DNA of 64,000 nucleotides from Mobula hypostoma. Its lineage: Eukaryota. How positions within the stretch are numbered: position 1 is the first letter of the stretch; every line of letters starts with the position of its first letter. Position numbers and translations under genes: made by a program. The stretch is from contig NC_086097.1 of NCBI RefSeq assembly GCF_963921235.1, forward strand, positions 23,810,001 through 23,874,000, given 5' to 3'. Of this stretch, positions 1-64,000 are shown piece after piece. The notes beneath the pieces were generated by a model that searched no databases, was not told the DNA's origin, and worked only from the letters and a program-made list of their open reading frames with translations.

Positions 1-299
1 AGATCTCCAGAAAGCCACAATACTAAGCACCACTATAATAGTCTGAAAGTTCCTAACTACTGAGAAATGAGTGTTCTTGGCTATGCACGTACCTCAGGTT
101 TCACCAGCTTGAGCTGAGAAACAATAAAAATACAAATAAATAAGTAAGACATACTGAGGATATGAATTGTAGAGTCATGAAAGTGAGTTTATAAATTGTG
201 GAATTGGTTCAGTGAAATACATTGAAAATTGTAAATATATTAAACAAAAAATAAGTTTTTTTGATATTATGATACAATTTAAACTTATCCTACCAGGTG

Positions 300-600
300 G
301 AAATATGTGTGTCCCTCCATTCCCTTTCCTATTCATGTGTCTGTCTAAATGTTTTGTAAATGTTGCTATTGTATCTTCTTCCACCACTTCTCCCGGCAGT
401 GCATTCCACGCACTTGCCACTCTCTTTATAAAAAAAAAGCTTGCCTTGTAAATCACCTTTGAACTTTCCTTTTCTCATATTAGAGCCATGCTATCTCATA
501 TTTGACTTTTTCACATGGAAAATAGATTCTGACCATCTATACCTCTCATAATTTATATACATCTCTCAGGTCACCCTCAGCATCTGATGCTCCGAGGAAA
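300..600 (-). mobile_element. CR1/HER1-like LINE, decayed 3' fragment
   Basis: ORF 175..456 contains FFFIKRVASAWNALPGEVVEEDTIATFTKHLDRHM, the CR1 ORF2 C-terminal motif (FF..RV...WN.LP..VV). Confidence 0.85.
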
Positions 601-794
601 GTATTTATATTCTCTTCCAGTCCTGCAGACCTTTGAGATATTTGTGCCCAGCTCATGTTTCCTGGATCCCTGAATTTAATTGAACCAGCTATCCCGTCCC
701 TGCAACTGTCTGCTGCCTAAGTACTAAAGTCTCTCCCTGGACCTTTAGACCTCTTTAAATTTTTAAAGTTTTACCTGATCAAACTCTGGGCTGT

Positions 795-1285
795 CAAAGT
801 CAAAGTAAATTTATTATCAAAATACAGATACATCGCTAGGTACTACCTTGAGATTCATTTTAGCAGGAAAATGAAGAAATACAATACTGATAAACAACCA
901 ACATGCAAAAGAAGACAAGTTATGCAAATAAAAAATAAATAACACTGAAACATGAGTTGTAAAGTCCTTGAAAGTGAGCCTGATGCTTGTAGGCCAATAA
1001 CTGTTCCTGAACCTGGTGGTGTGAAACCCAAGGCTTTGTACTTTTTGACCGATGGTAATAGCAAGAATAGAGCCTAGCCTTGATGTTGGGGTGGCCTTGA
1101 CAATGGATGCTGTTTTTCTGTGGCAGTACTCCTTGTAGATGAGCCACTCCTTGTGGGTCAGGCTTTGCCTGTGACGGACTGGGCTGCATCCACTATTTTC
1201 TGCAGACTTTTCCATTCCTGGGCACTGGTGTTTCCAGACCTGGCTGTGATGCAGCCAGTTAGGATACTCTCCAATGTGGAGTGGA
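795..1285 (-). mobile_element. Rex1/Babar-like LINE 3' fragment
   Basis: Broken frames ESILTGCITA..GNTSAQEWKSLQKIVDAAQ and LLPS..KY..L; 3' UTR ends aataaatttactttgactttgac. Confidence 0.85.
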
Positions 1286-1649
1286 GAACGAGTTTGTAAA
1301 TCTGAGGGGAGCAAAGGATTTTGGAAAGGGTGAGGGGTGAATGCCATGGGAGGAGAAGGAGAGCCAGAAGTGCAGAGGTGGTGTGGGTACAGACACACCC
1401 AACCCTGAGACACCAGACGAGGTCATTTGATTCCAAACAACTGGTTTATTGATCATTACAGAATGACTCTCTGGTGCTTCAGACTCCCTCTCCTCTCCCT
1501 TCCCATTTTCCCAACCATGATACCCTTCTCCCTGTCCCCTTCCAACTCTCAGTCCACAACAGAGACCTATATCAGAGTCAGGCTTATCATCATTCACATG
1601 TCATGATTTTTTTTGTGGCAGCAGTACAATGCAATACATAAAATTACAA

Positions 1650-1716
1650 CAGTACTGTGCAAAAGTCTCAGGCATCCTAGCTATAAATATGTGCCTAAGA
1701 CTTTTGCAAAGCACTG
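1650..1716. mobile_element. 67-bp Tc1-like micro-MITE (two 25-bp TIRs, 17-nt spacer)
   Basis: cagtactgtgcaaaagtctcaggca (1650-1674) and tgcctaagacttttgcaaagcactg (1692-1716) are 22/25 complementary; CAGT...CAAAAGT start is Tc1-like. Confidence 0.7.
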
Positions 1717-1719
1717 AAC

Positions 1720-1910
1720 CTCTGAAGTCCTCCCTATTCTTACCTCCAATTGACTTCATATTATGCCATTGTGTATTAGACATTTCCACCCCAAGCAAAT
1801 AGCACTAGTTGTCCACTCTATCTATGCCTCTTATCATCTTATCATCTTATACACCTCTATGAAGTCACCTCTCATCCTTCCTTGCTACAAAGTGAAAGGC
1901 TCTAGCCTGA
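1720..1910 (-). mobile_element. CR1-like LINE fragment
   Basis: tccactctatctatgcctc...cttatacacctctat..agtcacctctcatcc matches the minus-strand CR1 copy at 4840-4900. Confidence 0.7.
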
Positions 1911-3129
1911 CTTTTTGGTTAACTGAGGGCACTCAGATTTAAAGACTGCATTTTTCAATAGTTCCATTTAATATCAGAGAATATACAAAATATACAGCCT
2001 GAAATTCTAGTTCTTCACAGACGTCCATGAAAACAGAAGGGTACCCCAAGGAATGTGGGACAATAAAAACGTCCGAACTCCAAAGCCCCCATTTACATGC
2101 AGCAGCAAAACTATTGACCGTCCCCCTTTCCCCCACTTACTTCAGCAAAAAACATCAGCACCCTGCACCCAGCAAACAAGCAATAGCAAAGCTCCCAAGA
2201 AAGACCATGATCTGCAGTACCACAAAAATAAATCATTCATCCAACAATTCAACATTACGCAGGCTCTCTCTCTCTCTCTCTCCCTCTCCCTAATATAGGG
2301 GCAGAGAGGAGTCACACAGCGAGAGGAGAGCCTGACAAAGAAAAACTTCTATTCATGCATTGATCAAAGGAAAAAATGAAAAATAATCAACAAAATATAA
2401 TGAAAAATGTTGCGGATGTAGGAAAATACCTTATACTTATTTTGGTAGATTTGATAGATTTCTATCCTCCATTTTGCTGATGGTTAACAATTTTAAGAAG
2501 TTTTTTTTGAAGTGGTTTGGGTATTCAATTGAGTTTTTTATTGTAAGGAATTAGAAATAGTCTGCAGTGTGTGCGACGCAAGGCATTCAGTCATAATTCT
2601 GCTGACATTTGTAGAAAGTTGAGCTTTAGAATGTCATCAGATTGAATGAGTGTCTTGTAATTCACTGTGACCCGTCCATTACCCAATAATAAATTAGTCC
2701 AGATAAGCAAAATTGGATTTAAACTTCATTAATTGTTTACTCAAGAATTTACACTCATTGATAAAAGATAAGCAGCCAGCATTCATTGATTAGCACATAA
2801 TAAAACTTAGGTATTGTTAAAAGACTTTGCCATCGATCTCCTCTTCAACAAATTACAATATTCCATCTCCTCAAAGGTCTTGTCATCAGAAGAATTATTC
2901 TGCAGCTAATGGAAAGAAGCAGCTTTGAATTCAGAAGCCTTTCTAATCAGTTTATCAGACTTCATCAACCACCTCAGGAACTTATCATTTATTTCTCCCA
3001 ATCTTTTCTCTGAGGATTAAACAATTATGCATTGATTTCTACATTTTCCTCTGGTTTCACTATCTAGAGTGTTCCAAGTCAGGTTCCTGCTAAGTTCCTT
3101 TTGTTTCTTTATTTCCATAAAATCTTCAG

Positions 3130-3736
3130 ACATAGAATTAGAATTAGACCATTCAGCCCATCGAGTCTGCTCTGCTGTTCCATCACGGCTGATTTCCCCA
3201 TTCTCCTGCTTTCTCCCTATAATCTTTGATGCCCTTACTGATCAAGAACCTATCAACCTCGTCTATAAATATGCCCTATATCTTGGCCTCCACAACTGTC
3301 TGTTGCATGAATATAGACACAGTACCTTCTTGCTAAAGAAGTTCTTCCTCATCTCTTTTCCAAAGGGCTGCTTCCCTATTCTGAGGCTGTGCACATCCCC
3401 ATAATAGCAAGCAGCCTCTCCATCTCTGTACTATCTAGGCTTTCAATATTTGATAGCTTTCAATGAGATTTCTCTCCCACCCCCACCCCCCCACCATTCT
3501 TCGAAACTCCAGAGAGTAAACTCAAAGCCATCAAACACTCCTCATATGTTAATCTTTTCATTTCTGGGATTATTCTTGTGAACCTTCTCTGAACCCTCTC
3601 CAACGCCAGCACACCAGCACATCCTTTCTGAGATGAGCGGCCAAAAACTGCTCATAGTACGCCAAGACAGTCTCACTAATGCCTTATAAAGCCTTAGCAT
3701 TGCATTCTTGCTTTGATATTCTACTTTTTTGAAATG

Positions 3737-3740
<4 letters not shown>
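3130..3740 (-). mobile_element. CR1-like LINE 3' fragment
   Basis: ctaaagaagttcttcctcatctc...cctattctgaggctgtg (antisense of GHSLRI.G......RKNFF) and ccaaaaactgctcatagtac (antisense of EYC.QFW). Confidence 0.8.

Positions 3741-3741
<1 letters not shown>

Positions 3742-3826
<85 letters not shown>
3742..3826. repeat. (CA)n microsatellite
   Basis: About 42 CA units with one interruption. Confidence 0.98.
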
Positions 3827-3828
<2 letters not shown>

Positions 3829-4299
3829 TAAATCACACCCTGACCTCAATCTTAAAAGACGGGCCATTTCTTAATACATCTGTGTGATTTTTCATTTCCA
3901 ACATCAGCCATCAAATTGATTCTGTGGCTGAAACTGCCAATTTGATGCCAATTTGCGCTGAATTGTTGGCTCTTTTACACGGATACCAGCAGGAGCCAGG
4001 AGAGAGCTATTCAAAGTTATTTCAGTTTGAGATAATGTGCTGAGCCCTCTGAGTGACATTAAGAAACTTGCAATTATGCAGCACCCAATTTTACTTACAA
4101 TATCTGTGAGCCCTTAACAGTCAATGAAGTATTTCCGAACTGAAGTCTCTGCTATAATAGAAACAACAATTTCTATTTATAAAGCTCCACCACACAAATA
4201 AAATGCTAAAATGCCTCAAACCATTTCATGTTTGCTACAAACAACAAGCATCTTGTCAGTCCTTATGGGAGATAGAATCAGAGGTTCTAGAATTAAGCA

Positions 4300-5200
4300 G
4301 CTCCATCAGGCTCCTGAACCCATGTGGATAACTTCACTCACCTCAACACTGAACTGACTCCACAACCTATGAACTCACTTTCAAGGACTCTGCACATTTT
4401 GAATTAGTTGCATAATATGTCTTTTTTTGTACATTCGTTGTTTGTAGTCTTTGTTGTTTATAGTTTGTCATAAATTCTAATGCATTTCTTTATTTTTCTG
4501 CAAATGCCTGCAAGGCCATGAATCTCAAGGGAGTAGAACATAGAACATAGAATAGTACAGCACAGTACTGGCCCTTCGGCCCACAATGTTGTGCCGACCC
4601 TCAAACCCTGCCTCCCATATAACTCCCCACATTAAATTCCTCCATATACCTGTCTAGTAGTCTTTTAAACATCACAAGTGTATCTGTCTCCACCACTGAC
4701 TCAGGCAGGGTATTCCACGCACCAACCACTCTCTGAGTAAAAAACCTTCCTCTAATATCCCCCTTGAACTTCCCACCCCTTATCTTAAAGCCATGTCCTC
4801 TTGTATTGAGCAGTGGTGCCCTGGGGAAGAGGCGCTGGCTATCCACTCTATCTATTCCTCTTACTATCTTGTACACCTCTATCATGTCTCCTCTCATCCT
4901 CCTTCTCTCCAAAGAGTAAAGCCCTAGCTCCCCTAATCTCTGATCATAATGCACACTCTCTAAACCAGACAGAATCCTGGTAAATATCCTCTGTACCCTT
5001 TCCAATGCTTCCACATCCTTCCTATAGTGAGGTGACCAGAACTGGACACATTACTCCAAGTGTGGCCTAACCAGAGTTTTATAGAGCTGCATCATTACAT
5101 CGCAACTCTTAAACTCTATCCCTCGACTTATGAAAGCTAACACCCCATAAGCACATGGTGATGTATGCACTCTGCACTTTAATAATAAAGTTACTTTGAA
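4300..5200 (+). mobile_element. Rex1-like 3' UTR interrupted by a CR1 insertion
   Basis: Tail runs 4300-4535 (ccatcaggctcctgaacc...gaatctcaagg) and resumes near 5151 (catggtgatgtatg...aataaagttactttgaa). Confidence 0.7.
4534..5150 (-). mobile_element. CR1/HER1-like LINE 3' end
   Basis: ORF 4601..5014 (LERVQRIFTR...LGLYSLERRRMRGDMIEVYKI...TRGHGFK...FFTQRVVGAWNTLP) plus 3' UTR and (TTCTATG)n tail. Confidence 0.93.
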
Positions 5201-5459
5201 TTTGGAAGTTTGACACAGGTCCACATCTTGTCCATGCTGCTATTTGCACTGATTCCATTTGCATGCCTTGGGCTTGTTCTCTTTTATGTCTTTCCTATCC
5301 AAGCATCACCTACATTCTCCTCGCAAGATACTGGGGCAAATGATGAAAGGCTAGTTCATGAGAATGGTGTCGAGCAGCACTGAAGGAGGGAGGAAGGAGC
5401 TTGAGGTCTTCACAGCTGAAGCAACATTAACCAGTGATGGAGCAATCAAGTTCGCAATA

Positions 5460-5960
5460 AAGTTCAAAGTAAATTTACTATCAAGGTGCTAATATTGAAT
5501 CTTGAGATTCATGTTCTTGCAGGATTTTATAGGAAAGTAAGGAAATATAATAGAATTCATGAAAAACTATACATATGCAGGAAAAAACTGACTGACAAAC
5601 GATCAATGTGCAAACTGTGTAAAATAAAAATAATACTGAGAACACGAGTTGTAAAGAATCCTTGAAAGTGAGTCTGTAGCCCATAGAATCAGTTGAGAGT
5701 TATGGTGAGTGAAAGTATCCAGGCCAGTTCAGTAGTCTGATGGTTGTAGGCTCATAACCTGGTCGTGTGGGACCTAAGGCTCTGGTACCTCCTGCCTGAT
5801 GGTAGTAGAGAGAAGACAGGTTAGTCTGAGTGTGGCGGTCTTTAATGATGAATGCTGCTTTATATGGTAGCTCTCCATTAGGTAAATGTTCTCGATGATG
5901 GGGAGGACTTTGCCTGTGATGGACTGTATCCACCACTTTTTGTTGACTTTCCTGTTCCTC
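5460..5960 (-). mobile_element. Rex1-like LINE 3' fragment
   Basis: SQQKVVDT...KAAFIIKD motif and aaatttactttgaactt tail. Confidence 0.8.
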
Positions 5961-6392
5961 CATTCTAAGGTTAGACATGTTAGACATGAAGTTCTGCTCC
6001 ATGAAGAGTGACCATGGAGTCATACAGCACAGAAACAGTGTCCCTGTTAACCATTAAGTCCATTCTTCAGACTGACTTGTCCATGTTAACTATCATGTAT
6101 GGGACTAGCTCTGGAAGCACCTTCCTTTGTCGGCATGAATGAGCTGAGCCAAAGTGCCAACTCTTATGGCTCCAAGTATATTCAACCTATTTATCAGTAT
6201 GCGGTCTGCTACCTTGGCAATATAATTGCTCAAATCACCAAAAGGTGTTGCAGTGCGTTGTACTGTACAAGCTCAGAGTGAAAGCCTAAAATTATCAGTC
6301 ACCTGCCATGATAAAAATAAAAAGCAGCAGAAGATTTTGTGGTAATTGGTACCAAAATTTAATAGTTGGAGATGGCCATAACCTGTGCAGCA

Positions 6393-6396
<4 letters not shown>

Positions 6397-6446
<50 letters not shown>
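6397..6446. repeat. (CA)n microsatellite inside a PLE terminal fragment
   Basis: 25 CA units, followed by tctcagcaggtcaggcagcatctatgg of the PLE terminus (6471-6540). Confidence 0.95.
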
Positions 6447-6448
<2 letters not shown>

Positions 6449-6893
6449 CATCCTCCATGCTGCTGTACAATCTCAGCAGGTCAGGCAGCATCTATGGAAA
6501 TGAAAAAACAGTTGACTTTTTGGGCTGAGACCCTTCCTCTGAATAACTGGTGGAGTATTAAGAATAAAAAGGGGTGGAGATGGGCATGAAAGATTGAAAA
6601 GACTAGTGCAGTGCAATTGTGTCAAAGATGAAGAAATAAAACAGTTCAAGGAGATTAAGGATAAAAATATATGTAAGATTTGGATTATTTATCACACAAT
6701 TGATTTTGCTTGTATCCTTCCATGAGTTATTGGTACTTGTGTTGCTATGCTGAGCATAGAAGGCATGCTATGTTGGCGCTGGAGTGCAAGGCTGGCATTG
6801 TAGTCTGCCACCAGCACATCTGTAGGTTATGTTGGTTCCTAATGTAAATGACACATTTCACTGTGTGTTTCAATATACTTGTTATAAATAAAT

Positions 6894-7564
6894 GGACCTG
6901 CACCTGGACATGGACTAGGACATGGACAAGGACCTGGATCTAGATGTGTAACTGGACCTGGGCCAGGATCTTAACCTGGACATAGACTCAGACCGGGATC
7001 TTGACCAGGACATGGACCTTGAACTGGATCTTGACATAGACCCAGGCCCAGACCTGGACCTTGACCTAAACATGGACCCAGACAGGGAAATGAACCCAGA
7101 TCCAGACCTGGACCTGGACCTACACATAGACCCAGAACTGGACATGGACCTTGACCCGGATCTAGACCTGGACCCAGACATGCACCCAGACCTGGACCTG
7201 GATATGGACCAAGACCCAGCCCCAGCCCCGGACCTGGACCCGGCCCTGGACCTGGACCCAGACCTGGACCTGGACATGGATCTGGACCTGAACCTGGACC
7301 TGGAAATGGACACAGACCCAGACTTGGACCTTGACCTGGACATGGACATGGACATGGACCCGGAGCTGGATATGGACCCAGGTCTGGACCTGGACCTGGA
7401 CCTGGACCTTGACCCGGACCTGGATCTAAACATAGATCCGGACCTGGACCTGAACGTTGTCATGAACCCGGACTTGGATATGGATCCAGACCCAGACCTG
7501 GATCCGGACCCAGAACCAGCCTCGGCTCTGGACCCGGACTTGGACCCGGACATGGACCTGGACT
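6894..7564. repeat. Degenerate hexamer array (GGACCT/GGACAT/GGACCC)n, about 110 units
   Basis: Direct inspection; 6-nt phase gives the (DL/DP/DM)n ORF on + and the (RS/GS)n ORF on -. Confidence 0.97.
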
Positions 7565-8324
7565 TTAGAGGGAGTCAAAGTGTTTGGGGAAATTGGAAGT
7601 TTATGTAATGAAAGTCCTTTGTGTGAGCTGGAAAGTACTTCAGTAATGGAGATTCCGAATCTCTAATTGAAGTCACCGAAGAGTAAGAACAAAAATAGAG
7701 GAGTAAGAATGAGGCAGAAACATGCTGGTGATATGATGAACTTGTGTCTATAAGATGTGGGAAAACAAGATTTTCATAGCCCACTCTCAATATTGCTAAT
7801 AGAGTGCCAACCACAGTTACTTAACAGCACATTCCTCGTCTGCGAGAACAAGGTTGTGGTTTTACACCCTATGCCAGAACTTGCACATGAAGTTACGCTG
7901 ACACGTCAGTTCAGTGCTGGTGTGGGTGGATGACTTATGAAAGCAAGGCCCCCATCTGCTTGCTCAGCTCTGCAGAAAATCACCAGTGGCATCGCTTCAG
8001 GTAGGGAGTGGGCAGCTGATGCTTTGGATGAATGAGACTGTTCTTCTCATACTCTGACCAACATTTCTTCTAAACAGCTTTGAATGTCACTGGCTTTTGA
8101 AATATTCTGCTGTGAAAGTGATTAATATGAAAATTGCTATTTTAACATGTGGTGAAATGCTTTGAGACATTTACAATATGCATCACCAGAAATTATTTTG
8201 GCAAGTTTTTTTTTTGAAAATACATATTTGGAAAACACTGCTTGCTTCAAAAGGCAGTTGGGTAAAATCTTCATGTAAGTTATTGTGAAGCTGGAAGAGA
8301 AGTGTGGCTCGTTAAATAAGGACA

Positions 8325-8620
8325 GTCACACAGTAGGTAGTGCCACTGCCTCACAGCACCAGTGACCCAGGTTTGATCCTGACCTCTGATGCTGTCTGTG
8401 TGGCGTCTGCATGCTCTCCCAGTGACCATGTATGTTTAACCCACAGACTCCAGCAACCTCCCGAGTTTACAAAGGTGTGCTGAATGGTAGTTATTGTATA
8501 TGGGTGGCAAGAGGATGAGGGGAATGTCAACAAGAATGTGGGAGGAACAGGTGACAGAACAAAGATTGATGGGATTGCCCTGAAAACCAGCGTTAATGCA
8601 TTGGGCCTAAAGGTTCCCTC
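8325..8620 (+). mobile_element. V-SINE (HE1-like) tRNA-derived SINE
   Basis: ctgcctcacagcaccagtgacccaggtttgatcctgacctc head followed by V-domain-like tgctgtctgtgtggcgtctgcatgctctcccagtgacc. Confidence 0.75.
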
Positions 8621-9069
8621 AATCGTTAAAAAGAAAACCTATTACCAAGAGCCACAGCAAAACAATGGGCTGAACATCGTCCCTCTGTGCTGCATGTTGC
8701 CAAACTTCTTTGATGATCTATTATTAAACATCTGCAATTATGAGACCCTGCGTATTTTTTAAGTGTTGTATCTTTAAGAGGAAAGCTCTCATTGGGGCTC
8801 TGTGGCCATTGACTAGTGTTTGGCCTGGATCAAGGTGAAAGTTTTCAGCTCCTGTGATGAATTATGTACTCTGAGCTAAGATGTAAATAAGGACAAAAAA
8901 ATTGAGAAGGGAGCTATCCATCTGTTTGACTTCAACCCGCTGACTCGTCACATGAAGTCACATCAGAAAGAATTACCATAGCACAATCAATGCATGTGAT
9001 GTGGCAGTGAGCTGATAGATTCTGTCTTTGAGTCATATCTTGCCAGTTGCATTGTTGCCGTCTTCTACT

Positions 9070-9650
9070 CATAGAACGTAGAACAATGAACACTATAGCA
9101 CAATACAGACCCTTCAGCCCACGATGTTGTGCCTATCTTTTAACCTAATCTAAGATGCATCGAACCCTTCCCCCTACGTAGCCCTTCATATTTCTATCAC
9201 TCATGTGTCTATCTAAAAGTTTCTTTAATGCCTCGAATACATCTGCCTCCATCACCACCTCTGGCAGTACATGCCATGCACCCACTATTCTCTACATAGT
9301 AAAACTACCTCTGACATCCCCCTATACCTTCTTCCGAATTATGCCCCCTCATATTAGCCATTTCCCTCTGGGGAAAGGTTTCTGGCTATCCACTTGAACT
9401 GTAGCTCTTACCATCTTGTACACCTGTATCAAGTCACCTATCATCCTCTTCCTCTCCAGACGGAAAAGTCCTAGCTCACTCAACCTTTCCTCATAAGACA
9501 TGCTCTCTAATCCAGGCAGCATCCTGGTAATTCTCCTCTGTATCCTGCCTAAAGCTTCCACATCCTTTCTATAATAAGGTGACTAGAACTGAGCATAATA
9601 TTCCAAGTGTGGTCTACTCAGAGTTTTATAGAGTTAGAACATTACCTCTT
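9070..9650 (-). mobile_element. CR1/HER1-like LINE 3' fragment
   Basis: ORF 9349..9561 ALGRIQRRITRMLPGLESMSYEERLSELGLFRLE..R..GDLIQVYK. Confidence 0.9.
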
Positions 9651-10893
9651 GCCCGTACTCTTTAAGCACATATACATATGCAGTCATGTGCCTCATGGAA
9701 ACATGCATGCTTTCACCTCAGATGCAGGGGTCAGATGAGCTTCAAGATGAGCTATGAACCAAAGGGATATTGAAGTCATTAATTGCAACCTGATTACTTC
9801 ATAAAAGAATATATCTAAGTCAAAGTTCAAAGTAAAATTTGTTATCAGGGTACATACATGTCACCACATACAACACCGAGATTCTTTTCTCTGTGGGCAT
9901 ACTTAGCAAATCTATAGAACAGAAACAGTAAACGGGATCTGTAAACTGTAAATATCAGGAACTGTAAACTAAACAAACTGTGCAAATGCAAATAATAAAT
10001 AAATAGCAACAAATAACGAGCATAAAATAACAAGATAAAAGATAACAAGATAAATGAGTGTAGTTATCCCCTTTTGTTCCAGGTGGTATCTGGTAGTGCG
10101 AGTCCTGAGGCTATATAAATTAAATTGAACAACTAGTGCAAAAAGAGAGCAAATATAATGAGGTTATGTTCATGTGTTGGTTCATTGTCCATTCAGAAAT
10201 CTGATGGCAGAGAGAGAGAAGCTCTTCCTAAAACATAAAGAGCATGTCCCAGGTGATGGGTCGGCTTAGTGATGACTCCATCGTTTTCAAGGCATCCATT
10301 TTGTCTGTGATGCTGAAGATTTCCAGCTTCTACAGAATCTCTTGAGTCTCTAAGAAGAAGCAGGAGTTGGCCACTAACCCCTGAGACCTGCTCTCCCGGT
10401 CTGTAAATTCAGGATTGATCGGATTTTGGCTTTAATTCTAGATTCCTCTCCAATCCCCATTATCTCTGGCCCCTATCATGCAAAATCCTAGTCTTGATTG
10501 AACATCATTTATCAGCATCTATTGGGAATTCCAAGTATCCACACCACTCTGAGAGAAGAAATCCCGACTCATCTCAGTTTATGTTGTGTGTTCCCTTATG
10601 CTGAGACTATACCCCTGTCACCACTAGCATCAAATCTGTCAAGTCATTTCAGAATCTTGTATGTCTCACTTCATTTATGAAAAGTCAATTACACTCACTC
10701 TTTCCTCATAAATATCCGTGAGTCTTAGAATCTGAGGACAAGGACTGGAGGCCTGGAGCCGGCCTGACTGGATGCGTGAGAGGGCGGATGGGATGGATGG
10801 GAAAGGGGCTTGCTTTGTTGTTGTTGTCTTGTTTTGTTCTTGTTGCTGCTGCTTGTACTACTCAGCAGGTCGGGCAGCATCCGTAGAAACGAT

Positions 10894-10931
10894 CAGTCAA
10901 TGTTTCAGGTCGAGACCCTTCGTCAGGACTG
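10894..10931 (-). ncRNA. Minimal type-I hammerhead ribozyme motif (PLE terminus), core intact
   Basis: Minus strand reads CAGUC CUGACGA A GGGU CUCG ACCU GAA ACAU U GACUG: 5-bp helix I, CUGANGA, 4-bp helix II, GAAA, UH. Confidence 0.8.
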
Positions 10932-12076
10932 AAGATGGAAGGGGCAAGGTGCCTTATAAAGAAGGTGGGGGGAGGGTGGGAAGGAGAAGGCTGGTAGGTT
11001 CCAGGTGAAAAACCAGTAAGGGGAAAGATAAAGGGGTGGGGGAGGGGATAGGCAGGAAAGGTGAAGAAGGAATAGAGGAAAGCACAATGGATAGTAGAAG
11101 GAGGCAGAACCATGAGGGAGGCGATAGGCAGCTGGAGGAGGGGACAGAGTGAAACTGGGATGGGGGAAGGGAGGGGCAAGGAATTACCAGAAGTTGGAAA
11201 ATTCAATGTTCATGCCAAGGGGCTGGAGACTACCCAGACAGTATATAAGGTGTTGCTCCTCCAACCTGAGTTTAGCCTCATCATGGCAGTAAAGGAGGCC
11301 ATGTATGGACATATCCGAATGGGAATGTGAAGTGGGTGGCAACTGGGAGATCCTGTCTGTTGTGGCGGATAGAGCGGTGGTGCTTGACAAAGTGGTCCCT
11401 CAATCTGCATCGGGTCTCACCGATGTAGAGGAGGCCGCACCAGGAGCATGGGATGCAATAGGTGACCCCAACAGACTCACAAGTGAGGTGTTGCCTCACC
11501 TAGAAGGACTGTTTGGGGCCCTGAATTGTGGTGAGAGAGGAGGTGTAGCGACAGGTGTAGCACTTATGCTTACAGGGATAAGTGCTGGGTGGGAGATCCG
11601 TGGGGAGGGATGTGTGGACCGGGGGTCGCGGAGGGAACTATCCCTGTGGAAAGTGGAGAGGGAAAGATGTGCTTAGTGGTAGGGTCCTGTTGAAGGTGGC
11701 AGAAGTTGTGGAGGATAATCTGCGGAGGCTGATGGGGTGGTAGGTGAGGACAAGGGGATCTCTGTCCCTGTTGTGGTGGCAGGAGGATGGGGTGAGGGCC
11801 AAAGTGTGGGAAATGAAGGAGATGCGGGTGAGGGCATCATTGATGACGTGAGAAGGGAAATCACGATCCTTAAAGAAATAGGGCATTTGAGATGTCCTGG
11901 AGCAGAAAGCCTCATCCTAGGAGCAGATGCGGCAGAGCCGGAGGAACTGGGAATAGGGAATAGCATTTTTGCATGTGGTAGAGCCCCAGCTATGCCTGCC
12001 TCTTCATTGGTTATGTGGTCCCCACCACCACCGCCCTCCTCCGGTTGGCGGAACTGGTGCTCACACTTAATCTCTT

Positions 12077-13276
12077 TTGGCTCTTCCCACTTTCTTCATA
12101 CCAATGGCTGTAGCTATGGGTACTCGCATGGGCCCCAGCTATGCCTGCCTCTTTGTTGGTTATCTGGAACAGTCTATACTCCAAACCTATATTGGTACTG
12201 CTCCCCAACTTTTCTTTCACTACATTGACGACTACATTGGTGCTGCTTCCTGCACCCACGCTGAGCTCGTCAATTTCATCGGCTTTGCTTCTAACTACCA
12301 CCCAGCCCTCAAATTCACTTGGTCTATCTCGGACACTTCTGTCCCCTTTCTCGATCTCTCGGTCTCCATTTCTGGAGACAGACTGTCCACTGACATCTTC
12401 TATAAGCCCACTGACTCTCATAACTACCTCGACTATACCTCTTCCCACCCTGCCACATGCAAAAATGCTATTCCTTATTCACAGTTCCTCCGTCTCTGCC
12501 GCATCTGCTCCCAGGATGAGGTTTTCCATTCCAGGACATCTCAAATGTCCTCTTTCTTTAAGGATCGTGGTTTCCCTTCTGCTGTCATCAATAATGCCCT
12601 CACCCGCATCTCCTCCATTTCCCATACTTCGGCCCTCACCCCATCCTCCCGCCACCACAACAGGGACAGAGTTGCCCTTGTCCTCACCTACCACCCCACC
12701 AGCCTCCGGATCCAGCACATTACCTTCCACAACTTCCGCCACCTTCAACAGGACCCCACCACTAAGCACATCTTTCCCTCTCTACCCCTCTCCGCTTTCC
12801 ACAGGGATTGTTCCCTCTGCAACTCCCTGGTCCACACATCCCTCCCCATGGATCTCCCACCCGGCACTTATCCCTGTAAGCGTAAGTGCTACACCTCTCC
12901 CTACACCTCCTCTCTCACCACCATTCAGGGCCCCATACAGTCCTTTCAAGTGAGGCAACACTTCACTTGTGAGTCTGTTGGGGTCATCTATTGCATCCGG
13001 TGCTCCCGGTGCGGCCTCCTCTACATCGGTGAGACCCGATGCAGATTGGGGGACCGCTTCGTTGAGCACCTCCGCTCTATCCGCCAAAACAGACAGGATC
13101 TCCCAGTAGCCACCCACTTCAACTCTGCTTCACATTCCCATTCGGATATGTCCATACATGGCCTCCTCTACTGCCATGATGAGGCCAAACTCATGTTGGA
13201 GGAGCAACACCTCATATACTGTCTGGGTAGTCTCCAGCCCCTTGGCATGAACATTGAATTCTCCAATTTCCAGTAA
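12077..13276 (+). pseudogene. 5'-truncated PLE ORF: RT C-terminal half, thumb, Cys-rich linker and GIY-YIG endonuclease (Neptune-like)
   Basis: AMGTRMGPSYACLFVG, YIDD, FLD, YKPTDSHNYLDYTSSHP, IPYSQFLRL.RICS, PGTYPCKRKC, VIYCIRCSRCGLLYIGET...RFVEH...PVATHFN; frame open for 399 codons. Confidence 0.93.
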
Positions 13277-14120
13277 TCCCATAGTTGGATGCATCAGCAA
13301 GGGAGATGAGGCTGAGTACAGGGCTATGGTAGGAAACTTTGTCACATGGTGTGAGCAGAATTATCTGCAGCTTAATGTGAAAAAGACTAAGGAGCTGGTG
13401 GAAGACCTGAGGAGAGCTAAGGTACCGGTGACCCCTGTTTCCATCCAGGGGGTCAGTGTGGACATGGTAGAGGATTACAAATACCTGAGGATACGAATTG
13501 ACAATAAACTGGACTGGTCAAAGAACACTGAGGCTGTCTACAAGAAGGGCCAGAGCCGTCTCTATTTCCTGAGGAAACTGAGGTCTTTTAACATCTGCCG
13601 GACGATGCTGAGGATGTTCTACAAGTCTGTGGTGGCTAGTGCGATCATGTCTGCTGTTGTGTGCTGGGGCAGCAGGCTGAGGGTGGCAGACACCAACAGA
13701 ACTCATTCGTAAGGACAGTGATGTTGTGGGGATGGAACTGGACTCTCTCACGGTGGTGTCTGAAAAGAGGATGCTGTCCAAGTTGCTTGTCATCTTGGTC
13801 AATGTCTCCCACCCACTACATAATGTACTGGGTGGGCACAGGAGTACATTCAGCCAGAGACTCATTCCACCGAGATGCAGCACTGAGCATCATAGGAAGT
13901 CATTCCTGCCTGTGGCCATCAAACTTTACAACTCCTTACTTGGAGGGTCAGACATCCTGAGCCAATAGGCTGGTCCTGGACTTATTTAATAATTTACTGG
14001 CATAATTTACATATTACTATTTAACTATTTATTGTTCTATTACTATTTATTATTTATGGACCAACTGTAACAAAAACCAATTTCCCCCGGGATTAATAAA
14101 GTATGACTATGACTATGACT
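13277..14120 (+). mobile_element. Rex1/Babar-like LINE, 5'-truncated, inserted at the PLE stop codon
   Basis: ORFs 13254..13712 (WCEQNYLQLNVKKTKEL..D...YKYL.I.IDNKLDW...KKGQSRLYFLRKLRSF) and 13726..13968 (SHPLH...RKSFLPVAIKLYN); AATAAA then (ATGACT)3 tail; TAAT on both sides. Confidence 0.93.
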
Positions 14121-14380
14121 AATTCCCTCCCCCTCCCATCCCGCATCCTAGTTTCACTCTGCCCCCTCCCCCAGCTGCCTATCACCTCCCTCATGGTTCC
14201 GCCTCTTACCCATTGTGTTTTCCCCTATTCCTTCTTCACCTTTCCTGCCTATCCCCTCCCTGCTTCCCCTTCCCCACCCCTTGATCTTTCCCCTTACTGG
14301 TTTTTCACCTGGCACCGACCAGCCTTCTCCTTCCCACCCTCCCCCCACCTTCTTTATAGGGCCTCTGCCCCCTCCCTCTT

Positions 14381-14418
14381 CAGTCCTGACAAAGGGTTCC
14401 GGCCCGAAACGTTGACTG
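14381..14418 (+). ncRNA. Minimal hammerhead motif, G8-to-A mutated
   Basis: CAGUC CUGACAA A GGGU UCCG GCCC GAA ACGU U GACUG; palindromic ACGU retained. Confidence 0.7.
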
Positions 14419-15449
14419 TTCGTTTCCACGGATGCTGCCCGACCTGCTGAGTTCCTCCAGCGTGTTGTGCGTGTTGCTTTGACCCCAGCATCTGCAGAGT
14501 ATTTTGTGTCTGCTGCTTGTACTGTTCTGCAGAACATTGTGGGCATAATACATTGGCACCGGAATGCGTGGCGACACTTGCGGGCTGCCCCCAGCACATC
14601 CTTGGATGTGTTAGTTGTGAACACAGATGACACATTTCACTGTTTGTTTTGACGTGTGTGGGAGAAATAAATGTGAACCTGAATCTGAAACAATGGTACT
14701 ACTCAAGCAATCAACTCAGTAAATCTTCTCAGTACCAGCATCAGATTTATGACAATCCATGAACCCATGAACAAAACTTGACTATTTTGCTCCCTCGCAG
14801 TATGTTATTTATGCTTCTTATTAAAACTTACTGTATTTTTTAATATTTTGCACAGTACTGCTGCTGCAAAACAACAAATTTAATGACATATGTCCGTGAT
14901 AATAAAGCTGATTTAGATTCTGATATATTTTCTTAAATAAGCAGGCCTAAACATAGCAGTTCCCAGTAGGTTTAAAATTATCATGTTGCTTTGCTCCTCT
15001 ACACTTCCTTCCCCTTATCTCTCAGGATGTTCGCAAGATGAGGGTTCATGACCAACCTTTAGCCTTGCATAGCTCCTCATAGAGATGCTGGTATCAATCA
15101 GGAAATCATTTTGTGCTGTAAGGTACCTGTTAGGTAATATTATTGTTCATTATCAAGAACTAAACACGGGATGAAATCTTCAGCGCATTATCTGAAATGT
15201 TATTTTAAAGCATGCCCACTAGATGTCACCTCTTAGTGATATAAATGAATGTCTGTTCGGAAATGATATGAACAATAGAAACAAACAAAATAGGAGCAGA
15301 TATGGGTCACGTGGCCCCTCGGATTTGTTCTGGTCTTCAAGATGACCATCGTCATTCTGGTTATTGTCATAGGTGGGTTGATACAGTGCAGAAATAGGTC
15401 CAAGCCAACTATTAGCCATGCAGTCACACTATTTCCATTTTATTTTTAT

Positions 15450-15728
15450 TCACTTATTTAGCAATGCAACTCAGAGTAAGCCCTTTGAGCCATGTTGCTC
15501 CAGCAAACCCCCTACAAACCTAATCACAGGACAACTTACAATGACCAGTAACCTGCCCGGTACATCATTAGACTGTGGGATGAAACTGATAGACCCGCGG
15601 AAAATACATGCATTCCACAGGGAGGACATACTGACTTCTTATAGACGGCGCCAGAATTGAACTCAAAACCCCAGAACACCTTTGAGCTGTAAAAGTATCA
15701 CGTGAACCGCAATGCTACTGTGGTGCCC
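15450..15728 (-). mobile_element. V-SINE-like element
   Basis: gactgtgggatgaaactg...acccgcggaaaatacatgcattccacagggagg is the antisense V-domain; related copy at 19450-19670. Confidence 0.7.
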
Positions 15729-16069
15729 TCTTATTCTCCCCACAGTCCTTTCAACCTCTCCCTGATTCTACCACTCACCTACACTCCAGGGACAATTTAC
15801 ATTCAGGGACCAAGGATCAAATTTATTCACCATATACATTTACATTTGCTGTGGCGTGCAACAAAATACAACAGCATTCAACAATTATAAAAAATAAAGA
15901 ATTACACAAAATAAAGTTAGAGTTTAAAGAATGAATACAAAATAAAATGTACATAAATACATAGATACCAGCAAGAAAACTTCACTCCATCTTAGAAGTT
16001 TCTTTCCCCAGGCAACAAATCTGATTAGCCATTCTAGTTGTCCCCGACCCCCTCTATCTATTAAACCAT

Positions 16070-17390
16070 GATTGTAACAGGATTGGTCCGAGGCAGCATG
16101 GATTTAAGAAGGGGAAATCGTGCTTGACTAATCTTCTGGAATTTTTTGAGGATGTAACTATGAAAATGGACAAGAGAGAGCCAGTGGATGTAGTGTACCT
16201 GGACTTTCAGAAAGCCTTTGATAAAGTCCCACATAGGAGATTAGTGGGCAAAATTAAGGCACATGGTTTTGGGGGCAGAGTACTGACATGGATTGAAAAT
16301 TGGCTGGCTGACAGGAAACAAAGGGTAGCGATTAACAGGTCCCTTTTGGAATGGCAGGCGGTGACCAGTGAGGTACCGCAGGGTTCAGTGCTGGGACCGC
16401 AGCTGTTTACAATATATGTTATTGATTTAGATGAGGGAATTAAAAGTAACATTAGCAAATTTGCTGATGACACAAAGCTGGGTGGCAGTGTGAAATGTGA
16501 GATGGATGTTATGAGAACGCAGGGTGACTTGGACAGGTTGGGTGAGTGGGCAGATGCATGGCAGATGCAGTTTAATGTGGATAAATGTGAGGTTATCCAC
16601 TTTGGTGGTAAGAATGGGAAGGCAGATTATTATCTAAATGGAGTCAAGTTAGGAAAAGGGGAAGTACAATGAGATCTAGGTGTTCTTGTACATCAGTCAC
16701 TGAAAGCAAGCATGCAAGTACAGCAGGCAGTGAAGAAAGCTAATGGCACGCTGGCCTTCATAACAAGGGGAATTGAGTATAAGAGCAAAGAGGTCCTTCT
16801 GCAGTTGTACAGGGCCCTGGTGAGACCACACCTGGAGTACTGTGTGCAGTTTTGGTCTCCAAATTTGAGGAAGGACATTCTTGCTATTGAGGGAGTGCAG
16901 CGTAGGTTCACGAGGTTAATTCCCGGGATGGCGGGACTGTCATATGTTGAAAGATTGGAGCAACTGGGCTTGTATACTCTGGAATTTAGAAGGCTGAGAG
17001 GGGATCTTATTGAAACATTTAAGATTATCAAGGGATTGGACACGCTGGAGGCAGGAATCATGTTCCCGCTGATGGGTGAGTCCAGAACCAGAGGCCACAG
17101 TTTAAAAATAAGGGATAGGCCATTTAGAACGGAGTTGAGGAAAAACTTTTTCACGCAGAGAGTGGTGGATATATGGAATGCTCTGCCCCAGAAGGCTGTG
17201 GAGGCCAAGTCTCTGGATGCTTTCAAGAAAGAGATGGATAGAGCTCTTAAAGATAGCGGAATCAAAGGTTATGGGGATAAGGCAAGAACTGGATACTGAT
17301 TGTGGATGACCAGCCATGATCACAGTGAATGGCGGTGCTGGCTTGAAGGGCTGAATGGCCTACTCCTGCACCTATTGTCTATTGTCTATA
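16070..17390 (+). mobile_element. CR1/HER1-like LINE, RT domain to 3' end, relatively young
   Basis: Same-frame ORFs 16124..16672 and 16712..17299 separated by one TGA: SCLTNLLEFF, YLDFQKAFDKVPH, VPQGSVLGPQLF, KFADDTKL, LVRPHLEYCVQFW; (CTATTGT)n tail. Confidence 0.96.
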
Positions 17391-17768
17391 AACATTTTGA
17401 ATCACTTTTTTATAATACTGTTTACATTGTAAATCCATGCAGGTTAACCTGCATGTCTTTGAGGTATGGAAGGAAACTAGGATACTCAAAGGATACCTAT
17501 GTGTTCACAAGAAGAGCATGCAAACTCTTCAGATACTCTTCTTGTGACCATTTGAAGCTTCAATTCCACTTTCCTGTTTTCATCTCCATAACCCTTCATT
17601 TTCCCTTAAATCCAAGAATTGATAGTCCACAAAACAAATTGCCTGAAACATCAACTGTTTATTCCCCTCCATAGTTGCTGCCTGATCTACTGAGTTCCTC
17701 CAGTATCTTGTGTGTGTTGCTTCAGACTTCCAGCATGAGCAGAATCTCTTGTGCTTATGAGTAGAGTT

Positions 17769-18320
17769 AGTCAAGTCAAGTCAAGTCAAGTCAAGTCACA
17801 TTTTATTGTCATTTCAACCATAACTGCTGGTACAGAACATAGTAAAAATGAGACAGCGTTTTCCAGGGCCATGGTACTACATGAAACAATACAGAAACTA
17901 CACTGAACTACGTAAGAAAAAAACACAAAAACTACACTAGACCACAGACCTATCCAGGACTGCATAAAGTGCACAAAACAGTGCAGGCACTACAATAAAT
18001 AATAATAAATAATAAACAAGACAGTCGGCATGGTAGAGGGTATAGTAGGTTGGTTTCAAGCCAGGCTCTGGGTATTGAGGAGCCTGATGGCTTTGGGGAA
18101 GAAATTGTTACATAGTCTGCTCGTGAGAGCCTGAATGCTTTGATGCCTGTTTCCAGATGGCAGGAGGGAGAAGAGTTTATATGAGGGGTGCGTGGGGTCC
18201 TTCATAATGCTGTTTGATTTACGGATGCAGTGTGTGGTGTAAATGTCTGTGATGGCGGGAAGAGAGACCCCGATGATCTTCTCAGCTGACCTCACTATCC
18301 ACTGCATGGTCTTGCGGATA
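17769..18320 (-). mobile_element. Rex1-like LINE 3' fragment with (TTGAC)n tail
   Basis: ORF 18056..18307 IVRSAEKIIGVSLP...KDPTHP...FSLLPSG...NNFFPKAIRLLN; (gtcaa)n at 17769-17798. Confidence 0.9.
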
Positions 18321-19158
18321 CTCTGATGAAGAGTCTTTGACCTGAAACCATAATCTTGCCTCTCTTTCTGAAGGTGCTGCCTGATATACAGAGTGTTTCC
18401 ATCATTCTTCTGTTAAATTTTAGATCTCCAGTGCCGGCTAGCTTTCGAATTTTACCTGCCTCCGTTGGTAGCAGGTCATTAACTCAAGATGCACCCATGA
18501 GATTTGAGGACTTTAGTTCAGCTGAGGCAATGCAATGCAACTGGGGCATCATCAGTTTTGAGCTGAGATGATAAATCGAGGCTCAGTCTGGTCTTTCAGT
18601 ATAGTATGGCACGGTTTTGAAGAGGTGGGGGGCAATTTTATCCTCATTTGCTGTGTTTCTTGTGTTAACACTCCGACTATTGGACAGCAAAACACTTTGG
18701 GACATCTTAAGGGCACGTTATTAATGGAAGGCCTTTCATTGTGCACTGCAAGGATTTCACATGGGTTAGATCATAACAACATGGACATTTATTTGACTAA
18801 GTGATTGAGAGGAGCAGCCTGTCCAAGGTTGTAAAATATGTTTTGTGGTTTATAATTGCCCTGTGGGCACATCAGTGCTTTTAAATCTTTGAAACTCTTG
18901 AACATTTTCTCAGATTAGAGTGTGGAAGGAACACTGAAATAATTATTAGAGTGCTGACTGAGGAGCTTAACTTGCTCTTGCTTTTCTCTGGGGAATGATG
19001 GTGGTTTTTGATACCAGACTTCATATATTTTTGTAAGGCAGCATAGTGGTGAGGTTACTAGACTAGCAATCCAGAGACCTGGATCTGGAGAGCTGAGTTC
19101 ATACTCCTTCACAGGAATTCAGGATCCAGTTAATTAGATAAGGTCCAGAATTAAAAAT

Positions 19159-19427
19159 ATGTGGGCATGTGGCCAAGTGGTTAAGGCATTCGACTAAAGA
19201 TCTGAAGGTCGTGAGTTTGAGCCCCAGCCGAGGCAACGTGTTGTGCCAAGCTGTATGGGTCCTAATGCCCTTCCCTTGGACAACATCGGTGCCATGGAGA
19301 GGGGAAACTTGAAGCATGGGCAACTGCTGGTCTTCCATACAACCTTGCCCAAGCCTGCGCCCTGGAGAGTGAAGACTTTCCAGGCATAGATCCATGGTCT
19401 CGCAAGACTAATGGATGCCTTTACTTT
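19159..19427 (+). mobile_element. tRNA-derived SINE with 12-bp TSD
   Basis: A-box tggccaagtgg, B-box-like gagtttgagccc; agaattaaaaat at 19147-19158 and 19428-19439. Confidence 0.88.
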
Positions 19428-19770
19428 AGAATTAAAAATGTATTTATTTTTATTTACTTATTGAGGGAGAGTGAGGAATAGTCCCTTCAAACTGCTCTGC
19501 CCAGCAACCTACCTACCTATTTAACCTGAGCCTAGGGGACAATTTAAAAGAACCAATTAACCTACCAACCGCTACATCGTTGGACTGTGGAAGGAAACTG
19601 GAGCACCCAGTAGAAACCCACACAGTCATGGAGAGACCATACAAACACCTTACAAGCTAGCAGCAGGAATATTGAAAGCACCTAATCATTATTAAAAACC
19701 CAACTGGTCTACTAATATTCTTATGGAAAGACAAACCATTGCCCGTACTTAAATACAGATAAATAATGGT

Positions 19771-19808
19771 GAGTCCTGATGAAGGGTCTCAGCCTGAAAC
19801 ATTGACAG
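19771..19808 (+). ncRNA. Minimal hammerhead motif at the start of a PLE terminal fragment (19771-19870)
   Basis: GAGUC CUGAUGA A GGGU CUCA GCCU GAA ACAU U GACAG. Confidence 0.65.
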
Positions 19809-19899
19809 TTTGCTCTTCCATAGTTGCTGCCTGGGCTGCTGAGTTCCTCCAGCATTTTGTGTGTGTTGCTATAAATAATGGCGGAAACTCTCAGCAGGT

Positions 19900-21380
19900 C
19901 AAACTCAAAGTACATTTATTATCAAAGTAAGTATACTTTATACAACCTTGAGATTAATCTCCTTTCAGGCAGCTACAAAACAAAGAAACTCAATAGAACC
20001 CATTAAAACAAAAAAAAAGACTGTCAAACACCCAACGAGTAGAGAAAAAAAAAAGAAAAAATGTGCAAACAATAAAAGTGAGCAAATAGCATTCAGAACT
20101 GAAGTTCACACTGTAATTGCTGCAGGCCATATCCACAGTTCGGTGCAGAAATGAGTAAATCTCGCGGAGTAATGAGTTGAAGTTCAGCGCAGAGATGAGA
20201 ATAGCTCACAGAGCAGCTATTTGAACAGGCACGTGCCTCGCCTCCGGCCCCCATACCCTGTCCTTTTCAATAGACAATAGACTATAGACATTGGGTGCAG
20301 GAGTAGGCCATTTGGCCCTTTGAGCCAGAACTGCCATTCACTGTGATCATGGCTGATCATCCACAATCAGTACCCCGTTCTTGCCTTCTCCCCATATCCC
20401 TTGACTCCGCTGTCATTAAGAGCTCTATCTAACTCTTCCTTGAAAGCATCCAGAGAATTGGCCTCCACAGCCTTCTGGGGCAGAGCATCCCACATATCCA
20501 CCACTCACTGGGTTAAAAAGTTTTTCCTCAACTCCTTTCTAAATGGCCTTCCCCTTATTCTCAAATTGTGGCCTCTGGTTCTGGGCTCCCCCATCATTGG
20601 GAACATGTTTCCTGCCTCTAGCGTGTCCAATCCCTTAATAATCTTATATGTTTCAATCAGATCCCCACTCATCCTTCTGAATTCCAGTGTATACAAGCCC
20701 AGTCGCTCCAATCTTTCAACGTATGACAGTCCCGCCATCCCGGGAATTAACCTCGTGAACCTACGCTGCACTACCTCAATAGCAAAAATGTCCTTCCTCA
20801 AATTTGGAGACCAAAACTGTACATCTGCTTTCGATCTGGCCCAGCGCTTAAATCATCCAGACCTTGCTCTCAGACCCGGAACCTGCTGTTTCGATACGCT
20901 CTCGGACCAGTGCCCCACCATCCCAATTCAGCCCGTACCCAATTCTCCAATTCCGCTAGGCTCTTAAATCAATCAAACCTCGGGTCTTTCCTGGCTCTCA
21001 GGCCCGGCAAACTCTCAGGGCCGCCTCCTCAACTCTGCATCACCTCACCTCAGTTCTGCCGAATTGTATTGCCGCCAAGTTCGTTCCAGGAATGGCCAAA
21101 CTTTGGTTCATCCTCGCTCTCCGGTCAGGACCCCACCACCTTGATTCACCTCATACACACCATGCCTCAGCCATCCTGCACCTTTGAGTCTTCAATTCCC
21201 ACTGCAAAAATGCCAGGTCAGACAGCCGGTTCAAAACCCAACACTGACCAGAAAGTTACAGCCTATTGTTTGCAGTGATCATTTACCAGAAAAAGTGCAA
21301 TTAAAGAAGTATTTAGTTTTTTCTTTGTTTTATTTGCCACCAGCAATCAGTCGCTGAGCTTCATCACCACCATCTTACAC
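19900..21380 (-). mobile_element. Non-autonomous Rex1-tailed retroposon, interrupted by a CR1
   Basis: Rex1-type tail (gataataaatgtactttgagtttg), CpG-rich non-coding body, 5' end aagatggtggtg near 21365-21376. Confidence 0.6.
20270..20823 (-). mobile_element. CR1 3' fragment, same subfamily as 16070-17390
   Basis: ORF 20505..20801 is nearly identical to part of 16712..17299; same tail type. Confidence 0.93.
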
Positions 21381-22989
21381 CAGAAGACAAAATTTAAGGA
21401 AAATGAAATGTTATTTCAGATTCAGTTTTATTTATTTATCACATGTACATTGAAACATACAGTGAAATGTGTCATCTGTGTTGACAACAAACACACTCAA
21501 GGATGTGCTAGGGGCAGCCGACCAGTGTTGCCACACATTCTGCACCAACATAGCGTGCTCACAATGTTCAGCAGAACAACACAAGCAACTACAAGAACAA
21601 CAACAAGATGAAACAAGGTGACATTTGCCACCCACAGTCTCTCTCACATACCCAGGCAGTCCCCCAACCCCAGGAAAGTCTGCTTCCAGGCCTCCAGTCC
21701 TTGGGTCCAAATTCTTAGGTTTGTTGACATCAGGCTTCCCACCTCTAGTCCCTGGTCCGGAGTTTCAGATTCAGCCTTTGGGCCGCTACCTCCAGACTGG
21801 CCAACTGCCTTTTGACCTTTGGGCTTTCTACCTCCAGACTCATTCTTCCTACAGGGGAAACTGAAAGAATTAGTTGCAGAGGGAATTAAGGAGAGGATGG
21901 AAGGGACAAACGGAATATTCTGGAGAGAGTGAGGTCTGGGTTGCCAAGGTGATTCCACTGTTTACAGACCGACTGTTTGAAAGATTAGTGAGGGGCTAGA
22001 TATAGATCAGAACCAAACAAAGGGACATGTAATAGTTACGAAATGCAAGTCACAGCTGTTTCTGAGACTAAAGGGAGAATGGTCAAAATACTCAGCAGGT
22101 CAGGCAGTGTCTGTAGAGAAAGGAGAATCGAATCAATATATTCTCATTTTCTTCTCAGGTGTCAGCAATACTCTGACTTGCTTCTTTTGTTGTTGTTTCT
22201 CTTTCCTTCATTAATCTTTTGGACATATTTCCATATATTGTGTATTAGCCTGGCAACTACGGCCTCTTGCTGCCAATCAGAGACATTACCTTTGTCCTTT
22301 CCATCCTTTTCTCACTGGATTTTTCAGGGGATGGCTCATCCCTGGGCTTTCCTTTGCTGGAGAGTTCTGGAGGCAGCATATTAGAAGTATGTAGAGTGCG
22401 TTTGACGTATATAAAGTGGAGATTAAAAAAAATCATTCAAATGATTGTGAAATTGATGTTCAAAAGCAGAAGGGGAATTCAGGTCAGCCATGAATGCACT
22501 GAGTGACAAGGCAGGCTTAAGGGGCCACATGGCCTACTGTCTTGTTATCTTTGTGAGTCCTCTCTGTGGTTTCACATTTCTAACAAAGGATCTTTGAATT
22601 TCAATTCTATCTCTTTTCATCTTTCCACTTGACCTGCTGAGTGATTCTGTTTGCTGCAAGATTTCCAATTTTCAATTGCTATCTTAATCTGGCCAATATG
22701 TGGCTTCTGACCTGATGGTCTCTGAGCTGCCCTATAAAGCCATTCAGTTCAAGGGCAATTATGGATGGACATTAAATTCCGGCTCAGCCAGCTGCAGTGA
22801 TATCTAATGAATTAATAAATACTATAATAAAAAGAAACCCCTCCTCCATGGCATGGGGTGGTGTGGGGGTGTGGGGCTGTGGAGCAGGATGCTGGGAGAG
22901 ACAATGCAAACTCTTGGGTCTGTTCTGTCATTCAACTTGATAATGGCTTGGCCTCTGTCTCCATTTTTCCACCCAATCCCATATTCTCC

Positions 22990-23730
22990 GAATCAGAGTT
23001 AGAATCAGGTTTATCGTCACGGAGATATGTTGTGAAATGTGTTGCTTAGCGGCAGCAGTACAGTGCAAGTCATGTTACAAAAAGAAATATATAGAAGTAT
23101 AAATAAACGGAAAATTCTGGGGAAACTCAGGAGGTCAGGCATCATCTGTGGGGAGGAATGAACAGCTTACGTTTCAGACTGAGACTCTTCATCAGGACTG
23201 GAAAGGAATGTCGAAACGTCGACTGTTCATTCCTCTCCATAGATGCTGCCTGACCTGCTGAGTCCCTCCAGCATTTTGAGTTTGTTCCCTTGGATTTCCA
23301 GAATCTGCTGAGTCCCTTGTGTTTAAAAAATTAATGAGTGGTACAAAAAGAGAGCAAAACTGAGGTGGTGTTCCTGGGTTTACTGTCCACTTAGAAATTT
23401 GATGGCAGAGGGGAAGAAGTTGTTCCTAAAGTGTTGAGTGTGTGTCTTCAGGCTCATACACCCCTTCCTTGATTGTGGTAATGAGAGGAAAGTATGTCCT
23501 TCTGAGGGTCCTTAAGGATGGATGCTGCCTCCTTCATGCATCGCCTTTGGAAGATGTCTTTGATGTTGGGAAGGCTAGTGGCTGTGATGGAACTGAGTTT
23601 ACAACACTCTGCAGATTCTTCCAATCCTGTGCAGGGGCCCCTGCATACCAGCTGGTGATGCAACCAGTTAGAATGCTCTCCATGGAACACCTGAAGATGT
23701 AGGAGTTTGCTGGAGCCTTTGGTGATGTAC
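22990..23730 (-). mobile_element. Rex1-like LINE 3' fragment carrying a nested PLE fold-back
   Basis: YIFRCSMESILTGCITSWYAG..AQDWKNLQSVV and RRCMKEAASILKDP. Confidence 0.85.
23115..23325. mobile_element. PLE-terminus fold-back element with hammerhead motif at 23163-23200 (-)
   Basis: actcaggaggtcaggcatcatctg and atagatgctgcctgacctgctgagt are inverted; minus-strand CAGUC CUGAUGA A GAGU CUCA GUCU GAA ACGU A. Confidence 0.8.
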
Positions 23731-24189
23731 CAGGGATTCTGATTAAAATTCTATCATCTTTCACTGAGGAAGTTTGGTGTCTTTACCAGATCTGGCCGGG
23801 GCCACGAATGTGGTTGAGTGCCTCCTCTGCAGGTCAACTGTCATGAATCAGTCAAGCTAAGACATATTCGTGGGTATGAAAGGTATAGAGGGAAATGGCC
23901 AAATGCAGGCATATGGAACTACACCTTGATCAGCATAGATGAGTGGGGACAAAAGGCTTGTTTCTGTGCTTTATAACTCGATCAGGGTGGAGGGACAGGA
24001 GCTTGAAAATGCACACTCAGCATTTTATTAACAGCTTCTTCCCCTCTACCACCTGATTTCAAAACAGTCAGCAGCACTACCCCACTATTTTGCACCAGTT
24101 ACTTGTGTCTTTTATATTTTTATTGTAATTTTAGCTTTTTTGAGCATTGCACTCTATTGCTGCAACAAAACAACAAATACCACAACATA

Positions 24190-24756
24190 CACTCTGAAGC
24201 CACTTTATTAAGTACCTCTTGTACCTAATAAAGTAGCCTCTGAGTTTATTTTCATGCTCTTCTGCTGTTGTAGCCCATCCACTTCAAAGTTTGACATGCT
24301 GAGCATTCAGAGATGCTCTTCTGCACACCACTGATGTAACACGTAGTTATTTGAGTTACTGTCACCTTCCTGTCACTTTGAACCAGTCTGGCTATTCTTC
24401 CCTGGCCTCTCTCATTAACAAGGTGATTTTTCCCACAGAACTACTGGTCAATGGATGTTTCTTGTTTTTCACACTATTCTCTGTAAACTCTGGAGACTAT
24501 TGTGCATGAAACCCAGGGAGATCAGCACTTCTGAGATACTCAAACCACATAATCTGACACCAACAATCATTCCACAGTCAAATTCACTTAGGTCACATTT
24601 CTTCCACACTTTAACGTTTGGCCTAAACAGCAACTGAACTTCTTGACTGTGTTTGCATGCTTTTATGCATTGAGTTTTTGCCACATGATTGGTTGATGAA
24701 ATATTTGCGTTAACGAGCAGCTATACAGGTGTACCTAATAAAGTGGCCATTGGGTA
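24190..24756 (-). mobile_element. Non-autonomous Tc1-like transposon with three TIR copies and TA TSD
   Basis: TIRs gccactttatta(g)gtac / gtacctaataaagtggcc; transposase N-terminus KKCDLSEFDCGMIVG....LSISE...LGF; TA at 24188-89 and 24757-58 inside a Rex tail. Confidence 0.88.
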
Positions 24757-25429
24757 TATGTCAGAGATAATTCTGATTTTGGCTCTATAAGCAAAATACT
24801 AACTTAGAGAATTATCCCCAATAAAAGGTGTGTGATCATGTTGCTGCCATTAAACAGATTACCCAATTATCGATAAGTAGGATCTTGCTTTTCAAGGTAG
24901 CAGGTTTCCCATTCCTGGCATTACCTAGTACTTAGATCATTTGTTGTACCGCTCTCAATTCTTTTGCACCTTTTGTTTTATAATGAGAGGATGGACTGAT
25001 GTTCACTGTGATATGTCAAAATACTTTGTTAAAATAGAGGTTTGGCAGAGCCTTACTATTTCATGCATTTCTTAGGGCAAAGAAGGCATTAGTTGACCTA
25101 TCTATGCTAGTTCTAATGCATTCTCCATGATTCCCTTCCATCAGATTCCTTTGCAACCTCATCTCTCTGACATCCCCATCAACTCCACCCGATGCTTCAT
25201 CACTCTTCTATAATAGGGTCAACTTGTCAGAGTCAGTGAACCTACCACTGTACGAATAGTGCGCAAGAGTAATCTTTTCACTGTATAGAATATAGAACAT
25301 CACAGCACAGTCATGGGATGTGTGTAAACCAGAGCAGCAAAGGAGAACCAATGAGATCACAAGGAGAAAACAAGCAGCAACTGGGGTCAGCAATAGTGTT
25401 CGCATGGCTACCGGTATATTATTGTAACA

Positions 25430-25735
25430 TGTACAAGATGCTAATACCAGGCGTATACTTGGAAGGTGATTGGAGGAAAGTATAGCGGAGGATATCAAAG
25501 GTAAGTTTTTTTAACACAGGGAACGCTGGGTGCGTGAAAGGCACTGCTAGGGATGATTGTAGAGTTAGATACATCTGGTACATTTAAGAGAATCTAAGAA
25601 ATTCACATAGATGACAGAAGAATGGAGGGCTATGTGGGAGGGAAGGATTAGATAGATCTTAGATTAAATGAAAGTGTTGGCACAGCACCGTGGGCTGAAG
25701 GGCTGGTACTGTGCAGTGATGTTCTACATTCTATA
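25430..25735 (+). mobile_element. CR1-like LINE 3' end
   Basis: Sense counterpart of 4540-4800 (ggctatgtgggagggaagg...ggcacagcaccgtgggctgaagggc...gttctacattcta). Confidence 0.8.
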
Positions 25736-25784
25736 CAGTGAAATGGTTTGTCTTGCGCACTGTTCATACAGATCAAATGATGAT

Positions 25785-26395
25785 CAACTAGCTGGAGCGT
25801 TCAATGAGATCTTTAACCTCTCATTGGCTGTCTAAGGGAGCCACCTGCTTCCATCGGGCTTCAATCATACGGGTGCCAAAGAAGGACATGTTGACCTGCT
25901 TCAATAACTATCAGCCAGTAGAACTTGCATCCACAGAGATGAAGTGCTTTGAGAGGCTGGTGCTGAACCATATCAACCCCTGCCTGTGAAGTGACTTAGA
26001 TCCACTCTAGTCTGCCAACTGGCACAACAGGTCCACAGCAGTTATTACCTCGCAACCATCAGGCTCTTGAACCAGAGAAGATAACTTCACTCAGTTTCAC
26101 TCACCACATCACCAAACTGTTCCACAACCTGTGAATTCACTTTCAAGGGCTCTTCATCGCATGTTGTCAATATTTATTGCTTACTTACTTATCTATATAT
26201 CTATTTTTATTTGTTTGTTTGTTTGTTTGTTTATTTCACACTGGTTGTCTACCTTGTTGGTGCATCTTTCATTGGTTCTATTATGGTGACTGGATTTATT
26301 GAGTATACCCACAAGAAAATGAATATATACTCTACGTGTACAGTATGTGGTGACATATACCTACTTTGGTAAAAAACTTACTTTGAGCTTTGAAA
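25785..26395 (+). mobile_element. Rex1-like LINE, internally deleted (RT start joined to 3' UTR)
   Basis: TCFHRASIIRVPKK..LTCFNNYQPVELAS..MKCFERLVL, then a jump to the 3' tail near 26040. Confidence 0.8.
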
Positions 26396-26867
26396 TCATT
26401 ACAGACAGCATTGAGGTACTGCAAGGTAAAATAATAACAATGCACTGTAGAATAAAGTTTAAAAGCTGCAAAGTGCAGTACAGTAAGCAACAAAGTGCTA
26501 GGTCACAATGAGGTAGATTGTGAAGTCAAAGGTCTATCTTATTGTACAAGACGTCCATTCATCAATGCTGTGTGTCATCAACGTGACATTGAACACAGAT
26601 CACTGGAAACGTGTGACCGCAGCACTACCTCACCATAGCCAGTTCCACCTTCAAAAGACGGAGACTATAAATTGGCTCTCAACTGCTGGAAAAACAATTT
26701 TGAGACTTCACTGCTATAATGACCAACTTGAGCGTGTCATTTTCCACTAAGTCGTAAATATATTCTTTCAAGTGGCAGCAGTCTGCTCTGTATTCACTAA
26801 TGGCTGGCTCTGTGAGCGAGGAGTAGGGAAAGGCATGTAAATCTTTCATCCCCTGGAAGCAGAATAT

Positions 26868-27250
26868 AAGACCATAAGACAATAAGACCTAGGAGCAGAA
26901 TTAATCTATTCAGCCCATTGATTCTGCTCTGCAATCGACAATCATGCCTGATTCATTATCCCTTTCAACACCCATCGCCTATTCTCCTGCCTTCTTCCCG
27001 TAACGCTTTACAATCTTACTAATCAACAACATATCAACCTTTGCTTTAAATACGTCCAAGGACGGACTCCACAGTCATCTGTGGCAATGAATTCCACAGA
27101 TTCACCATCATCAGGCTAAAGAAGTTCCACCTCTTCTCAGTACTAAAGGGATGTCCTTCTATTCTGAGGCTGTGCAGCCTAATCCTGACTCTTCCGTAAT
27201 TGGAAACATCCTCTCCATGTCCATTCTATATAGGCCTAATCAGTAGGTTC
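26868..27250 (-). mobile_element. CR1-like LINE 3' end
   Basis: (ataagacc)n tail and ggcaatgaattccacagattcacc (antisense of VNLWNSLP). Confidence 0.8.
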
Positions 27251-27264
27251 AAATAAAACCGCCC

Positions 27265-28032
27265 TTTGTGGACTTCAGGAAGGGTAAGACGAAGGAACAC
27301 ATACCAATCCTCATAGAGGGATCAGAAGTGGAGAGAGTGAGCAGCTTCAAGTTCCTGGGTGTCAAACTCTCTGAGGATCTAACCTGGTCCCAACACATTG
27401 ATGTAGTCATAAAGAAGGCAAGACAGCGGTTATACTTTATTTGGAGTTTGAAGAGATTTGGTATGTCAACAAATACACACAAAAACTTCCATAGATGTAC
27501 CGTGGAGAGCATTCTGACAGGCTGCATCACTGTCTGGTGTGGAGGGGCTACTGCACAGGACCGAAAGAAGCTGCAGAAGGTTGTAAATGTAGTCATCTCC
27601 ATCTTGGGCACTAACCTATAAAGTACCCAGGACATCTTTAGGGAGCGGTGTCTCAGAAAGGCAGCGTCCATTATTAAAGACCTCCAGCACCCAGGGCATG
27701 CCCTTTTCTCACTGTTACCATCAGGTAGGAGGTACAGAAGCCTGAAGGTACACACTCAGCGATTCAGGAACAGCTTCTTCCCCTCTGCCGTCTGATTCCT
27801 GAATGAACTTTGAAGCTTTGGACACTACTTTTTTTAATATACAGTATTTCTGTTTTTGCACATTTTTAAAGTCTATTCAATATACATAATTGATTACTTG
27901 CTTATTTATTATTATGTTTTATTTATTATTTTTTTCCCTCTCTGCTAGATTATGTATTGCATTGAACTGCTGCTGCTAAGTTAACAAATTTCACATCACA
28001 TGCCGGTGATAATAAACCTGATTCTGATTCTA
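27265..28032 (+). mobile_element. Rex1/Babar-like LINE 3' part
   Basis: ORF 27268..27621 DFRK...VERVSSFKFLGV.LSEDLTWSQH...KKARQRLYF...ESILTGCITVW; aataaacctgattctgattct tail. Confidence 0.92.
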
Positions 28033-28094
28033 CTTCTGAACACTGGCATAGGTAGATAAGAGTCGTAAAGAAAGCTTTGTCACATAGGCCTTCA

Positions 28095-29010
28095 TTCTCC
28101 ACAGTTTCCATCATCTTCAATGGGATTCTATCCCAAAACACATATTTATCTCCTCCCAATCTCGGCTTTCTACAAGGATCGTTTCTTCCATGATTCCCTT
28201 ATCCATTCATCTCTCCTCAGTAATCTCCCTTCTGGCGTGTTTCCCTGCAAGCAACAGGAATTCTACATCTTCCGATTCACCTCCATTCAGGGTTCCTGAC
28301 GATCCTTCCGGGTGAGCTACGCTTCATCTGTGAATCTCTTTGGGTTGTCTACTGTATACGGCGCTCCCGATGCAGCTGCCTCTATATTGATGAAAAAGGA
28401 TGTAATTTGAAGGGCTGCTTTACTAAATACCTCAACTCCATCCACAATAAGTGAAATTCCTCAGTGATCAACCATTTTAATTCCTATCTTCATTCCCATT
28501 TCAAAATGTCGGTCTATGGCCACCTCTCTGCCATGATACGGCTACTCGTAGGGTGCAGGAACAACAACCCATATAACATCTAGGTAGCTTCTAACCTGAA
28601 AGCATCAACATCAATTTCCCTTTCTGGTAATTTTTTCCCTCCCCCTTCTCTCTTTTTCTCATCCCCACTCTGGTCTTTTACCTCCACTCTTCACCTGCCC
28701 ATCACTTCCCCCCATGTGCCCCTTTCTTCAATGGTCCACTCTGCTTTCTGATCAGATTCCTTCTTCTCCAGCTCTTTACCTTTTTTTACTTATAACCTCG
28801 CGACTTCTTACTTCAAGACCCTCCCCCTCGCACTTGGTTTCACCTATCACCTTTCCCCCTACCCCCCACCTTTTTATTCTGGCATCTCCACCCCCCCCAC
28901 CCCTTCCTTTCCTGTCCTGACAAAAGGTCTTGGCCCACAAAGTTGATTGTTTATTCATTTCCATAAATGTTGCCAGACCTGCTGAGTTCCTCTAGCATTT
29001 TCTGTGTATA
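28095..29010 (+). mobile_element. Older PLE fragment: GIY-YIG region, 3' terminus and decayed hammerhead
   Basis: Colinear with 12725-13275 and 14120-14470; gtcctgacaaaaggtcttggccc at about 28914. Confidence 0.8.
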
Positions 29011-29164
29011 TCAGTAATGGTGTTTCCCATCCTATAAGCCTTTGTCTTACTGATACCATATCAGTATATGATATTGTCTATTGTACATGGTGCTCCCGAT
29101 GCAGCTGCCTCTACATTGATGAGAAAGGATGTAAACTGAGGGGTCAAAGAGAATGTAGGACGGT

Positions 29165-29880
29165 TAAGAGAGATTCTTGACAATGCTAAGTGCACTACGT
29201 ATGCAGCACTCTTGATTAAGTGAAGGGTGGAAGAGAGACCCCAATGATTTTCTCAGCAATTCTTTGTCAGGTCTTACAGTCATATGCCTTACAATCATCA
29301 TACCAAAGTGTTGATCAGTACACTTCCAATGGTGCTCCTGTAAACATTGGTTAGAATGGGGGGGGGGAGACGAGGGAGGTGGGGAGGAAGCCTTGTTCAC
29401 CTCCATCTCCTTAGGAAGTGGAGATGCTGCTGTGCTTTCCTGACTGTAGAGGTAGTGTTGATGGGTCAGGTGAGATTGTCTATTACGTGCCCTCCCAAAA
29501 ACCTAGTGCTCCTAACTCTCTTCCATGATGACGTCATTTATTTACAGTGAAGAGTGGCAAACCTGTACTTTCCGAAAGTCTCCAATCCTCTCTTTGGTCT
29601 TGTAGACATTGAGACTCAAACTATCGTGTATGCGCCATTCTACAAGCCACTCTACCTCCTCTCTCTATGCCATCTTGTTCTCATTGTCAGCGAGGTCAAG
29701 CACTGTCATGTCTTCCGCGAACTTAATGATTCAGTTGGGGATGGATCTAACAGTGCAGTCAAGTGTCAGCAGTGTGAACAGCGGTAGGCTGAGCATGCAG
29801 CCCTGGTGGGCGCCTGTGCTTAGCATGATGGAGCTAGAGATGTTGCTGCCAACACAAACTCAACTGTGGTCTTTCAATTA
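29165..29880 (-). mobile_element. Rex1-like LINE RT/3' fragment, decayed
   Basis: Antisense of ISSSIMLSTGAHQGCMLS.LLFTLLT.DC....KFAEDMTVLDL. Confidence 0.8.
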
Positions 29881-29919
29881 ACCTCTGATTTCCAATCTGA
29901 TGCACAGCAGTAGAATTAT

Positions 29920-30090
29920 TTTCAATTTCCTGTCCAATATTTATTTCTCAGCCAACCCCACCAGAAGAGATCTTCTGGTCATTATTGCCTTGAAGTTTGT
30001 GGGAGCATGCTTTGTGTAAGTTGCTGTTACATTACAACAGGGACGACAAATCAAGGTGTTTATCCAGCAGCTGAGAAGTGATTTCTATCC
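29920..30090 (+). mobile_element. Ancient DeuSINE (SacSINE1-like) remnant
   Basis: ccaatatttat..ctca.ccaac...tctggtcattatt....tg..gtttgtgggagc.tgct...tacattacaacag resembles the Deu domain; recognised from memory only. Confidence 0.55.
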
Positions 30091-30179
30091 TGTGGCTTTC
30101 AAAACTGGATTTAGGAAAGGGGAAAATATGTTCTGTACCACAGAATCTTATAGAAGCATCTGCTGAATCTCTTGTTATG

Positions 30180-30805
30180 GAGTCATAGAAAAGTACAACA
30201 CAGAAACAGGTCCTTCAGCCCATCTCATTTATGCCAAACCATTTAAATGGCCTACTCCCATCAATCTGCGCTGGGATCACAGCCCTTCATCCCTCTACCA
30301 TCTAAATTGTACCTATCTAAACTCTTAAACATTGAAATCGTGCTTGCGCGCACCACTTGTGCTGGCAGCTTTTTTCACACTCTTACGACACTCCGAGTGT
30401 TTCCCCTCATTTTCCCCTTAAATGTTTCACCTTTTACCCTTAACTCAGGACCTCTGGTTGTAGTCCCACCTAACCTCAGTGGAAAAAAGCCTGCTAGCAT
30501 TTACTCTATCTATATCCCTCATATTTTTGTGTACCTACCTCTATTAACTCTCCTCTCAATCTTCTACATTCCAGAGAATACAATGCTAACCTATTCAATC
30601 TTTCATTTTAACTCAGTTTCTCCAGGCCAGGCAACATCTTTGTATTCTTTCAACCTTATTTACATCTTTCCTGTAGGTAGATGACCAAAACTACACACAA
30701 CACTCCAAATTAGGCCTCACCAACATCTTATACAATTTTAACATAAAATCCCATCTTTTGTACTCAATACTTTGATTTATGAAGGCCAATGTGCCCAAAG
30801 CTTAT
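30180..30805 (-). mobile_element. CR1-like LINE 3' fragment
   Basis: gaccaaaactacacacaacactccaaattaggcctcaccaac (antisense of LVRPNLE.CV.FW); same subfamily as 59290-60287. Confidence 0.8.
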
Positions 30806-30979
30806 AAGAGCAGGCCATTTGCTCCATCATGTTTGTGCTACCACTTTGAAAAAAGCATCCAGATAGACCTTTGCAGTCTGCTGTTTCTGCATTGCCCTGA
30901 AAACATTTGTCCCTTCTGACGTTCATTCAATTCTCTTTTCTATGATTTGAAGCCTTCTCACATTTGGGCAGTATCCTGA

Positions 30980-31465
30980 TGTCAAAGTTCAAAGTAAATT
31001 TATTAACAAAGTACATATATGTCACCGTGTACAACCCTGAGATTCATTTTCTTGTGGGCAATCACAGTAAATTCAAGAAACACGATATGTACAGTTAGTT
31101 ACAATGAAAGACTGCACCCAACAAATAATGTGAAAAAAAAACAAAAGGAAAGAGAAATAAAGAAATAATAATAATAACTATCAAGCAATAAATATCAAGA
31201 TGAGATGAAGAGTCCTTGAAAGTGAGTCCGGTGTAATGGGAACAGTTCAGCGATGGAGCAAGTGAAGTTGAGGGAAGTTAGCCACTTTCTTCAAGAGCCC
31301 GATGGTTGAGGGGTAATTACTGTTCCTAAACCTGGTGGCGTGGGGTCTGAGGCTCTTATATCTCTTCCTGGTGAAAGCAGCAAGAGCGAGGCCTGGATAT
31401 TTGGGGGTCCTTGATGACGGATGCTGCTTTCCTGCGACAGCACTCCATGAGAATGTGCTCAGTGG
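30980..31465 (-). mobile_element. Rex1-like 3' fragment
   Basis: EHILMECCRRKAASVIKDP and ctttgaactttga tail. Confidence 0.85.
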
Positions 31466-31577
31466 TGTTATGTTCTAAATATCTCCCGAGACCTGCCTTT
31501 GATGAAAAGGGAACCTGACAGACACTTAAGTTCAGAAGCAGAAAAGACTGAACATTGAAAAGAACAGCTCTTTCAGG

Positions 31578-31910
31578 CAGCAATGTGGCATAGCAGTTAG
31601 CACATTCTTTTACAGCACCAGCGATCACTGATCGGGACTCAGTTCCCTCTGCGGCCTGTGCAGAGTTTCTGTGCTCTCCCTGTGACTGTGTGGGTTTCCT
31701 CTAGTTGCTCTGGTTTCCTCCCATATTCCAAAAGCATACAGTTAGAACAAGAGAGTTGCAGGAACGCTATCTTCATGTCAGAAGCAGGGCAACACTTGCA
31801 GGCTGCCCAGCACAATCCTCACTGATTTAATTTGATGCAAACAACGTGTTTCACTGTGTGGTTTGATGTTTTGACGTCTATGTGAGAAATAAAGCTAATC
31901 TATTCTTTAA
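31578..31910 (+). mobile_element. V-SINE-like element
   Basis: gtggcatagcagttag A-box; ctccctgtgactgtgtgggtttcctct.g.tgctctggtttcctcccatattccaaa V-domain. Confidence 0.8.
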
Positions 31911-32589
31911 ATCTTGAGAAAACCATTGCAGACAGAGAGAAGTCGCTCCACAAACTGATCACCTTGTCAATGCTTGGCTTCTCACATTAAAGGAGGCTGT
32001 ATGAGAGTTAATTGAAATGTTTGATTGCCAGACAGAGTAGATGGTGAGACACTATTCCCGCTGCTTAGAGAGATTAAGAACCAGAAAATGTAACCATTCA
32101 TTCGAGGGAATGTGGGCTTCGCAGGCCAAACCAGCATTCAGTTGCCCATCCCTGTTTGCTGTTGAGAAGGTGCCTTCTGAATCTACTGCAGACCTTGTGG
32201 TGTGGGCATTCTGTTAGGGAGGGAGTTCCAGCATTTTGACCCAGTGACAGTGAAAAAACAGCCACATTTTTCTGAGTCAGGATGGTGTATGGTTCAGAGG
32301 GCAACTTCCACATGTCCCCATAGTTTTGTGACCCTACTTTTCCCAGGGGTTAGAGATGTGGGTTTGGAAGGAGATGTCTAAGGAGACTTGGTGTATCCTG
32401 TAATAATGAAAACTGCTCCTGCTGCAAGTCGTTGGTGCACTGACTGAATGGTTGTGGATGGGATGACTCCCGACCACCTCATCAAGCATAGACCAAGCAC
32501 CGATGCTTGACCAAGCATAGATCAAGTGCACTGTATGTCATATGTTGTGTTGGGTTCCTTGAGTGGTGCTGACGCTGCAGTTACCCAAG

Positions 32590-33390
32590 TTAAGTTCAAA
32601 GTTCAAATAAGTTTATTATCAAAGTACATATATGTTACCATATGCAGCCTTGAGGTTTATGTTTTTGCAAGCATTCATGATAAAACAAAGAAATTCAACA
32701 GAATCGTTGAAAAACTAAACCCAACAGAAGACTAAAAACAACTAGTGTGCAAAAGAAGACAATCTGTGCAAATACACAAATAATAAATAAATGAACAAAC
32801 AAATAATATTGAGAGCACAAGCTGTAGACTCCTTGAAGGTGAGTCTATAGGTTGGGGATTCAGTTCAGAGTTGGAGTGAGTGAAGTTATCCACGTTGGTT
32901 CAGGGGTCCTGATGGTTGAAGGGGTAATAACTGTCTCTGAAACCTGGTGGTGTGTGACTTAAGGCTCCTGCACTCCTTCCCAATGGCAGCAGTGAGAAGA
33001 GAGCCTGGTCTGTGTGGTGAGGGTGGGGGGGGGTGGTCCCTGATGAAGGATGCTGCTTTTTGGGGCAGAGCTCCATGTAAATGTATCGATAGTGGTGAGG
33101 ACTTGTCCTGTGATGGATTGGGTTGAATTCAGAACTTTAGTGTGCAGGCTTTTCCATTCTTGAGTATTGATGTTTCTATACCAGACTGTGATGCTACCAG
33201 TCAGGATACAGTTCATTGTACAACAATAGAATTCTGTCAGATTTTCAGATGACATGCCAAATCTGTGCAAACTTCCAAGAAAGTAGAGGCGTTGTGATAC
33301 CTTCTTTGAAATGGTACTTTTGTGCTGGTCCCAGGATAGATCCACTAATAGGCAAAGGAATTTAAAGTTACTGACCCTCCACCTCGGATC
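32590..33390 (-). mobile_element. Rex1-like LINE 3' fragment
   Basis: ORF 32959..33345 DLSWDQH...KKVSQRLYFL.SL.RFGMS...ILTGSITVWY. Confidence 0.88.
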
Positions 33391-33434
33391 GAAAGATTAG
33401 TCATTTAGGTCCAAGAAACAAAATCTCTTCATAG

Positions 33435-33920
33435 ATTCAAAGTACATATATTATCAAAGTATGTAGGCAGTGTACAACCCTAAGATTTATCTTCCTGCAG
33501 GCAGCCACAAAACAAAGGAACACCACACAGAAACGACCCAAAGAAAACATCAAACATCCAACGCGCAAAAAAGGAGCAAATTGTTTAAACTGCAAAAAAA
33601 ATGAGCGAGTAACACACAGGATCTTAAACATCAAACTGCAGACTCCTTGAACTGGTCTTGCAGTGTGCAGGTTAGTTCAGTTCAGTTCAACTTAGTGTTG
33701 TATCATTCATTGGCTGCAGATTGCAGAGCCTGTCCGTGTTGAAGTGCCCTGATCTAAACCATGCAAAATAAAAATAAAAAGAGTAACCCGAAACCGGAAG
33801 ATCATGCAGCGTGAAGCGAAGAGTCACCTAAGACGCGTCCAATCCACAATCCACACTGATCAAACCTTGCCCAAGTTCCTAGACTCGTGCACTTCCAGCA
33901 GCAGTGAGCAAGAGAGAGGG
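33435..33920 (-). mobile_element. Non-autonomous Rex1-tailed retroposon (sister copy at 46905-47335)
   Basis: Both copies share caaagtac..attatcaaagtatg...aaacatcaa..gcagagtccttgaa...ctgatcaaaccttgc and have no coding capacity. Confidence 0.65.
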
Positions 33921-34534
33921 AGAATGTATTTGGTCTTTGAGAACATTCAAGGTGTGTTCAGCAGCTCTTTGGACATTAAGAGAATCAAAGCACAGTATAT
34001 TGGAACTAACAGCAAAGTGGATTCAAGAGCCTGTATAATCTATTCCCACTTCCATTTCTTATGAAACCAGATTAAGAAACACAAAGGTGGTCCCAAGATT
34101 AACTAGAGTAGTGGGTGGTGTGGGCTGGAAAGGCCATGCCACATATTTTGACTCTATCTCTTGTACTCCTTGAAATATTCCATTCCCAGCATTGGTATTG
34201 CTCATCATAGCACAACTACTTATTAAAATATGTAGAAAGATGTTCCGTCCTGTGGCTGAGTTTATGTAAGACAAGCTCACAGCAGGGTTTATTACTGGTC
34301 TTGGAATAAATTGCATTATCAGGTCTCCAGTCTGCCATGTTGTAATCTATCAATTTGATTTCAGTGAGAACTCAGTTGAATTTTTTAGCGACTCTTAAGT
34401 GCTTTAAAGCTGTCTGAGGAAAAAAATTTAATCTCATGGAAGTTCAGCACAGAATTCTGCATTATAACAAATTATTTTGGGCACCAATTCTTAGAGGAAC
34501 CTTCCAATCAAAGAAAGGAGTGTGTATATCATTC

Positions 34535-35415
34535 CAAGATACAAAATTCAAGAATGTTGAATGTCATCTCTAGCACACAAGTGTAAAGGAGAACTAAATA
34601 ATTGTTACTTAGATCCAGTGCAGCACAAAAAAAACACAATAAGATAGAGAACATTAATAAAAAAATAATAAATATATATACATAAAATAGCTTATATACT
34701 GCACATTGATTGTTTTCCTATAAAGATACACTAGGCAAAAGAGCGTCTGGACATAAGGTAACTCTAACATGGGAAACAAAAAATTTGTGGTGGAGCGGGT
34801 GAAGGGGTGAGTTAATGGCTAGAGGTGTTGATCAGCCTTACTGCTTGGGGAAAGGTAACTGCTTTTGAGTCTAGCATTCCTAGCTTGGATGCTACATAAT
34901 CTTCTCCATGGTGAGAGTGGTATAAATAGTCCATGAGCAGGGTGGGTGGGATCCTTTGTGATACTGCTGGACTTTTTCTGAGGCCTTTCCGTATATATGT
35001 CCTTGATGGTGGGTAAGCTGGTGCCAGTGATGCATTGGCTGTTTTGACTACCCTTTGCAGAACCTTCCTGCCCACTGTAGTGCAGTTTCCATACCAAGCA
35101 GTGGTGCAGCTTGTTAGGATGTTCTGCGCTGCGCTGCTGTAGAAGGATGAGAGTACTGAAGGAAGAGCTTTCTCGACTGTGTAGGATGTGTTCTGGACCA
35201 TGACAGATAGTGCAAGATGTGCACGCTGAGGATTTTGAAACTGTTTCACAGTCTCCACTAATGTAACACTGATATAAGGAGGGATGTGGATGGTGAGAGT
35301 TCTTCTGAAGTTCATAACCATCTCTTTTGTTGACATTGAGGAAGAGGTTATTTGCCTGGCACCAGGCCATGAGCTGTTCCACCTCCTCTGTGTTGGCCCT
35401 CTCATTGTTCATCCC
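34535..35415 (-). mobile_element. Rex1-like LINE 3' part
   Basis: EVEQLMAWCQANNLFLNV, ILTSCTTAWYGNCT...RKVLQRVVKTA, KDPTHPAHGLF.PL, FPQAVRLIN. Confidence 0.9.
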
Positions 35416-35949
35416 CCACCTGAGCTGTTAGGGTCGTCATTGTGAGGTGTTGCTCGCAGGAGACCTAAGTACTCTAAATGTTGTTTGACAGAATAAATGT
35501 CATTATGTCCAAGTCTTCTCTGTCAATGTGGCAAAATAACCAATCTGGAACTTCCTTCAATCACACTTTGAGTTTGAAGACACAGTGCCCCCATCTTTGC
35601 TGCAGATGTCTTGACATTGGGTTCCAATGTTAGATATCTTTCTGCAAGTATTGGATGAGGGATCTAGTATTTTCTTGTCAATTTTCAAAGTATATTTCTT
35701 GCTTGTATTAATAAGAATAGAGGTTGTTTCAGTAAATATCTTCTCAACATGACTTATCTTTTCTTAACATTCACTTCAAAAACTGAGTTTGTTCTCCATC
35801 TCAAACTTGCTTTTCACTTCTCCAAAAAATGGTGATGAAAACCGGGATTTTTTTTGTCCATCCATGAGATGCTGACAATATTTCACACGTATTCCCCATC
35901 TCCAATGCCCACAGAGAAGGTGGTGGCAAGCTGCCTTATTGAACAGGTG

Positions 35950-36175
35950 ACAAACAAGAGAAAACCTGCAGATGCTGGAAATCCAAGTAACACACACAAA
36001 AATATGGAGGAACTCAGCAGGCCTGGCAGCATCTGTGGAAAAGTGCAAACTGTTGATGTTTCAGGCCGAGACCCTTCATCCTGACATAGGGCCTGGCCTG
36101 AAACGATGGTTATTTACTGTTTTTCACAGATGCTGCCTGGCCTCCTGATTTCCTCTACCATTTTGTGTGTGTTTA
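35950..36175. mobile_element. PLE-terminus fold-back element, axis inside the hammerhead core
   Basis: acacacacaaaa..tggaggaactcagcaggcc.ggcagcatctgtg is inverted as cacagatgctgcctggcc.cctga.ttcctc.a.cattttgtgtgtgt; centre cccttcatc|ctgacataggg at about 36080. Confidence 0.85.
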
Positions 36176-36664
36176 TTGAACAGGTATGGTCCGTGTGATC
36201 AAAGTCCATTGCACCGTGCTGTTTGGTAGGAAGTTTCCAGGTTTAGACATAATATTGAAGGAATGGCAATAAATTTTCAGCCCAAGATGGTGTCTGTTTT
36301 AGAGGAGAGCTCATTGTCCACATCCTTCCAGGTAGCGGAAATGCAAGTTGGGAGGTTCTGTCAAAGTAGTCTTCCCAGGTAACTCTAGAGCACATTGTAC
36401 TATTTGTGTGTTGGTAATGGAGGGAGTGAATGTAAAGAATGGATAATAGTGGGCTCTAATTTATAATTTAAATTTTTATTATATTTACTATCGATTTGTA
36501 CTCCAGGGAGCGCGAAGCGCAGAATCAAATATCTCTGAGATGATTGCACGCTCTAGTATCAATTGTTTGGCGACAATAAAGTAATAGTAATAATCTGGGA
36601 GTAAAATTATACCAAGCTTCTTGAATGACATTGAGTTTGTACTCACTTATTTGTGCGTAGAGTA

Positions 36665-37337
36665 TTTTTTTAGATTATGAGGGCACTCAGTCCTCGTTTA
36701 TTGTCATTTAGAAATGCATGCATTAAGAAATGATACAATGTTCCTCCAGTATGATATCACAGAAACACAGGACAGACCAAGATTAAAACTGACAAAAATG
36801 ACATAATTATAACATATAGTTACAACAGTGCAAAGCAATACCGTAATTTGATAAAGAGCAGACCATGGGCATGGTCTCAAAAAAAGTCTTAAAGTCCCGA
36901 TAGCCCATCATCTCATGCAGACGGTATAAGGGAGAAACTCTGCCTGCCATGAACCTCCAGCGCCGCAAACTTGCCGATGCAGCACCCTGGAAGCACCCGA
37001 CCACAGCCGACTCTGAGTCTGTCAGAAAACTTCGAGCCTCTGACCAGCCCTCCGACACCGAGCACCATCTCTGCCTAGCGCTTCAACCATGCCCCAGCCG
37101 CCGAGCAACAAGCAAAGCCAATTACTCGGGGACTTCCCCTCCAGAGATTCTGGATCACACAGTAGCAGCGGCAGCGAAACAGGCATTTCAGAAGTTTCAC
37201 CAGATGTTCCTCTGTGCTCTCACATCTGCCTCCATCAAATCAGGATTGTGCACGGCACCCTACTTGACAGAAAACAGATATAATTCACTGGAGTGGCCGC
37301 TGCGCGCTGCGTTGCGCCGCCATCTTCTCCTCCTCCT
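36665..37337 (-). mobile_element. Young non-autonomous LINE-derived retroposon, about 670 bp
   Basis: 5' end ggaggagaagatggcggcg, CpG-rich body, 3' end atgacaataaa...A7; no coding similarity seen. Confidence 0.7.
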
Positions 37338-37724
37338 ATGTCCATTATTCTCCAGACTTCGGATATATTTTTAGTGAAAAGCCTCTACAGATAGGAGCTG
37401 AAGCTGTTCCTAAAATGTTGAGTGTGTGTTCAGCCTCTGTGCCTTCTCCCTGATGGTAGCGAAGGGGAGAAGACATGTCCTGAGTGGTGGAAGACCTTTC
37501 TGAGGCTTTGCTTTTTGAAGGTGTCCTCAATAGTGTAGAGGCTGGTGCTCATGACCAAACTGGCTGAACTTACAAACCTCTGCAGCTTTTCCCGATCCTG
37601 TTCATTGGCTCCTCCATACCGTATGGCGAGGCAGCTAGTTAGAATGCTCTCCAGGGTATATCAAATTCCATTTCTGATTGGAACATGCATTATGGAGGAA
37701 CTGGAAAATTAATTCCCATGATGT

Positions 37725-38215
37725 CATGGTAGCATAGAAGTTAACATAAGGGTCTACAGTGCCAGTTGTAAGATCAGGGTTTAATTCCCTCCAGTGTCTG
37801 TAGGGAGTTTGTACACTTGCCCCATGACTGTGTGGGTTTCATCTGGGTGCTCTAGTTTCCACCCACACTTCAAAGACATTCAGGTTATGGTAGACTCGCT
37901 ATGTTTGTCACCAGAAGCACGCTGACACTTGTGGGCTACCCCTAGCATATCTTTGGACCAACACTTACAAAATGCTGGGGGATCTCAGCAGGTCAGTCGG
38001 CCCCTGTGGAGTGGAATGGACAGGCGACATTTTGGGCTAGACCCAGTTCTAATGGTTCTTCCATTGCGAATGTTATTCTGAATTTCCAGCAGCTGTAGAA
38101 TCTCTTGTGATTGCCTCTTTGGAATGTGTTAATCATTGATGCAACCATCACATTTCACTGTATGTCTTGATGTTTCAATCTACATGTGGCAAATGAAGCT
38201 GATATTTAAACTTTG
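37725..38215 (+). mobile_element. V-SINE-like element interrupted by a decayed PLE fold-back (37960-38110)
   Basis: V-domain at 37795-37880; tail resumes near 38115. Confidence 0.65.
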
Positions 38216-38709
38216 TCTCTAATGGTAGTATTCAACACTTCATCTTAAACATTAGACAAATGAGAAACATTGGTTCAGTCCCAGGTAGATAAACCAAAAT
38301 CTGTTTTGCTTCCAGAACTGAACTCAGTTTGTGCTCATATCCCTTTGGTTCATTCTCAGAATCTGATGCACTTTTGTTTGCACATTTTACTTAACCTCAC
38401 TAAAAAGTTCCAATAAAGGAAAGGAATAATTGGCATTTCTATCATAATTTTCAAGGCTTCATGCTGTCACAACACTTTTATCGGTTGTGAGAATGCAGTG
38501 AAAATTTATGTTTTAATGCAAGGAATGCAGTCACCAAAAACCACACATGTAGAAGTACAGTGAATTACTGGGTTATCTGCCTTTTAATCATGTTGATTCC
38601 GATTAAACACTAGTTGGGTCACCAGGGAGAACTCGCTTGCAGATAATTCAACAAAATGCGTATCTTTTTTTCAAAAATAGTAGTGACTTCATTTCTCATG
38701 AACAACTCA

Positions 38710-39185
38710 AGCTTCAAAGTAAATTAGTTATCCAATTATGTGTATGTCACCATATGCTACCTTGACATTCATTTTCTTGCAGGCATTCACACAAAGAATC
38801 AATGAAAAGCTACACACAAAGACTGACAAACAACCAATGTGCAAAAGGAGGCAAACTGTGCAAGTAATAATTAAATAGGTAAATAAATAATATTGAAAAC
38901 ATGATTGTAGAGACCTTGAAAGTAAGTCCTTAGGTTGTGGAATCAGTTCAGTGTTGAGGTGAGTGAAGTTATCCACATTAGTTTAGGAGTCTGACAGTTG
39001 AAAGATAATAAGTGCTCTTGAACCTGGTGGTGTGAGGACCTGAGGCTCCTGTACTTCCTTCCCAATGGCAGCAGTGAGAAGAGAGCATGGCCTAGATCAT
39101 TGAGGTCTTTGATGATGGATGCTGCTTTCTTGTGACATTGCTCCTTGTTGATGTGCTCAATGGAGGAGAGAGTTTTTCCTGCTAC
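38710..39185 (-). mobile_element. Rex1-like 3' fragment
   Basis: IEHINKEQCHKKAASIIKD...GHALFSLLPLGRKYRSL. Confidence 0.88.
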
Positions 39186-40359
39186 CAACATATTTATCAA
39201 CTGTAGTTGGTAACTAAATTAGGATTTTTTAATGAAGTTATTCATGTGCAAACTGTTTGCACAAGTGTGTGTGTGCGTGTGTGTGTGTCCATGTATACGC
39301 GTGAGTGTGTTTGCAGATGTGTACATATTTGCAATAGTGGAACAAACTTGTTCTTAACTCTGAGTGTATGTCTAAGAAGAAGGTTTATTATGGCCACATG
39401 TAGCAATATACAATGAACAGCTGGAATTGCATTCAGTTCATGCAGATCAACTCATTGCTCAGAGCACTGAGGTGGTATCAGGTAAAACATTAATAGGACG
39501 TTGGATAAAGTGCAACAGGTACAGAGAGAGTGCAGCACAGGTAAACAGTAAGGTGCAGATTGTGAGGTCAAGAGTCCTGTATGCTGTTCATACAGATCAA
39601 ATCATTACACAGTACATTGAGATAGTGCAAGGTAGAACAATAGCAGAATGCAGAATAAAGTATTATGGATACAGGAAAAGTGCAATGCAGGTAGACATTA
39701 TGATGCAAGGTCATAACAAGGGAGAATGTGAGGTCAAGTATCCATCATATGATATTAGGAAACATTCAAGAGTCTGTTAACAGCGGGATAGAAGGTGTCC
39801 TTAAGCCTGGTGGTACGTGCTTTCAGGCTTTTGTATTGTCTGCCCAATGGAAGAAGTGACAGGGAGAATGTCCAATGCAGAATGTCCAGTGCAGATTGCC
39901 ATGGGAAAGAGAAAGCCATAATTAGAAGGAAATGGCAGAATAAGTTAAAAAAAAGGAAAGAATGAGAATCAATAGGCAATGGATGAGAGATACTGGGATT
40001 TTTCTCAGAGGAGAGAATGTTATTTTATGCTTAGAATAGTGTTCAAAACATGGAGAAACTATTTTCAATGTTAGTGGGTTGGGAACTGAAGGATCAAGGT
40101 TAAGGACCTTCATCATCAGGGATATGACCTCTTTTCATTACTACTGTCAGGGACACACTCAACATTTTAGGAACAGCTCCTTCCCCTCTGCCATCAGATT
40201 CCCGAATGGTCCATCAATCCATGAACATTACCTCACATTTTGCAACACACACAAAATGCTGAAGGAGTTCAGCAGGTCAGGTAGCATCTATGGAAAAGTG
40301 TAAACAGTTGACATTTTGGGTTCTGCAGGGTCCTGATAGAGGGGCTCAGCCTGAAATCG

Positions 40360-40724
40360 CTGGTGCCAGACAGGGTGGTTGATTATTTCAGAAGCTGCTG
40401 ATCTCCTTGGATTTTCATGCACAACAGTCCAGAGTTTACAGAAAAACAAAAAAAAAACATCCAGTGAGCAAAAGTTCTGCGGGCAAAAATGCTTTGTTAG
40501 TGAGGCAGTTCAGAGGAGAATGGCCAGATTGGTTCAAACTGACTGGAAAGAGAAAGTAACTCAGATAACCACACAATACAACAGACGTGTGCAGAAGAGC
40601 ATCTCTGAACACACAATATGTTGAACCTTGAAATGGATGGGCTAGAGAAGCCGAAGACCACAAGCGTGCACTTAGTGGCCACATTATTAGGTTCAGGAGG
40701 TAACTAATAAAGTAGCCACTAAGC
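40360..40724 (+). mobile_element. Tc1-like derivative, second copy, ending in a double-TIR hairpin
   Basis: ORF 40379..40624 ISEAADLLGFS.TT...QRRMARLVQ.D.K..VTQITTQYN..VQKSISE.T; hairpin at 40669-40724. Confidence 0.88.
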
Positions 40725-40761
40725 ATATATTTCTATTGTAATTTATATTATATTTTATCTA

Positions 40762-41712
40762 CAGTGCATTCTGCTTAATTGGGACTCATTGGGACCAGTA
40801 CATTTTGGCCTATTTAACTGGCTACCCCAATTAGCTGAAGTTTCATGGAAATAGTTACAAAAGTATAACAAAGACAAACTGAGCAACAAAGTATGTATTT
40901 AAATGAAATACAGAACAAATTAGAACACTACCAATACTACTACAGTACTAAAAACTTGTGTATTAGTGTGATGGAGAAATTCAGTCGAGTCACTTTCTTT
41001 TGAATATAAATGAACTAAATCAGCGCAGACACCTAATGCAGATAATGGACTGCTTTCATACAATGCTATTGACAATTGCATCCTCCAATTCTTCATTTTC
41101 GTTGTAACATTCAAGATGTTTGTTAATGCCTTCAAATTATTCACAGTTCCTAACCTGAAGAAGTGGTGAAATCATTTCATTTTCACCCCCGGATGTTTCT
41201 GGCATCTCCAAACCCAAATGTTTGAAACCATAGTGAACAAAACGGTTCCAAATCATCTTACTGCTTATTTCTCAAGAACTATCAGTGACAAAAATTGCTG
41301 ACTTTGAACACAATTGCACACAGTTGATTGGGCTCCTCGTATCTGATGATGTCTCCTCATATGGCGATGAAATGTTTCCAAATGGATTGCCAAGTTTGGA
41401 AAACAACTCAAGCCAACCATCAATCAGCCGAGCTGTGCATTTTCTGAATTATTTCCAACACACAACTGATGCTATTTAAAAGCTGTTCACTTGAATCATG
41501 GTGTGGTGTCTAATGAACATGTATGTACACCGACTGATGCTAGTTAGAAATTGATCGGCAACAGTCACCTGTCCCAATTAAGTGGCATAGTGTCTCAACT
41601 AAACAAAAGGGATCTCAGCTATTTTCTCGAATAGTGTTTTCTTTTCTTTCAGAGTTCTCCTAAATAAGTGGCTGCCTCGATTAACCAATGGCCCAATTAA
41701 GTGGAATCCATT
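40762..41712 (-). mobile_element. Tigger/pogo-like non-autonomous DNA transposon
   Basis: TIRs cagtgcattctgcttaattggg / cccaattaagtggaatcca with TA-like flanks; minus strand about 41300-41060 reads FVTDSS*EISSKMIWNRFVHYGF...FEGINKHLECYNENEELEDAIV, like a pogo-type transposase C-terminus. Confidence 0.78.
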
Positions 41713-42859
41713 ATATTGCCTTGTACCTTGCTGTCACTAAACAACAATTTTTACGACATATGTCAGTAATAATAAATGATTCTGATTCTGATATAGAGTT
41801 GGGTCCATCTAGTCCATGTTGAGCCATTTAAAACTGATTCTAATTTATGACTTTTGGCAGAAGAATCAAAGAGACGATGAAAACTTATGATTTGGCATTC
41901 AACATCCGGAGGAACTTTGGAAACAGATTCAGTGTGGACTTTCAAAGTGAAATATAACAGATACACAAAACAGACAAATATTTTTGGACAATGAGGGAAG
42001 ACCACAGCATTGAGATGAACTGGAATGCTCTTTCTAAAGCCCATAAGAGGCACAATGAGCTGAATGAACGGATTCCATGCAGTATGATTTTATTAGGGAG
42101 ATTATTGATTGAGGCACTACATTAGGAACTTGAAGTCATTTGGTCTTCAATGCACAAGAATGACCTTTGGCCCACATACATTAATTAGTAAATGTAAATC
42201 AAAGGCAAAATCTGGATACTCAGTAAAATGTGTCAGTTCTGCAAATAATAGGGTAGGCATGCATTTTGTTTCTACATTTCATTACTCAGTGGAGCCAGGC
42301 TCTTTTGTCTATGAAAATACCCAAGTTTTATCTTGATTACATTTTGTTGCCTATTAAAAAGAAGCCTGCAATCTCTTGAACTATAGCCACTTTGCAAATC
42401 ATAATTCCAACTGTACTGAAAGGAAACGCTTTGGAAGGTTTTTAATTATCTCAGAGGTCATTGATCCATCTATCACACAAAAATGGTGGTCTTCTGTGGT
42501 ACGCAGGGGTGCTATTATCTTTTAAAACAGGAGGAGTCATTTTACAATATCCTCTATTGCAAAACAAGCTAATTGTTTAAAGTGTTGGAATATACATATG
42601 GATGAGGGTTCTGTTTGAACCAGTCTGCACCCTTCTGTCTGCTTCAAATGCATTTTGTAGAAGATGAGAAAAGCTTTTTAATAAGCTAGTGAGTATAATG
42701 GTGACAAACAATTTTTTTTTCTTAAATGCTGGGAATATCATTTCCCCCTGTTGTCAAATCTTGCTGATTCTTAGGCATCCCTCCTCCATCAGTATAATGG
42801 CTAAAGTGTATTGCTTCTCCAATAGCAAATGAAATTAGCCAAGAACTTCTGTTTGAAAT

Positions 42860-44480
42860 TCCACGCTCACCCCATCTTCCCCAAAGAGATCCTGCCACCA
42901 AAACACACTTTTACCTCTCCCCTACATCTGCTGTCTATGGGGATTGCTCCCACCGCGATTACCTTGTCTATTCATCCCTCCCCACTAATCTCTTTCCTGG
43001 CAAGCGGCCAAAGTGCTATACTTGCCCATTCACCTCCTCCCTCTCCTCCGTTCAAGACCCCAAAGAGTTCTTTCAGGTGAGGAAACACTTTACCTCTGAA
43101 TCTGCTGGGGTCGTCTAATGTATCCGGTAGTCTGCATACGTCCTCTACCTTGATCAGAACCAACTTAAATTGGGGGACCGCTTCGTCGATCAACTCTGCT
43201 CTATCCGCCAAAAGCAGAACTTCCTTGTGGCCAGACATTTTAATTCAGACTCCCATTCCCATTCCAACATGCCAGTCCGTGGTCCCCTCTCATACCAGGA
43301 GGAGGCCACCCTCAGGATGGAGGAGCAACACCTTACAATACATTCTGTCTGAGTAGCCCCCAACCTGATGGCATGAATATCAGTTTCTCCTGATACAAAA
43401 AATATCTCCCCCCCACTTCTTTTATTCCCCACTCTAACATCTTATCTCTTCTCACCTGCCTATCACCCCCTCTTGGTGTCCCTCCTCCTCCTCTCCTATC
43501 AGATTCCTTCCTCTCCAGCCCTTTACATTTCCCACCCTTTTCCACCCACAAACAAGGGAAAATCTGCAGATGCTGGAAATCCAAGCAACAGCCACAAAAT
43601 GCTGGAGGAATTCAGCAGGCCAGGCAGCATCTATGGAAAAGAGTACAGTCGGCATTTTGGCCTGAGACCCTTCATCGGGACTGGAGAAGAAAATGAGGAG
43701 TCAGAGTAAGAAAGATGGGAGGGAAGGTGAAAGTGGGAGGGGAGAGGTGTGAAGTAAAGAGTTGGGAAGTTGATTGGTGAAAAAGATACAGGGCTGGAGA
43801 AGGGGGAATCTGATAGTAGAGGACAGAAGAAGGCATGGAAGAAAGAAAAGAGAGAGGACCACCAGGTGGAGGTGATGGGCAGGTAAGGAGATAAGGTGAA
43901 AGAGGAAAATACGAATGGAGAAAGGTGAAAGTGAGGGGCATTATCAGAAGTTTGAGAAATTGATGTTTATGCCATCAGGTTGGAAGCCACCTAGAGAGAA
44001 TATAAGGTGTTGTTCCTCCAACCTGAGTATGGCCTCATCGCGACAGTAGAGGAGGCCATGACCTGAGATGTTGGAATGGGAATGGGAAGTGGAATTAAAA
44101 TGGGTGGCTATTGGGAGATCCTACTTTTTCCGGTGGATGGAGCATAGATGCTTGGTGAAGCCGTCTCCCAATATGTGTTGGTCAAGGGAGCCACGTAGGT
44201 AGCGATCCCTGTGGAAAGCAGAAAGTTGGGGGGAGGTGAGGGAAAGATGTGCTTAGTGGTGGGATCCCACCAGAGACTGCAAAATCCTTTCCTACCCACC
44301 TGGCTTCACCTATCACCTTCTAGCTATCCTCCTTCCTCTCTCTCCATCTTCTTATTCTGGTGTTTTCCTCCTTTTCTTCCCAGTCCTGAAGAAGTGTCCT
44401 GGCCCAAAATGTTGACAGTTTATTCATTTCCATAGATGCTGCCTGACCTGCTGAGTTCCTCCAGCATTTTGTGTGTATTG
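42860..44480. mobile_element. Cluster of three PLE fragments in alternating orientation (+,-,+)
   Basis: GDRFVDQLCSIRQK....VARHFNS.SHSHS.M.V.G (43170..43352); minus copy 43550-44270; plus 3' end 44280-44480; decayed hammerheads at 43646-43683 (-) and 44381-44418 (+). Confidence 0.85.
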
Positions 44481-44669
44481 CAAGAAATTCTGTTATTTGG
44501 TATAAAAAATATAAGCTCTGTACAATTGAGATTTATTTTGAAGGTACATTGAGAAGCAGTACATTTTCTTTATAGTGTGATGTGTGGAGTCTGTCATTGG
44601 ATACACTATAAAATTTAATTAGTTTTATTTATTATATCCTTATTGAAATCTAGCAAATAATGAAAGTCT

Positions 44670-45020
44670 ATTGAGTGGGCATGGAGAGGATGTTTCCTAT
44701 ATTGAGGGAGTCTAGTACCAGGGGTCACAGCCTCAGAATACAAGGATGTCAGGTTAGAACAGAGATGAGGAGGAATTTATTTAGCCAGAGGGTGTTAAAT
44801 CTGTGGAATTCATTGCCATAGACGCTGAGGAGGCCAAATCATTGGGTGTATTTAAAGTGGAGCTTGATAGAGTCTTGGTTGGGAAGGAGGTCAAATGTTA
44901 CCAGGAGTAGGCAAGAGAGTAGGATTGAAAGGCAAAATAAATCAGCCATGACTGAATGGTGGAGGATCTTGATGAGCCAAATGGCCTCATCCTGTCCTAT
45001 GTCCTATGGAATTATGATCT
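44670..45020 (+). mobile_element. CR1-like LINE 3' end
   Basis: ggtcacagcctcagaata...gaggaggaattt.tttagccagagggtg..aaatctgtggaattcattgcca. Confidence 0.85.
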
Positions 45021-45029
45021 TATGGAAAC

Positions 45030-45312
45030 ATTGAAACATACAGTGAAATGTGTCATTTGTGTCACCAACCCCGTCTGAGTGTGTCCCAGAGGCAGCCCAC
45101 AAGTGTCGCCATACTTCCAGCGCTAACATAGCATGGCCACAACTTACTAACCCTAAACTATGCATCTTTGGAATGTGGGAGGAAACCAGAGCACCCGAAG
45201 GGAGGAAGACTATGTGTTAGGAGGAGAATGTACAAGCTCCTTACAGTAGGTGGTGGAATTGAACCTGGATCGCTGGCATTGTAAAGCATTGTGCTAACTG
45301 CTACTGTGCCAC
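45030..45312 (-). mobile_element. V-SINE-like element
   Basis: tctttggaatgtgggaggaaaccagagcacccg antisense V-domain; related copies at 55740-56050 (-), 57100-57315 (-) and 57470-57690 (+). Confidence 0.8.
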
Positions 45313-45674
45313 CCTTTGTCACCTTGCATGCATCACATGCTTCAGTGTCACTGCACCAAAGTCGTGCATGTCCATGGAATATCATAGCCTCCCACATCCA
45401 GCAAATCCTCGAGTGAGGCCTGCTTTCCGGTTAGTGACATGGAATCTTTTTTTACCTTACCAGTTCCTCCGGGACTGAGTCTGTTCATTCACTTGTCCAG
45501 ATTTTATACTCAATAGTCTTCTCCCTTAATTTCTGTGTCCTCTTTTAAGCCACTCACTAGAACTTGCCTCTGATCATCCTCCATTCTGAGATCTCTGAAA
45601 AACTCCGTCTGACAATAATATAGATTGAATGTCTTAAAGCAGTTGAATTCCTTCATATCTCTGAGTGATGGACT

Positions 45675-46060
45675 ATAGGACCATAAGATATAGGAGCAGG
45701 ATTAGGCCAATCAGGCCATTGAGCACGCTCTGTCATTCCATCATGGCTGATTTATTATCCCTCTCAACCCCATTCTTATGCCTTTTCTCTATAGCCTTTA
45801 ACACCCTTACTAATCAAGAACCTCCACTTTAAAAATACTCAATGACTTGGCCACCACAGCTGTCCATGGTAATTAATTCCACAGATTCACCACCCTCTGG
45901 CTAAAGAAATTCCTTCATACTACTCCTGGAAGGGTGTTCCACACACCCACCACTCTCTGTGTAAAAAAACCTACCTCCAACATTCTCCCTATACTTTCCT
46001 CCAATTACCCTGAAATTATGTTCCCTCATATGAGCCATTGCTGCTGTATGAAAAGGACTC
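45675..46060 (-). mobile_element. Two abutting CR1-like fragments
   Basis: Tail ataggaccataagatatagg; ccacagattcaccaccctctggctaaagaaattcc; second piece gttccacacacccaccactctctgtgtaaaaaa. Confidence 0.75.
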
Positions 46061-47680
46061 CATTCTGTAGGACTTCATTCAGTCTGTGCCTCAAATATGA
46101 TGAACTCAACTTTGACAAACAGTTATGGTCTGTCCAACACCAAAATTTTGTTTTCAACTTGAGGAGAAGCAAAGGCCAAAGGAAGCAATGGTGGCCATAG
46201 CTTTGAGGTTCTGGAAAAAAAATAATTCTGCAATTTTTTGTGTGCATAATTGCATTATGATGTAGTGCAAAGCTAGTGCAGCAAACTTCGCAGATTTCCC
46301 GCTCTTGTTACCTCTAACCAACAGGAACACGGACAAAAATAATGCTTTTAGATAGTCCATTACAGTGTGTCACTTCACCAGAAGAGCTGATGATAATTTT
46401 AATGCTCTGAACATGAACATTCTGTGAGGAGGATTCCAAAACCAGAGCATTAACAACTCACCCATCACAGCTCCCTGATAAGCACACAATATGTTTTCAG
46501 TTGGAGATCACGATTTAGTGAGTACTCAACAGGATCCCAAGGCAGCACTGAGTTTGTTCTAGGGTCATTGATCTTTGACATCACTCAATGTACAGCAGTG
46601 TTTCTACTGGAGTGGGACCCTACCCACACATCAGCCATCTCTGCAATCCAAAAATAATTTGTGTGAAGCACCTGGAAATGTTTCAGCGTGATATCTCTGT
46701 ATATAAATCTAAGTATAAAATTAATATTAATAGTCATGCTATTTATATTTATATAACTATTTAAACCTGAATCAGGTTTACTATCACTAGCATATGTCAT
46801 AAACGTGTTTTTTTTGTGGCAGCAGTACATTGCAGTGCATAATTTAAACACTATAAATTACAATAAGATTATATATAGATACACACACACTATATAAAAT
46901 TAAATTCAAAGATTCGAAGTACAATAATTATCAAAGTATGTATGCAATTTACAATCCTGAGATTCATTTACACACAGACGGCCACGAAACAAAGAAATAC
47001 CATGGAACCTGTTCAAAGAAAAACATCACATACCCAACGCATAAACAAAAGAACAAATCATGCAAACAGCAAAAAAAGGACAAGTGAATGGCACACTGAA
47101 TATTAAACATCAAACCGCAGAGTCCTTGAAATGTTCAGCTTAGTACAGTTTAGCGCCGTGTTGTTCGTTGACTACAGGCCACAGAGCTAGTCCACCCCGA
47201 TCAAAATTGTGCAAAATAGCAATAAAAAAATGGAAGTAACCAGAAACACATCATAACATGAACTGCAGTCCTCTAGAGACGAGCCCCATCCACAAACCGT
47301 GCTGATCAAACCTTGCAGAAGACTCAAGACTCAAGAATTAAATAAGTAGCGCAAAAAGAAAGCAAACCAAGAAAAGAAATGGCGAGGTTGTCCACATAGG
47401 TTCATTGTCCAATAGGCATAGGCCTCCCAGCCATTGAGAACATCTTCAGAAGATGATGCCTCAAGAAAGTGGCTTCTATCATTCAGTTCCTCCGTTTCTG
47501 GGACATGAACTTTGCCCGTGAGTACCATCATGGAGGTGGTACAGGAGCCTAAAGAATCTCACTATATGTTTTAGGAACAGCTTCTTCCCCTCTACCATCA
47601 GACTTTTGAATGGTCCATGAACACTACCTCACTTTTGATCTCTTTTGCATGATTTATTTGTTATTTTTTTTAATATAACT

Positions 47681-48480
47681 TGCCCACTCTGCTCCAAGAG
47701 AGCAACCCTGGAGCACATCCTCAGCGGCTGTGCAAGAGCACTTGGTGAGGGACGGTACAGGTGGAGGCATGATCAGGTCCTGAAGACCATCGCTGAAGCC
47801 GTCAGCGCAGGAGTTGAGTGGGCGAAGCGGTCCCGAACCTCCAAGCAGACCATTGCCTTTATCAGAGCTGGGGAGCAACCAATACCTGCCAAAAGAATAT
47901 CTGCAGGCATCCTGACCTCTGCAAGGGACTGACAGCTGTTGGTGGACCTCGAACGGCAGCTGAAGTTCCCCAAACATATCGCAGCCACCACCCTATGACC
48001 AGACATTATCCTAGTGTCTGAGTCTACTAAGCAAGTGGTGCTGCTGGAGCTGACAGTCCCATGGGAAGATAGCTTGGAAGAGGCCTTTGAAAGGAAGCTC
48101 TCCAAGTACGCAGGACTGGTCAGCAACTGTCAGCAGGCTGGATGGAGAGCGAGGTGTCTCCCAGTGGAGGTTGGTTGTAGGGGATTTGCAGCCCATTCCT
48201 TAGTTAGAGCCTTCAGCATTTTGGGCATTGAGGGAGAGAGGAAGAGGAGAGCCATCTGCAGTACCACCAATGCGGCAGAGAGGGCCTCAAGATGGCTGTG
48301 GCTCAAAAGAGGGGAGCTATGGAGTCATAAGTAGCTAGCCATCCGGACACAAGCTGGGGTCTGATCAGCCCTGGCTGGGTCACCTGGAGGAGGTTGTATG
48401 ATGTTGAAAGACCCGAAACACCCGATGATTCCAGGAACATCACTGAAGATGTGTCCAGAAGCATCAGCAGATGTATGTAC
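47681..48480 (+). mobile_element. HERO-like (R2-group) non-LTR retrotransposon 3' end: CCHC knuckle and restriction-like endonuclease
   Basis: One frame 47681-48334 with two TGA and no frameshift: CPLC...TLEHILSGC...YRWRHDQVL...PDIILVSESTKQVVLLELTVPWED...RKLSKY...PVEVGCRGF...AERASRWLW; about 145-nt 3' UTR. Confidence 0.85.
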
Positions 48481-48544
48481 ACAGCTTTATAATTTTTTAT
48501 TTATTGCAGTGCACTGCTGCCACAGAGCAACAAATGTCATGACG

Positions 48545-50330
48545 TATCAAAGTTCAAAGTAAATTTGAAATCAAGGTATATATCTGTCACCATATACAAC
48601 CCTGAGATTCATTTTCTTGTGGGCATACTCAATAGTCCATCATAATAGAATCAATGAAAGACCACACCAACTACGACCATTCAACTAGAGTGCAAAAGAT
48701 AACAACTTGTGCAAATACAAAAATAATTAAGTAAGTAATATCAAGAACATGAGATGAAGAGTCCATGAAAGTGAGTACATAGGTTGTGGGGACAGTTCTG
48801 TGATGGGGCAAGTGAAGTTATCCCCTCTGGTTCTAGAGCCGAATGGTTGACAGACAATAATTGTTCCTGAAATTGGTGGTGTGAGTCCTAAGGCTCTCGT
48901 ATCTTCTTCCTAATGGCAGCATCAAGAAGAAAGCATGACCTGGGTGGTGGGGGTCGCTGATGATGGATGCTGCTTTCTTGCAACAATGTTCCAAGTAGAC
49001 GTGCTCAATGGTGGGGAGAGCTTTACCCATGATGGACTGGGTCATATCCACTACTTTGTGGAGGATTTTTCACCAGTATTAGTGTTTCCATATAAGGTTG
49101 TGTTGCAGACAGTCAATATATTTTTCACCACACATCTATTGAAGTTTATCAAAGTTTTAGATATCATGCTGAATCCTCACAAACTCTGAAGGACGTAAAA
49201 GTGTTGCTGTGTTTTCTTTATAATTTCCCTTACATGTTGGGCCCAGAACAGGTCCCCTCAAAGGATAACACCAAGGAATTTAAAGGTACTGACCCTCTCC
49301 ACCTCTGATCCTCCATGAGGCCTGGCTCATGGGCCTCCGGTTTCCTCCTCCTGAAGTGAATAATCAGCTCCTTGGTCTTGCTGACATTGAGTAAAAGATT
49401 GTTGTTATGGCAACACTCAGCCAGATTTTCAATTTCCCTCCTATATGCTAACCTGTCACCACCTTTGACCTACGTCAGTGGTATCATCAGCAAATTTGAA
49501 TACGGCATTGGAGCTGTGCTTAGCCACACAATCACAAGCATAAAGTGAGTAGAGCAGGGAGCTAAGCACACAGCCTTGTGGTGCACCTGTGCTGATAGAG
49601 ATTGTGGAAGAGATGTTGTTGCCAATCCGAATTGACTAGAGTCTACAAGTGAGGAAATCAAGGATCCAATTGCACCTGAAGGTATTAAGCTGAGGTCTTG
49701 AAGCATATTGCTTAATTTTGAGGGGATGATGGCATTGAATGTTGAGCTGTGGTCAATAAAGAGCATCCTGATGTATGTATCTTTGCTGTTCAGGGTTGCC
49801 AATGAGATGGCATCTGCTGTTAACCTGTTGTGATGGTAGGCAAATTGGAGTGGATCCAAGTCTTTCCTCAGGGAGGAGTTGATACGTTTAATCACCAACC
49901 TCTCAAAGCACTTCATCACTGTGGATGTAAGTGATACTGGATGATAGTCACTGAAGCAGGTTACCACGTCCTTCTTACGCACCAGTTTAATTCAAGCCTG
50001 CTTGAAGGAGGTGGGTATCTTAGACTGCCGAAGCGAGAAGTTAAAGATCTCAGCAAATACTCCAACCAGTTGATCATAAAAGATCTTTTTTAACTTGGCC
50101 AGGATACCTCCTCTGGGCTGGGTGATTTTCAAGTGTTCACTCTCCTGAAGGCTGCTTGCACATTGGACTCAGAGTCTAAAATCACAGGATCATCGAGGGC
50201 TGCAGGAGTTCGTGATGACTCCTCCATGTTTTGATGGTGGAAGCAAGCATAAAAAGTCACTAAGCTCAGCCTGTTGTCACCTATCTTGCTAAATTTTACT
50301 GTGTAAGAGGTGATAGCTTTCAAGCCCTGC
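48545..50330 (-). mobile_element. Rex1/Babar-like LINE, about 1.8-kb decayed RT to 3' end
   Basis: LWQGLKAITSY, TCFSDYHPVSLTSTVMKCFERLV...LDPLQFAY...YIRMLFID.SS.FN.I.P, KAASII.DPHHPGHA.F..LP.GRRY. Confidence 0.92.
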
Positions 50331-50759
50331 CACAAGTCAAGCTTCCTTTGTGGATTCAGGGATAATAAATCTGATTCTGATTCTGAACTCCTTATTCCAA
50401 CTCTTGGTACATATCCCAAATAGCTGCTGGTGCTCTCTGAAAGTAACGTAATGAGGTGTTCTGTCTCAACAACTTTTTCAGGCAATCAGCTCCAGTTCAC
50501 TGCCGCTTAATGCGTATGTCTCCAAGATATTGACCTCCCCACTAATGTAAATTGAGTCCTTTCTATTTCCCTTAATGTAGGTCCCTTGTAATGTTATGCA
50601 CCTCAATTAAATCACTTCTCAATCGCTTCAGTTTTAACTAAAGGAGTCCTTAACCATGCCCACATTTTAAGTTGTTCAGCAGAATGGAACCCATGTGTGG
50701 TTGAATTCTTTACTGAGCATGTTTTTTACTCTGAAAACTGCCAAGAGCCCCTTCCAAAC

Positions 50760-51900
50760 CTATAATGTATCAAATGTTGAAAGGCCTAGATGGAATGGTC
50801 ATGGAGAGGATATGTCCAATGTATGGCCATTGCTGGAGCGGATTGGGGGCAATTTAATGTGGCAGAACTGAGGCAGAGGGCAGGACCGAGAGTGAGGAAA
50901 GACATGAGGTTTGATCGGTTTTGGAAATTTGGATTTTGGATCAATTGGAAAGGTCAGGTATGGGATGAATTGAGGCAGCAGGGCTCAGGACCAAGAACAA
51001 GGAGGATTAGATGATTTAAGCACCAGAAAAGATTGAAAAGATCAGGGTATCAGGGCCAGAGGTGAGAAATGTTTTGTCTCAGCACGCTGCTCCATAAGAT
51101 TTACTTAGCTTTGCACTGAAATTCAGCTCACTGCTCTGCGTGGTTTTTTGTATCTGCACTGAACTGAGGCTGTGGCCTGTAGCTAACAGGCTTCTGAATC
51201 AGATGTATCAATGCCTTACTTTTGTGAAACTTTATTACTGAATGCAATTTGCTTGCTTTTATTGTTTACATGATTTGTTTTTCTCTCTGCAGATCGGGTG
51301 TTTGATAGTTTTTTGTTATGATGGTTTCTTTTGGGTTTATTTGCTTTGTGGCTGCTTGTAAGGAGATGAATTTGAAGGTTGTATACATACCTTGTTAATT
51401 ATGTCTACAGTCTTAGTGTTCGGGCAACATCCTCCCACATTTCCCTTCCTTATTGCTTGTACATAACAATGGAGACGCTACAAAAAGATTTTTACTCCCT
51501 CTTGTTGTGAGATGGATATAAGAAATAACATTTTAATTCTAATTCTATTAAATGTACTTTGTACTTCGACCTACAGTTGGGGGAGTCCAGGACCAGAGCA
51601 CACAGCCTCAGAATAGAAGGACATCTCTTTAGAACAGAGATAAGGAGGAAGTTTTTTAGCTAGATGGTGGTGAATCTGTGGAATTCACTGACACAGAGGG
51701 CAGTGGAGGTCTCGCTATTGGGTATATTTAAAGTGGAGGTTGATAGGTTCCTGATCAGTAAGGGTATCAAAGGTTATTGGGAGAAAGCAGGTGAATGGAG
51801 TTGAGAGGGATGATAAATCAGCCATGATGGAATGTTGGAGCAGACTCGAAGGGCTGAATAGCCTAATTCTATTTCTATGTCTTCTGGTCTTATTGTCTTA
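50760..51900 (+). mobile_element. CR1 3' fragment split by a non-autonomous Rex-tailed element (about 50821-51573) that holds a further LINE tail (about 51410-51547)
   Basis: CR1 text ...ggagaggatatgtccaatg stops near 50821 and resumes as gggagtccaggaccagagcacacagcctcagaatag near 51580. Confidence 0.65.
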
Positions 51901-52349
51901 TGATCTGTGCCACCAAGAAGTACAAAGATTCCCATCTAGGTCTCACATCCTCCTGACTTGGTAGTATATCACAATTCCACATTGTTGCTGGGTCTGTATA
52001 CTAGAAGTCCCTCGCTGGCAGCACTGAGCAAGCACGGGAGATCAGTGGTTCAAGATGCGGGCTCACCAATACCTAGTCAAAGGTAATCAGGGATGGGCAG
52101 TAAACCCCAGCTTTGCCAGCCATGCCCACGTCTCATGAGTGAATGAAACATCATTACTCCTGGGGTGCACAAGGAGATAATTGTTTGTATCTGAGGGCAA
52201 CTTCAGGAGAAAGTTCCAGTGTCTGTAAAACATTTTTACTATCATTTTCTTTATACACCTGCAGAGTCTTCAATTGCCATCAGATTTTTGAATGGTCCTT
52301 GCACCCATGAACACTACATAATTTTTCACTTTTTTCCATAATTTCTTGC

Positions 52350-52900
52350 TGGAATCATAGAGCAGTACAGGACAGAAACAGGCCATTCAACCTGTCTAGT
52401 CCATGCTGACCTTTTTTCTGCCTAGTCCCATCTACCAACTCCAGCTGTCATTGAGTTTAAAGCTCAAAACATCTCCCCCACATTTTGAAGTCACCTATCT
52501 CGGAGCATAATATAGAGTCATAAAGCGCAGAGAGTCTCCAGGTATAATATAGAGTCACAGAGCACTACCACACATAAGCAAACTATTCAGCCCATCTAGA
52601 ACATGCTGACATCTTTTCTGCCTCGTCCCATCTTCCCAGGGCACAGCCCTCCACACCCCCCTCATCCATGTGCTTATCCAAACTTCTGTTAAGTGTTCCA
52701 CACTTGCACCAGCTTCTGAGTGAAGAACTCCCCCTCAGTTTCCTCTTACATATTTCACCTTTCACCATAAACCTATGACCTTTCAACTCACCCAACCTCA
52801 GTGGAAAACATCTGCTTGGATTTACCCTTTCTGTACCCTCATAATTTTGTATACCTCTATCAAATCTCATCTCAGTCTCCTACACTCCAGAGAATAAAGT
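52350..52900 (-). mobile_element. CR1-like 3' fragments
   Basis: ERVNPSRCFPLRLGE.KGHRFMVKGE (ORF 52583..52870). Confidence 0.75.
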
Positions 52901-54027
52901 CCTTATTTTGTAAATTATAGTAATTTTATGTCTTGAACTGTACTGCTGCTGCAAGAACATCAAATTTGACCTCAGATATGACAGCAATAATAGACTTGAT
53001 TCTGATTCTGTCACTTTGGTTATATAAAAAGAAAGACGAGATAAGCCCATTTGATCAGGCAATATGAGTCAAGGCAGATGATTGTGCTTGAAATCTCTCA
53101 GAGAGTGTCCAACACTTTGGTTCAACCTATTCAGCTTTTGATCACTCACAAGAAAGTCAGGCAGTTCTGGTTAGTCAAGGCTGAGTTATCTGGCCTAGAA
53201 CAGACAAAGAGGTAGCAAATCAAAAAGCTGTTGATAGACGACTTTTGATCTTAGTGTTTTCAAGTACTCTGCCTGGGACTGTTCCACCACCTGAGCTCTA
53301 GAGATGTTATCATTCATATGCATTATGGTAATTCAATTTATCGATCGTTGCCAGAAGGAAATGTTGTGCAAGTGAATGGCAACGAGCCATCCAATTTTGA
53401 TTTTATTCTTTGACGCATATAACTCAATGCCTAGGACACGGACAACTTGTCAAGCTGCTATAATGGCTCATTGTAAATCCAATTGAAACAAATGCTATTG
53501 ATCCACTGAAGAGTATTCTTTTAATTTGTACAAAGGAGAGTTCAGAGAAACCATTTGACACTGAATTACATGCCAGTGGGGAAAAAAATTACTTTTACGG
53601 CTGTTGGTAATAAATTATATGGTCTTAATTAAAAGTCACTGGCATAAAAAGTGGCCTGGCTGGCAAAATTTACTTTGCTAATTTTCCTGCCCTTTTTACA
53701 AGGTGCTGACTCTTGTCCTCTGCTCTTCCACAGGTTGTCATTTGTGATTTGTGTTTCTATCTATAAGGGTAGAAACTCAAGATTCAAGATTTAAAATTGT
53801 TTCTTGTCATTGTTCAGTACAGAAGTGTAAAGGAGAATAAGTCTTAGTCATAGAACACTACAGCATATTCGGTCCATCTAGTCCATGCCGAGCTATGACT
53901 AAAATAATTATTACTTTGGATCCAATGGAGCATACAAAACACATGCTAAATATAAATATAAACATACAATCTATATAACACAAAATGCAGGTAACTGTTG
54001 AGTGTGGCTGGCTATACATAAGATTAG

Positions 54028-54410
54028 CTTAGTGGCCTTAGGATACCTTGAGAACCAAATAACGTAGTCACTGAGTGTATGTTTGCTGTAGCCCATCCAC
54101 TTCAATGCCTGACGTGTTGTGAGTTCAGAGATGCTCTTCTGCATAGCACTGCTGTAACATGTGGTTGAGTTGCTGTCACCTTCCTGTCAGCTTGAACCAG
54201 TCTGGCCATTCTCCGCTGACCTCTCTCATTAACAAGGCATTTTCACCCACAGAACTGGCACTCACTAGATGTTTCTTGTTTTTCACACCATTCTCTCTAA
54301 ACTCTTGAGACTATTGTGCATGAAAACGTAGGAGATCAGCAGTTTCTGAGATACTCAAATTGCACTGTATGGCACCAATAATCATTCCATGGTCAAACTC
54401 ACTTTGCTCA
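54028..54410 (-). mobile_element. Tc1-like derivative, third copy
   Basis: Colinear with 24200-24590; decayed terminal hairpin at 54028-54079. Confidence 0.85.
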
Positions 54411-54679
54411 CATAGAGTATCGAATATCCAAACAGGTTTGAAGAGATGAATGGCTTATCCCTACTGTTATTTCTCAACTGCTGTTGAAAGCAAGTCGATA
54501 CATTCATAATGGCTATTTTTAAGTGACGCCAAATCAGTAGCAGTGTGTCCAAAACAGTTATCTAGGGCTTCGTACATAAATATTGGCTCTGATTCCTAAT
54601 CAAAGGGCCTGTGGTTCAGTAGAACTCGGCAGAGTGTTCCATATCTGTACTGTCACATAAAACTTATAATTATTTTCAA

Positions 54680-55290
54680 AATCAAAGTAAAATTCATTGC
54701 GATATACTAGTTTGAAGTTCATTTTGTTGCAGGCATTTACAGGAAAAAGAATTTACAAAAAAACTATACATACACAAAAATTGATAACAAACCAATGTGC
54801 AAAGAAGTCAAATTATGCAAATGAAAAAATATAACACTGAGAACTTGAGTTGTAAAGAGTCCTTGAAAGTGAGACTGCAGGCCATAGAATCAGTTCAGAG
54901 TTGAGGTAAGTGAAGTTATTCATGCGGGTCAGGAGCCTGGCGGTTGAAGGGTAATAACTGTTCCTGATCCTGGTGATGGTTCTGGACCAGAAATTTCACA
55001 ACATATGTCAGCGATAATAAACCTCAGAATCAGAATTGGAATCAAGTTTAACATCACTGGCATTTGTTGTAAAATTTGTTGTTTTGTAATGCATACATAA
55101 AAAACTATAAATTACAATACAAAAATATGTGTATATGTATATATTTAAATGAGTAGTTCAAAAAGGGACCAAAACAAAATAGTGAGATAATGTTCATGGA
55201 CCATTCAGAAATCTGATGGCAGAGGGGAAGAAACTGTTTCTAAAACATTGAGTATGTGTCTTCAGAATCCTGTATCACCTCCCAGATGGT
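54680..55290 (-). mobile_element. Stacked Rex1-like 3' tails
   Basis: gagtccttgaaagtgag...gggtaataactgttcctga and ccattcagaaatctgatggcagaggggaagaa (antisense of SFFPSAIRFLN). Confidence 0.7.
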
Positions 55291-56119
55291 CATAATGAGA
55301 ACAGGAGCAGTGGAGTTATTTGGCCTTCAAAGTTCTCATATTTTATCCCCACAGTTTATGGAGGATTGCTCTTCAGTTTTCTTCTCCTCTTTCCTTTTTA
55401 GCAACGGCCAAGCTTCAATTGTCCTTCACTTGCGATGATAAGTTATCCTGGGCATGTGAAAGACTCTACAGAAACACGAGTCTTTCATTCATTTGTTTCC
55501 TTTGTCATGAAAGATCAATGCAAAGTATATTTATTTTTCAATGGTTAGTGATGCAGAAAAGAGAAATTACAGCCCTTGGATTGATTGGGAGCTGAAGAAA
55601 GTAACCTTGTTTCATTCACTAACTGGGCAGAGACTTATCATTGTTGGCTGGAGTGAACCATCAAGTACTAAGCATACTTAACAGAGAATGAACATCTGCC
55701 GCACAGCTTTTGCACTAATAGCTACCAATGGCATGAAAGAGATTTAAAAAAAGAGAGATTAGCTTTATGTACATCAAAACATCAAAGCATGCAATGAAAT
55801 GCATCATTTGTGTCGACGAACAACACGGTCCAGGGATGTACCAGGTGTTACCAAGCTTCCAGCACCAACGTAACATGCCCATAATGTACTTAACTCTAAT
55901 ATGTATGTCTTTGGAATGTGGGAGGAAAATGGGAACACCAGGGCCACCCACGCAGTCACGGCAAGAGCGTTCAAATTTCTAATAGACAGCAGTGAGAGTT
56001 GCTAGCACTGTGACACATCACACTAAATGCTAATCTACTGTGCCGCACCCCATGAATGCATTAGAAAAGAAATCTAATATTCACTCTGCTACCATCAAAA
56101 TGTAAAACCATCAAATCAA

Positions 56120-56860
56120 AAGGCGGCACTTATGGAGGGAAATTGACAGACCCTTCATCAGGACTGGAAACGAAAGAAGCAGAAGCCAGAATTGGACGTT
56201 GAGGGTGGAATCAGGGGAAGCACAAGGTGGCAGGTAAGAGATGAGAGGGAGAAGATGGGTGGGGGAGGGGGGAGTGAATTAAGGAGCTGGGAGGTTGTAG
56301 GTGGAAAAGGTAAAGAACTGAAGCAGAAGGCATCCGATAGGAGAGGACAATGGACTGTGGAGAAAGGGAACAAGGTGATAGGCAGATCATGCAGGGGCGG
56401 GGGGAGAGGGCCACCAGAATGGGTGAAAACACAAAGGTAGGGAGACAGAAAATAGAAGGGAGTGGTTTCTGAAATTTAGAGATATTGATGTTCATGCCAT
56501 TAGGATTTTATAGCATGTTGCACCAGAGAGTCAGCCATTCTTGTCTGGCACGTAGTGTCAGGTTTGGTCTCCTTTTTCAGATTAACCGGGTCACGATATG
56601 AACGTTCCTGACTCAGCCCTTGTTTTTTACGAGGCCGAGTGGCTAGCTCGACGCTCAACCCGGCATGGATGGAAAGCGTGCTCGGGGGGTGACCCGACTT
56701 GGATTCGAACTTGAGAGCCTTCGCTCCAGAGTCCAGCGCTGATGCCGTTGCGCCACCAGCCAGCCATGCCATTAAATTAGAGAATATCTAACCTATTATC
56801 ACTTATTGAGCTTAGTTCCTCCGGCGTTTAGTGTGTGTTGCTCAAGCATCTGAGAATCTC
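56120..56860 (-). mobile_element. PLE 3' fragment interrupted by a SINE
   Basis: acccttcatcaggactgg and the purine-rich terminus, ending gatattgatgttcatgcc as at 11200-11217. Confidence 0.7.
56503..56764 (-). mobile_element. Young tRNA-derived SINE with 10-bp TSD
   Basis: Minus-strand A-box tggcgcaacgg and B-box gttcgaatcc; catgccatta at 56493-56502 and 56765-56774; many CpGs intact. Confidence 0.9.
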
Positions 56861-57714
56861 TTATGGTTATGAAGTCCTGTGCTCCACGCCAACAGAAAGA
56901 TGGCCCACACAATATACCTGTGGAATGTATGCATGTATTTCTCCACCCCATCCCTTGCCACCTCTCAGGACAATAACATTTTATATTGCAGAATTCCATG
57001 CAAACATTCAATAAAAACTTGAATACGTTTGTTCCAGCAACAAAAACAGCAAAACAAACTCCTTTCCTCCCCTCCCTCCCCCGCATATCAGCAAGGATTG
57101 CGCTGGGCAGTTCACCATGCTTCCAGCGCCTACATAGCATGCCCACAACTCGTTAATGTCTTTGGAACATGAGAGAAAACTGGAGCTGCTCGAGGAAACC
57201 CATGTGCTTGGGAGGCAACATACAAACTCCTTATAGACAGTGGCAGGGACTGTACCCCGATCTTACGGCTGGCACTGCAAAGAGTTGCACCAACCACGAT
57301 GCTACTGTGCCAACCCTATTCCTGAAACTCATTGATAGACTTGTTGAGAGAGTCATGAGAAAGAGCATGCACAGCCACTGGGAGGCAGGAAGAGAAAGGA
57401 GATAGTTCAATCAGGGAGAAATGAAAAGAAAGGGTCACATTGATAAGGTGAGATGAAGTGGGGAGTGATGAGGCAGTGGTGCAGCAAGTAGCTGTTCTAC
57501 AGATCCACTGACTCAGGTACAATAGTGACCTTGGGTGCTGTCCGTGTGGAGACTTGACTTTATCTCTGCGGCCATTGTGGGTTTCCTCTAGATGCTCCCA
57601 TTTCCTCCCACATCCCAAAGGCACGCTAGCAGGTAGGCAAGTTGGTTGTTATAAATTGCCTGGTGTAAGTCATTGTAGGGGATGTTAATCGGGGTGTGTC
57701 AGAAGGTGAAGAGC

Positions 57715-59140
57715 ATTCTGACTGGGTTGCATCATCACCTTATCCCAAGGCTCCAAAGCGCAGGATTGGAAAAAGCTGCAGAGAGTTGTAAACTCAAGTC
57801 GGCTCCATCATGGACATGAACCTCCCTACATCGAGGATGTCCCCAAAACAAGCCTTCTTCTCATTATTACCATCAGGGAGGAGATATGGGATCCGTACTT
57901 GTGTGTTGACGAAACCACTGTTGTTGGCTGAATCAAAGCTGGTGACAAATCAGCATATAAGAGGGAGATTGAAAATCTGGCTGAGTGGTGCCACAACAAC
58001 AGCATCTTACTCAATGTCAGATCAAGGAGATGATTACTGACTTCAGGAGGAGGTGCATGAACCAGTTCATTATCGGGGGATCAGAAGTGGAGAGGGTCAG
58101 CGACTTTAAATTCCTCAATGTTATCATTTCAGAGGGCCTGTCCTGGGTCCAGCAAGCAAGTGCAATTACAAAGAAATCATGGTGGCGCCTGTACTTCCTT
58201 AAAAATTTGTGAAGATTCAGCGTGACACCTAAAACGTGGACAAATTTCTATAGATGTGTGATGGAGACAATAGTAAGTTGCAGGATCACAGCCTGGTATA
58301 GAAACACCAATGCCCTTGAACAGAAAACCCTACAAAGAGTATGAAGTACAAAGTTAAATTCTGTTATCAAAGTACATATATGTCACGACTTACAGCCCAG
58401 AGATTCATTTTCTTCTGGGCATACTCAATAAATCCATAGAATAGTAACTATAACAGAATCAATGAACAACTGCCAAACTAGAGTGTTCAACCAGTGTGCA
58501 AAACACACCAAACTGTGCAAATACAAAAAGCAGAAGCAATAAATATCAAGAACATGAGATGAAGAGGCCTTGAATATGAGTCTATTGGTTGTGGGAACAT
58601 TAGTGGATACGGCCCAGTCCATCACAGATAAAGCCCCCCTCAACACTGGGCACATCTACATGGAGCATTGTAGCAGGCAAGTTGCATCCAGCAACAGGCA
58701 CCTCCATCAGCCATGTCATTGATTGTTCTTGCTGCTGCCATCAGGAAGAAGGTACAGGAGACTCAGGGCTCACCACCAGGATCAGGGAGCATCATTGCCC
58801 CTCAACCATCAGGCTCTTGAAACAGAGGTGATAACGTCGCTCAACTCCACTTGCCTCATCACTGAACTGTTCCCCACAACCTATGGACTCACTTTCAAGG
58901 ACTCTTCTTCTCATGTTCCTAGTACTTACTGCTTATCTATTTATTATTATTAATTCTTTCTTTTTGCGTTTGCACAGTTCACTGTCTTTTGCACACTGGT
59001 TGTCTGCCCTGTTGGGTGAGGTATTCATTGATTCTATTGTGGTTGTTGGATTTACCGAGTATGCCTGCAAGAAAATGAATCTCAGAGTTGTATATAGAGA
59101 TATATGTGCTTTGACAATAAATTTACTTATAACTTTGAAC
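57715..59140 (+). mobile_element. Rex1-like LINE mosaic with an inverted Rex tail nested at about 58345-58600
   Basis: KEMITDFRR...GSEVERVSDFKFL.VIISE.LSW...RLYFL; LLLPSGRRYRRL; text resumes agtggatacggccc after the insert. Confidence 0.82.
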
Positions 59141-59289
59141 TGAGAACACACGCACAATATTTTAGGAACAGCTTCTTCCTCTCCACCATCAGATTTCCAA
59201 ACCCATGAATACTACCTCACGATATTGCTCTCATTTTGCACTACCTATTTATTTTTTCATATATTTGTATTTCATATATAATATATATG

Positions 59290-60287
59290 TTTGTCATGTA
59301 TATTAATATATATTAATGATCTGGATGATGGGATGGTAAATTGGATTAGTAAGTATGCAGATGATACTCAGAAAGGTGGTGTTGTGGATGATGAAGTAGG
59401 TTTTCAAAGCTTGCAGAGAGATTTAGGCCAGTTAGAAGAGTGGGCTGAAAGATAGCAGATGGAGTTTAATGCTGAAAAATGTGATGTGCTACATTTTGGT
59501 AGGACTAATCAAAATAGGACATACATGGTAAATGGTAGGGCATTGAAGAATGCAGTAGAACAGAGGGATCTAGGAATAATGGTGCATAATTCCCTGAAGG
59601 TGGAATCTCATGCGGATAGGGTGGTGAAGAAAGCTTTTGGTATGCTGGGCTTTATTAATCAGAGCATTGAGTATAGGAGTTGGGATGTAATGTTGAAATT
59701 GTATAAGGCATTGGTAAGGCCAAATTTGGAGTATTGTGTACAGTTCTGGTCACTGAATTATAGGAAAGATGTCAATAAAATTGAGAGAGTACAGAGGAGA
59801 TTTACTAAAATGTTGCCTGGGTTTCATCTCCTAAGTTACAGAGAAAGGTTGAACAAGTTAGGTCTTTATTCTTTGGAGCATAGAAGATTGAGGGGGGACT
59901 TGATAGAGGTGTTTAAAATTATGAGGGGGATTGATAGAGTTGACATGGATAGGCTTTTTCCATTGAGAGTGGGGGAGATTCAAACAAGAGAATATGAGTT
60001 GAGAGTTAAAGGGCAAAAGTTTAGGGGTAACATGCGGGGGAATTTCTTTACTTAGAGAGTGGTAGCTGTGTGGAATGAGCTTCCAGTAGAAGTGGTTGAG
60101 GCAGGTTCGATGTTGTCATTTAAAGTTAAATTGGACAGCGATATGGACAGGAAAGGAATGGAGGGTTATGGGCTGAGTGCAGGTCAGTGGGACTAGGTGA
60201 GGGTAAGAGTTCGGCACGGACTAGAAGGGCCGAGATGGCCTGTTTCCGTGCTGTAATTGTTATATGGTTATATGTTCTATGGTTATA
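59290..60287 (+). mobile_element. CR1/HER1-like LINE, RT C-terminus to 3' end
   Basis: YINDLD...SKYADDT upstream of ORF 59459..60055 (MEFNAEKC.VLHFG...LVRPNLEYCVQFW...RGDLIEVFKIM); (TTATATGG)n tail. Confidence 0.95.
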
Positions 60288-60689
60288 TTTATTTTTAATT
60301 ATAGCAACTTTTTATGCATCTCACAGTGCTGCTGCAAAAAATAACAGATTTCATGACATACATCAGTGATAATAAACATGATTCTGATTCTTATTCTGAA
60401 TAGGTACAGGAAAATGGGAGAATGGGATTGAAGAGACTGTTCTGAGAGCCAACATAAATTCAAAGGGGTGAAAGCGCTCCTACAAAGTCTTGAGAAGATG
60501 AACTAATACTCCCCCTTGTGAGGTCATGCTGCACAGTTTATGTCTGTGCTCTGAAAACTTGTTAATTTGTAATCAGCTCTGCAGATAGGTCCCAAAAGTG
60601 CCCTAAAACATAACTTCTTCTTGATCTTCAATCGTGCTGATTACGGAACAGAAAGCATTACAGCACGGTACAGGCCCTTTGGCCCATAA

Positions 60690-61410
60690 TAGATAGATAT
60701 AGATAGATAGATAGACATACTTTATTGATCCTGAGGGAATTTGTGTTTCGTTACAGCATTACCAACCAAGAACAGAGTACAAACATAGCAATACAAAACC
60801 ACAAACAATCAAATAATAATATGTAAACTATGCCAGAGGGTAATAAGTCCAGGACCAGCCCATTGGCCCAGGGTGTCCGACCCTCCAAGGGAAGAGCTGC
60901 AAAGTTGATGGCCACAGGCAGGAATGACTTCCTATGATACTCAGTGCTGCATCCTGGTGGAATAGTCATTGTCATAGTCATACTTTATTGATCCCAGGGG
61001 AAATTGGTTTTCATTACAGTTGCACCATAAATATTAAATAGTAATAGAACCATAAATAGTTAAATTGTAATATGTAAATTATGCCAGTAAATTACAAAAT
61101 AAATCCAGGACCAGCCTATTGACTCAGGGTGTCTGACCCTCCAAGGGAGGAGTTGTAAAGTTTGATGGCCACAGGCAGGAATGACTTCCTATGACGCTCT
61201 GCGTTGCATCGCGGTGGAATGAGTCTCTGGCTGAATGTACTCCTGTGCCCACCCAGTACATTATGTAGTGGATGGGAGACATTGTCCAAGATGGCATGCA
61301 ACTTAGAAAGCATCCTCTTTTCAGACACCACCGTCAGAGAGTCCAGTTCCATCCCCACAACATCACTGGCCTTATGAATGAGTCTCTGGCTGAATTTACT
61401 CCTGTGCCCA
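60690..61410 (-). mobile_element. Two tandem Rex1-like 3' ends with (TATC)n and (ATGACT)n tails
   Basis: ORF 61116..61466 is nearly identical to 13726..13968; second copy at 60690-60963. Confidence 0.9.
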
Positions 61411-61476
61411 ACGGTGTAAATGATGTTACACGCCGACGTAGGGTTGGCAGAGGGAGGGATGTACACAACAACCCTT

Positions 61477-62175
61477 GTGATTGTACTTACCTCTCACTCA
61501 GTGATTGTACTTACCCTTCGCACAGTGTGATTGTACCTACCCCTCAATCAGATTATACCTACCCCTTACTCAGTGTGATTGTATCTACCCCTCGCTCAGT
61601 GTGATTGTACCTACCCCTCACTCAGTGTGATTGTACTTACCCCTCACTCAGTGATTGTACTTACCCCTCGCTCAGAGTGATTGTACCTACCCCTCACTCA
61701 GAGTGATTGTACCTACCCCTCGCTCAGAGTGATTGTACTTACCCCTCCCTCAGGGTGATTGTACCTACCTCTCACTCAGTGTGATTGTACCTACCCTTGC
61801 TCAGAGTGATTGTACTTACCTCTCACTCACAGTGATTGTACTTACCACTCACTTACAGTGATTGTACCTACCGCTCGCTCAGAGTGATTGTACCTACCCC
61901 TTGCTCAGAGTGCTCGTTCTTACCTCTCATTCACAGTGATTGTACTTACCCCTCACTCAGAATGATCGTACCTACCCCTCACTCAGAGTGATTGTACCTA
62001 CCCCTCGCTCAGAGTGATTGTACTTACCCCTCGCTCAGAGTGATTGTACCTACCCCTCGCTCAGGGTGATTGTACCTACCCCTCGCTCAGAGTGATTGTA
62101 CCTACCTCTCGCTCAGTGTGATTGTACCTACCTCTCGCTCAGAGTGGTTGTACTTACCTCTCACTCAGAGTGATT
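61477..62175. repeat. 26-bp minisatellite GTGATTGTACCTACCCCTCGCTCAGA, about 27 units
   Basis: gtgattg recurs at 61988, 62014 and 62040; a few units are 24 bp. Confidence 0.97.
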
Positions 62176-63013
62176 ATTTCTGGTTATGCGAAATGTCTTG
62201 GTTCACTTAGTCATTTGTACTGCTTTTCAGTGATTGAGCTGATGGTAGCACAATCCATGATATGTTTTCCTTGTGTATTATGCGTAAAAGAAATAGGTAC
62301 TGGAGCCTGAAGTGGAATTTTCATAAAGCTCTTGAATAACCATCAGAATATCAGAAGAGCGAATCCAAAGACCACTTATATGTTAATGCATTTAAGATCC
62401 TCTAAGACTGTAAGGTAACGTTGAATCAGCATTAATTAAATATTTATTGCATTCTTCGAGTAGCTTATGGCAGAGATCACTGATGTGTAGACAGAGCCCC
62501 ATTCAAGTGAAGGACTGCCTTCCTGTGGAAAAATAACTACAGGCAAGTGTTTCAATTGTTTCACTTTAAAATAGCATTAGAAGCATTGAAAGAGCAGTTA
62601 ATGATATTGTTAATTAAATTTAAGTTATTAAAAATAATTATTCTGAATTATTTATCAATTTGAATAATTTTTGATTGCCTCTGAATATCAGAGACAATTA
62701 AAAACAGTTTAAAAACAGTTCAAAGTTCTTTTACAGCTGGCAAGCTCAGAATTGTGGGATTGGGGCCTCAGCGTGAACAGCAGGCGTTCTCCTACCCACA
62801 TAGTTCCTTCTTGCAGGTGGCTGTCAGGTGCAGCTCTGTTGTCTGTGTTCAGCGACTGGTCACTGAGAATTGGTTTATCATTGTCATCCACATAAAGGTA
62901 CAGTGAATATCTTAACACAATAGATTCTGCTGATGCTAGAAATCGAGAGTAATATTCACACAAAATTCTGGAGGAACTCAGCAGGTCAGCTGGAGTCTAT
63001 GGAGAGGAATAAA

Positions 63014-63051
63014 CAGTCGACGTTTCTGGCTGAAACTCTTCATCAGGACTG
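63014..63051 (-). ncRNA. Minimal hammerhead motif, core intact, helix II decayed
   Basis: CAGUC CUGAUGA A GAGU UUCA GCCA GAA ACGU C GACUG, within PLE terminus 62915-63051. Confidence 0.65.
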
Positions 63052-63187
63052 GATATGGTCTGATCAGCAGCTGAACCTCTTGACCATGTTGGTATGCTTT
63101 TATGCATTGAGTTGCCTGCACATGATTGGCTGATTGCATTAATGAGCCAGTGTAGAGGTGTACCTAACAAAGTGGCCACTGAGTGTA
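63052..63187 (-). mobile_element. Tc1-like derivative, 5' end only
   Basis: Matches 24615-24758; TIR gtacctaacaaagtggccactgagtg then TA. Confidence 0.82.
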
Positions 63188-63779
63188 TATTGATTATAAC
63201 AATGTCTTTATTCTGTGAAGTGCTTGACTCTTCACCTAGATGTGCTGAAAGAAATCTGCATTGAGAATGAGCTATGCTTTGCTTCATATATTTTCGCTGC
63301 AGGATCTGTGCATCTTGCTGAGCGAGCATGTCGGAAATCTTAGGTAAATATGTTGATGGCCTGTACTGGAGTCAACCTTTTGCTCCTATCGCTTATATTT
63401 TTCTGTCAGGAAATTGAAACTTGCATGAATATTTATGCTGAGTATCACAGGCTGCTCAACTGTTGGAATTTATATGCTAAACAGAATCATTATAATATTA
63501 TTTTTTTCCAACAGGAGGTTTGTTGTTAACACAAATCAGAGCAAAACATGTTTTTATTTTGATTCTTGTGGGCTCTTTCCATTGTCGTGTGATTGAGCAG
63601 ATGTTTCCGATACTTCATGGGGCTTAGCCTAAATTGTCCTCATTGGTCTGTGGTGTTGCAATGTTCCAAATTAAGGTTCAAATATACACCAATCAGAAGA
63701 AGAGTGGCTGGTAATTTACCCTATAGGTGTGAAATACTGGGGCACATCTCCTTTTGGCCAGAAATGGATTACCACCCAG

Positions 63780-63945
63780 AAACATGAGAAAGTCCTGAAG
63801 ATGCTGGAAATCTAAAGCAACACACAAAAAAATGCTGGAGGCACTAAGCAGGTCAGGCAGCATCTACGGAAATGAATAAACAGTCGATATTTCTGGCTGA
63901 GACCCTTCAGTCCCGAAGGATTTCCATGGATTACCACCTGACCAT
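63780..63945. mobile_element. PLE terminus with short inverted remnant
   Basis: aaaatgctggagg.act.agcaggtcaggcagcatc...cagtcgatatttctggctgagacccttc then cagtcccgaagg. Confidence 0.7.
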
Positions 63946-64000
63946 GCCTCCCACTGATAATTCCACCCAGCTCAATGATGAGCCACATTTGAACAGTGCA

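Follow-up and report, generated by a model that had tools for sequence, protein, structure and literature searches.

Architecture of the insertion

The locus described here comprises two inactive copies of a Penelope-like element (PLE), both truncated, that lie head to head inside one 14-base target site duplication (TSD), with a LINE fragment that later landed in the plus arm (Table 1). Positions refer to the window, i.e., the whole 64,000-nt stretch of Mobula hypostoma DNA that was analyzed. As the first-pass annotation had claimed, a minus arm of ∼1.1 kb mirrors the plus arm: positions 10860 to 11981 are the reverse complement of 12450 to 13278 plus 14124 to 14452, with 89 to 91 mismatches over 1,114 columns and 8 to 9 short gaps. 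The last 57 nt of the 3′ end are confined to the plus arm, the outer end of the minus arm falling short by that length. The coding part of the minus arm is broken by 2 stop codons and by 4 deletions that shift the frame; in the plus arm, two frameshifts lie immediately upstream of the open family reading frame, and the N-terminal half of the reverse transcriptase (RT) is absent.

Table 1. Features of the inverted PLE insertion and its flanks (window positions)
Feature	Positions	Strand	Remarks
Host dispersed repeat, 5′ part; T/G-rich tract and left TSD copy at its end	10723-10859	+	Alignment with paralogue 21411-21703
Left copy of 14-bp TSD	10846-10859	+	
Minus (inverted) arm: RT thumb, linker Zn-finger, GIY-YIG, 3′ UTR, hammerhead	10860-11983	-	
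Minimal type I hammerhead motif, decayed	10894-10931	-	Palindromic stem III ACAT (family, ACGT)
Inversion junction; inferred 3-nt microhomology	11981-11983		GGG in both donors, GAG today
36-nt templated insert	11983-12018	+	Source plus arm 12132-12167, 33/36 identical
Plus arm, 5′ truncation within RT	12019-14509	+	Outer end is the family's long ("tail") end
Open family reading frame, ∼389 codons: YIDD RT motif, thumb, linker, GIY-YIG with internal CxxC	12107-13276	+	
Nested younger LINE 3′ fragment, PF09004 domain, short tandem-repeat tail	∼13281-14119	+	At PLE stop codon
Minimal type I hammerhead motif, decayed	14381-14418	+	Core G8 to A at 14391
One-sided "tail," ∼30 nt	14479-14509	+	End classes of window copies; family continuation behind 14478
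Right copy of 14-bp TSD	14510-14523	+	
Host dispersed repeat, 3′ part	14524-14693	+	79% to 21411-21587

By its sequence, the element is an endonuclease-bearing (EN+) PLE, in which a PLE-type RT is followed by a C-terminal GIY-YIG domain in one open reading frame (ORF). The YIDD motif at 12221 and the GIY-YIG motif at 12983 share a single frame, and 431 homologues were retrieved at an E value of ≤1e-20 (the best two, 81% and 78% identical, both from rays), which upholds the initial assignment to Penelope-like elements. Five metagenome loci, only 24 to 35% identical, were left out of the comparison. The Pfam match to PF01541 (E = 0.0009, 20 bits) lies under the 22.6 cutoff. Within the nuclease, a CxxC starts at 12992 and a His pair at 13067; we read the latter as part of a CCHH motif, with two Cys between GIY and YIG. 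Upstream, a CX2-5CxxC linker of the CX3CxxC type is intact in the minus arm, has its last Cys replaced by Ser in the plus arm, and is kept in 7 of the 8 homologues checked, the pattern being missing from P0008. According to Craig et al. 2021 (PMC8557442), this linker defines the Neptune/Nematis clades of C-terminal EN+ PLEs and is absent from Penelope/Poseidon; the present element resembles the former both in the linker upstream of GIY-YIG and in the two Cys between GIY and YIG. The linker motif thus points to a Neptune/Nematis-type element, and its presence speaks against the Penelope/Poseidon clade.

Target site and host repeat

The TSD copies are identical, and they are the only two copies of this 14-mer on either strand of the window. 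Its length is exactly 14, as the adjoining bases mismatch on either side. Among 20,000 random end pairs, none gave a match of at least 12 nt (best, 11), and when the real T/G-rich left flank was held fixed, all other right positions in the window matched over fewer than 11 nt. The 14-bp TSD proposed for the two ends is thus an exact, window-unique pair that stands above its random controls.

When the flanks are rejoined over a single 14-mer, they are collinear with a paralogue at 21411 to 21703 (288 columns, 79%), where a single related word stands at the corresponding place between the anchors. Junctions with one and two copies of the 14-mer score nearly equally against this paralogue (264 versus 262) because the tract upstream is of low complexity; the paralogue therefore favors a single preinsertion copy but falls short of proof. 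Of the earlier description of a SINE-like host that rejoins cleanly, collinearity across the site held, with the scores tied as above, and the SINE-like label found no support: the window contains no tRNA gene, and Rfam gave no match over the gathering score within 10500 to 15000. As regards a SINE head (tRNA, 5S, or 7SL derived), the copies may be 5′ truncated or too decayed. In contigs of three relatives, whose flanks differ from those here by 2.8, 5.5, and 7.5%, the left-flank alignment ends at 10813 and positions 10814 to 10862 are skipped as repeat, so that an empty site was seen in no relative among the best 15 of ∼2,800 joints, a result that we count against a single integration.

Inversion junction and nested LINE

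At the junction sits a 36-nt stretch copied from the plus arm, and this links the two arms to a single event. The source of this patch falls outside the range of the minus arm, and the patch adjoins the inner end of that arm; since it joins the minus arm to sequence beyond its range, the junction formed with both arms already in place. A 3-nt microhomology probably assisted the joining. The divergence of the patch from its source (3/36) is compatible with the 8.2% divergence of the arms, a weak comparison given a confidence interval of 1.8 to 22%.

The first-pass annotation had regarded the whole as one insertion, and the single TSD around both arms, together with the patch, bears this out. 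Two independent PLE insertions at separate times, the later one hitting the 5′ end of the earlier and a 14-mer arising by chance, are extremely improbable. Copies of the family are very numerous (143,904 contigs of run X5 align to the stretch), PLEs are able to target their own sequence (PMC11167929), and the minus arm appears more decayed, all of which would suit two events; against them stand the single TSD round both arms, the absence of an inner TSD, a probability of less than 1 in 20,000 for the chance 14-mer, and the patch that ties the arms together.

The nested LINE (∼840 bp) has a TSD of its own of 4 to 7 bp with ambiguous edges. It is missing from the minus arm, and one contig of run X9 joins 13266 directly to 14146. 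The LINE, the junction patch, and the 57 nt found in the plus arm only were not part of the initial finding.

Divergence of the arms

The arms differ by 8.0 to 8.2% in total and by 5.9% without CpG sites. Their differences are spread evenly over the codon positions (21/22/21), and the 15 synonymous differences observed compare with 16.2 ± 3.5 under simulated neutrality, the pattern predicted for neutral decay. Two active lineages as the source of most differences were rejected: a share above ∼25 to 30% is disfavored (p ∼0.05 to 0.03), under the assumption that third positions take up 70% of such changes. Gene conversion tracts were likewise rejected, as identical runs are not unusually long (longest, 47; P = 0.24), and so were Arg-to-Cys/His changes as a sign of a shared template, for the 4 common to both arms lie close to the ∼3 expected from parallel CpG decay. 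In the tree, the arms cluster together (83/82, branch not starred) and with P0001 (94/92), and the linker is one residue shorter in both arms and P0001 but not in P0002, P0004, P0005, or P0006. Arms of different subfamilies, which would have spoken against the initial finding, are rejected by this grouping and by the shortened linker.

The arms have not changed equally, however. In post hoc tests, the minus arm exceeds the plus arm in amino acid changes (26 versus 11, p = 0.02) and in frame-breaking changes (6 versus 0, p = 0.03), and UTR transitions number 13 versus 6; synonymous transitions, on the other hand, number 7 versus 8, and a test of unequal decay with the closest outgroup, P0001, gave p = 0.30. 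The proposal that arm divergence could date the insertion in the manner of LTR pairs was not confirmed. Such dating presupposes arms that were identical at birth, which is not shown, given about twice the amino acid changes in the minus arm; most aligned family contigs are 90 to 95% alike, and 8% is what would be expected of two family copies of similar age.

An inverted unit born at another locus and moved here ready-made, by retrotransposition of a hairpin RNA or by copying at the DNA level, would carry arm divergence older than the TSD. The codon test is compatible with such a history, neutral decay being expected at the earlier locus too, and the TSD copies show 0/14 differences, although P is 0.30 for that outcome at 8% divergence. 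The TSD abuts both outer ends with no flank carried along, the patch and the arms are equally diverged, and reverse transcription across a 1.1-kb duplex would be unlikely. We consider this history improbable.

Mechanism of integration

That the inversion arose during integration, as first proposed, is supported by the TSD abutting both outer ends, the templated junction, and the neutral differences. The TSD, the geometry of the arms, the patch, the LINE, and the neutral spread of differences are observed; priming from both sides, the order in which the ends were joined, and the number of template RNAs (one or two) are inferred. Probably, a single integration of an EN+ PLE produced 10860 to 14509 (minus the LINE) by two-sided priming followed by joining. 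The GIY-YIG nuclease would cut one target strand 14 nt from its cut in the other, and each target 3′ end would prime cDNA near the 3′ end of the element RNA, on the right at the family's long start site and on the left 57 nt further in. Both cDNAs would stop early, at ∼1.65 kb and ∼1.1 kb, and their free ends would be joined mid-unit via the 3-nt microhomology and the 36-nt patch from the longer arm, with fill-in yielding the TSD. Such a unit, lacking half of the RT, would be dead on arrival and then decay neutrally, and the LINE would insert at the plus-arm stop codon later. In vitro work on a Poseidon PLE (PMC11167929) found that both target strands are nicked and extended and that two adjacent start sites define the tail, and a dimer is predicted for the enzyme; the Neptune/Nematis-type linker of the present element sets it apart from that PLE, which counts against the model.

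The same single event may, with lower probability, have proceeded by fold-back copying. Here, the right end alone would be primed; the RT would reach 12019, make a backward jump on the RNA and copy 36 nt, switch by way of the 3-nt microhomology to the cDNA that it had itself made, copy this back toward the priming site, and stop 57 nt short, after which the product would be connected to the left end of the target. In that case the two arms would have started out without any difference, which would make LTR-style dating valid. Among 15 other window copies, 7 end at 14472 to 14478 and 3 at 14508 to 14509. The outer end of the minus arm (equivalent to 14452) is neither of these common family ends, lies 26 nt short of the short one, and has only 2 of the 15 copies near it; moreover, the minus arm lies wholly inside the range of the plus arm, as fold-back requires. 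Both points count against two-sided priming. The neutral differences also suit fold-back, as do 6 family-versus-copy sites in the arms (from the best 40 of 331 rows), where 0 changes are common to both arms, 2 are private to the minus arm, 3 are private to the plus arm, and 1 site is three-state; self-priming has been proposed for head-to-head Penelopes (PMC3846280). The unequal decay described above argues the other way, within the limits given there. So does a second inverted unit in the window (35949 to 36172), with a 13-bp TSD, one long-ended arm, and one short-ended arm, as its ends suit two fixed start sites better than a random stop; we count it in favor of two-sided priming.

Within two-sided priming, it is doubtful, though conceivable, that the arms came from two different RNAs, one of which stemmed from a copy that had decayed before, with a dimeric PLE enzyme acting on both target strands simultaneously. 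If so, head-to-head units would record a two-template reaction and arm divergence would overestimate age, and the many ray copies would allow one- and two-template events to be counted, which would settle the mechanism of PLE integration.

Relation to known insertions

The architecture itself is already published (PMC3846280, PMC8557442). According to PMC3846280, Pen2a_Av and Pen2 of Adineta vaga are inverted-pLTR insertions of an EN+ Penelope, with a TSD verified by an empty allele. They share with the present case the head-to-head arms in one TSD, a tail on one arm, and a shorter inverted arm. They differ in TSD length (8 to 10 bp there, 14 bp here), in an inverted arm that consists of the pLTR only (here, it includes 830 nt of ORF), and in a palindrome in place of the templated 36-nt patch. 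Compared to the general PLE architecture in Craig et al. (PMC8557442), where the origin of tandem and inverted structures is termed undefined, a direct (tandem) pLTR is missing here and both arms are 5′ truncated.

A parallel is offered by L1 twin priming and its switching variants (10.1101/2024.08.27.596794, PMC11702581): priming starts from both nicks, the TSD is retained, the inversion point holds a short additional piece, and opposite-orientation insertions from two RNAs are described. In L1, any arm overlap has a median of 22 bp, whereas it is 1.1 kb here; in addition, both arms start near the 3′ end here, other enzymes are involved, and poly(A) is absent. By title or abstract, no literature on PLE arm dating or twin priming was found, subscription papers being mostly outside that scope, and the accessible part of a 2026 retrozyme preprint does not treat inverted units. 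The locus alone matters little, being a clean vertebrate case of a published insertion pattern. Counted over many units, the templated patch, the neutral codon pattern, and unequal arm decay would tell two-sided priming and fold-back apart and show whether arm divergence can date insertions.

Hammerhead motifs and other window content

Hammerhead motifs were located by pattern scan. Stem I pairs at 5/5 positions in both arms, and Rfam reported no hammerhead at an E value of ≤5. As in the minimal hammerheads of metazoan PLEs (PMC4209133), the motifs are of the minimal type I with a palindromic stem III, and close opposite-strand pairs are known there; unlike those described in that source, both copies here have core changes and lack the same-strand partner of the dimer. 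With neither an intact core (C3-G8 and a palindromic 15.2-16.2) nor such a partner, active ribozymes appear unlikely on sequence grounds. The suggested hairpin with a hammerhead near each end was not borne out: because the two motifs sit on opposite strands, each transcript would contain a single sense motif, held in a duplex with its complement, and each core has mutations. The arms themselves would be predicted to fold into a hairpin, broken by the 840-nt LINE.

One contig of run X11, guessed to be RNA, matches 10482 to 10763 exactly at depth 4; it is strandless and may be DNA, and we give it no weight as evidence. In X11, the counts of A>G (48) and T>C (47) resemble those of the DNA runs (49 to 57 and 49 to 54); they come from contigs, which are unable to show A-to-I editing. 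In another 38 ORFs of the window, each 110 amino acids or longer, Pfam revealed no host gene, a search that short exons would escape; the same ORFs returned RT and LINE domains and one subthreshold KA1 match.

An inverted Penelope-like element bounded by one target site duplication

The Penelope-like element (PLE) unit, two head-to-head arms at 10860-14509, is real and well bounded, and its insertion pattern is already known. An inverted, 5'-truncated copy beside the 5' end is typical of PLEs, as is a one-sided tail of 30-40 bp, in the available text of Craig et al. (PMC8557442); the corresponding text of Arkhipova et al. (PMC3846280) describes such units with an empty allele and with target site duplications (TSDs) of 8-10 bp, whereas that of the Mobula unit measures 14 bp.

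Features of the PLE unit (window coordinates)
Feature	Position	Strand	Description
Minus arm	10860-11983	-	Reverse complement of 12448-13278 plus 14124-14452
Plus arm	12019-14509	+	Begins inside RT
Open frame of plus arm	about 12107-13276	+	YIDD, thumb, CX3CxxC-type linker, GIY-YIG
Hammerhead motif	14381-14418	+	In plus arm; G8 changed to A
Hammerhead motif	10894-10931	-	In minus arm; stem III palindrome lost
Patch	11983-12018		At inversion point; copy of 12132-12167, 33/36 identical
LINE 3' fragment, 840 bp	about 13281-14119		In plus arm, at PLE stop codon; PF09004 domain

The first-pass annotation had proposed a single insertion, and this was borne out. The exact 14-mer at 10846-10859 and 14510-14523 has no further occurrence on either strand of the whole window, and it is longer than every control match: the best was 11 nt among 20,000 randomly drawn end pairs allowed 5 nt of slack, and 10 nt at any other position when the T/G-rich true left flank was held fixed. 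Both flanks are parts of one dispersed repeat; joined over one 14-mer, they are 79% identical over 288 columns to a paralogue at 21411-21703; between the matching anchors, this paralogue has a single related word. This comparison appears favorable to a single pre-insertion 14-mer but not decisive, because a junction with two copies scores practically equally against the paralogue (264 versus 262), the upstream tract being of low complexity. The description of this host repeat as SINE-like found no support in tRNA-gene or Rfam searches. At the left junction (10857-10862), the end of the TSD and the start of the minus arm form a 3-nt ACT tandem that is not collapsed, contrary to the prediction of microhomology priming.

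Element identity and 3' ends

By the clade definition in PMC8557442, the linker groups the element with the Neptune/Nematis type and not with Penelope/Poseidon. The top protein matches come from stingray and devil ray, with sharks next, pointing to a ray as the probable host. Two homologues from this search, P0001 and P0009, are labelled as host-gene isoforms (divergent protein kinase domain 1C and chitinase domain-containing 1) and consist largely of PLE open frame, which may reflect either annotation artefact or exonisation.

The 3' ends of 15 other copies in the window fall at 14472-14478 (7), 14508-14509 (3), 14497-14498 (3), and 14451-14460 (2); the plus arm therefore has the long "tail" end. 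The minus arm ends 57 nt earlier, matching neither common family end. A 3'-end copy at 6458-6539 (73% over 83 nt) has a match ending at nearly the minus arm's family position, and the letters beyond it look like the TSD in reverse complement, which may reflect either chance or a common target preference.

Divergence of the arms

The arms differ at 89-91 of 1,114 columns (8.0-8.2%; CI, 6.6-9.9), with 8-9 short gaps and a K2P divergence of 8.5%, or 5.9% outside CpG sites. Most contigs aligned to this stretch are 90-95% alike, so 8% alone cannot tell a common template from two family members. Several observations favor identity at birth. Across 261 codons, 64 differences are spread evenly over codon positions (21/22/21), and 15 are synonymous versus 16.2 ± 3.5 expected in a neutral simulation. 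No conversion tract was found between the arms, and the patch has diverged as much as the arms, with a wide interval. In a protein tree of 14 rows in all, including 8 of 15 shark and ray homologues and 3 distant rows, the arms are sisters (support, 83/82), and a linker indel is common to both arms and P0001, the closest outgroup; the comparison supports a single subfamily for both arms.

The larger number of changes on the minus arm counts against identity at birth, in tests devised after the data had been seen. By a vote over 11 homologues (3 ties), derived amino-acid changes number 26 on the minus arm versus 11 on the plus arm (P = 0.02); frame-breaking changes number 6 versus 0 (P = 0.03). 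The direction recurs with 10 of 10 single outgroups, reaching P < 0.05 in only 2 (closest outgroup, P = 0.30). Synonymous transitions, also counted post hoc, are even (7 versus 8), and the 6 family-versus-copy sites among those listed (2 minus, 3 plus, 1 three-state) show no minus-arm excess. The earlier proposal that the arms could be dated like LTR pairs is plausible for this unit but unproven. Flank differences from low-depth contigs of three other species (34/1,226, 49/896, and 70/930 letters, orthology assumed) provide a yardstick for such a clock; among the joins listed, an empty site appears in none of the three.

Junction patch, nested LINE, and mechanism

The LINE fragment and the patch were both missed in the first-pass annotation. 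The patch was copied from sequence that the minus arm does not cover, tying both arms to one reaction; two separate PLE insertions are very improbable, and relocation of a pre-formed inverted unit as a whole is scarcely less unlikely. We infer that the patch entered via 3-nt microhomology; comparable short pieces have been described at L1 twin-priming junctions.

For the inverted unit, we favor two-sided priming as the probable mechanism. In the accessible portion of PMC11167929, a Poseidon protein from Anolis nicks each strand of the target and extends it in vitro, two start sites define the tail, and a dimer is predicted; a second window unit (35949-36172) has a 13-bp TSD, with one arm long-ended and the other short-ended. 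Fold-back copying of one cDNA within a single event would explain why the minus arm lies within the plus arm's range and has an unusual outer end, and a similar self-priming is proposed in the available text of PMC3846280; we consider fold-back distinctly less likely than two-sided priming.

The minus arm lacks the nested LINE, which differs from the copy at 60959-61388 at 31 of 429 positions. Its arrival after the PLE unit would be the simplest reading; alternatively, it may already have been part of the plus arm's template. At 60711-61410 lies a LINE 3' end that matches the nested fragment at 92%; a short duplicated piece precedes it, and another 3' end, which has diverged further, comes after it in tandem. 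An array of ∼26-bp tandem units, roughly 85% alike, occupies 61476-62175.

Predicted hairpin and hammerheads

The proposed long hairpin with a hammerhead near each end holds for the predicted pairing and falters on the motifs, which lie on opposite strands and are both mutated relative to the family form at 63051 and in contig ends. From the arm alignment, 1,054-1,057 of 1,114 columns would pair in read-through RNA of either strand, giving 17 helices of at least 21 bp, the longest of 72 bp; the loop would measure ∼470 nt, and the LINE would bulge out over 840 nt. A predicted fold of 11180-13280 pairs 760 of 802 left-arm bases with the right arm. Given the opposite strands, each RNA carries only one sense motif, which would pair with its antisense twin at the hairpin base. 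Minimal PLE hammerheads act as dimers with low activity, according to the accessible part of PMC4209133. In the Anolis element of PMC11167929, where G8C and not G8A was assayed, G8C abolishes cleavage; the plus arm has G8A.

Other inverted and repeat features

The mini-unit at 35949-36172 is likewise head to head (35936-36185 with its exact TSD); its arms are 81% alike over 85 columns, the left bearing the tail and the right stopping at the short site. A third head-to-head mini-unit (23102-23322; arms 82% alike) has a 13-mer with one mismatch on both sides, a doubtful TSD because these lie 15-17 nt from the ends. Within an older PLE cluster (42872-44488), where no TSD was found, a head-to-head pair (43548-44481) adjoins a plus-strand RT/GIY-YIG fragment. 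Another inverted pair, 16843-17389 and 20277-20823 (90.7% over 547 nt, 2.9 kb apart), adjoins an RT open reading frame at 16025-16672, and a diverged tandem repeat at 6893-7566 has long open frames on both strands.

Follow-up and report, generated by a model that had tools for sequence, protein, structure and literature searches.

A repeated 38-base motif in Mobula hypostoma DNA very probably represents the minimal hammerhead ribozyme motif of Penelope-like elements

The 38-base motif repeated in the 64-kb stretch of Mobula hypostoma DNA analysed here (the window) is, by descent and architecture, very probably the minimal type-I hammerhead ribozyme motif (min-HHR) of Penelope-like elements (PLEs). 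As an overall explanation, it is quite probable that a PLE min-HHR positioned near the element tail was spread by 5'-truncated insertion and has decayed since. This kind of element is already described, and the family in the genome of M. hypostoma is a very large member of it.

The consensus of 51 distinct copies was CAGUC-CUGAYGA-A-GGGU-loop-GCCC-GAAA-CGU-C/U-GACUG, which comprises CUGAYGA and GAAA boxes, helices I and II of 5 and 4 bp, respectively, and C or U at position 17. In this set and in the genome matches, the C3-U4-G5-A6-N7-G8-A9 and G12-A13-A14 boxes were in the correct order and correctly spaced. A9, the extra A, A13, A14 and A15.1 were invariant among the 51 copies, and most other core positions were at least 90% conserved. 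The extra A, which is unpaired and located between A9 and G10.1, was found in 51 of 51 sequences. In the master sequences, helix III was replaced by the palindromic ACGU, followed by C or U, never G, at position 17. Their helix I was either CAGUC/GACUG or UAGUC/GACUG and their helix II either GGGU/GCCC or GGGU/GCCU. Between families, helix I differed by a single C-G to U·G change and helix II by a single G-C to G·U change. Because the helices varied so little between families, covariation was uninformative.

All sequence features of the published PLE min-HHR were found in the motif (Cervera & de la Pena, 2014, PMC4209133). The extra nucleotide that separates position 9 from 10.1, the palindromic 15.2-16.2 as well as a dimer model have been described for PLE min-HHRs in that study. 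Similar to those min-HHRs, the motif has a type-I topology, a 5-bp helix I, an unpaired nucleotide separating A9 from G10.1 and a palindromic ACGU, is located in a repeat flanking an RT/GIY-YIG ORF and forms consensus families within one genome. In both cases the copies are mostly solitary, with some opposite-strand pairs 100-700 bp apart. Different from the Schistosoma and Drosophila examples, whose helix II has 6-8 bp, helix II has 4 bp here. The hammerhead anatomy, with its ACGU palindrome and the additional A that precedes helix II, and the PLE kinship proposed in the initial annotation both agree with the known PLE min-HHR type (PMC4209133).

A covariance model, R1, was built from the 51 distinct copies, and the window was scanned with filters off. 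Thirteen matches were listed, 11 full-length (E <= 6.5e-6) and 2 marginal. Seven of the 11 were found by construction because those copies were in the training set, and four were outside it (44378+, 23160-, 28909+ and 63878-). A search with the 27-nt core consensus, allowing up to 3 mismatches, found 3 matches in the window versus 0 in 100 dinucleotide shuffles. With 11 full motifs per 64 kb (approximately one per 6 kb), or 18 tail-bearing pieces, the previous estimate of one per 4-5 kb was fair.

The sequence read-out placed all seven main copies at the positions and strands claimed for them. Each departed from the consensus of the initial annotation at several positions. The min-HHR of the window's main PLE (14381..14418, +; 65.5 bits with R1) had a UCCG-type loop and a G8-to-A change (CUGACAA), and the one in the 5'-truncated inverted arm belonging to this insertion (10894..10931, -; 62.7 bits) had ACAU in place of ACGU. 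Both boxes and ACGU were intact in the copy at 63014..63051 (-), in which 2 of 4 helix II pairs were kept. The copy at 19771..19808 (+) had a decayed ACGU, 3 of 5 helix I pairs and an insertion 5' end ~4 nt before the CUGA box. Two boxes were mutated at 43646..43683 (-), upstream of which was a sense PLE ORF remnant (43965-44171, -). G12 was mutated (AAAA) at 44381..44418 (+), a copy outside the training set that scored 42.7 bits. The copy at 23163..23200 (-) had a head-to-head partner at 23212-23286 (+), a second arm that was truncated.

All eight sites previously regarded as partial were also real copies or fragments. Four were full-length and decayed: 6509..6546 (-; reported near 6510), with two boxes mutated; 28912..28949 (+; near 28914), which follows a PLE ORF remnant (28094-28609, +) by ~300 nt; 36050..36087 (-), head to head with a second arm at 36077-36173 (+); and 63881..63919 (-), which scored 27.8 bits and lacked most of the CUGANGA box. 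Three were 5'-truncated fragments: 17641..17719 (+; near 17640), beginning within the helix II 3' strand and continuing into the tail; the decayed 18323..18403 (+; near 18322), beginning at the CUGA box; and 40242..40320 (-; near 40325), beginning in the helix II 3' strand. At 56150 (-), a 5' half fused to the tail was identified by eye only. Two fragments, 22090-22120 (-) and ~37959-38037 (-), had been missed in the initial annotation. The inverted second arms at 23212-23286 (+) and 36077-36173 (+) were absent from it as well.

The window copies are decayed fossils. None of the 10 scored window copies was intact, that is, kept two boxes, ACGU and two helices. Box 1 and box 2 were each retained in 6 of the 10, and ACGU with the position 17 feature in 3. 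As had been suggested, many of the changes were CpG transitions: in 17 copies, 53 of 106 differences were C>T or G>A at 10 CpG positions, and the change rate was 0.35 per site at CpG sites versus 0.10 elsewhere. Once inserted, the copies decay neutrally, chiefly at CpGs.

Linkage of the motif to PLEs was evident at the 30 genomic loci fetched with an RT/GIY-YIG ORF. The motif was in sense at 23 of them, at 21 of which it followed the ORF by ~270 nt, in agreement with the earlier claim of a sense-oriented motif 3' of the PLE ORF. It was also ~95-130 nt upstream of the element 3' end. The PLE unit consisted of a 5'UTR of ~630 nt, an RT/GIY-YIG ORF of ~845 codons, a 3'UTR of ~270 nt, the 38-nt HHR and a tail of ~95 or ~130 nt. 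In a second PLE family, the ORF was 78% identical, the 3'UTR was unalignable, and the HHR and first part of the tail were 80-85% identical.

In the window, sense ORF remnants were found upstream of the motifs at 10894-, 14381+, 28914+ and 43646-. The ORF at 12071-13276 (+) had a weak GIY-YIG match (E 8.8e-4), which was below Pfam's cut-off, and YIDD and GIY-YIG motifs were visible in it. It had 442 homologues, many with precomputed PF00078 (RVT_1) and PF01541 (GIY-YIG) domains. The direct PLE copy at 12019..13280 (+) contained the RT end (YIDD), a CxxC...Cx3C linker, a GIY-YIG endonuclease and a stop. It was followed by an unrelated ~840-bp repeat (13281..14119), inserted between the ORF end and the 3'UTR, and then by the PLE 3'UTR, HHR and long-form 3' tail (14120..14509, +). 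Because this repeat intervenes, the HHR of the main PLE is 1.1 kb, not 0.27 kb, after the ORF. The inverted 5'-truncated copy at 10860..11978 (-) contained the C-terminal ORF half, 3'UTR, HHR and partial tail and matched locus L022 (1856-3015) at 87%. It adjoined the direct copy head to head. Judged only from the CxxC...Cx3C linker before GIY-YIG, the PLEs here are probably of the Neptune type; such a Zn-finger-like linker has been ascribed to Neptune and Nematis (Craig, 2021).

The PLE hallmarks described previously, which are a pLTR from partial tandems, an adjacent inverted 5'-truncated copy and a 30-40-bp tail (Craig, 2021), were all found here, including 5' truncation. A partial-tandem pLTR, in which the HHR and tail were joined to a 5'UTR, was present in 3 of 16 N-terminal loci (L049, L050 and L053), and 95 junctions of HHR-tail with 5'UTR were found genome-wide. 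In tandem copies, the HHR was ~730 nt before the next ATG. Two alternative 3' ends were ~34 nt apart, which corresponds to the 'tail'. Inverted 5'-truncated copies were adjacent to direct copies, and in 8 of 8 abutting head-to-head pairs, the alignments of both arms began at or inside the motif. Moreover, one full copy (L039) was flanked by the halves of a split host repeat.

Insertion proceeds from the 3' end and leaves most copies 5'-truncated, so that nearly all fragments carry the HHR and tail. For this reason, the motif is dispersed at approximately one copy per 6 kb, whereas ORFs are less common. Among 109 copy 5' ends, 23 fell within the motif's 5' part, 4 were at model positions 45-53 and none was at positions 36-44. 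The scissile bond is between positions 43 and 44, at which no pile-up of 5' ends was found in these 109 copies, a sample of low power. Any HHR-cut templates left no visible pile-up.

Similar to these copies, the Poseidon PLE of Anolis carolinensis (PAc) has a 'tail' of 100-200 nt from the HHR to the end of the genomic copy and two alternative 3' ends close together (PMC11167929). The same study reports in vitro cutting and extension of both DNA strands, in line with the inverted copies that lie head to head here. Different from PAc, whose ORF start codon is described there as lying inside the HHR, the HHR here is ~270 nt past the stop codon, and the main variants have CUGACGA without AUG.

The very large family suggested from the window was borne out genome-wide. 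Exact matches to CTGAYGA-N13-GAAACGTYGAC, which covers the core and cleavage site, numbered 83,845, versus 2 for the reversed control. The 27-mer had 95,820 matches within 2 mismatches, versus 0 in the control. The exact core matches are ~10-20 times the numbers called 'remarkable' previously, 4,000 in coelacanth and 9,000 in Xenopus, in a study whose main text does not name cartilaginous fishes (PMC4209133). The commonest exact variant accounted for 39,897 of the 83,845 copies and had G10.1·U11.1 in place of the canonical G-C, whereas a conserved G10.1-C11.1 is stressed for the published min-HHRs (PMC4209133). Its G-C counterpart had 6,207 exact copies, and the G10.1-C11.1 pair was present in the ORF-linked family.

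In source copies, the motif may self-cleave in vivo, for which the chances are about even. Following the literature, source elements would exist as partial tandems (pLTR-ORF-pLTR) with two sense HHRs per transcript. The monomer would be unable to form helix III, and two motifs would pair via the ACGU palindrome, probably aided by the element's own protein. A cut after GUC (C17) would then yield unit-length RNAs from tandem or read-through transcripts. Dimer cleavage is a model from the literature with low in-vitro rates, and the min-HHRs of metazoan PLEs cleave poorly in vitro (PMC4209133). That cleavage is required for amplification seems unlikely. Naiad PLEs thrive without HHRs (Craig, 2021), and the HHR of the Anolis PLE is reported to need protein and to be dispensable for in vitro insertion (PMC11167929).

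A possible but less likely alternative is that selection retains the 38-nt element chiefly for its role as a structured signal in RNA or cDNA, with the hammerhead boxes inherited and cleavage weak or dispensable in this lineage. The signal would be a 13-bp interrupted rod hairpin beside the tail box, either recognised by the PLE protein or serving as a site of RT pause and template switch. This alternative overlaps with the preferred explanation and differs only in what selection maintains. Predicted nearest-neighbour folding favoured the inactive rod, in which G5-A6-Y7-G8 is paired with C15.2-G16.2-U16.1-C17. In the monomer, its energies were -11.0 to -14.5 kcal/mol and those of the HHR fold -7.0 to -10.5, and the dimer MFE was -30.3 to -34.1 versus -11.5 to -19.9 kcal/mol for the double hammerhead. 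The rod's advantage is 2-4 kcal/mol for each monomer and >10 kcal/mol for the dimer, although these energies leave out tertiary contacts and protein. Moreover, Y7, C15.2/G16.2 and C17 are not needed by the hammerhead yet exactly complete the rod, the adjoining 3' tail box equals the motif in its conservation between families, and positions 10.1-11.1 are G·U in the most prolific variant. The 23 of 109 copies ending within the motif, the 8 of 8 abutting pairs starting at or inside it, and the reported in vitro insertion by the Anolis PLE without HHR activity and with extension of both DNA strands (PMC11167929) also point to a signal. However, C3, U4, A9 and G12-A14, which are unpaired in the rod, were conserved in three subfamilies, as the hammerhead needs. 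In addition, conservation of HHRs among PLEs extends from fungi to vertebrates, and some of these HHRs are robustly active (PMC4209133).

It is very unlikely that the dispersed copies, instead of being truncated PLEs, form a separate non-autonomous family (SINE-like, or a type-I HHR retrozyme of the non-LTR kind) with only the tail in common with PLEs. In many window copies, the shared sequence does span only approximately -7 to +130 nt relative to the motif, and vertebrate retrozymes, including one of a cartilaginous fish, are reported as PLE-pLTR derivatives (bioRxiv 10.64898/2026.07.22.740005). Animal non-LTR retrozymes, as presumed pLTR derivatives, are also reported to have a type-I HHR, a short palindromic helix III and presumed dimer action (PMC7229834; bioRxiv 10.64898/2026.07.22.740005). 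However, they are described there as short head-to-tail tandem repeats (150-450 bp), each with a type-I HHR, that show canonical loop-loop contacts and give circular RNAs, whereas the copies here are dispersed and reach into the PLE ORF, and the loop-loop features are missing. No motif-bearing tandem array was found in the 64-kb window, and among the first 100 places of the exact-match listing, same-strand neighbours within 1 kb were rare (2, versus 9 head to head). Furthermore, 3 of 10 copies of the commonest variant in the fetched loci shared 513-600 nt of upstream sequence, and in locus L002, of the same family, the upstream region aligned to the PLE ORF.

Rfam hammerhead families include Hammerhead_1 and Hammerhead_3. 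No Rfam hammerhead model matched at the gathering score within the 64-kb window, and on L007:1400-1600, a segment containing an intact copy, no Rfam hammerhead family matched at a threshold as loose as E <= 10. These models share the catalytic boxes with the motif and require helix III, which is absent from the min-HHR class. Although the boxes are short and without an Rfam match, chance resemblance, in which a conserved 3' repeat segment merely contains CUGANGA and GAAA, is hardly credible, as the boxes, spacing, two helices, extra nucleotide, palindrome, H17 and PLE position all agree with the published min-HHR.

Among the copies of the PLE min-HHR, none without an intron-like segment was identified. 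In all three subfamilies, a pyrimidine tract followed by CAG was immediately 5' of helix I, the same place at which the intron of D. virilis Penelope ends (PMC4209133).

Reading both strands at the 15 cited places identified the 38-nt hammerhead motif at all seven main sites proposed by the initial annotation, 10894(-), 14381(+), 19771(+), 23163(-), 43646(-), 44381(+) and 63014(-), on the strands assigned to them there. The eight additional sites regarded as partial or decayed were all found, from the sequence read-out, to carry degraded or incomplete versions of the motif. The consensus read was CAGTC-CTGAYGA-A-GGGT-CTCG-GCCC-GAAA-CGT-Y-GACTG, in which the CUGAYGA and GAAA boxes are accompanied by a helix I of 5 bp and a tetraloop-capped helix II of 4 bp. 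The unpaired A between A9 and G10.1 was invariant (51/51). Moreover, A15.1 and U16.1 surround a C-G step, which makes ACGU palindromic, and position 17 is C or U. An extra nucleotide, a G10.1-C11.1 pair, palindromic 15.2-16.2 and a position in the partial-tandem repeat flanking the ORF (pLTR) are the marks of the minimal hammerhead ribozymes (min-HHRs) of metazoan Penelope-like elements (PLEs) (Cervera & de la Pena, 2014, PMC4209133). Judged by its sequence architecture, the motif is a hammerhead. Rfam yielded no hammerhead match in the window at the gathering score and none on one intact copy even at E <= 10. This blank is expected because the motif is without helix III, and it is still counted here as a failed test; all copies of the motif are missed by Rfam-based annotation.

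The 27-nt core matched the window three times with up to 3 mismatches and never in 100 dinucleotide-preserving shuffles. A covariance model of 44 positions and helices I and II (R1), built from 51 distinct copies from the window and genomic loci, gave 11 full-length matches at E <= 6.5e-6 and 2 marginal ones in the window with filters off. Of these 11 matches, seven are training sequences, and those at 44378(+), 23160(-), 28909(+) and 63878(-) lay outside the training set. In addition, an nhmmer profile of the motif and the tail that follows it detected 18 pieces in the window, among them two fragments absent from the initial annotation and, for two inverted pairs, the second arm. In none of the 10 scorable window copies are both boxes, ACGU and both helices preserved together; the window copies are all dead. 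The CpG decay noted initially was confirmed: 53 of 106 differences in 17 copies were C>T or G>A at the ten CpG positions, and the per-site change in the same sample was 0.35 at CpG positions versus 0.10 elsewhere.

The window ORF at 12071-13276(+) had a weak GIY-YIG match, and YIDD, a CxxC...Cx3C linker and GIY...YIG are recognizable in it. Among its 442 homologues, ray and shark proteins rank best, with identities of 81-66%, and many of the 442 possess RVT_1 and GIY-YIG domains. As a domain combination, RVT_1 with GIY-YIG is the PLE architecture, and the linker motif suggests that the element is probably Neptune-like. A genome search with this ORF returned 235,124 first-look candidates, and all 103 that were scored matched. 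When the motif was sought at <=6 mismatches in 30 loci fetched with the ORF, it was sense to and 3' of the PLE ORF in 23, in agreement with the arrangement first proposed, and was not found at that threshold in the other 7. The spacing was near-fixed, at ~270 nt after the ORF, in 21 of the 30 loci, and one locus had a shorter spacer. In the window's own PLE copy, the motif is 0.87 kb further from the ORF than usual, and an unrelated ~840-bp repeat at 13281-14119 is inserted between its ORF and 3'UTR. A frame in this repeat, 13251-13712(+), matches Pfam ALKBH8_N (E 7.8e-13); the same family was matched again at 32959-33396(-), and further copies of part of the repeat were found at 60711-61303(-). 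The inserted repeat may represent the C-terminal portion of a LINE ORF. The ORF at 16025-17299(+) was rejected as the PLE ORF of the motif fragment at 17641, as it has RVT_1 (E 1.8e-24) and no PLE ORF similarity, and the pairing is coincidental. Similarly, an RVT_1 frame at 49470-49991(-) (E 4.8e-9) has no PLE ORF similarity, and both frames are presumably LINE remnants.

Three loci carrying perfect 27-mers (L002, L006 and L007) belong to a second PLE family, referred to as family B, whose ORF end was 78% identical in DNA to that of the ORF-linked family. The 3'UTRs of the two families were unalignable, and the motif and first part of the tail were 80-85% identical. Thus, the motif and the adjoining tail box have been conserved between source lineages. 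The helices varied too little between the families for covariation to be informative. A further genomic PLE lineage, many copies of which retain long open frames, shared 61-67% identity with the ORF-linked family over its N-terminal 250 residues.

The element has a 628-nt 5'UTR, and the truncation points of other copies were scattered. An N-terminal query gave 33,777 first-look candidates versus 235,124 for the C-terminal query, which fits heavy 5' truncation. Of 16 loci fetched with the ORF N-terminus, 3 have a partial unit of 3'UTR, HHR and tail upstream that directly adjoins the 5'UTR, and the 30-nt tail-5'UTR junction had 95 genome matches at <=3 mismatches; this arrangement is the partial-tandem pLTR. 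Two alternative copy ends ~34 nt apart constitute the PLE tail. One copy (L039) was flanked on both sides by halves of another repeat that is uninterrupted at a second locus (L042). In the window, the main PLE consists of an inverted arm at 10860-11978(-) joined to a direct arm at 12019-14509(+), so that a single complex insertion accounts for the motifs at 10894(-) and 14381(+). Abutting pairs among 109 non-redundant copies were head-to-head in 8 cases and tail-to-tail in 1. Among the first 100 matches listed for the core pattern CTGAYGA-N13-GAAACGTYGAC (both boxes, ACGU, Y17, the start of helix I and any helix II), there were 9 (-,+), 0 (+,-) and 2 same-strand pairs within 1 kb. Neighboring motifs <1 kb apart were almost always head-to-head with tails outward, as at window 23111-23286 and 35988-36173 and at locus L043:2439-2609. 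Some of these pairs, such as that of L043, are perfect palindromes centered 0-2 nt before the CUGA box, and the junction positions varied, but inside or just 5' of the motif. Craig et al. (2021, PMC8557442) present as typical of PLEs 5' truncation, pLTR-forming partial tandems, a truncated copy lying adjacent in inverted orientation, a tail of 30-40 bp and an HHR close to the 3' end, and all of these traits were found in the element of this genome. In vitro, the Anolis PLE cuts both DNA strands and extends them (PMC11167929), which would yield head-to-head inverted pairs.

The family was also proposed to be very large, and the genome bears this out. In the 3.48-Gb assembly containing the window, the core pattern had 83,845 exact matches versus 2 in the control, and the 27-mer with <=2 mismatches had 95,820 versus 0 for its reversed control. 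R1 detected 8 copies in 50 kb sampled at arbitrary round coordinates, a density close to the 11 in the 64 kb of the window. Roughly extrapolated from these 114 kb alone, the genome-wide number of recognizable copies may reach several hundred thousand. With 8.4e4 or more core-intact motifs in 3.5 Gb, the load is high for a vertebrate of this size and 10-20 times the counts termed remarkable in 2014 for PLE min-HHRs (Cervera & de la Pena, PMC4209133). For scale, as many as 120,000 retrozyme copies have been attributed to the axolotl.

The motif is best read as the min-HHR of a PLE superfamily that has been very successful; its architecture, position in the element, copy number and decay were all observed directly. 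Following the literature, two sense motifs ~3.7 kb apart in tandem source copies would pair through ACGU and, assisted by protein, would trim the transcript after GUC. Lunse, Weinberg & Breaker (RNA Biol) reportedly describe hammerheads that 'cleave RNA as dimers'. PLE min-HHRs have been proposed to act as dimers, and their activity in vitro was low (Cervera & de la Pena, 2014, PMC4209133). A review likewise describes PLE hammerheads as slow to cleave, even as dimers (PMC6765202). The HHR of the Anolis PLE depended on the element's protein, insertion in vitro did not require it, and RNA-seq showed no ends at its site (PMC11167929), and Naiads without HHR are described as proliferating well (Craig et al., 2021, PMC8557442).

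The monomer minimum-energy fold is predicted to be a rod in which G5-A6-Y7-G8 pairs with C15.2-G16.2-U16.1-C17, at -11.0 to -14.5 kcal/mol versus -7.0 to -10.5 for the hammerhead fold. For two monomers, the nested double-hammerhead reached -11.5 to -19.9 kcal/mol versus a dimer optimum of -30.3 to -34.1, and the predicted probability of the helix III pairs was ~1e-10; these energies leave out tertiary contacts and protein. The best fold of the 38-mer in intact copies, such as L007:1492-1535(-) and L022:2941-2984(+), is predicted to be an interrupted 13-bp rod, favored by the complementarity between GAYG (5-8) and CGUC (15.2-17). These nucleotide choices are not required by a hammerhead, and they may provide a monomer off-switch or a protein-binding hairpin. 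Moreover, the commonest exact variant has GCCU, i.e. G10.1·U11.1, with 39,897 genome copies versus 6,207 for its G-C counterpart and 1,377 for the variant of the ORF-linked family. The G·U variant retains its four remaining CpGs, indicating a source-level variant rather than decay, and its copies continue into family-B PLE sequence. Its first 100 matches listed included 8 (-,+), 0 (+,-) and 1 same-strand pairs within 1 kb.

Copies would be expected to start at the first base after C17 if cleaved RNAs usually served as templates. Among 109 copies, a small sample from ~300 kb of loci mostly chosen by motif or ORF, with the window and 50 kb as its unbiased share, no copy started at model positions 36-44, 4 started at 45-53 and 23 at 13-35, within the 5' part of the motif; the remaining starts were further upstream or ambiguous. 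Truncation was scored only for nhmmer starts >=13, the first ~10 columns of the model being family-specific. Together, the folding, the G·U dominance, the 5' ends and the literature counsel caution on self-cleavage.

The main rival explanation is that in this lineage the motif is maintained mostly for a role as structured signal or pause site beside the tail box, which is not mutually exclusive with its being a min-HHR. A stricter version, in which the selected role is a structured pause or template-switch point and not catalysis, is in our view improbable. It is consistent with the G10.1·U11.1 of the most prolific lineage (~40,000 identical cores), with the predicted, favored rod, in which both the core and the scissile bond are buried, with copy 5' ends and head-to-head junctions inside or just before the motif rather than at the cleavage site, and with the excess of (-,+) over (+,-) pairs (9 to 0 within 1 kb, first 100 matches listed). 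Under this version, cDNAs primed from both DNA ends would stall and anneal at the hammerhead-shaped hairpin, which contains GGCC, ACGT and GTCGAC palindromes. If true, the motif would cause the inverted pLTR architecture, unexplained since Penelope was described. The ~40,000 identical G10.1·U11.1 copies beside ~6,000 G-C copies constitute a natural experiment bearing on whether PLE spread needs hammerhead cleavage.

As a min-HHR, the motif is of a known kind, an ordinary feature of an ordinary repeat. Vertebrate surveys of PLE hammerheads covered fishes, coelacanth, Xenopus and reptiles (PMC4209133), and one chondrichthyan was surveyed for retrozymes (bioRxiv 10.64898/2026.07.22.740005). No account of this PLE family was found in open-access text on shark or elasmobranch Penelope. 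A genome of the cartilaginous-fish type joins the PLE-hammerhead hosts, with the nearest ORF homologues in rays and sharks. What goes beyond textbook knowledge is of a quantitative or suggestive nature: the load, the G·U dominance, the rod competing with the active fold and the strict orientation of head-to-head pairs.

In all three subfamilies, helix I is directly preceded by a pyrimidine tract followed by CAG (CTTCCCTCTWCAG, CTCTTCCTTCAG and TTTTCTTCTCCAG). These 15 nt, e.g. window 14366-14380, resemble a 3' splice site, and their place matches that in D. virilis Penelope, where the 5' end of helix I is the point at which an intron terminates (PMC4209133). Related tails were also present in assembled contigs of public runs from several organisms. 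For the 44 nt that immediately follow the motif on its 3' side (the GATGCTGCC...CTGCTGAGTTCC box, L024:2996-3039), the summed word depth in contigs of three such runs from different organisms was 13 to 30 times that of the motif bin, contig depth being a poor measure. This suggests that the tail box is common to many more repeat lineages than any one hammerhead sequence. Finally, two window repeats are unrelated to the motif: a TGGACC hexamer array of ~112 copies at 6893-7563, and a 26-bp tandem repeat of 27 copies with 85% matches at 61477-62175.

What the first reader, a model, noticed from the sequence alone, without database searches (positions are those of the whole stretch)
23115..63945. 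PLE fold-back mini-elements with breakpoints at the ribozyme motif
Seen: roughly 150-230-bp palindromes made of two PLE termini at 23115-23325 and 35950-36175, and more decayed at 37960-38110, 40243-40358 and 63780-63945. The axis lies in or next to the hammerhead (36080: ...cccttcatc|ctgaca...). Solo fragments also begin at the motif (6540, 17640, 18322, 19771, 63051). Inference: the ribozyme fold, or its CAGTC/GACTG helix, is a hotspot for RT stalling or strand switching that yields MITE-like hairpins from a retroelement; these may be a non-autonomous, retrozyme-like family. Most breakpoints lie 5' of the predicted cleavage site, so simple self-cleavage does not explain them.
Basis: partly seen in the sequence, partly recalled or inferred. 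Interest (0 to 1): 0.72.

Follow-up and report, generated by a model that had tools for sequence, protein, structure and literature searches.

The report
Penelope hairpins turn at RNA start
These small DNA hairpins are separate insertions of a Penelope-type jumping gene, not one mini-transposon family, and their turning points pile up at the front edge of a hammerhead ribozyme motif, likely because two DNA copies, started from the two cut ends of the target, ran off the start of the element's RNA there.

Summary
The hairpins are real. They are head-to-head insertions of a Neptune-type Penelope-like element: one tailed arm, one short arm, and a 10-16 bp target-site duplication (TSD). Two of the five cited loci are mostly one arm plus a stub, and one cited solo (6540) probably reads through.

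The breakpoint hotspot holds after controlling alignability. In 159 young insertions picked by their 3' tail, arms end five times more often per base in the hammerhead than on either side. A second family (100 insertions) also shows it.

A ribozyme stall fits poorly. Arms pass the motif at background rate when their partner arm goes further upstream, the cut site is not the peak, and the hotspot shifts 15-30 nt upstream in the second family although the ribozyme is nearly the same.

Junctions are almost all unique, so there is no amplified family. Two hairpin pairs do share a junction but have separate TSDs, one pair with the tail on the opposite arm, so re-copying happens rarely.

Best model: priming from both nicks, run-off at the RNA 5' end, end-joining. 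No RNA evidence was obtained. The layout is published, and this scan already reported the hotspot in this and other genomes.

The parts
23109..23324 (.). Fold-back: short arm on minus (23109 to about 23210, just past helix I), long tailed arm on plus (23212-23324, from about -104); no TSD found
35936..36185 (.). Fold-back: tailed arm on minus (about 35950-36085), short arm on plus (about 36080-36172), exact 13-bp TSD at 35936-35948 and 36173-36185
37957..38111 (.). Decayed fold-back: short arm on minus to about -114, long arm on plus from about -58; weak 8-bp flank match only
40242..40356 (.). Short arm on minus (to about -107) plus a 27-nt inverted stub of the hammerhead (40330-40356); not a full palindrome
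63764..63938 (.). Tailed arm on minus (to about -119) plus an inverted stub of about 10-16 nt, exact 13-bp TSD at 63764-63776 and 63926-63938
19759..19881 (+). Solo short arm starting at the A of helix I (-127), 11-bp TSD
62914..63051 (-). Solo tailed arm starting at helix I (-128); no TSD found
17641..17755 (+). Solo tailed arm starting at about -107; no TSD found
18323..18404 (+). Strongly decayed solo arm starting near -123 (weak hit)
6461..6634 (-). Decayed arm that probably continues into the upstream pyrimidine tract, so probably not a break at the motif
10860..14510 (.). Large fold-back of the young family Y1: short arm on minus 10860-11981, tailed arm on plus 12071-13280 and 14150-14510 (interrupted by other DNA at 13281-14149), 14-bp TSD; axis far from the ribozyme
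12071..13276 (+). PLE ORF 3' part: RT YIDD motif, cysteine-rich linker, GIY-YIG endonuclease (Pfam E=9e-4, below the curated cut-off)
14381..14418 (+). Minimal type I hammerhead motif: helix I CAGTC/GACTG, core, 4-bp helix II, GAAAC, predicted cut after 14413
   Evidence: sequence; fold; definition in PMC4209133
28913..29008 (+). Older-family arm that reads through the motif into the tract
43552..43683 (-). Older-family tailed arm that reads through the motif into the tract
44381..44481 (+). Older-family short arm that reads through the motif into the tract

Best explanation
Each hairpin is one insertion of a Neptune-type Penelope-like element with a tailed arm, a short arm and a target-site duplication, likely made when both nicked target strands primed reverse transcription and both copies ran off an RNA 5' end lying at or just before the hammerhead. 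Shown: the layout, the TSD, two fixed outer ends (+2 and about -33), a coupled hotspot of inner ends, and mostly unique junctions. Inferred: (1) the endonuclease makes a staggered cut of about 13-14 nt; (2) the two 3' ends prime at the two internal start sites in the RNA leader; (3) when the leader used is the one at the RNA's 5' end, only 95-170 nt can be copied, giving minis, and when the template continues upstream the arms pass the ribozyme freely; (4) the two cDNA ends are trimmed and joined by short microhomology or filler; (5) the 5' end is probably a transcription start, with initiator-like motifs at the edge in both families. Finished hairpins are occasionally copied again with freshly chosen outer ends.
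For: Y1 family, 159 insertions anchored only by the tail: 77 simple and 11 complex fold-backs; TSD in 68 of 77 and 10 of 10 testable, against 5 of 300 mismatched flank pairs. End rate in -91..-128 is 11.2 per kb against 2.3 and 2.3 for long arms, and 15.7 against 3.0 and 2.9 for short arms. No end among 83 long arms at risk in -130..-139. The peak follows template position, not arm length. Arms are coupled: 27/6/1/23 in Y1 (p=2e-9) and 26/1/0/9 in Y2 (p=1e-7, cut chosen after seeing the data). With the partner beyond -129 the rate is 3.5 per kb; otherwise 33 per kb. Genome-wide double-mismatch counts are 3328, 5341, 4544 and 1044 for starts at -125, -126, -127 and -128; a rough correction gives about 12,000, 8,600 and 1,100 for -126, -127 and -128. 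All 30 loci viewed for -126 lack the tract. In Y2 the hotspot extends upstream of the ribozyme: 19.6 against 2.9 per kb at -130..-143, p=2e-5, while the ribozyme differs at only 4 of 38 printed bases. Arms of one insertion share non-CpG variants five times more than shuffled pairs (46 of 6706 sites; 0 of 500 shuffles). L494 and L495 share a junction with a 3-nt filler, have different flanks and TSDs, and carry the tail on opposite arms. In vitro, a lizard PLE cuts and extends both strands and starts at two sites bounding the tail, without needing ribozyme cleavage (PMC11167929). A TATA box and initiator are described in a rotifer pLTR (PMC3846280).
Against: No RNA 5'-end data: no run on record as RNA, and only contigs could be laid. 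Y1 inner ends are spread over 30 nt rather than peaked at one base. The two full-length copies seen carry upstream partial units reaching -740 and -411, beyond the proposed start, so a strand transfer or a second upstream start is needed. The same bases look equally like a splice acceptor, and in Y2 like a branch site. An extra G at the edge (cap mark) was significant at one of three positions only. Near-equal inner ends are enriched in Y2 (6 of 18, p=0.013) but not in Y1 (3 of 22). Coupling and shared variants would also follow from one cDNA folding back on itself.
Confidence: 0.55

Rival explanations
1. One cDNA (or an antisense RNA) folds back and primes on itself, and the second arm is a copy of the first; the tail asymmetry comes from endonuclease resolution. 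The hotspot would still mark an RNA end.
For: Proposed for rotifer PLEs (PMC3846280, passages). It explains coupling and shared variants and the near-perfect palindromes in Y2. Junction overlaps exceed the exact-match expectation in all regions.
Against: The short arm reaches further than the tailed arm in 49 of 77 Y1 and 24 of 45 Y2 pairs, by up to about 1.2 kb, so the tailed arm cannot always be the parent. 37 of 77 Y1 and 11 of 41 Y2 junctions have filler rather than overlap. Thousands of arms start at the edge, many as solos abutting their TSD. Both outer ends match RT start sites seen in vitro.
Confidence: 0.17
2. The hammerhead fold, or protein bound to it, stalls the reverse transcriptase or promotes strand switching through the CAGTC/GACTG helix.
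For: In Y1 the excess covers the core and helix II (-100..-129). A junction at the CAG/CTG inverted repeat recurs (216 exact copies), as does one at GAAACG/CGTTTC (3 of 77). The lizard ribozyme is protein-assisted.
Against: No excess when the partner arm shows a longer template. The peak is at the 5' strand of helix I, where the helix is already opened, not at its 3' foot. The Y2 hotspot lies partly outside the ribozyme. Overlap is not higher inside the motif. The isolated motif folds no better than shuffles (z 0.58 to -1.11).
Confidence: 0.12
3. The edge is made by splicing: the tract is an intron end, and a lariat intermediate or a processed RNA blocks or ends the template near the acceptor or branch point.
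For: A pyrimidine tract ends in CAG at helix I. In D. virilis Penelope the intron end maps to the 5' end of helix I (PMC4209133). Y2 ends cluster at -141/-142, at a branch-like A (3 and 2 ends).
Against: 0 genomic matches to the one spliced junction tested. No shared first exon upstream of 30 copies starting at -126. Y1 has no excess at its branch-like site (2.4-2.9 per kb). Starts include the A and G of the acceptor itself.
Confidence: 0.1
4. The hairpins are an amplified non-autonomous family (MITE- or retrozyme-like) descended from a few masters.
For: About 96,000 mini fold-backs are extrapolated (11 in 400 kb; 95% range 48,000-171,000). Two junctions were re-used with new TSDs.
Against: 74 of 77 and 43 of 45 junctions are distinct. 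Eight junctions counted genome-wide gave 1-3 matches each. Arm lengths run continuously from 60 bp to kilobases. Only 2 same-strand neighbours under 200 bp apart among 108 termini.
Confidence: 0.04
5. The clustering is an artefact of losing alignment in the low-complexity tract.
For: True for at least one cited solo (6540), and possible for old copies.
Against: Young arms align through the tract; 83 long arms pass it. The excess holds for TSD-bounded insertions alone (14.2 against 2.7 per kb).
Confidence: 0.02

Closest known systems
Inverted-pLTR insertions of endonuclease-bearing PLEs (Adineta vaga Pen2a, PMC3846280; general scheme in PMC8557442)
   Same: Head-to-head inverted 5'-truncated copy, 30-40 bp tail on one end, TSD, partial tandem (full-length L321).
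   Different: Here most fold-backs are reduced to the two leaders (49 of 77 and 30 of 41 under 300 bp), and inner ends are coupled and clustered. The papers propose self-priming or endonuclease resolution rather than two primed ends.
Poseidon element of the green anole in vitro (PMC11167929)
   Same: Both strands cut and extended, two internal RT starts bounding the tail, hammerhead just upstream, cleavage not required.
   Different: Different clade (this one has a cysteine-rich linker, Neptune/Nematis type). The parts read do not link two-strand extension to inverted insertions or report a 5' breakpoint hotspot.
Minimal type I hammerheads in pLTRs (PMC4209133)
   Same: Short helix I, extra base before helix II, palindromic stub in place of helix III. 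Opposite-strand pairs 100-700 bp apart were noted in Schistosoma.
   Different: That paper predicts self-cleavage and circular templates; here few ends fall at the cut.
Non-LTR retrozymes (PMC7229834; bioRxiv 10.64898/2026.07.22.740005)
   Same: Short, non-coding, hammerhead-bearing, derived from PLE pLTRs.
   Different: Retrozymes are head-to-tail tandem units expressed as circles; these are single head-to-head pairs with TSDs.
L1 twin priming
   Same: Both target ends prime cDNA and give an inverted segment.
   Different: In L1 the second primer starts at variable internal sites and the pieces cover different parts of the RNA; here both primers start at fixed neighbouring sites and copy the same part.

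Membership tests
EN+ Penelope-like element | RT plus C-terminal GIY-YIG endonuclease in one ORF | tested here: met
   Window ORF 12071-13276 has YIDD and GIY-YIG (Pfam E=9e-4, under the curated cut-off); 3.5-kb unit in L321
EN+ Penelope-like element | pLTR from partial tandem, inverted 5' copy, 30-40 bp tail, TSD | tested here: met
Neptune clade | [quoted passage not shown] | tested here: met
   CKRKCYTS in the window ORF and CKRKCYTC in L321; criterion from PMC8557442, shared with Nematis
Neptune clade | RT phylogeny | not tested
   no tree built
Minimal type I hammerhead | Core boxes with helices I and II and no helix III | tested here: met
   sequence; helix I closes in 2 of 4 window copies folded; no Rfam hit
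Minimal type I hammerhead | Self-cleavage | not testable with these tools
   needs an in vitro assay
Non-LTR retrozyme | Head-to-tail tandem units, each with a hammerhead | tested here: not met
   2 same-strand neighbours under 200 bp among 108 termini, against 14 head-to-head pairs in the same sequence
Non-LTR retrozyme | Circular monomer RNA | not testable with these tools
   no run on record as RNA
MITE-like amplified family | Many copies with the same internal sequence and junction | tested here: not met
   junctions 74 of 77 and 43 of 45 distinct; 1-3 genome-wide matches for 8 junctions
MITE-like amplified family | Symmetrical terminal inverted repeats and fixed short TSD (definition recalled) | tested here: not met
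   one tailed and one short end; TSD 8-17 bp with mode 14

The most novel reading that the evidence does not exclude
Penelope-like elements prime at the 5' leader of their RNA from both nicks, make retrovirus-like strong-stop cDNAs, and must transfer to the repeated 3' copy to continue. The mini hairpins are the failed transfers, about 100,000 of them. Finished hairpins can be re-copied to nearby sites on the same chromosome with the tail reassigned to either arm, which would make them a new, locally hopping class of second-generation retro-palindromes.
Probability: 0.25. Interest if true: 0.8.

Novelty: new variant of a known kind. Interest (0 to 1): 0.52.

Why it matters
How Penelope-like elements insert, and why they leave inverted repeats with a one-sided tail, is an open question in the papers read. 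A very large set of short, TSD-bounded products gives base-level predictions: two primed ends, an RNA start at helix I that differs between families, and no need for ribozyme cleavage. These can be tested with an existing in vitro system and 5'-end sequencing. The tail-swapped twin pair shows directly that the outer ends are set at each insertion, independently of the junction. For annotation, these hairpins can be mistaken for MITEs or microRNA precursors (weak Rfam miRNA hits).

Tried and rejected
RNA data: no RNA holder was listed. Laying four contig sets guessed to be RNA showed no start sites, and no joint matching the predicted intron among the 15 joints displayed, with 90 more not shown. 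This is not evidence either way.

Cap mark: G was in excess before starts at -126 (45 of the first 100 listed, p=0.001) but not before -127 (36 of 76) or -128 (35 of 100). CpG decay and G-rich partner arms confound this, so it is inconclusive (tallies made by eye).

A hotspot bounded by the cut site (-96..-127) fitted Y1 but not Y2, so it was dropped. Cross-family chimeras at the ribozyme: 0 of 16 and 0 of 22.

The first 30 look-alike loci were picked by likeness to a hairpin and were not used for rates. Loci L071-L160 and L331-L390 were also left out of the rates.

The near-twin L497/L498, 198 Mb apart, may be an independent recurrence. Flanks of the 216 CAG/CTG-junction copies were not seen, so their independence rests on examples.

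Literature: searches listed no paper whose title or abstract start reports a PLE breakpoint hotspot at the hammerhead or twin priming in PLEs. The library lacks most subscription papers. A term search of the PMC11167929 supplements found nothing, and its figure S2 on genomic coverage, which could bear on this, was not seen.
Full report
OBSERVATION. The window holds a Penelope-like element (PLE): an ORF with a reverse-transcriptase motif, a cysteine-rich linker and a GIY-YIG domain, and 20 profile hits to its terminal segment. The genome is 3.48 Gb. A cartilaginous fish is my inference from the repeat content; earlier scan notes call look-alike loci in other genomes shark. Coordinates below are relative to the tail end (0 = window 14509). 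The minimal hammerhead runs from -128 to -91, with the predicted cut at -96/-95. Of the five cited palindromes, three are two-armed (23109, 35953, 37957) and two are one arm plus a stub (40242, 63779). Exact 13-bp TSDs flank 35953 and 63779. Four of five cited solos start in the motif; 6540 probably reads through. At least six arms in the window run through the motif, including both arms of a 3.65-kb fold-back at 10860-14510 with a 14-bp TSD.

SAMPLES. To avoid picking by breakpoint, I anchored on the tail only. Family Y1: 160 loci, taken as the first listed 30 of 78, 100 of 1206 and 30 of 320 matches of three tail patterns. The window's own copy was dropped, leaving 159. Two pairs that share flanks were kept. 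Family Y2: the first 100 listed of 27,277 exact tail matches, all in the first 9.3 Mb of contig 1. A separate 400-kb sample at fixed spacing on contigs 1 and 2 gave 91 termini and 11 mini fold-backs, with 0 hits in reversed sequence. That extrapolates to about 96,000 minis (48,000-171,000).

ANATOMY. In Y1, 77 insertions are simple fold-backs, 11 complex, 51 solo and 20 other. TSDs were found in 68 of 77 and 10 of 10 testable fold-backs, against 5 of 300 mismatched pairs; the modal length is 14. In Y2, 41 of 100 are simple fold-backs, 37 with a TSD; four similar ones with a shorter outer end were added for the pair tests. The partner of a tailed arm ends near -33. In the unanchored sample most pairs also have one long and one short arm, and one has two long arms. 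This is the published PLE layout (PMC8557442 and PMC3846280, passages). The two outer ends correspond to the two RT starts found in vitro for a lizard PLE that cuts and extends both strands (PMC11167929, parts 1-2 of 4).

HOTSPOT. In Y1, long arms end in -91..-128 at 11.2 per kb (50 ends) against 2.3 per kb downstream and upstream (21 each). Short arms end at 15.7 per kb against 3.0 and 2.9. The window was set from the motif beforehand. The excess holds for TSD-bounded copies and more weakly for solos (6.7 against 1.7 and 2.4; p=0.008 and 0.026). No long arm of 83 at risk ends in -130..-139. Matching by arm length instead of template position does not explain the peak. Few ends fall at the cut: two at -95 in Y1 and one in Y2. 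Genome-wide counts of arms that match up to a base and then mismatch twice were 3328, 5341, 4544 and 1044 for -125, -126, -127 and -128. After a rough correction for filters and chance matches, the drop from -127 to -128 is about seven-fold. All 30 loci viewed for -126 lack the upstream tract, and many abut their TSD.

CAUSE. Three results argue against a stall at the fold. First, the arms are coupled, and an arm whose partner goes beyond -129 ends in the motif at 3.5 per kb, not distinguishable from the 2.6 background. Second, the highest rate is at the 5' strand of helix I, which a polymerase reaches after opening the helix (inference). Third, Y2 has nearly the same ribozyme but its hotspot extends 15-30 nt upstream. 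An RNA end explains all three. Y1 has one initiator-like motif at the edge with an AT-rich stretch about 29 nt upstream, and Y2 has three such motifs over 15 nt; the initiator consensus is recalled. A TATA box and initiator are described in a rotifer pLTR, and Drosophila Penelope has an internal TATA-less promoter followed by an intron (PMC2377424, passages). Against this reading: there is no RNA evidence, Y1 ends are spread over 30 nt, the same bases resemble a splice acceptor (PMC4209133, parts 1-2 of 4), and two full-length copies carry upstream partial units reaching -740 and -411. The one spliced junction tested has no genomic match.

JOINING. Overlaps of three or more bases are above the exact-match expectation inside and outside the motif alike. 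The observed overlaps come from alignments that allow mismatches, so only the comparison between regions is fair. Many junctions carry filler instead. Some microhomology junctions recur (216 and 158 matches), a small share of the total. Arms of one insertion share variants, which fits a common template or later conversion.

FAMILY OR NOT. Junctions are 74 distinct of 77 in Y1 and 43 of 45 in Y2. Eight junctions that looked filler-bearing were counted genome-wide. Four were unique. One had two one-mismatch hits with different filler. One had a near match 198 Mb away that may be independent. Two had a twin. L491/L492, 1.9 Mb apart, are 99% identical over 200 bp, share a filler base and a private variant, and have different TSDs and different short-arm ends. 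This junction was chosen because the twin was already in my sample; a third, more distant pattern match did not align. L494/L495, 0.84 Mb apart and chosen blind, share a 3-nt filler and several variants, have different TSDs, and carry the tail on opposite arms. So there is no amplified family, but hairpins can be copied again. The swap is what two-site priming predicts if a hairpin transcript, or a neighbouring genomic hairpin, bridges the two new cDNAs (inference). These are not retrozymes as defined in PMC7229834 (passages) and bioRxiv 10.64898/2026.07.22.740005 (part 1 of 5 and passages), which require tandem units.

NOVELTY. The layout and the ribozyme motif are published. The breakpoint hotspot and its coupling were not found in my eight paper searches, but earlier notes of this scan report them in this genome and others. 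Those notes are unchecked and are not counted as support. I noted the RNA-end idea before reading them. The notes as shown do not mention the conditional-rate test, the family-specific shift of the edge, or the tail-swapped twin. Verdict: a real, quantifiable signature of PLE insertion, a new variant of a known kind, interest 0.52.

Noticed in passing
L494:1386-1682 and L495:1375-1675: Two hairpins 0.84 Mb apart share a junction with a 3-nt filler, have separate TSDs, and carry the tail on opposite arms.
   Followed up: partly
L491:1428-1627 and L492:1398-1597: Twin hairpins 1.9 Mb apart, 99% identical, with separate TSDs and different short-arm ends.
   Followed up: partly
L321 (G000:C1:95196447-95206446): Full-length Y1 copy: inverted 333-bp short arm, 750-bp partial tandem, 3.5-kb unit, ORF broken by stops and frameshifts.
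   Followed up: partly
window 13281-14149: Other DNA, whose reading frame hits Pfam ALKBH8_N, interrupts the PLE right after its stop codon; probably a LINE fragment.
   Followed up: no
window 43380-43900: A tailed arm is followed directly by an inverted piece of its own tract and ORF end (inverted pair 43489-43536 / 43776-43823), a layout unlike the head-to-head type.
   Followed up: no
window 58446-59044: Inverted pairs (85 and 76 nt arms, 277-429 nt apart) that gave no hammerhead-terminus hit.
   Followed up: no
window 24184-24252, 40664-40730, 1650-1716, 25248-25771: Other short palindromes or inverted pairs unrelated to the PLE terminus; 40664-40730 gives a weak miRNA-model hit.
   Followed up: no
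window 6952-7608: Low-complexity array of 6-bp-like units giving open Asp/Leu/Pro-rich frames.
   Followed up: no
window 14406-14425: In family Y1, GAAACG can pair with CGTTTC downstream, an alternative fold that hides the catalytic GAAA box; the same inverted repeat gives a recurrent junction.
   Followed up: partly
L351 and L352; L235 and L236; L225 and L226: Pairs of loci that share flanks, consistent with local segmental duplications on contig 1.
   Followed up: partly
window 16025-17299, 59456-60055, 4601-5050: Fragments of a non-LTR retrotransposon; 16025-16669 hits Pfam RVT_1.
   Followed up: no
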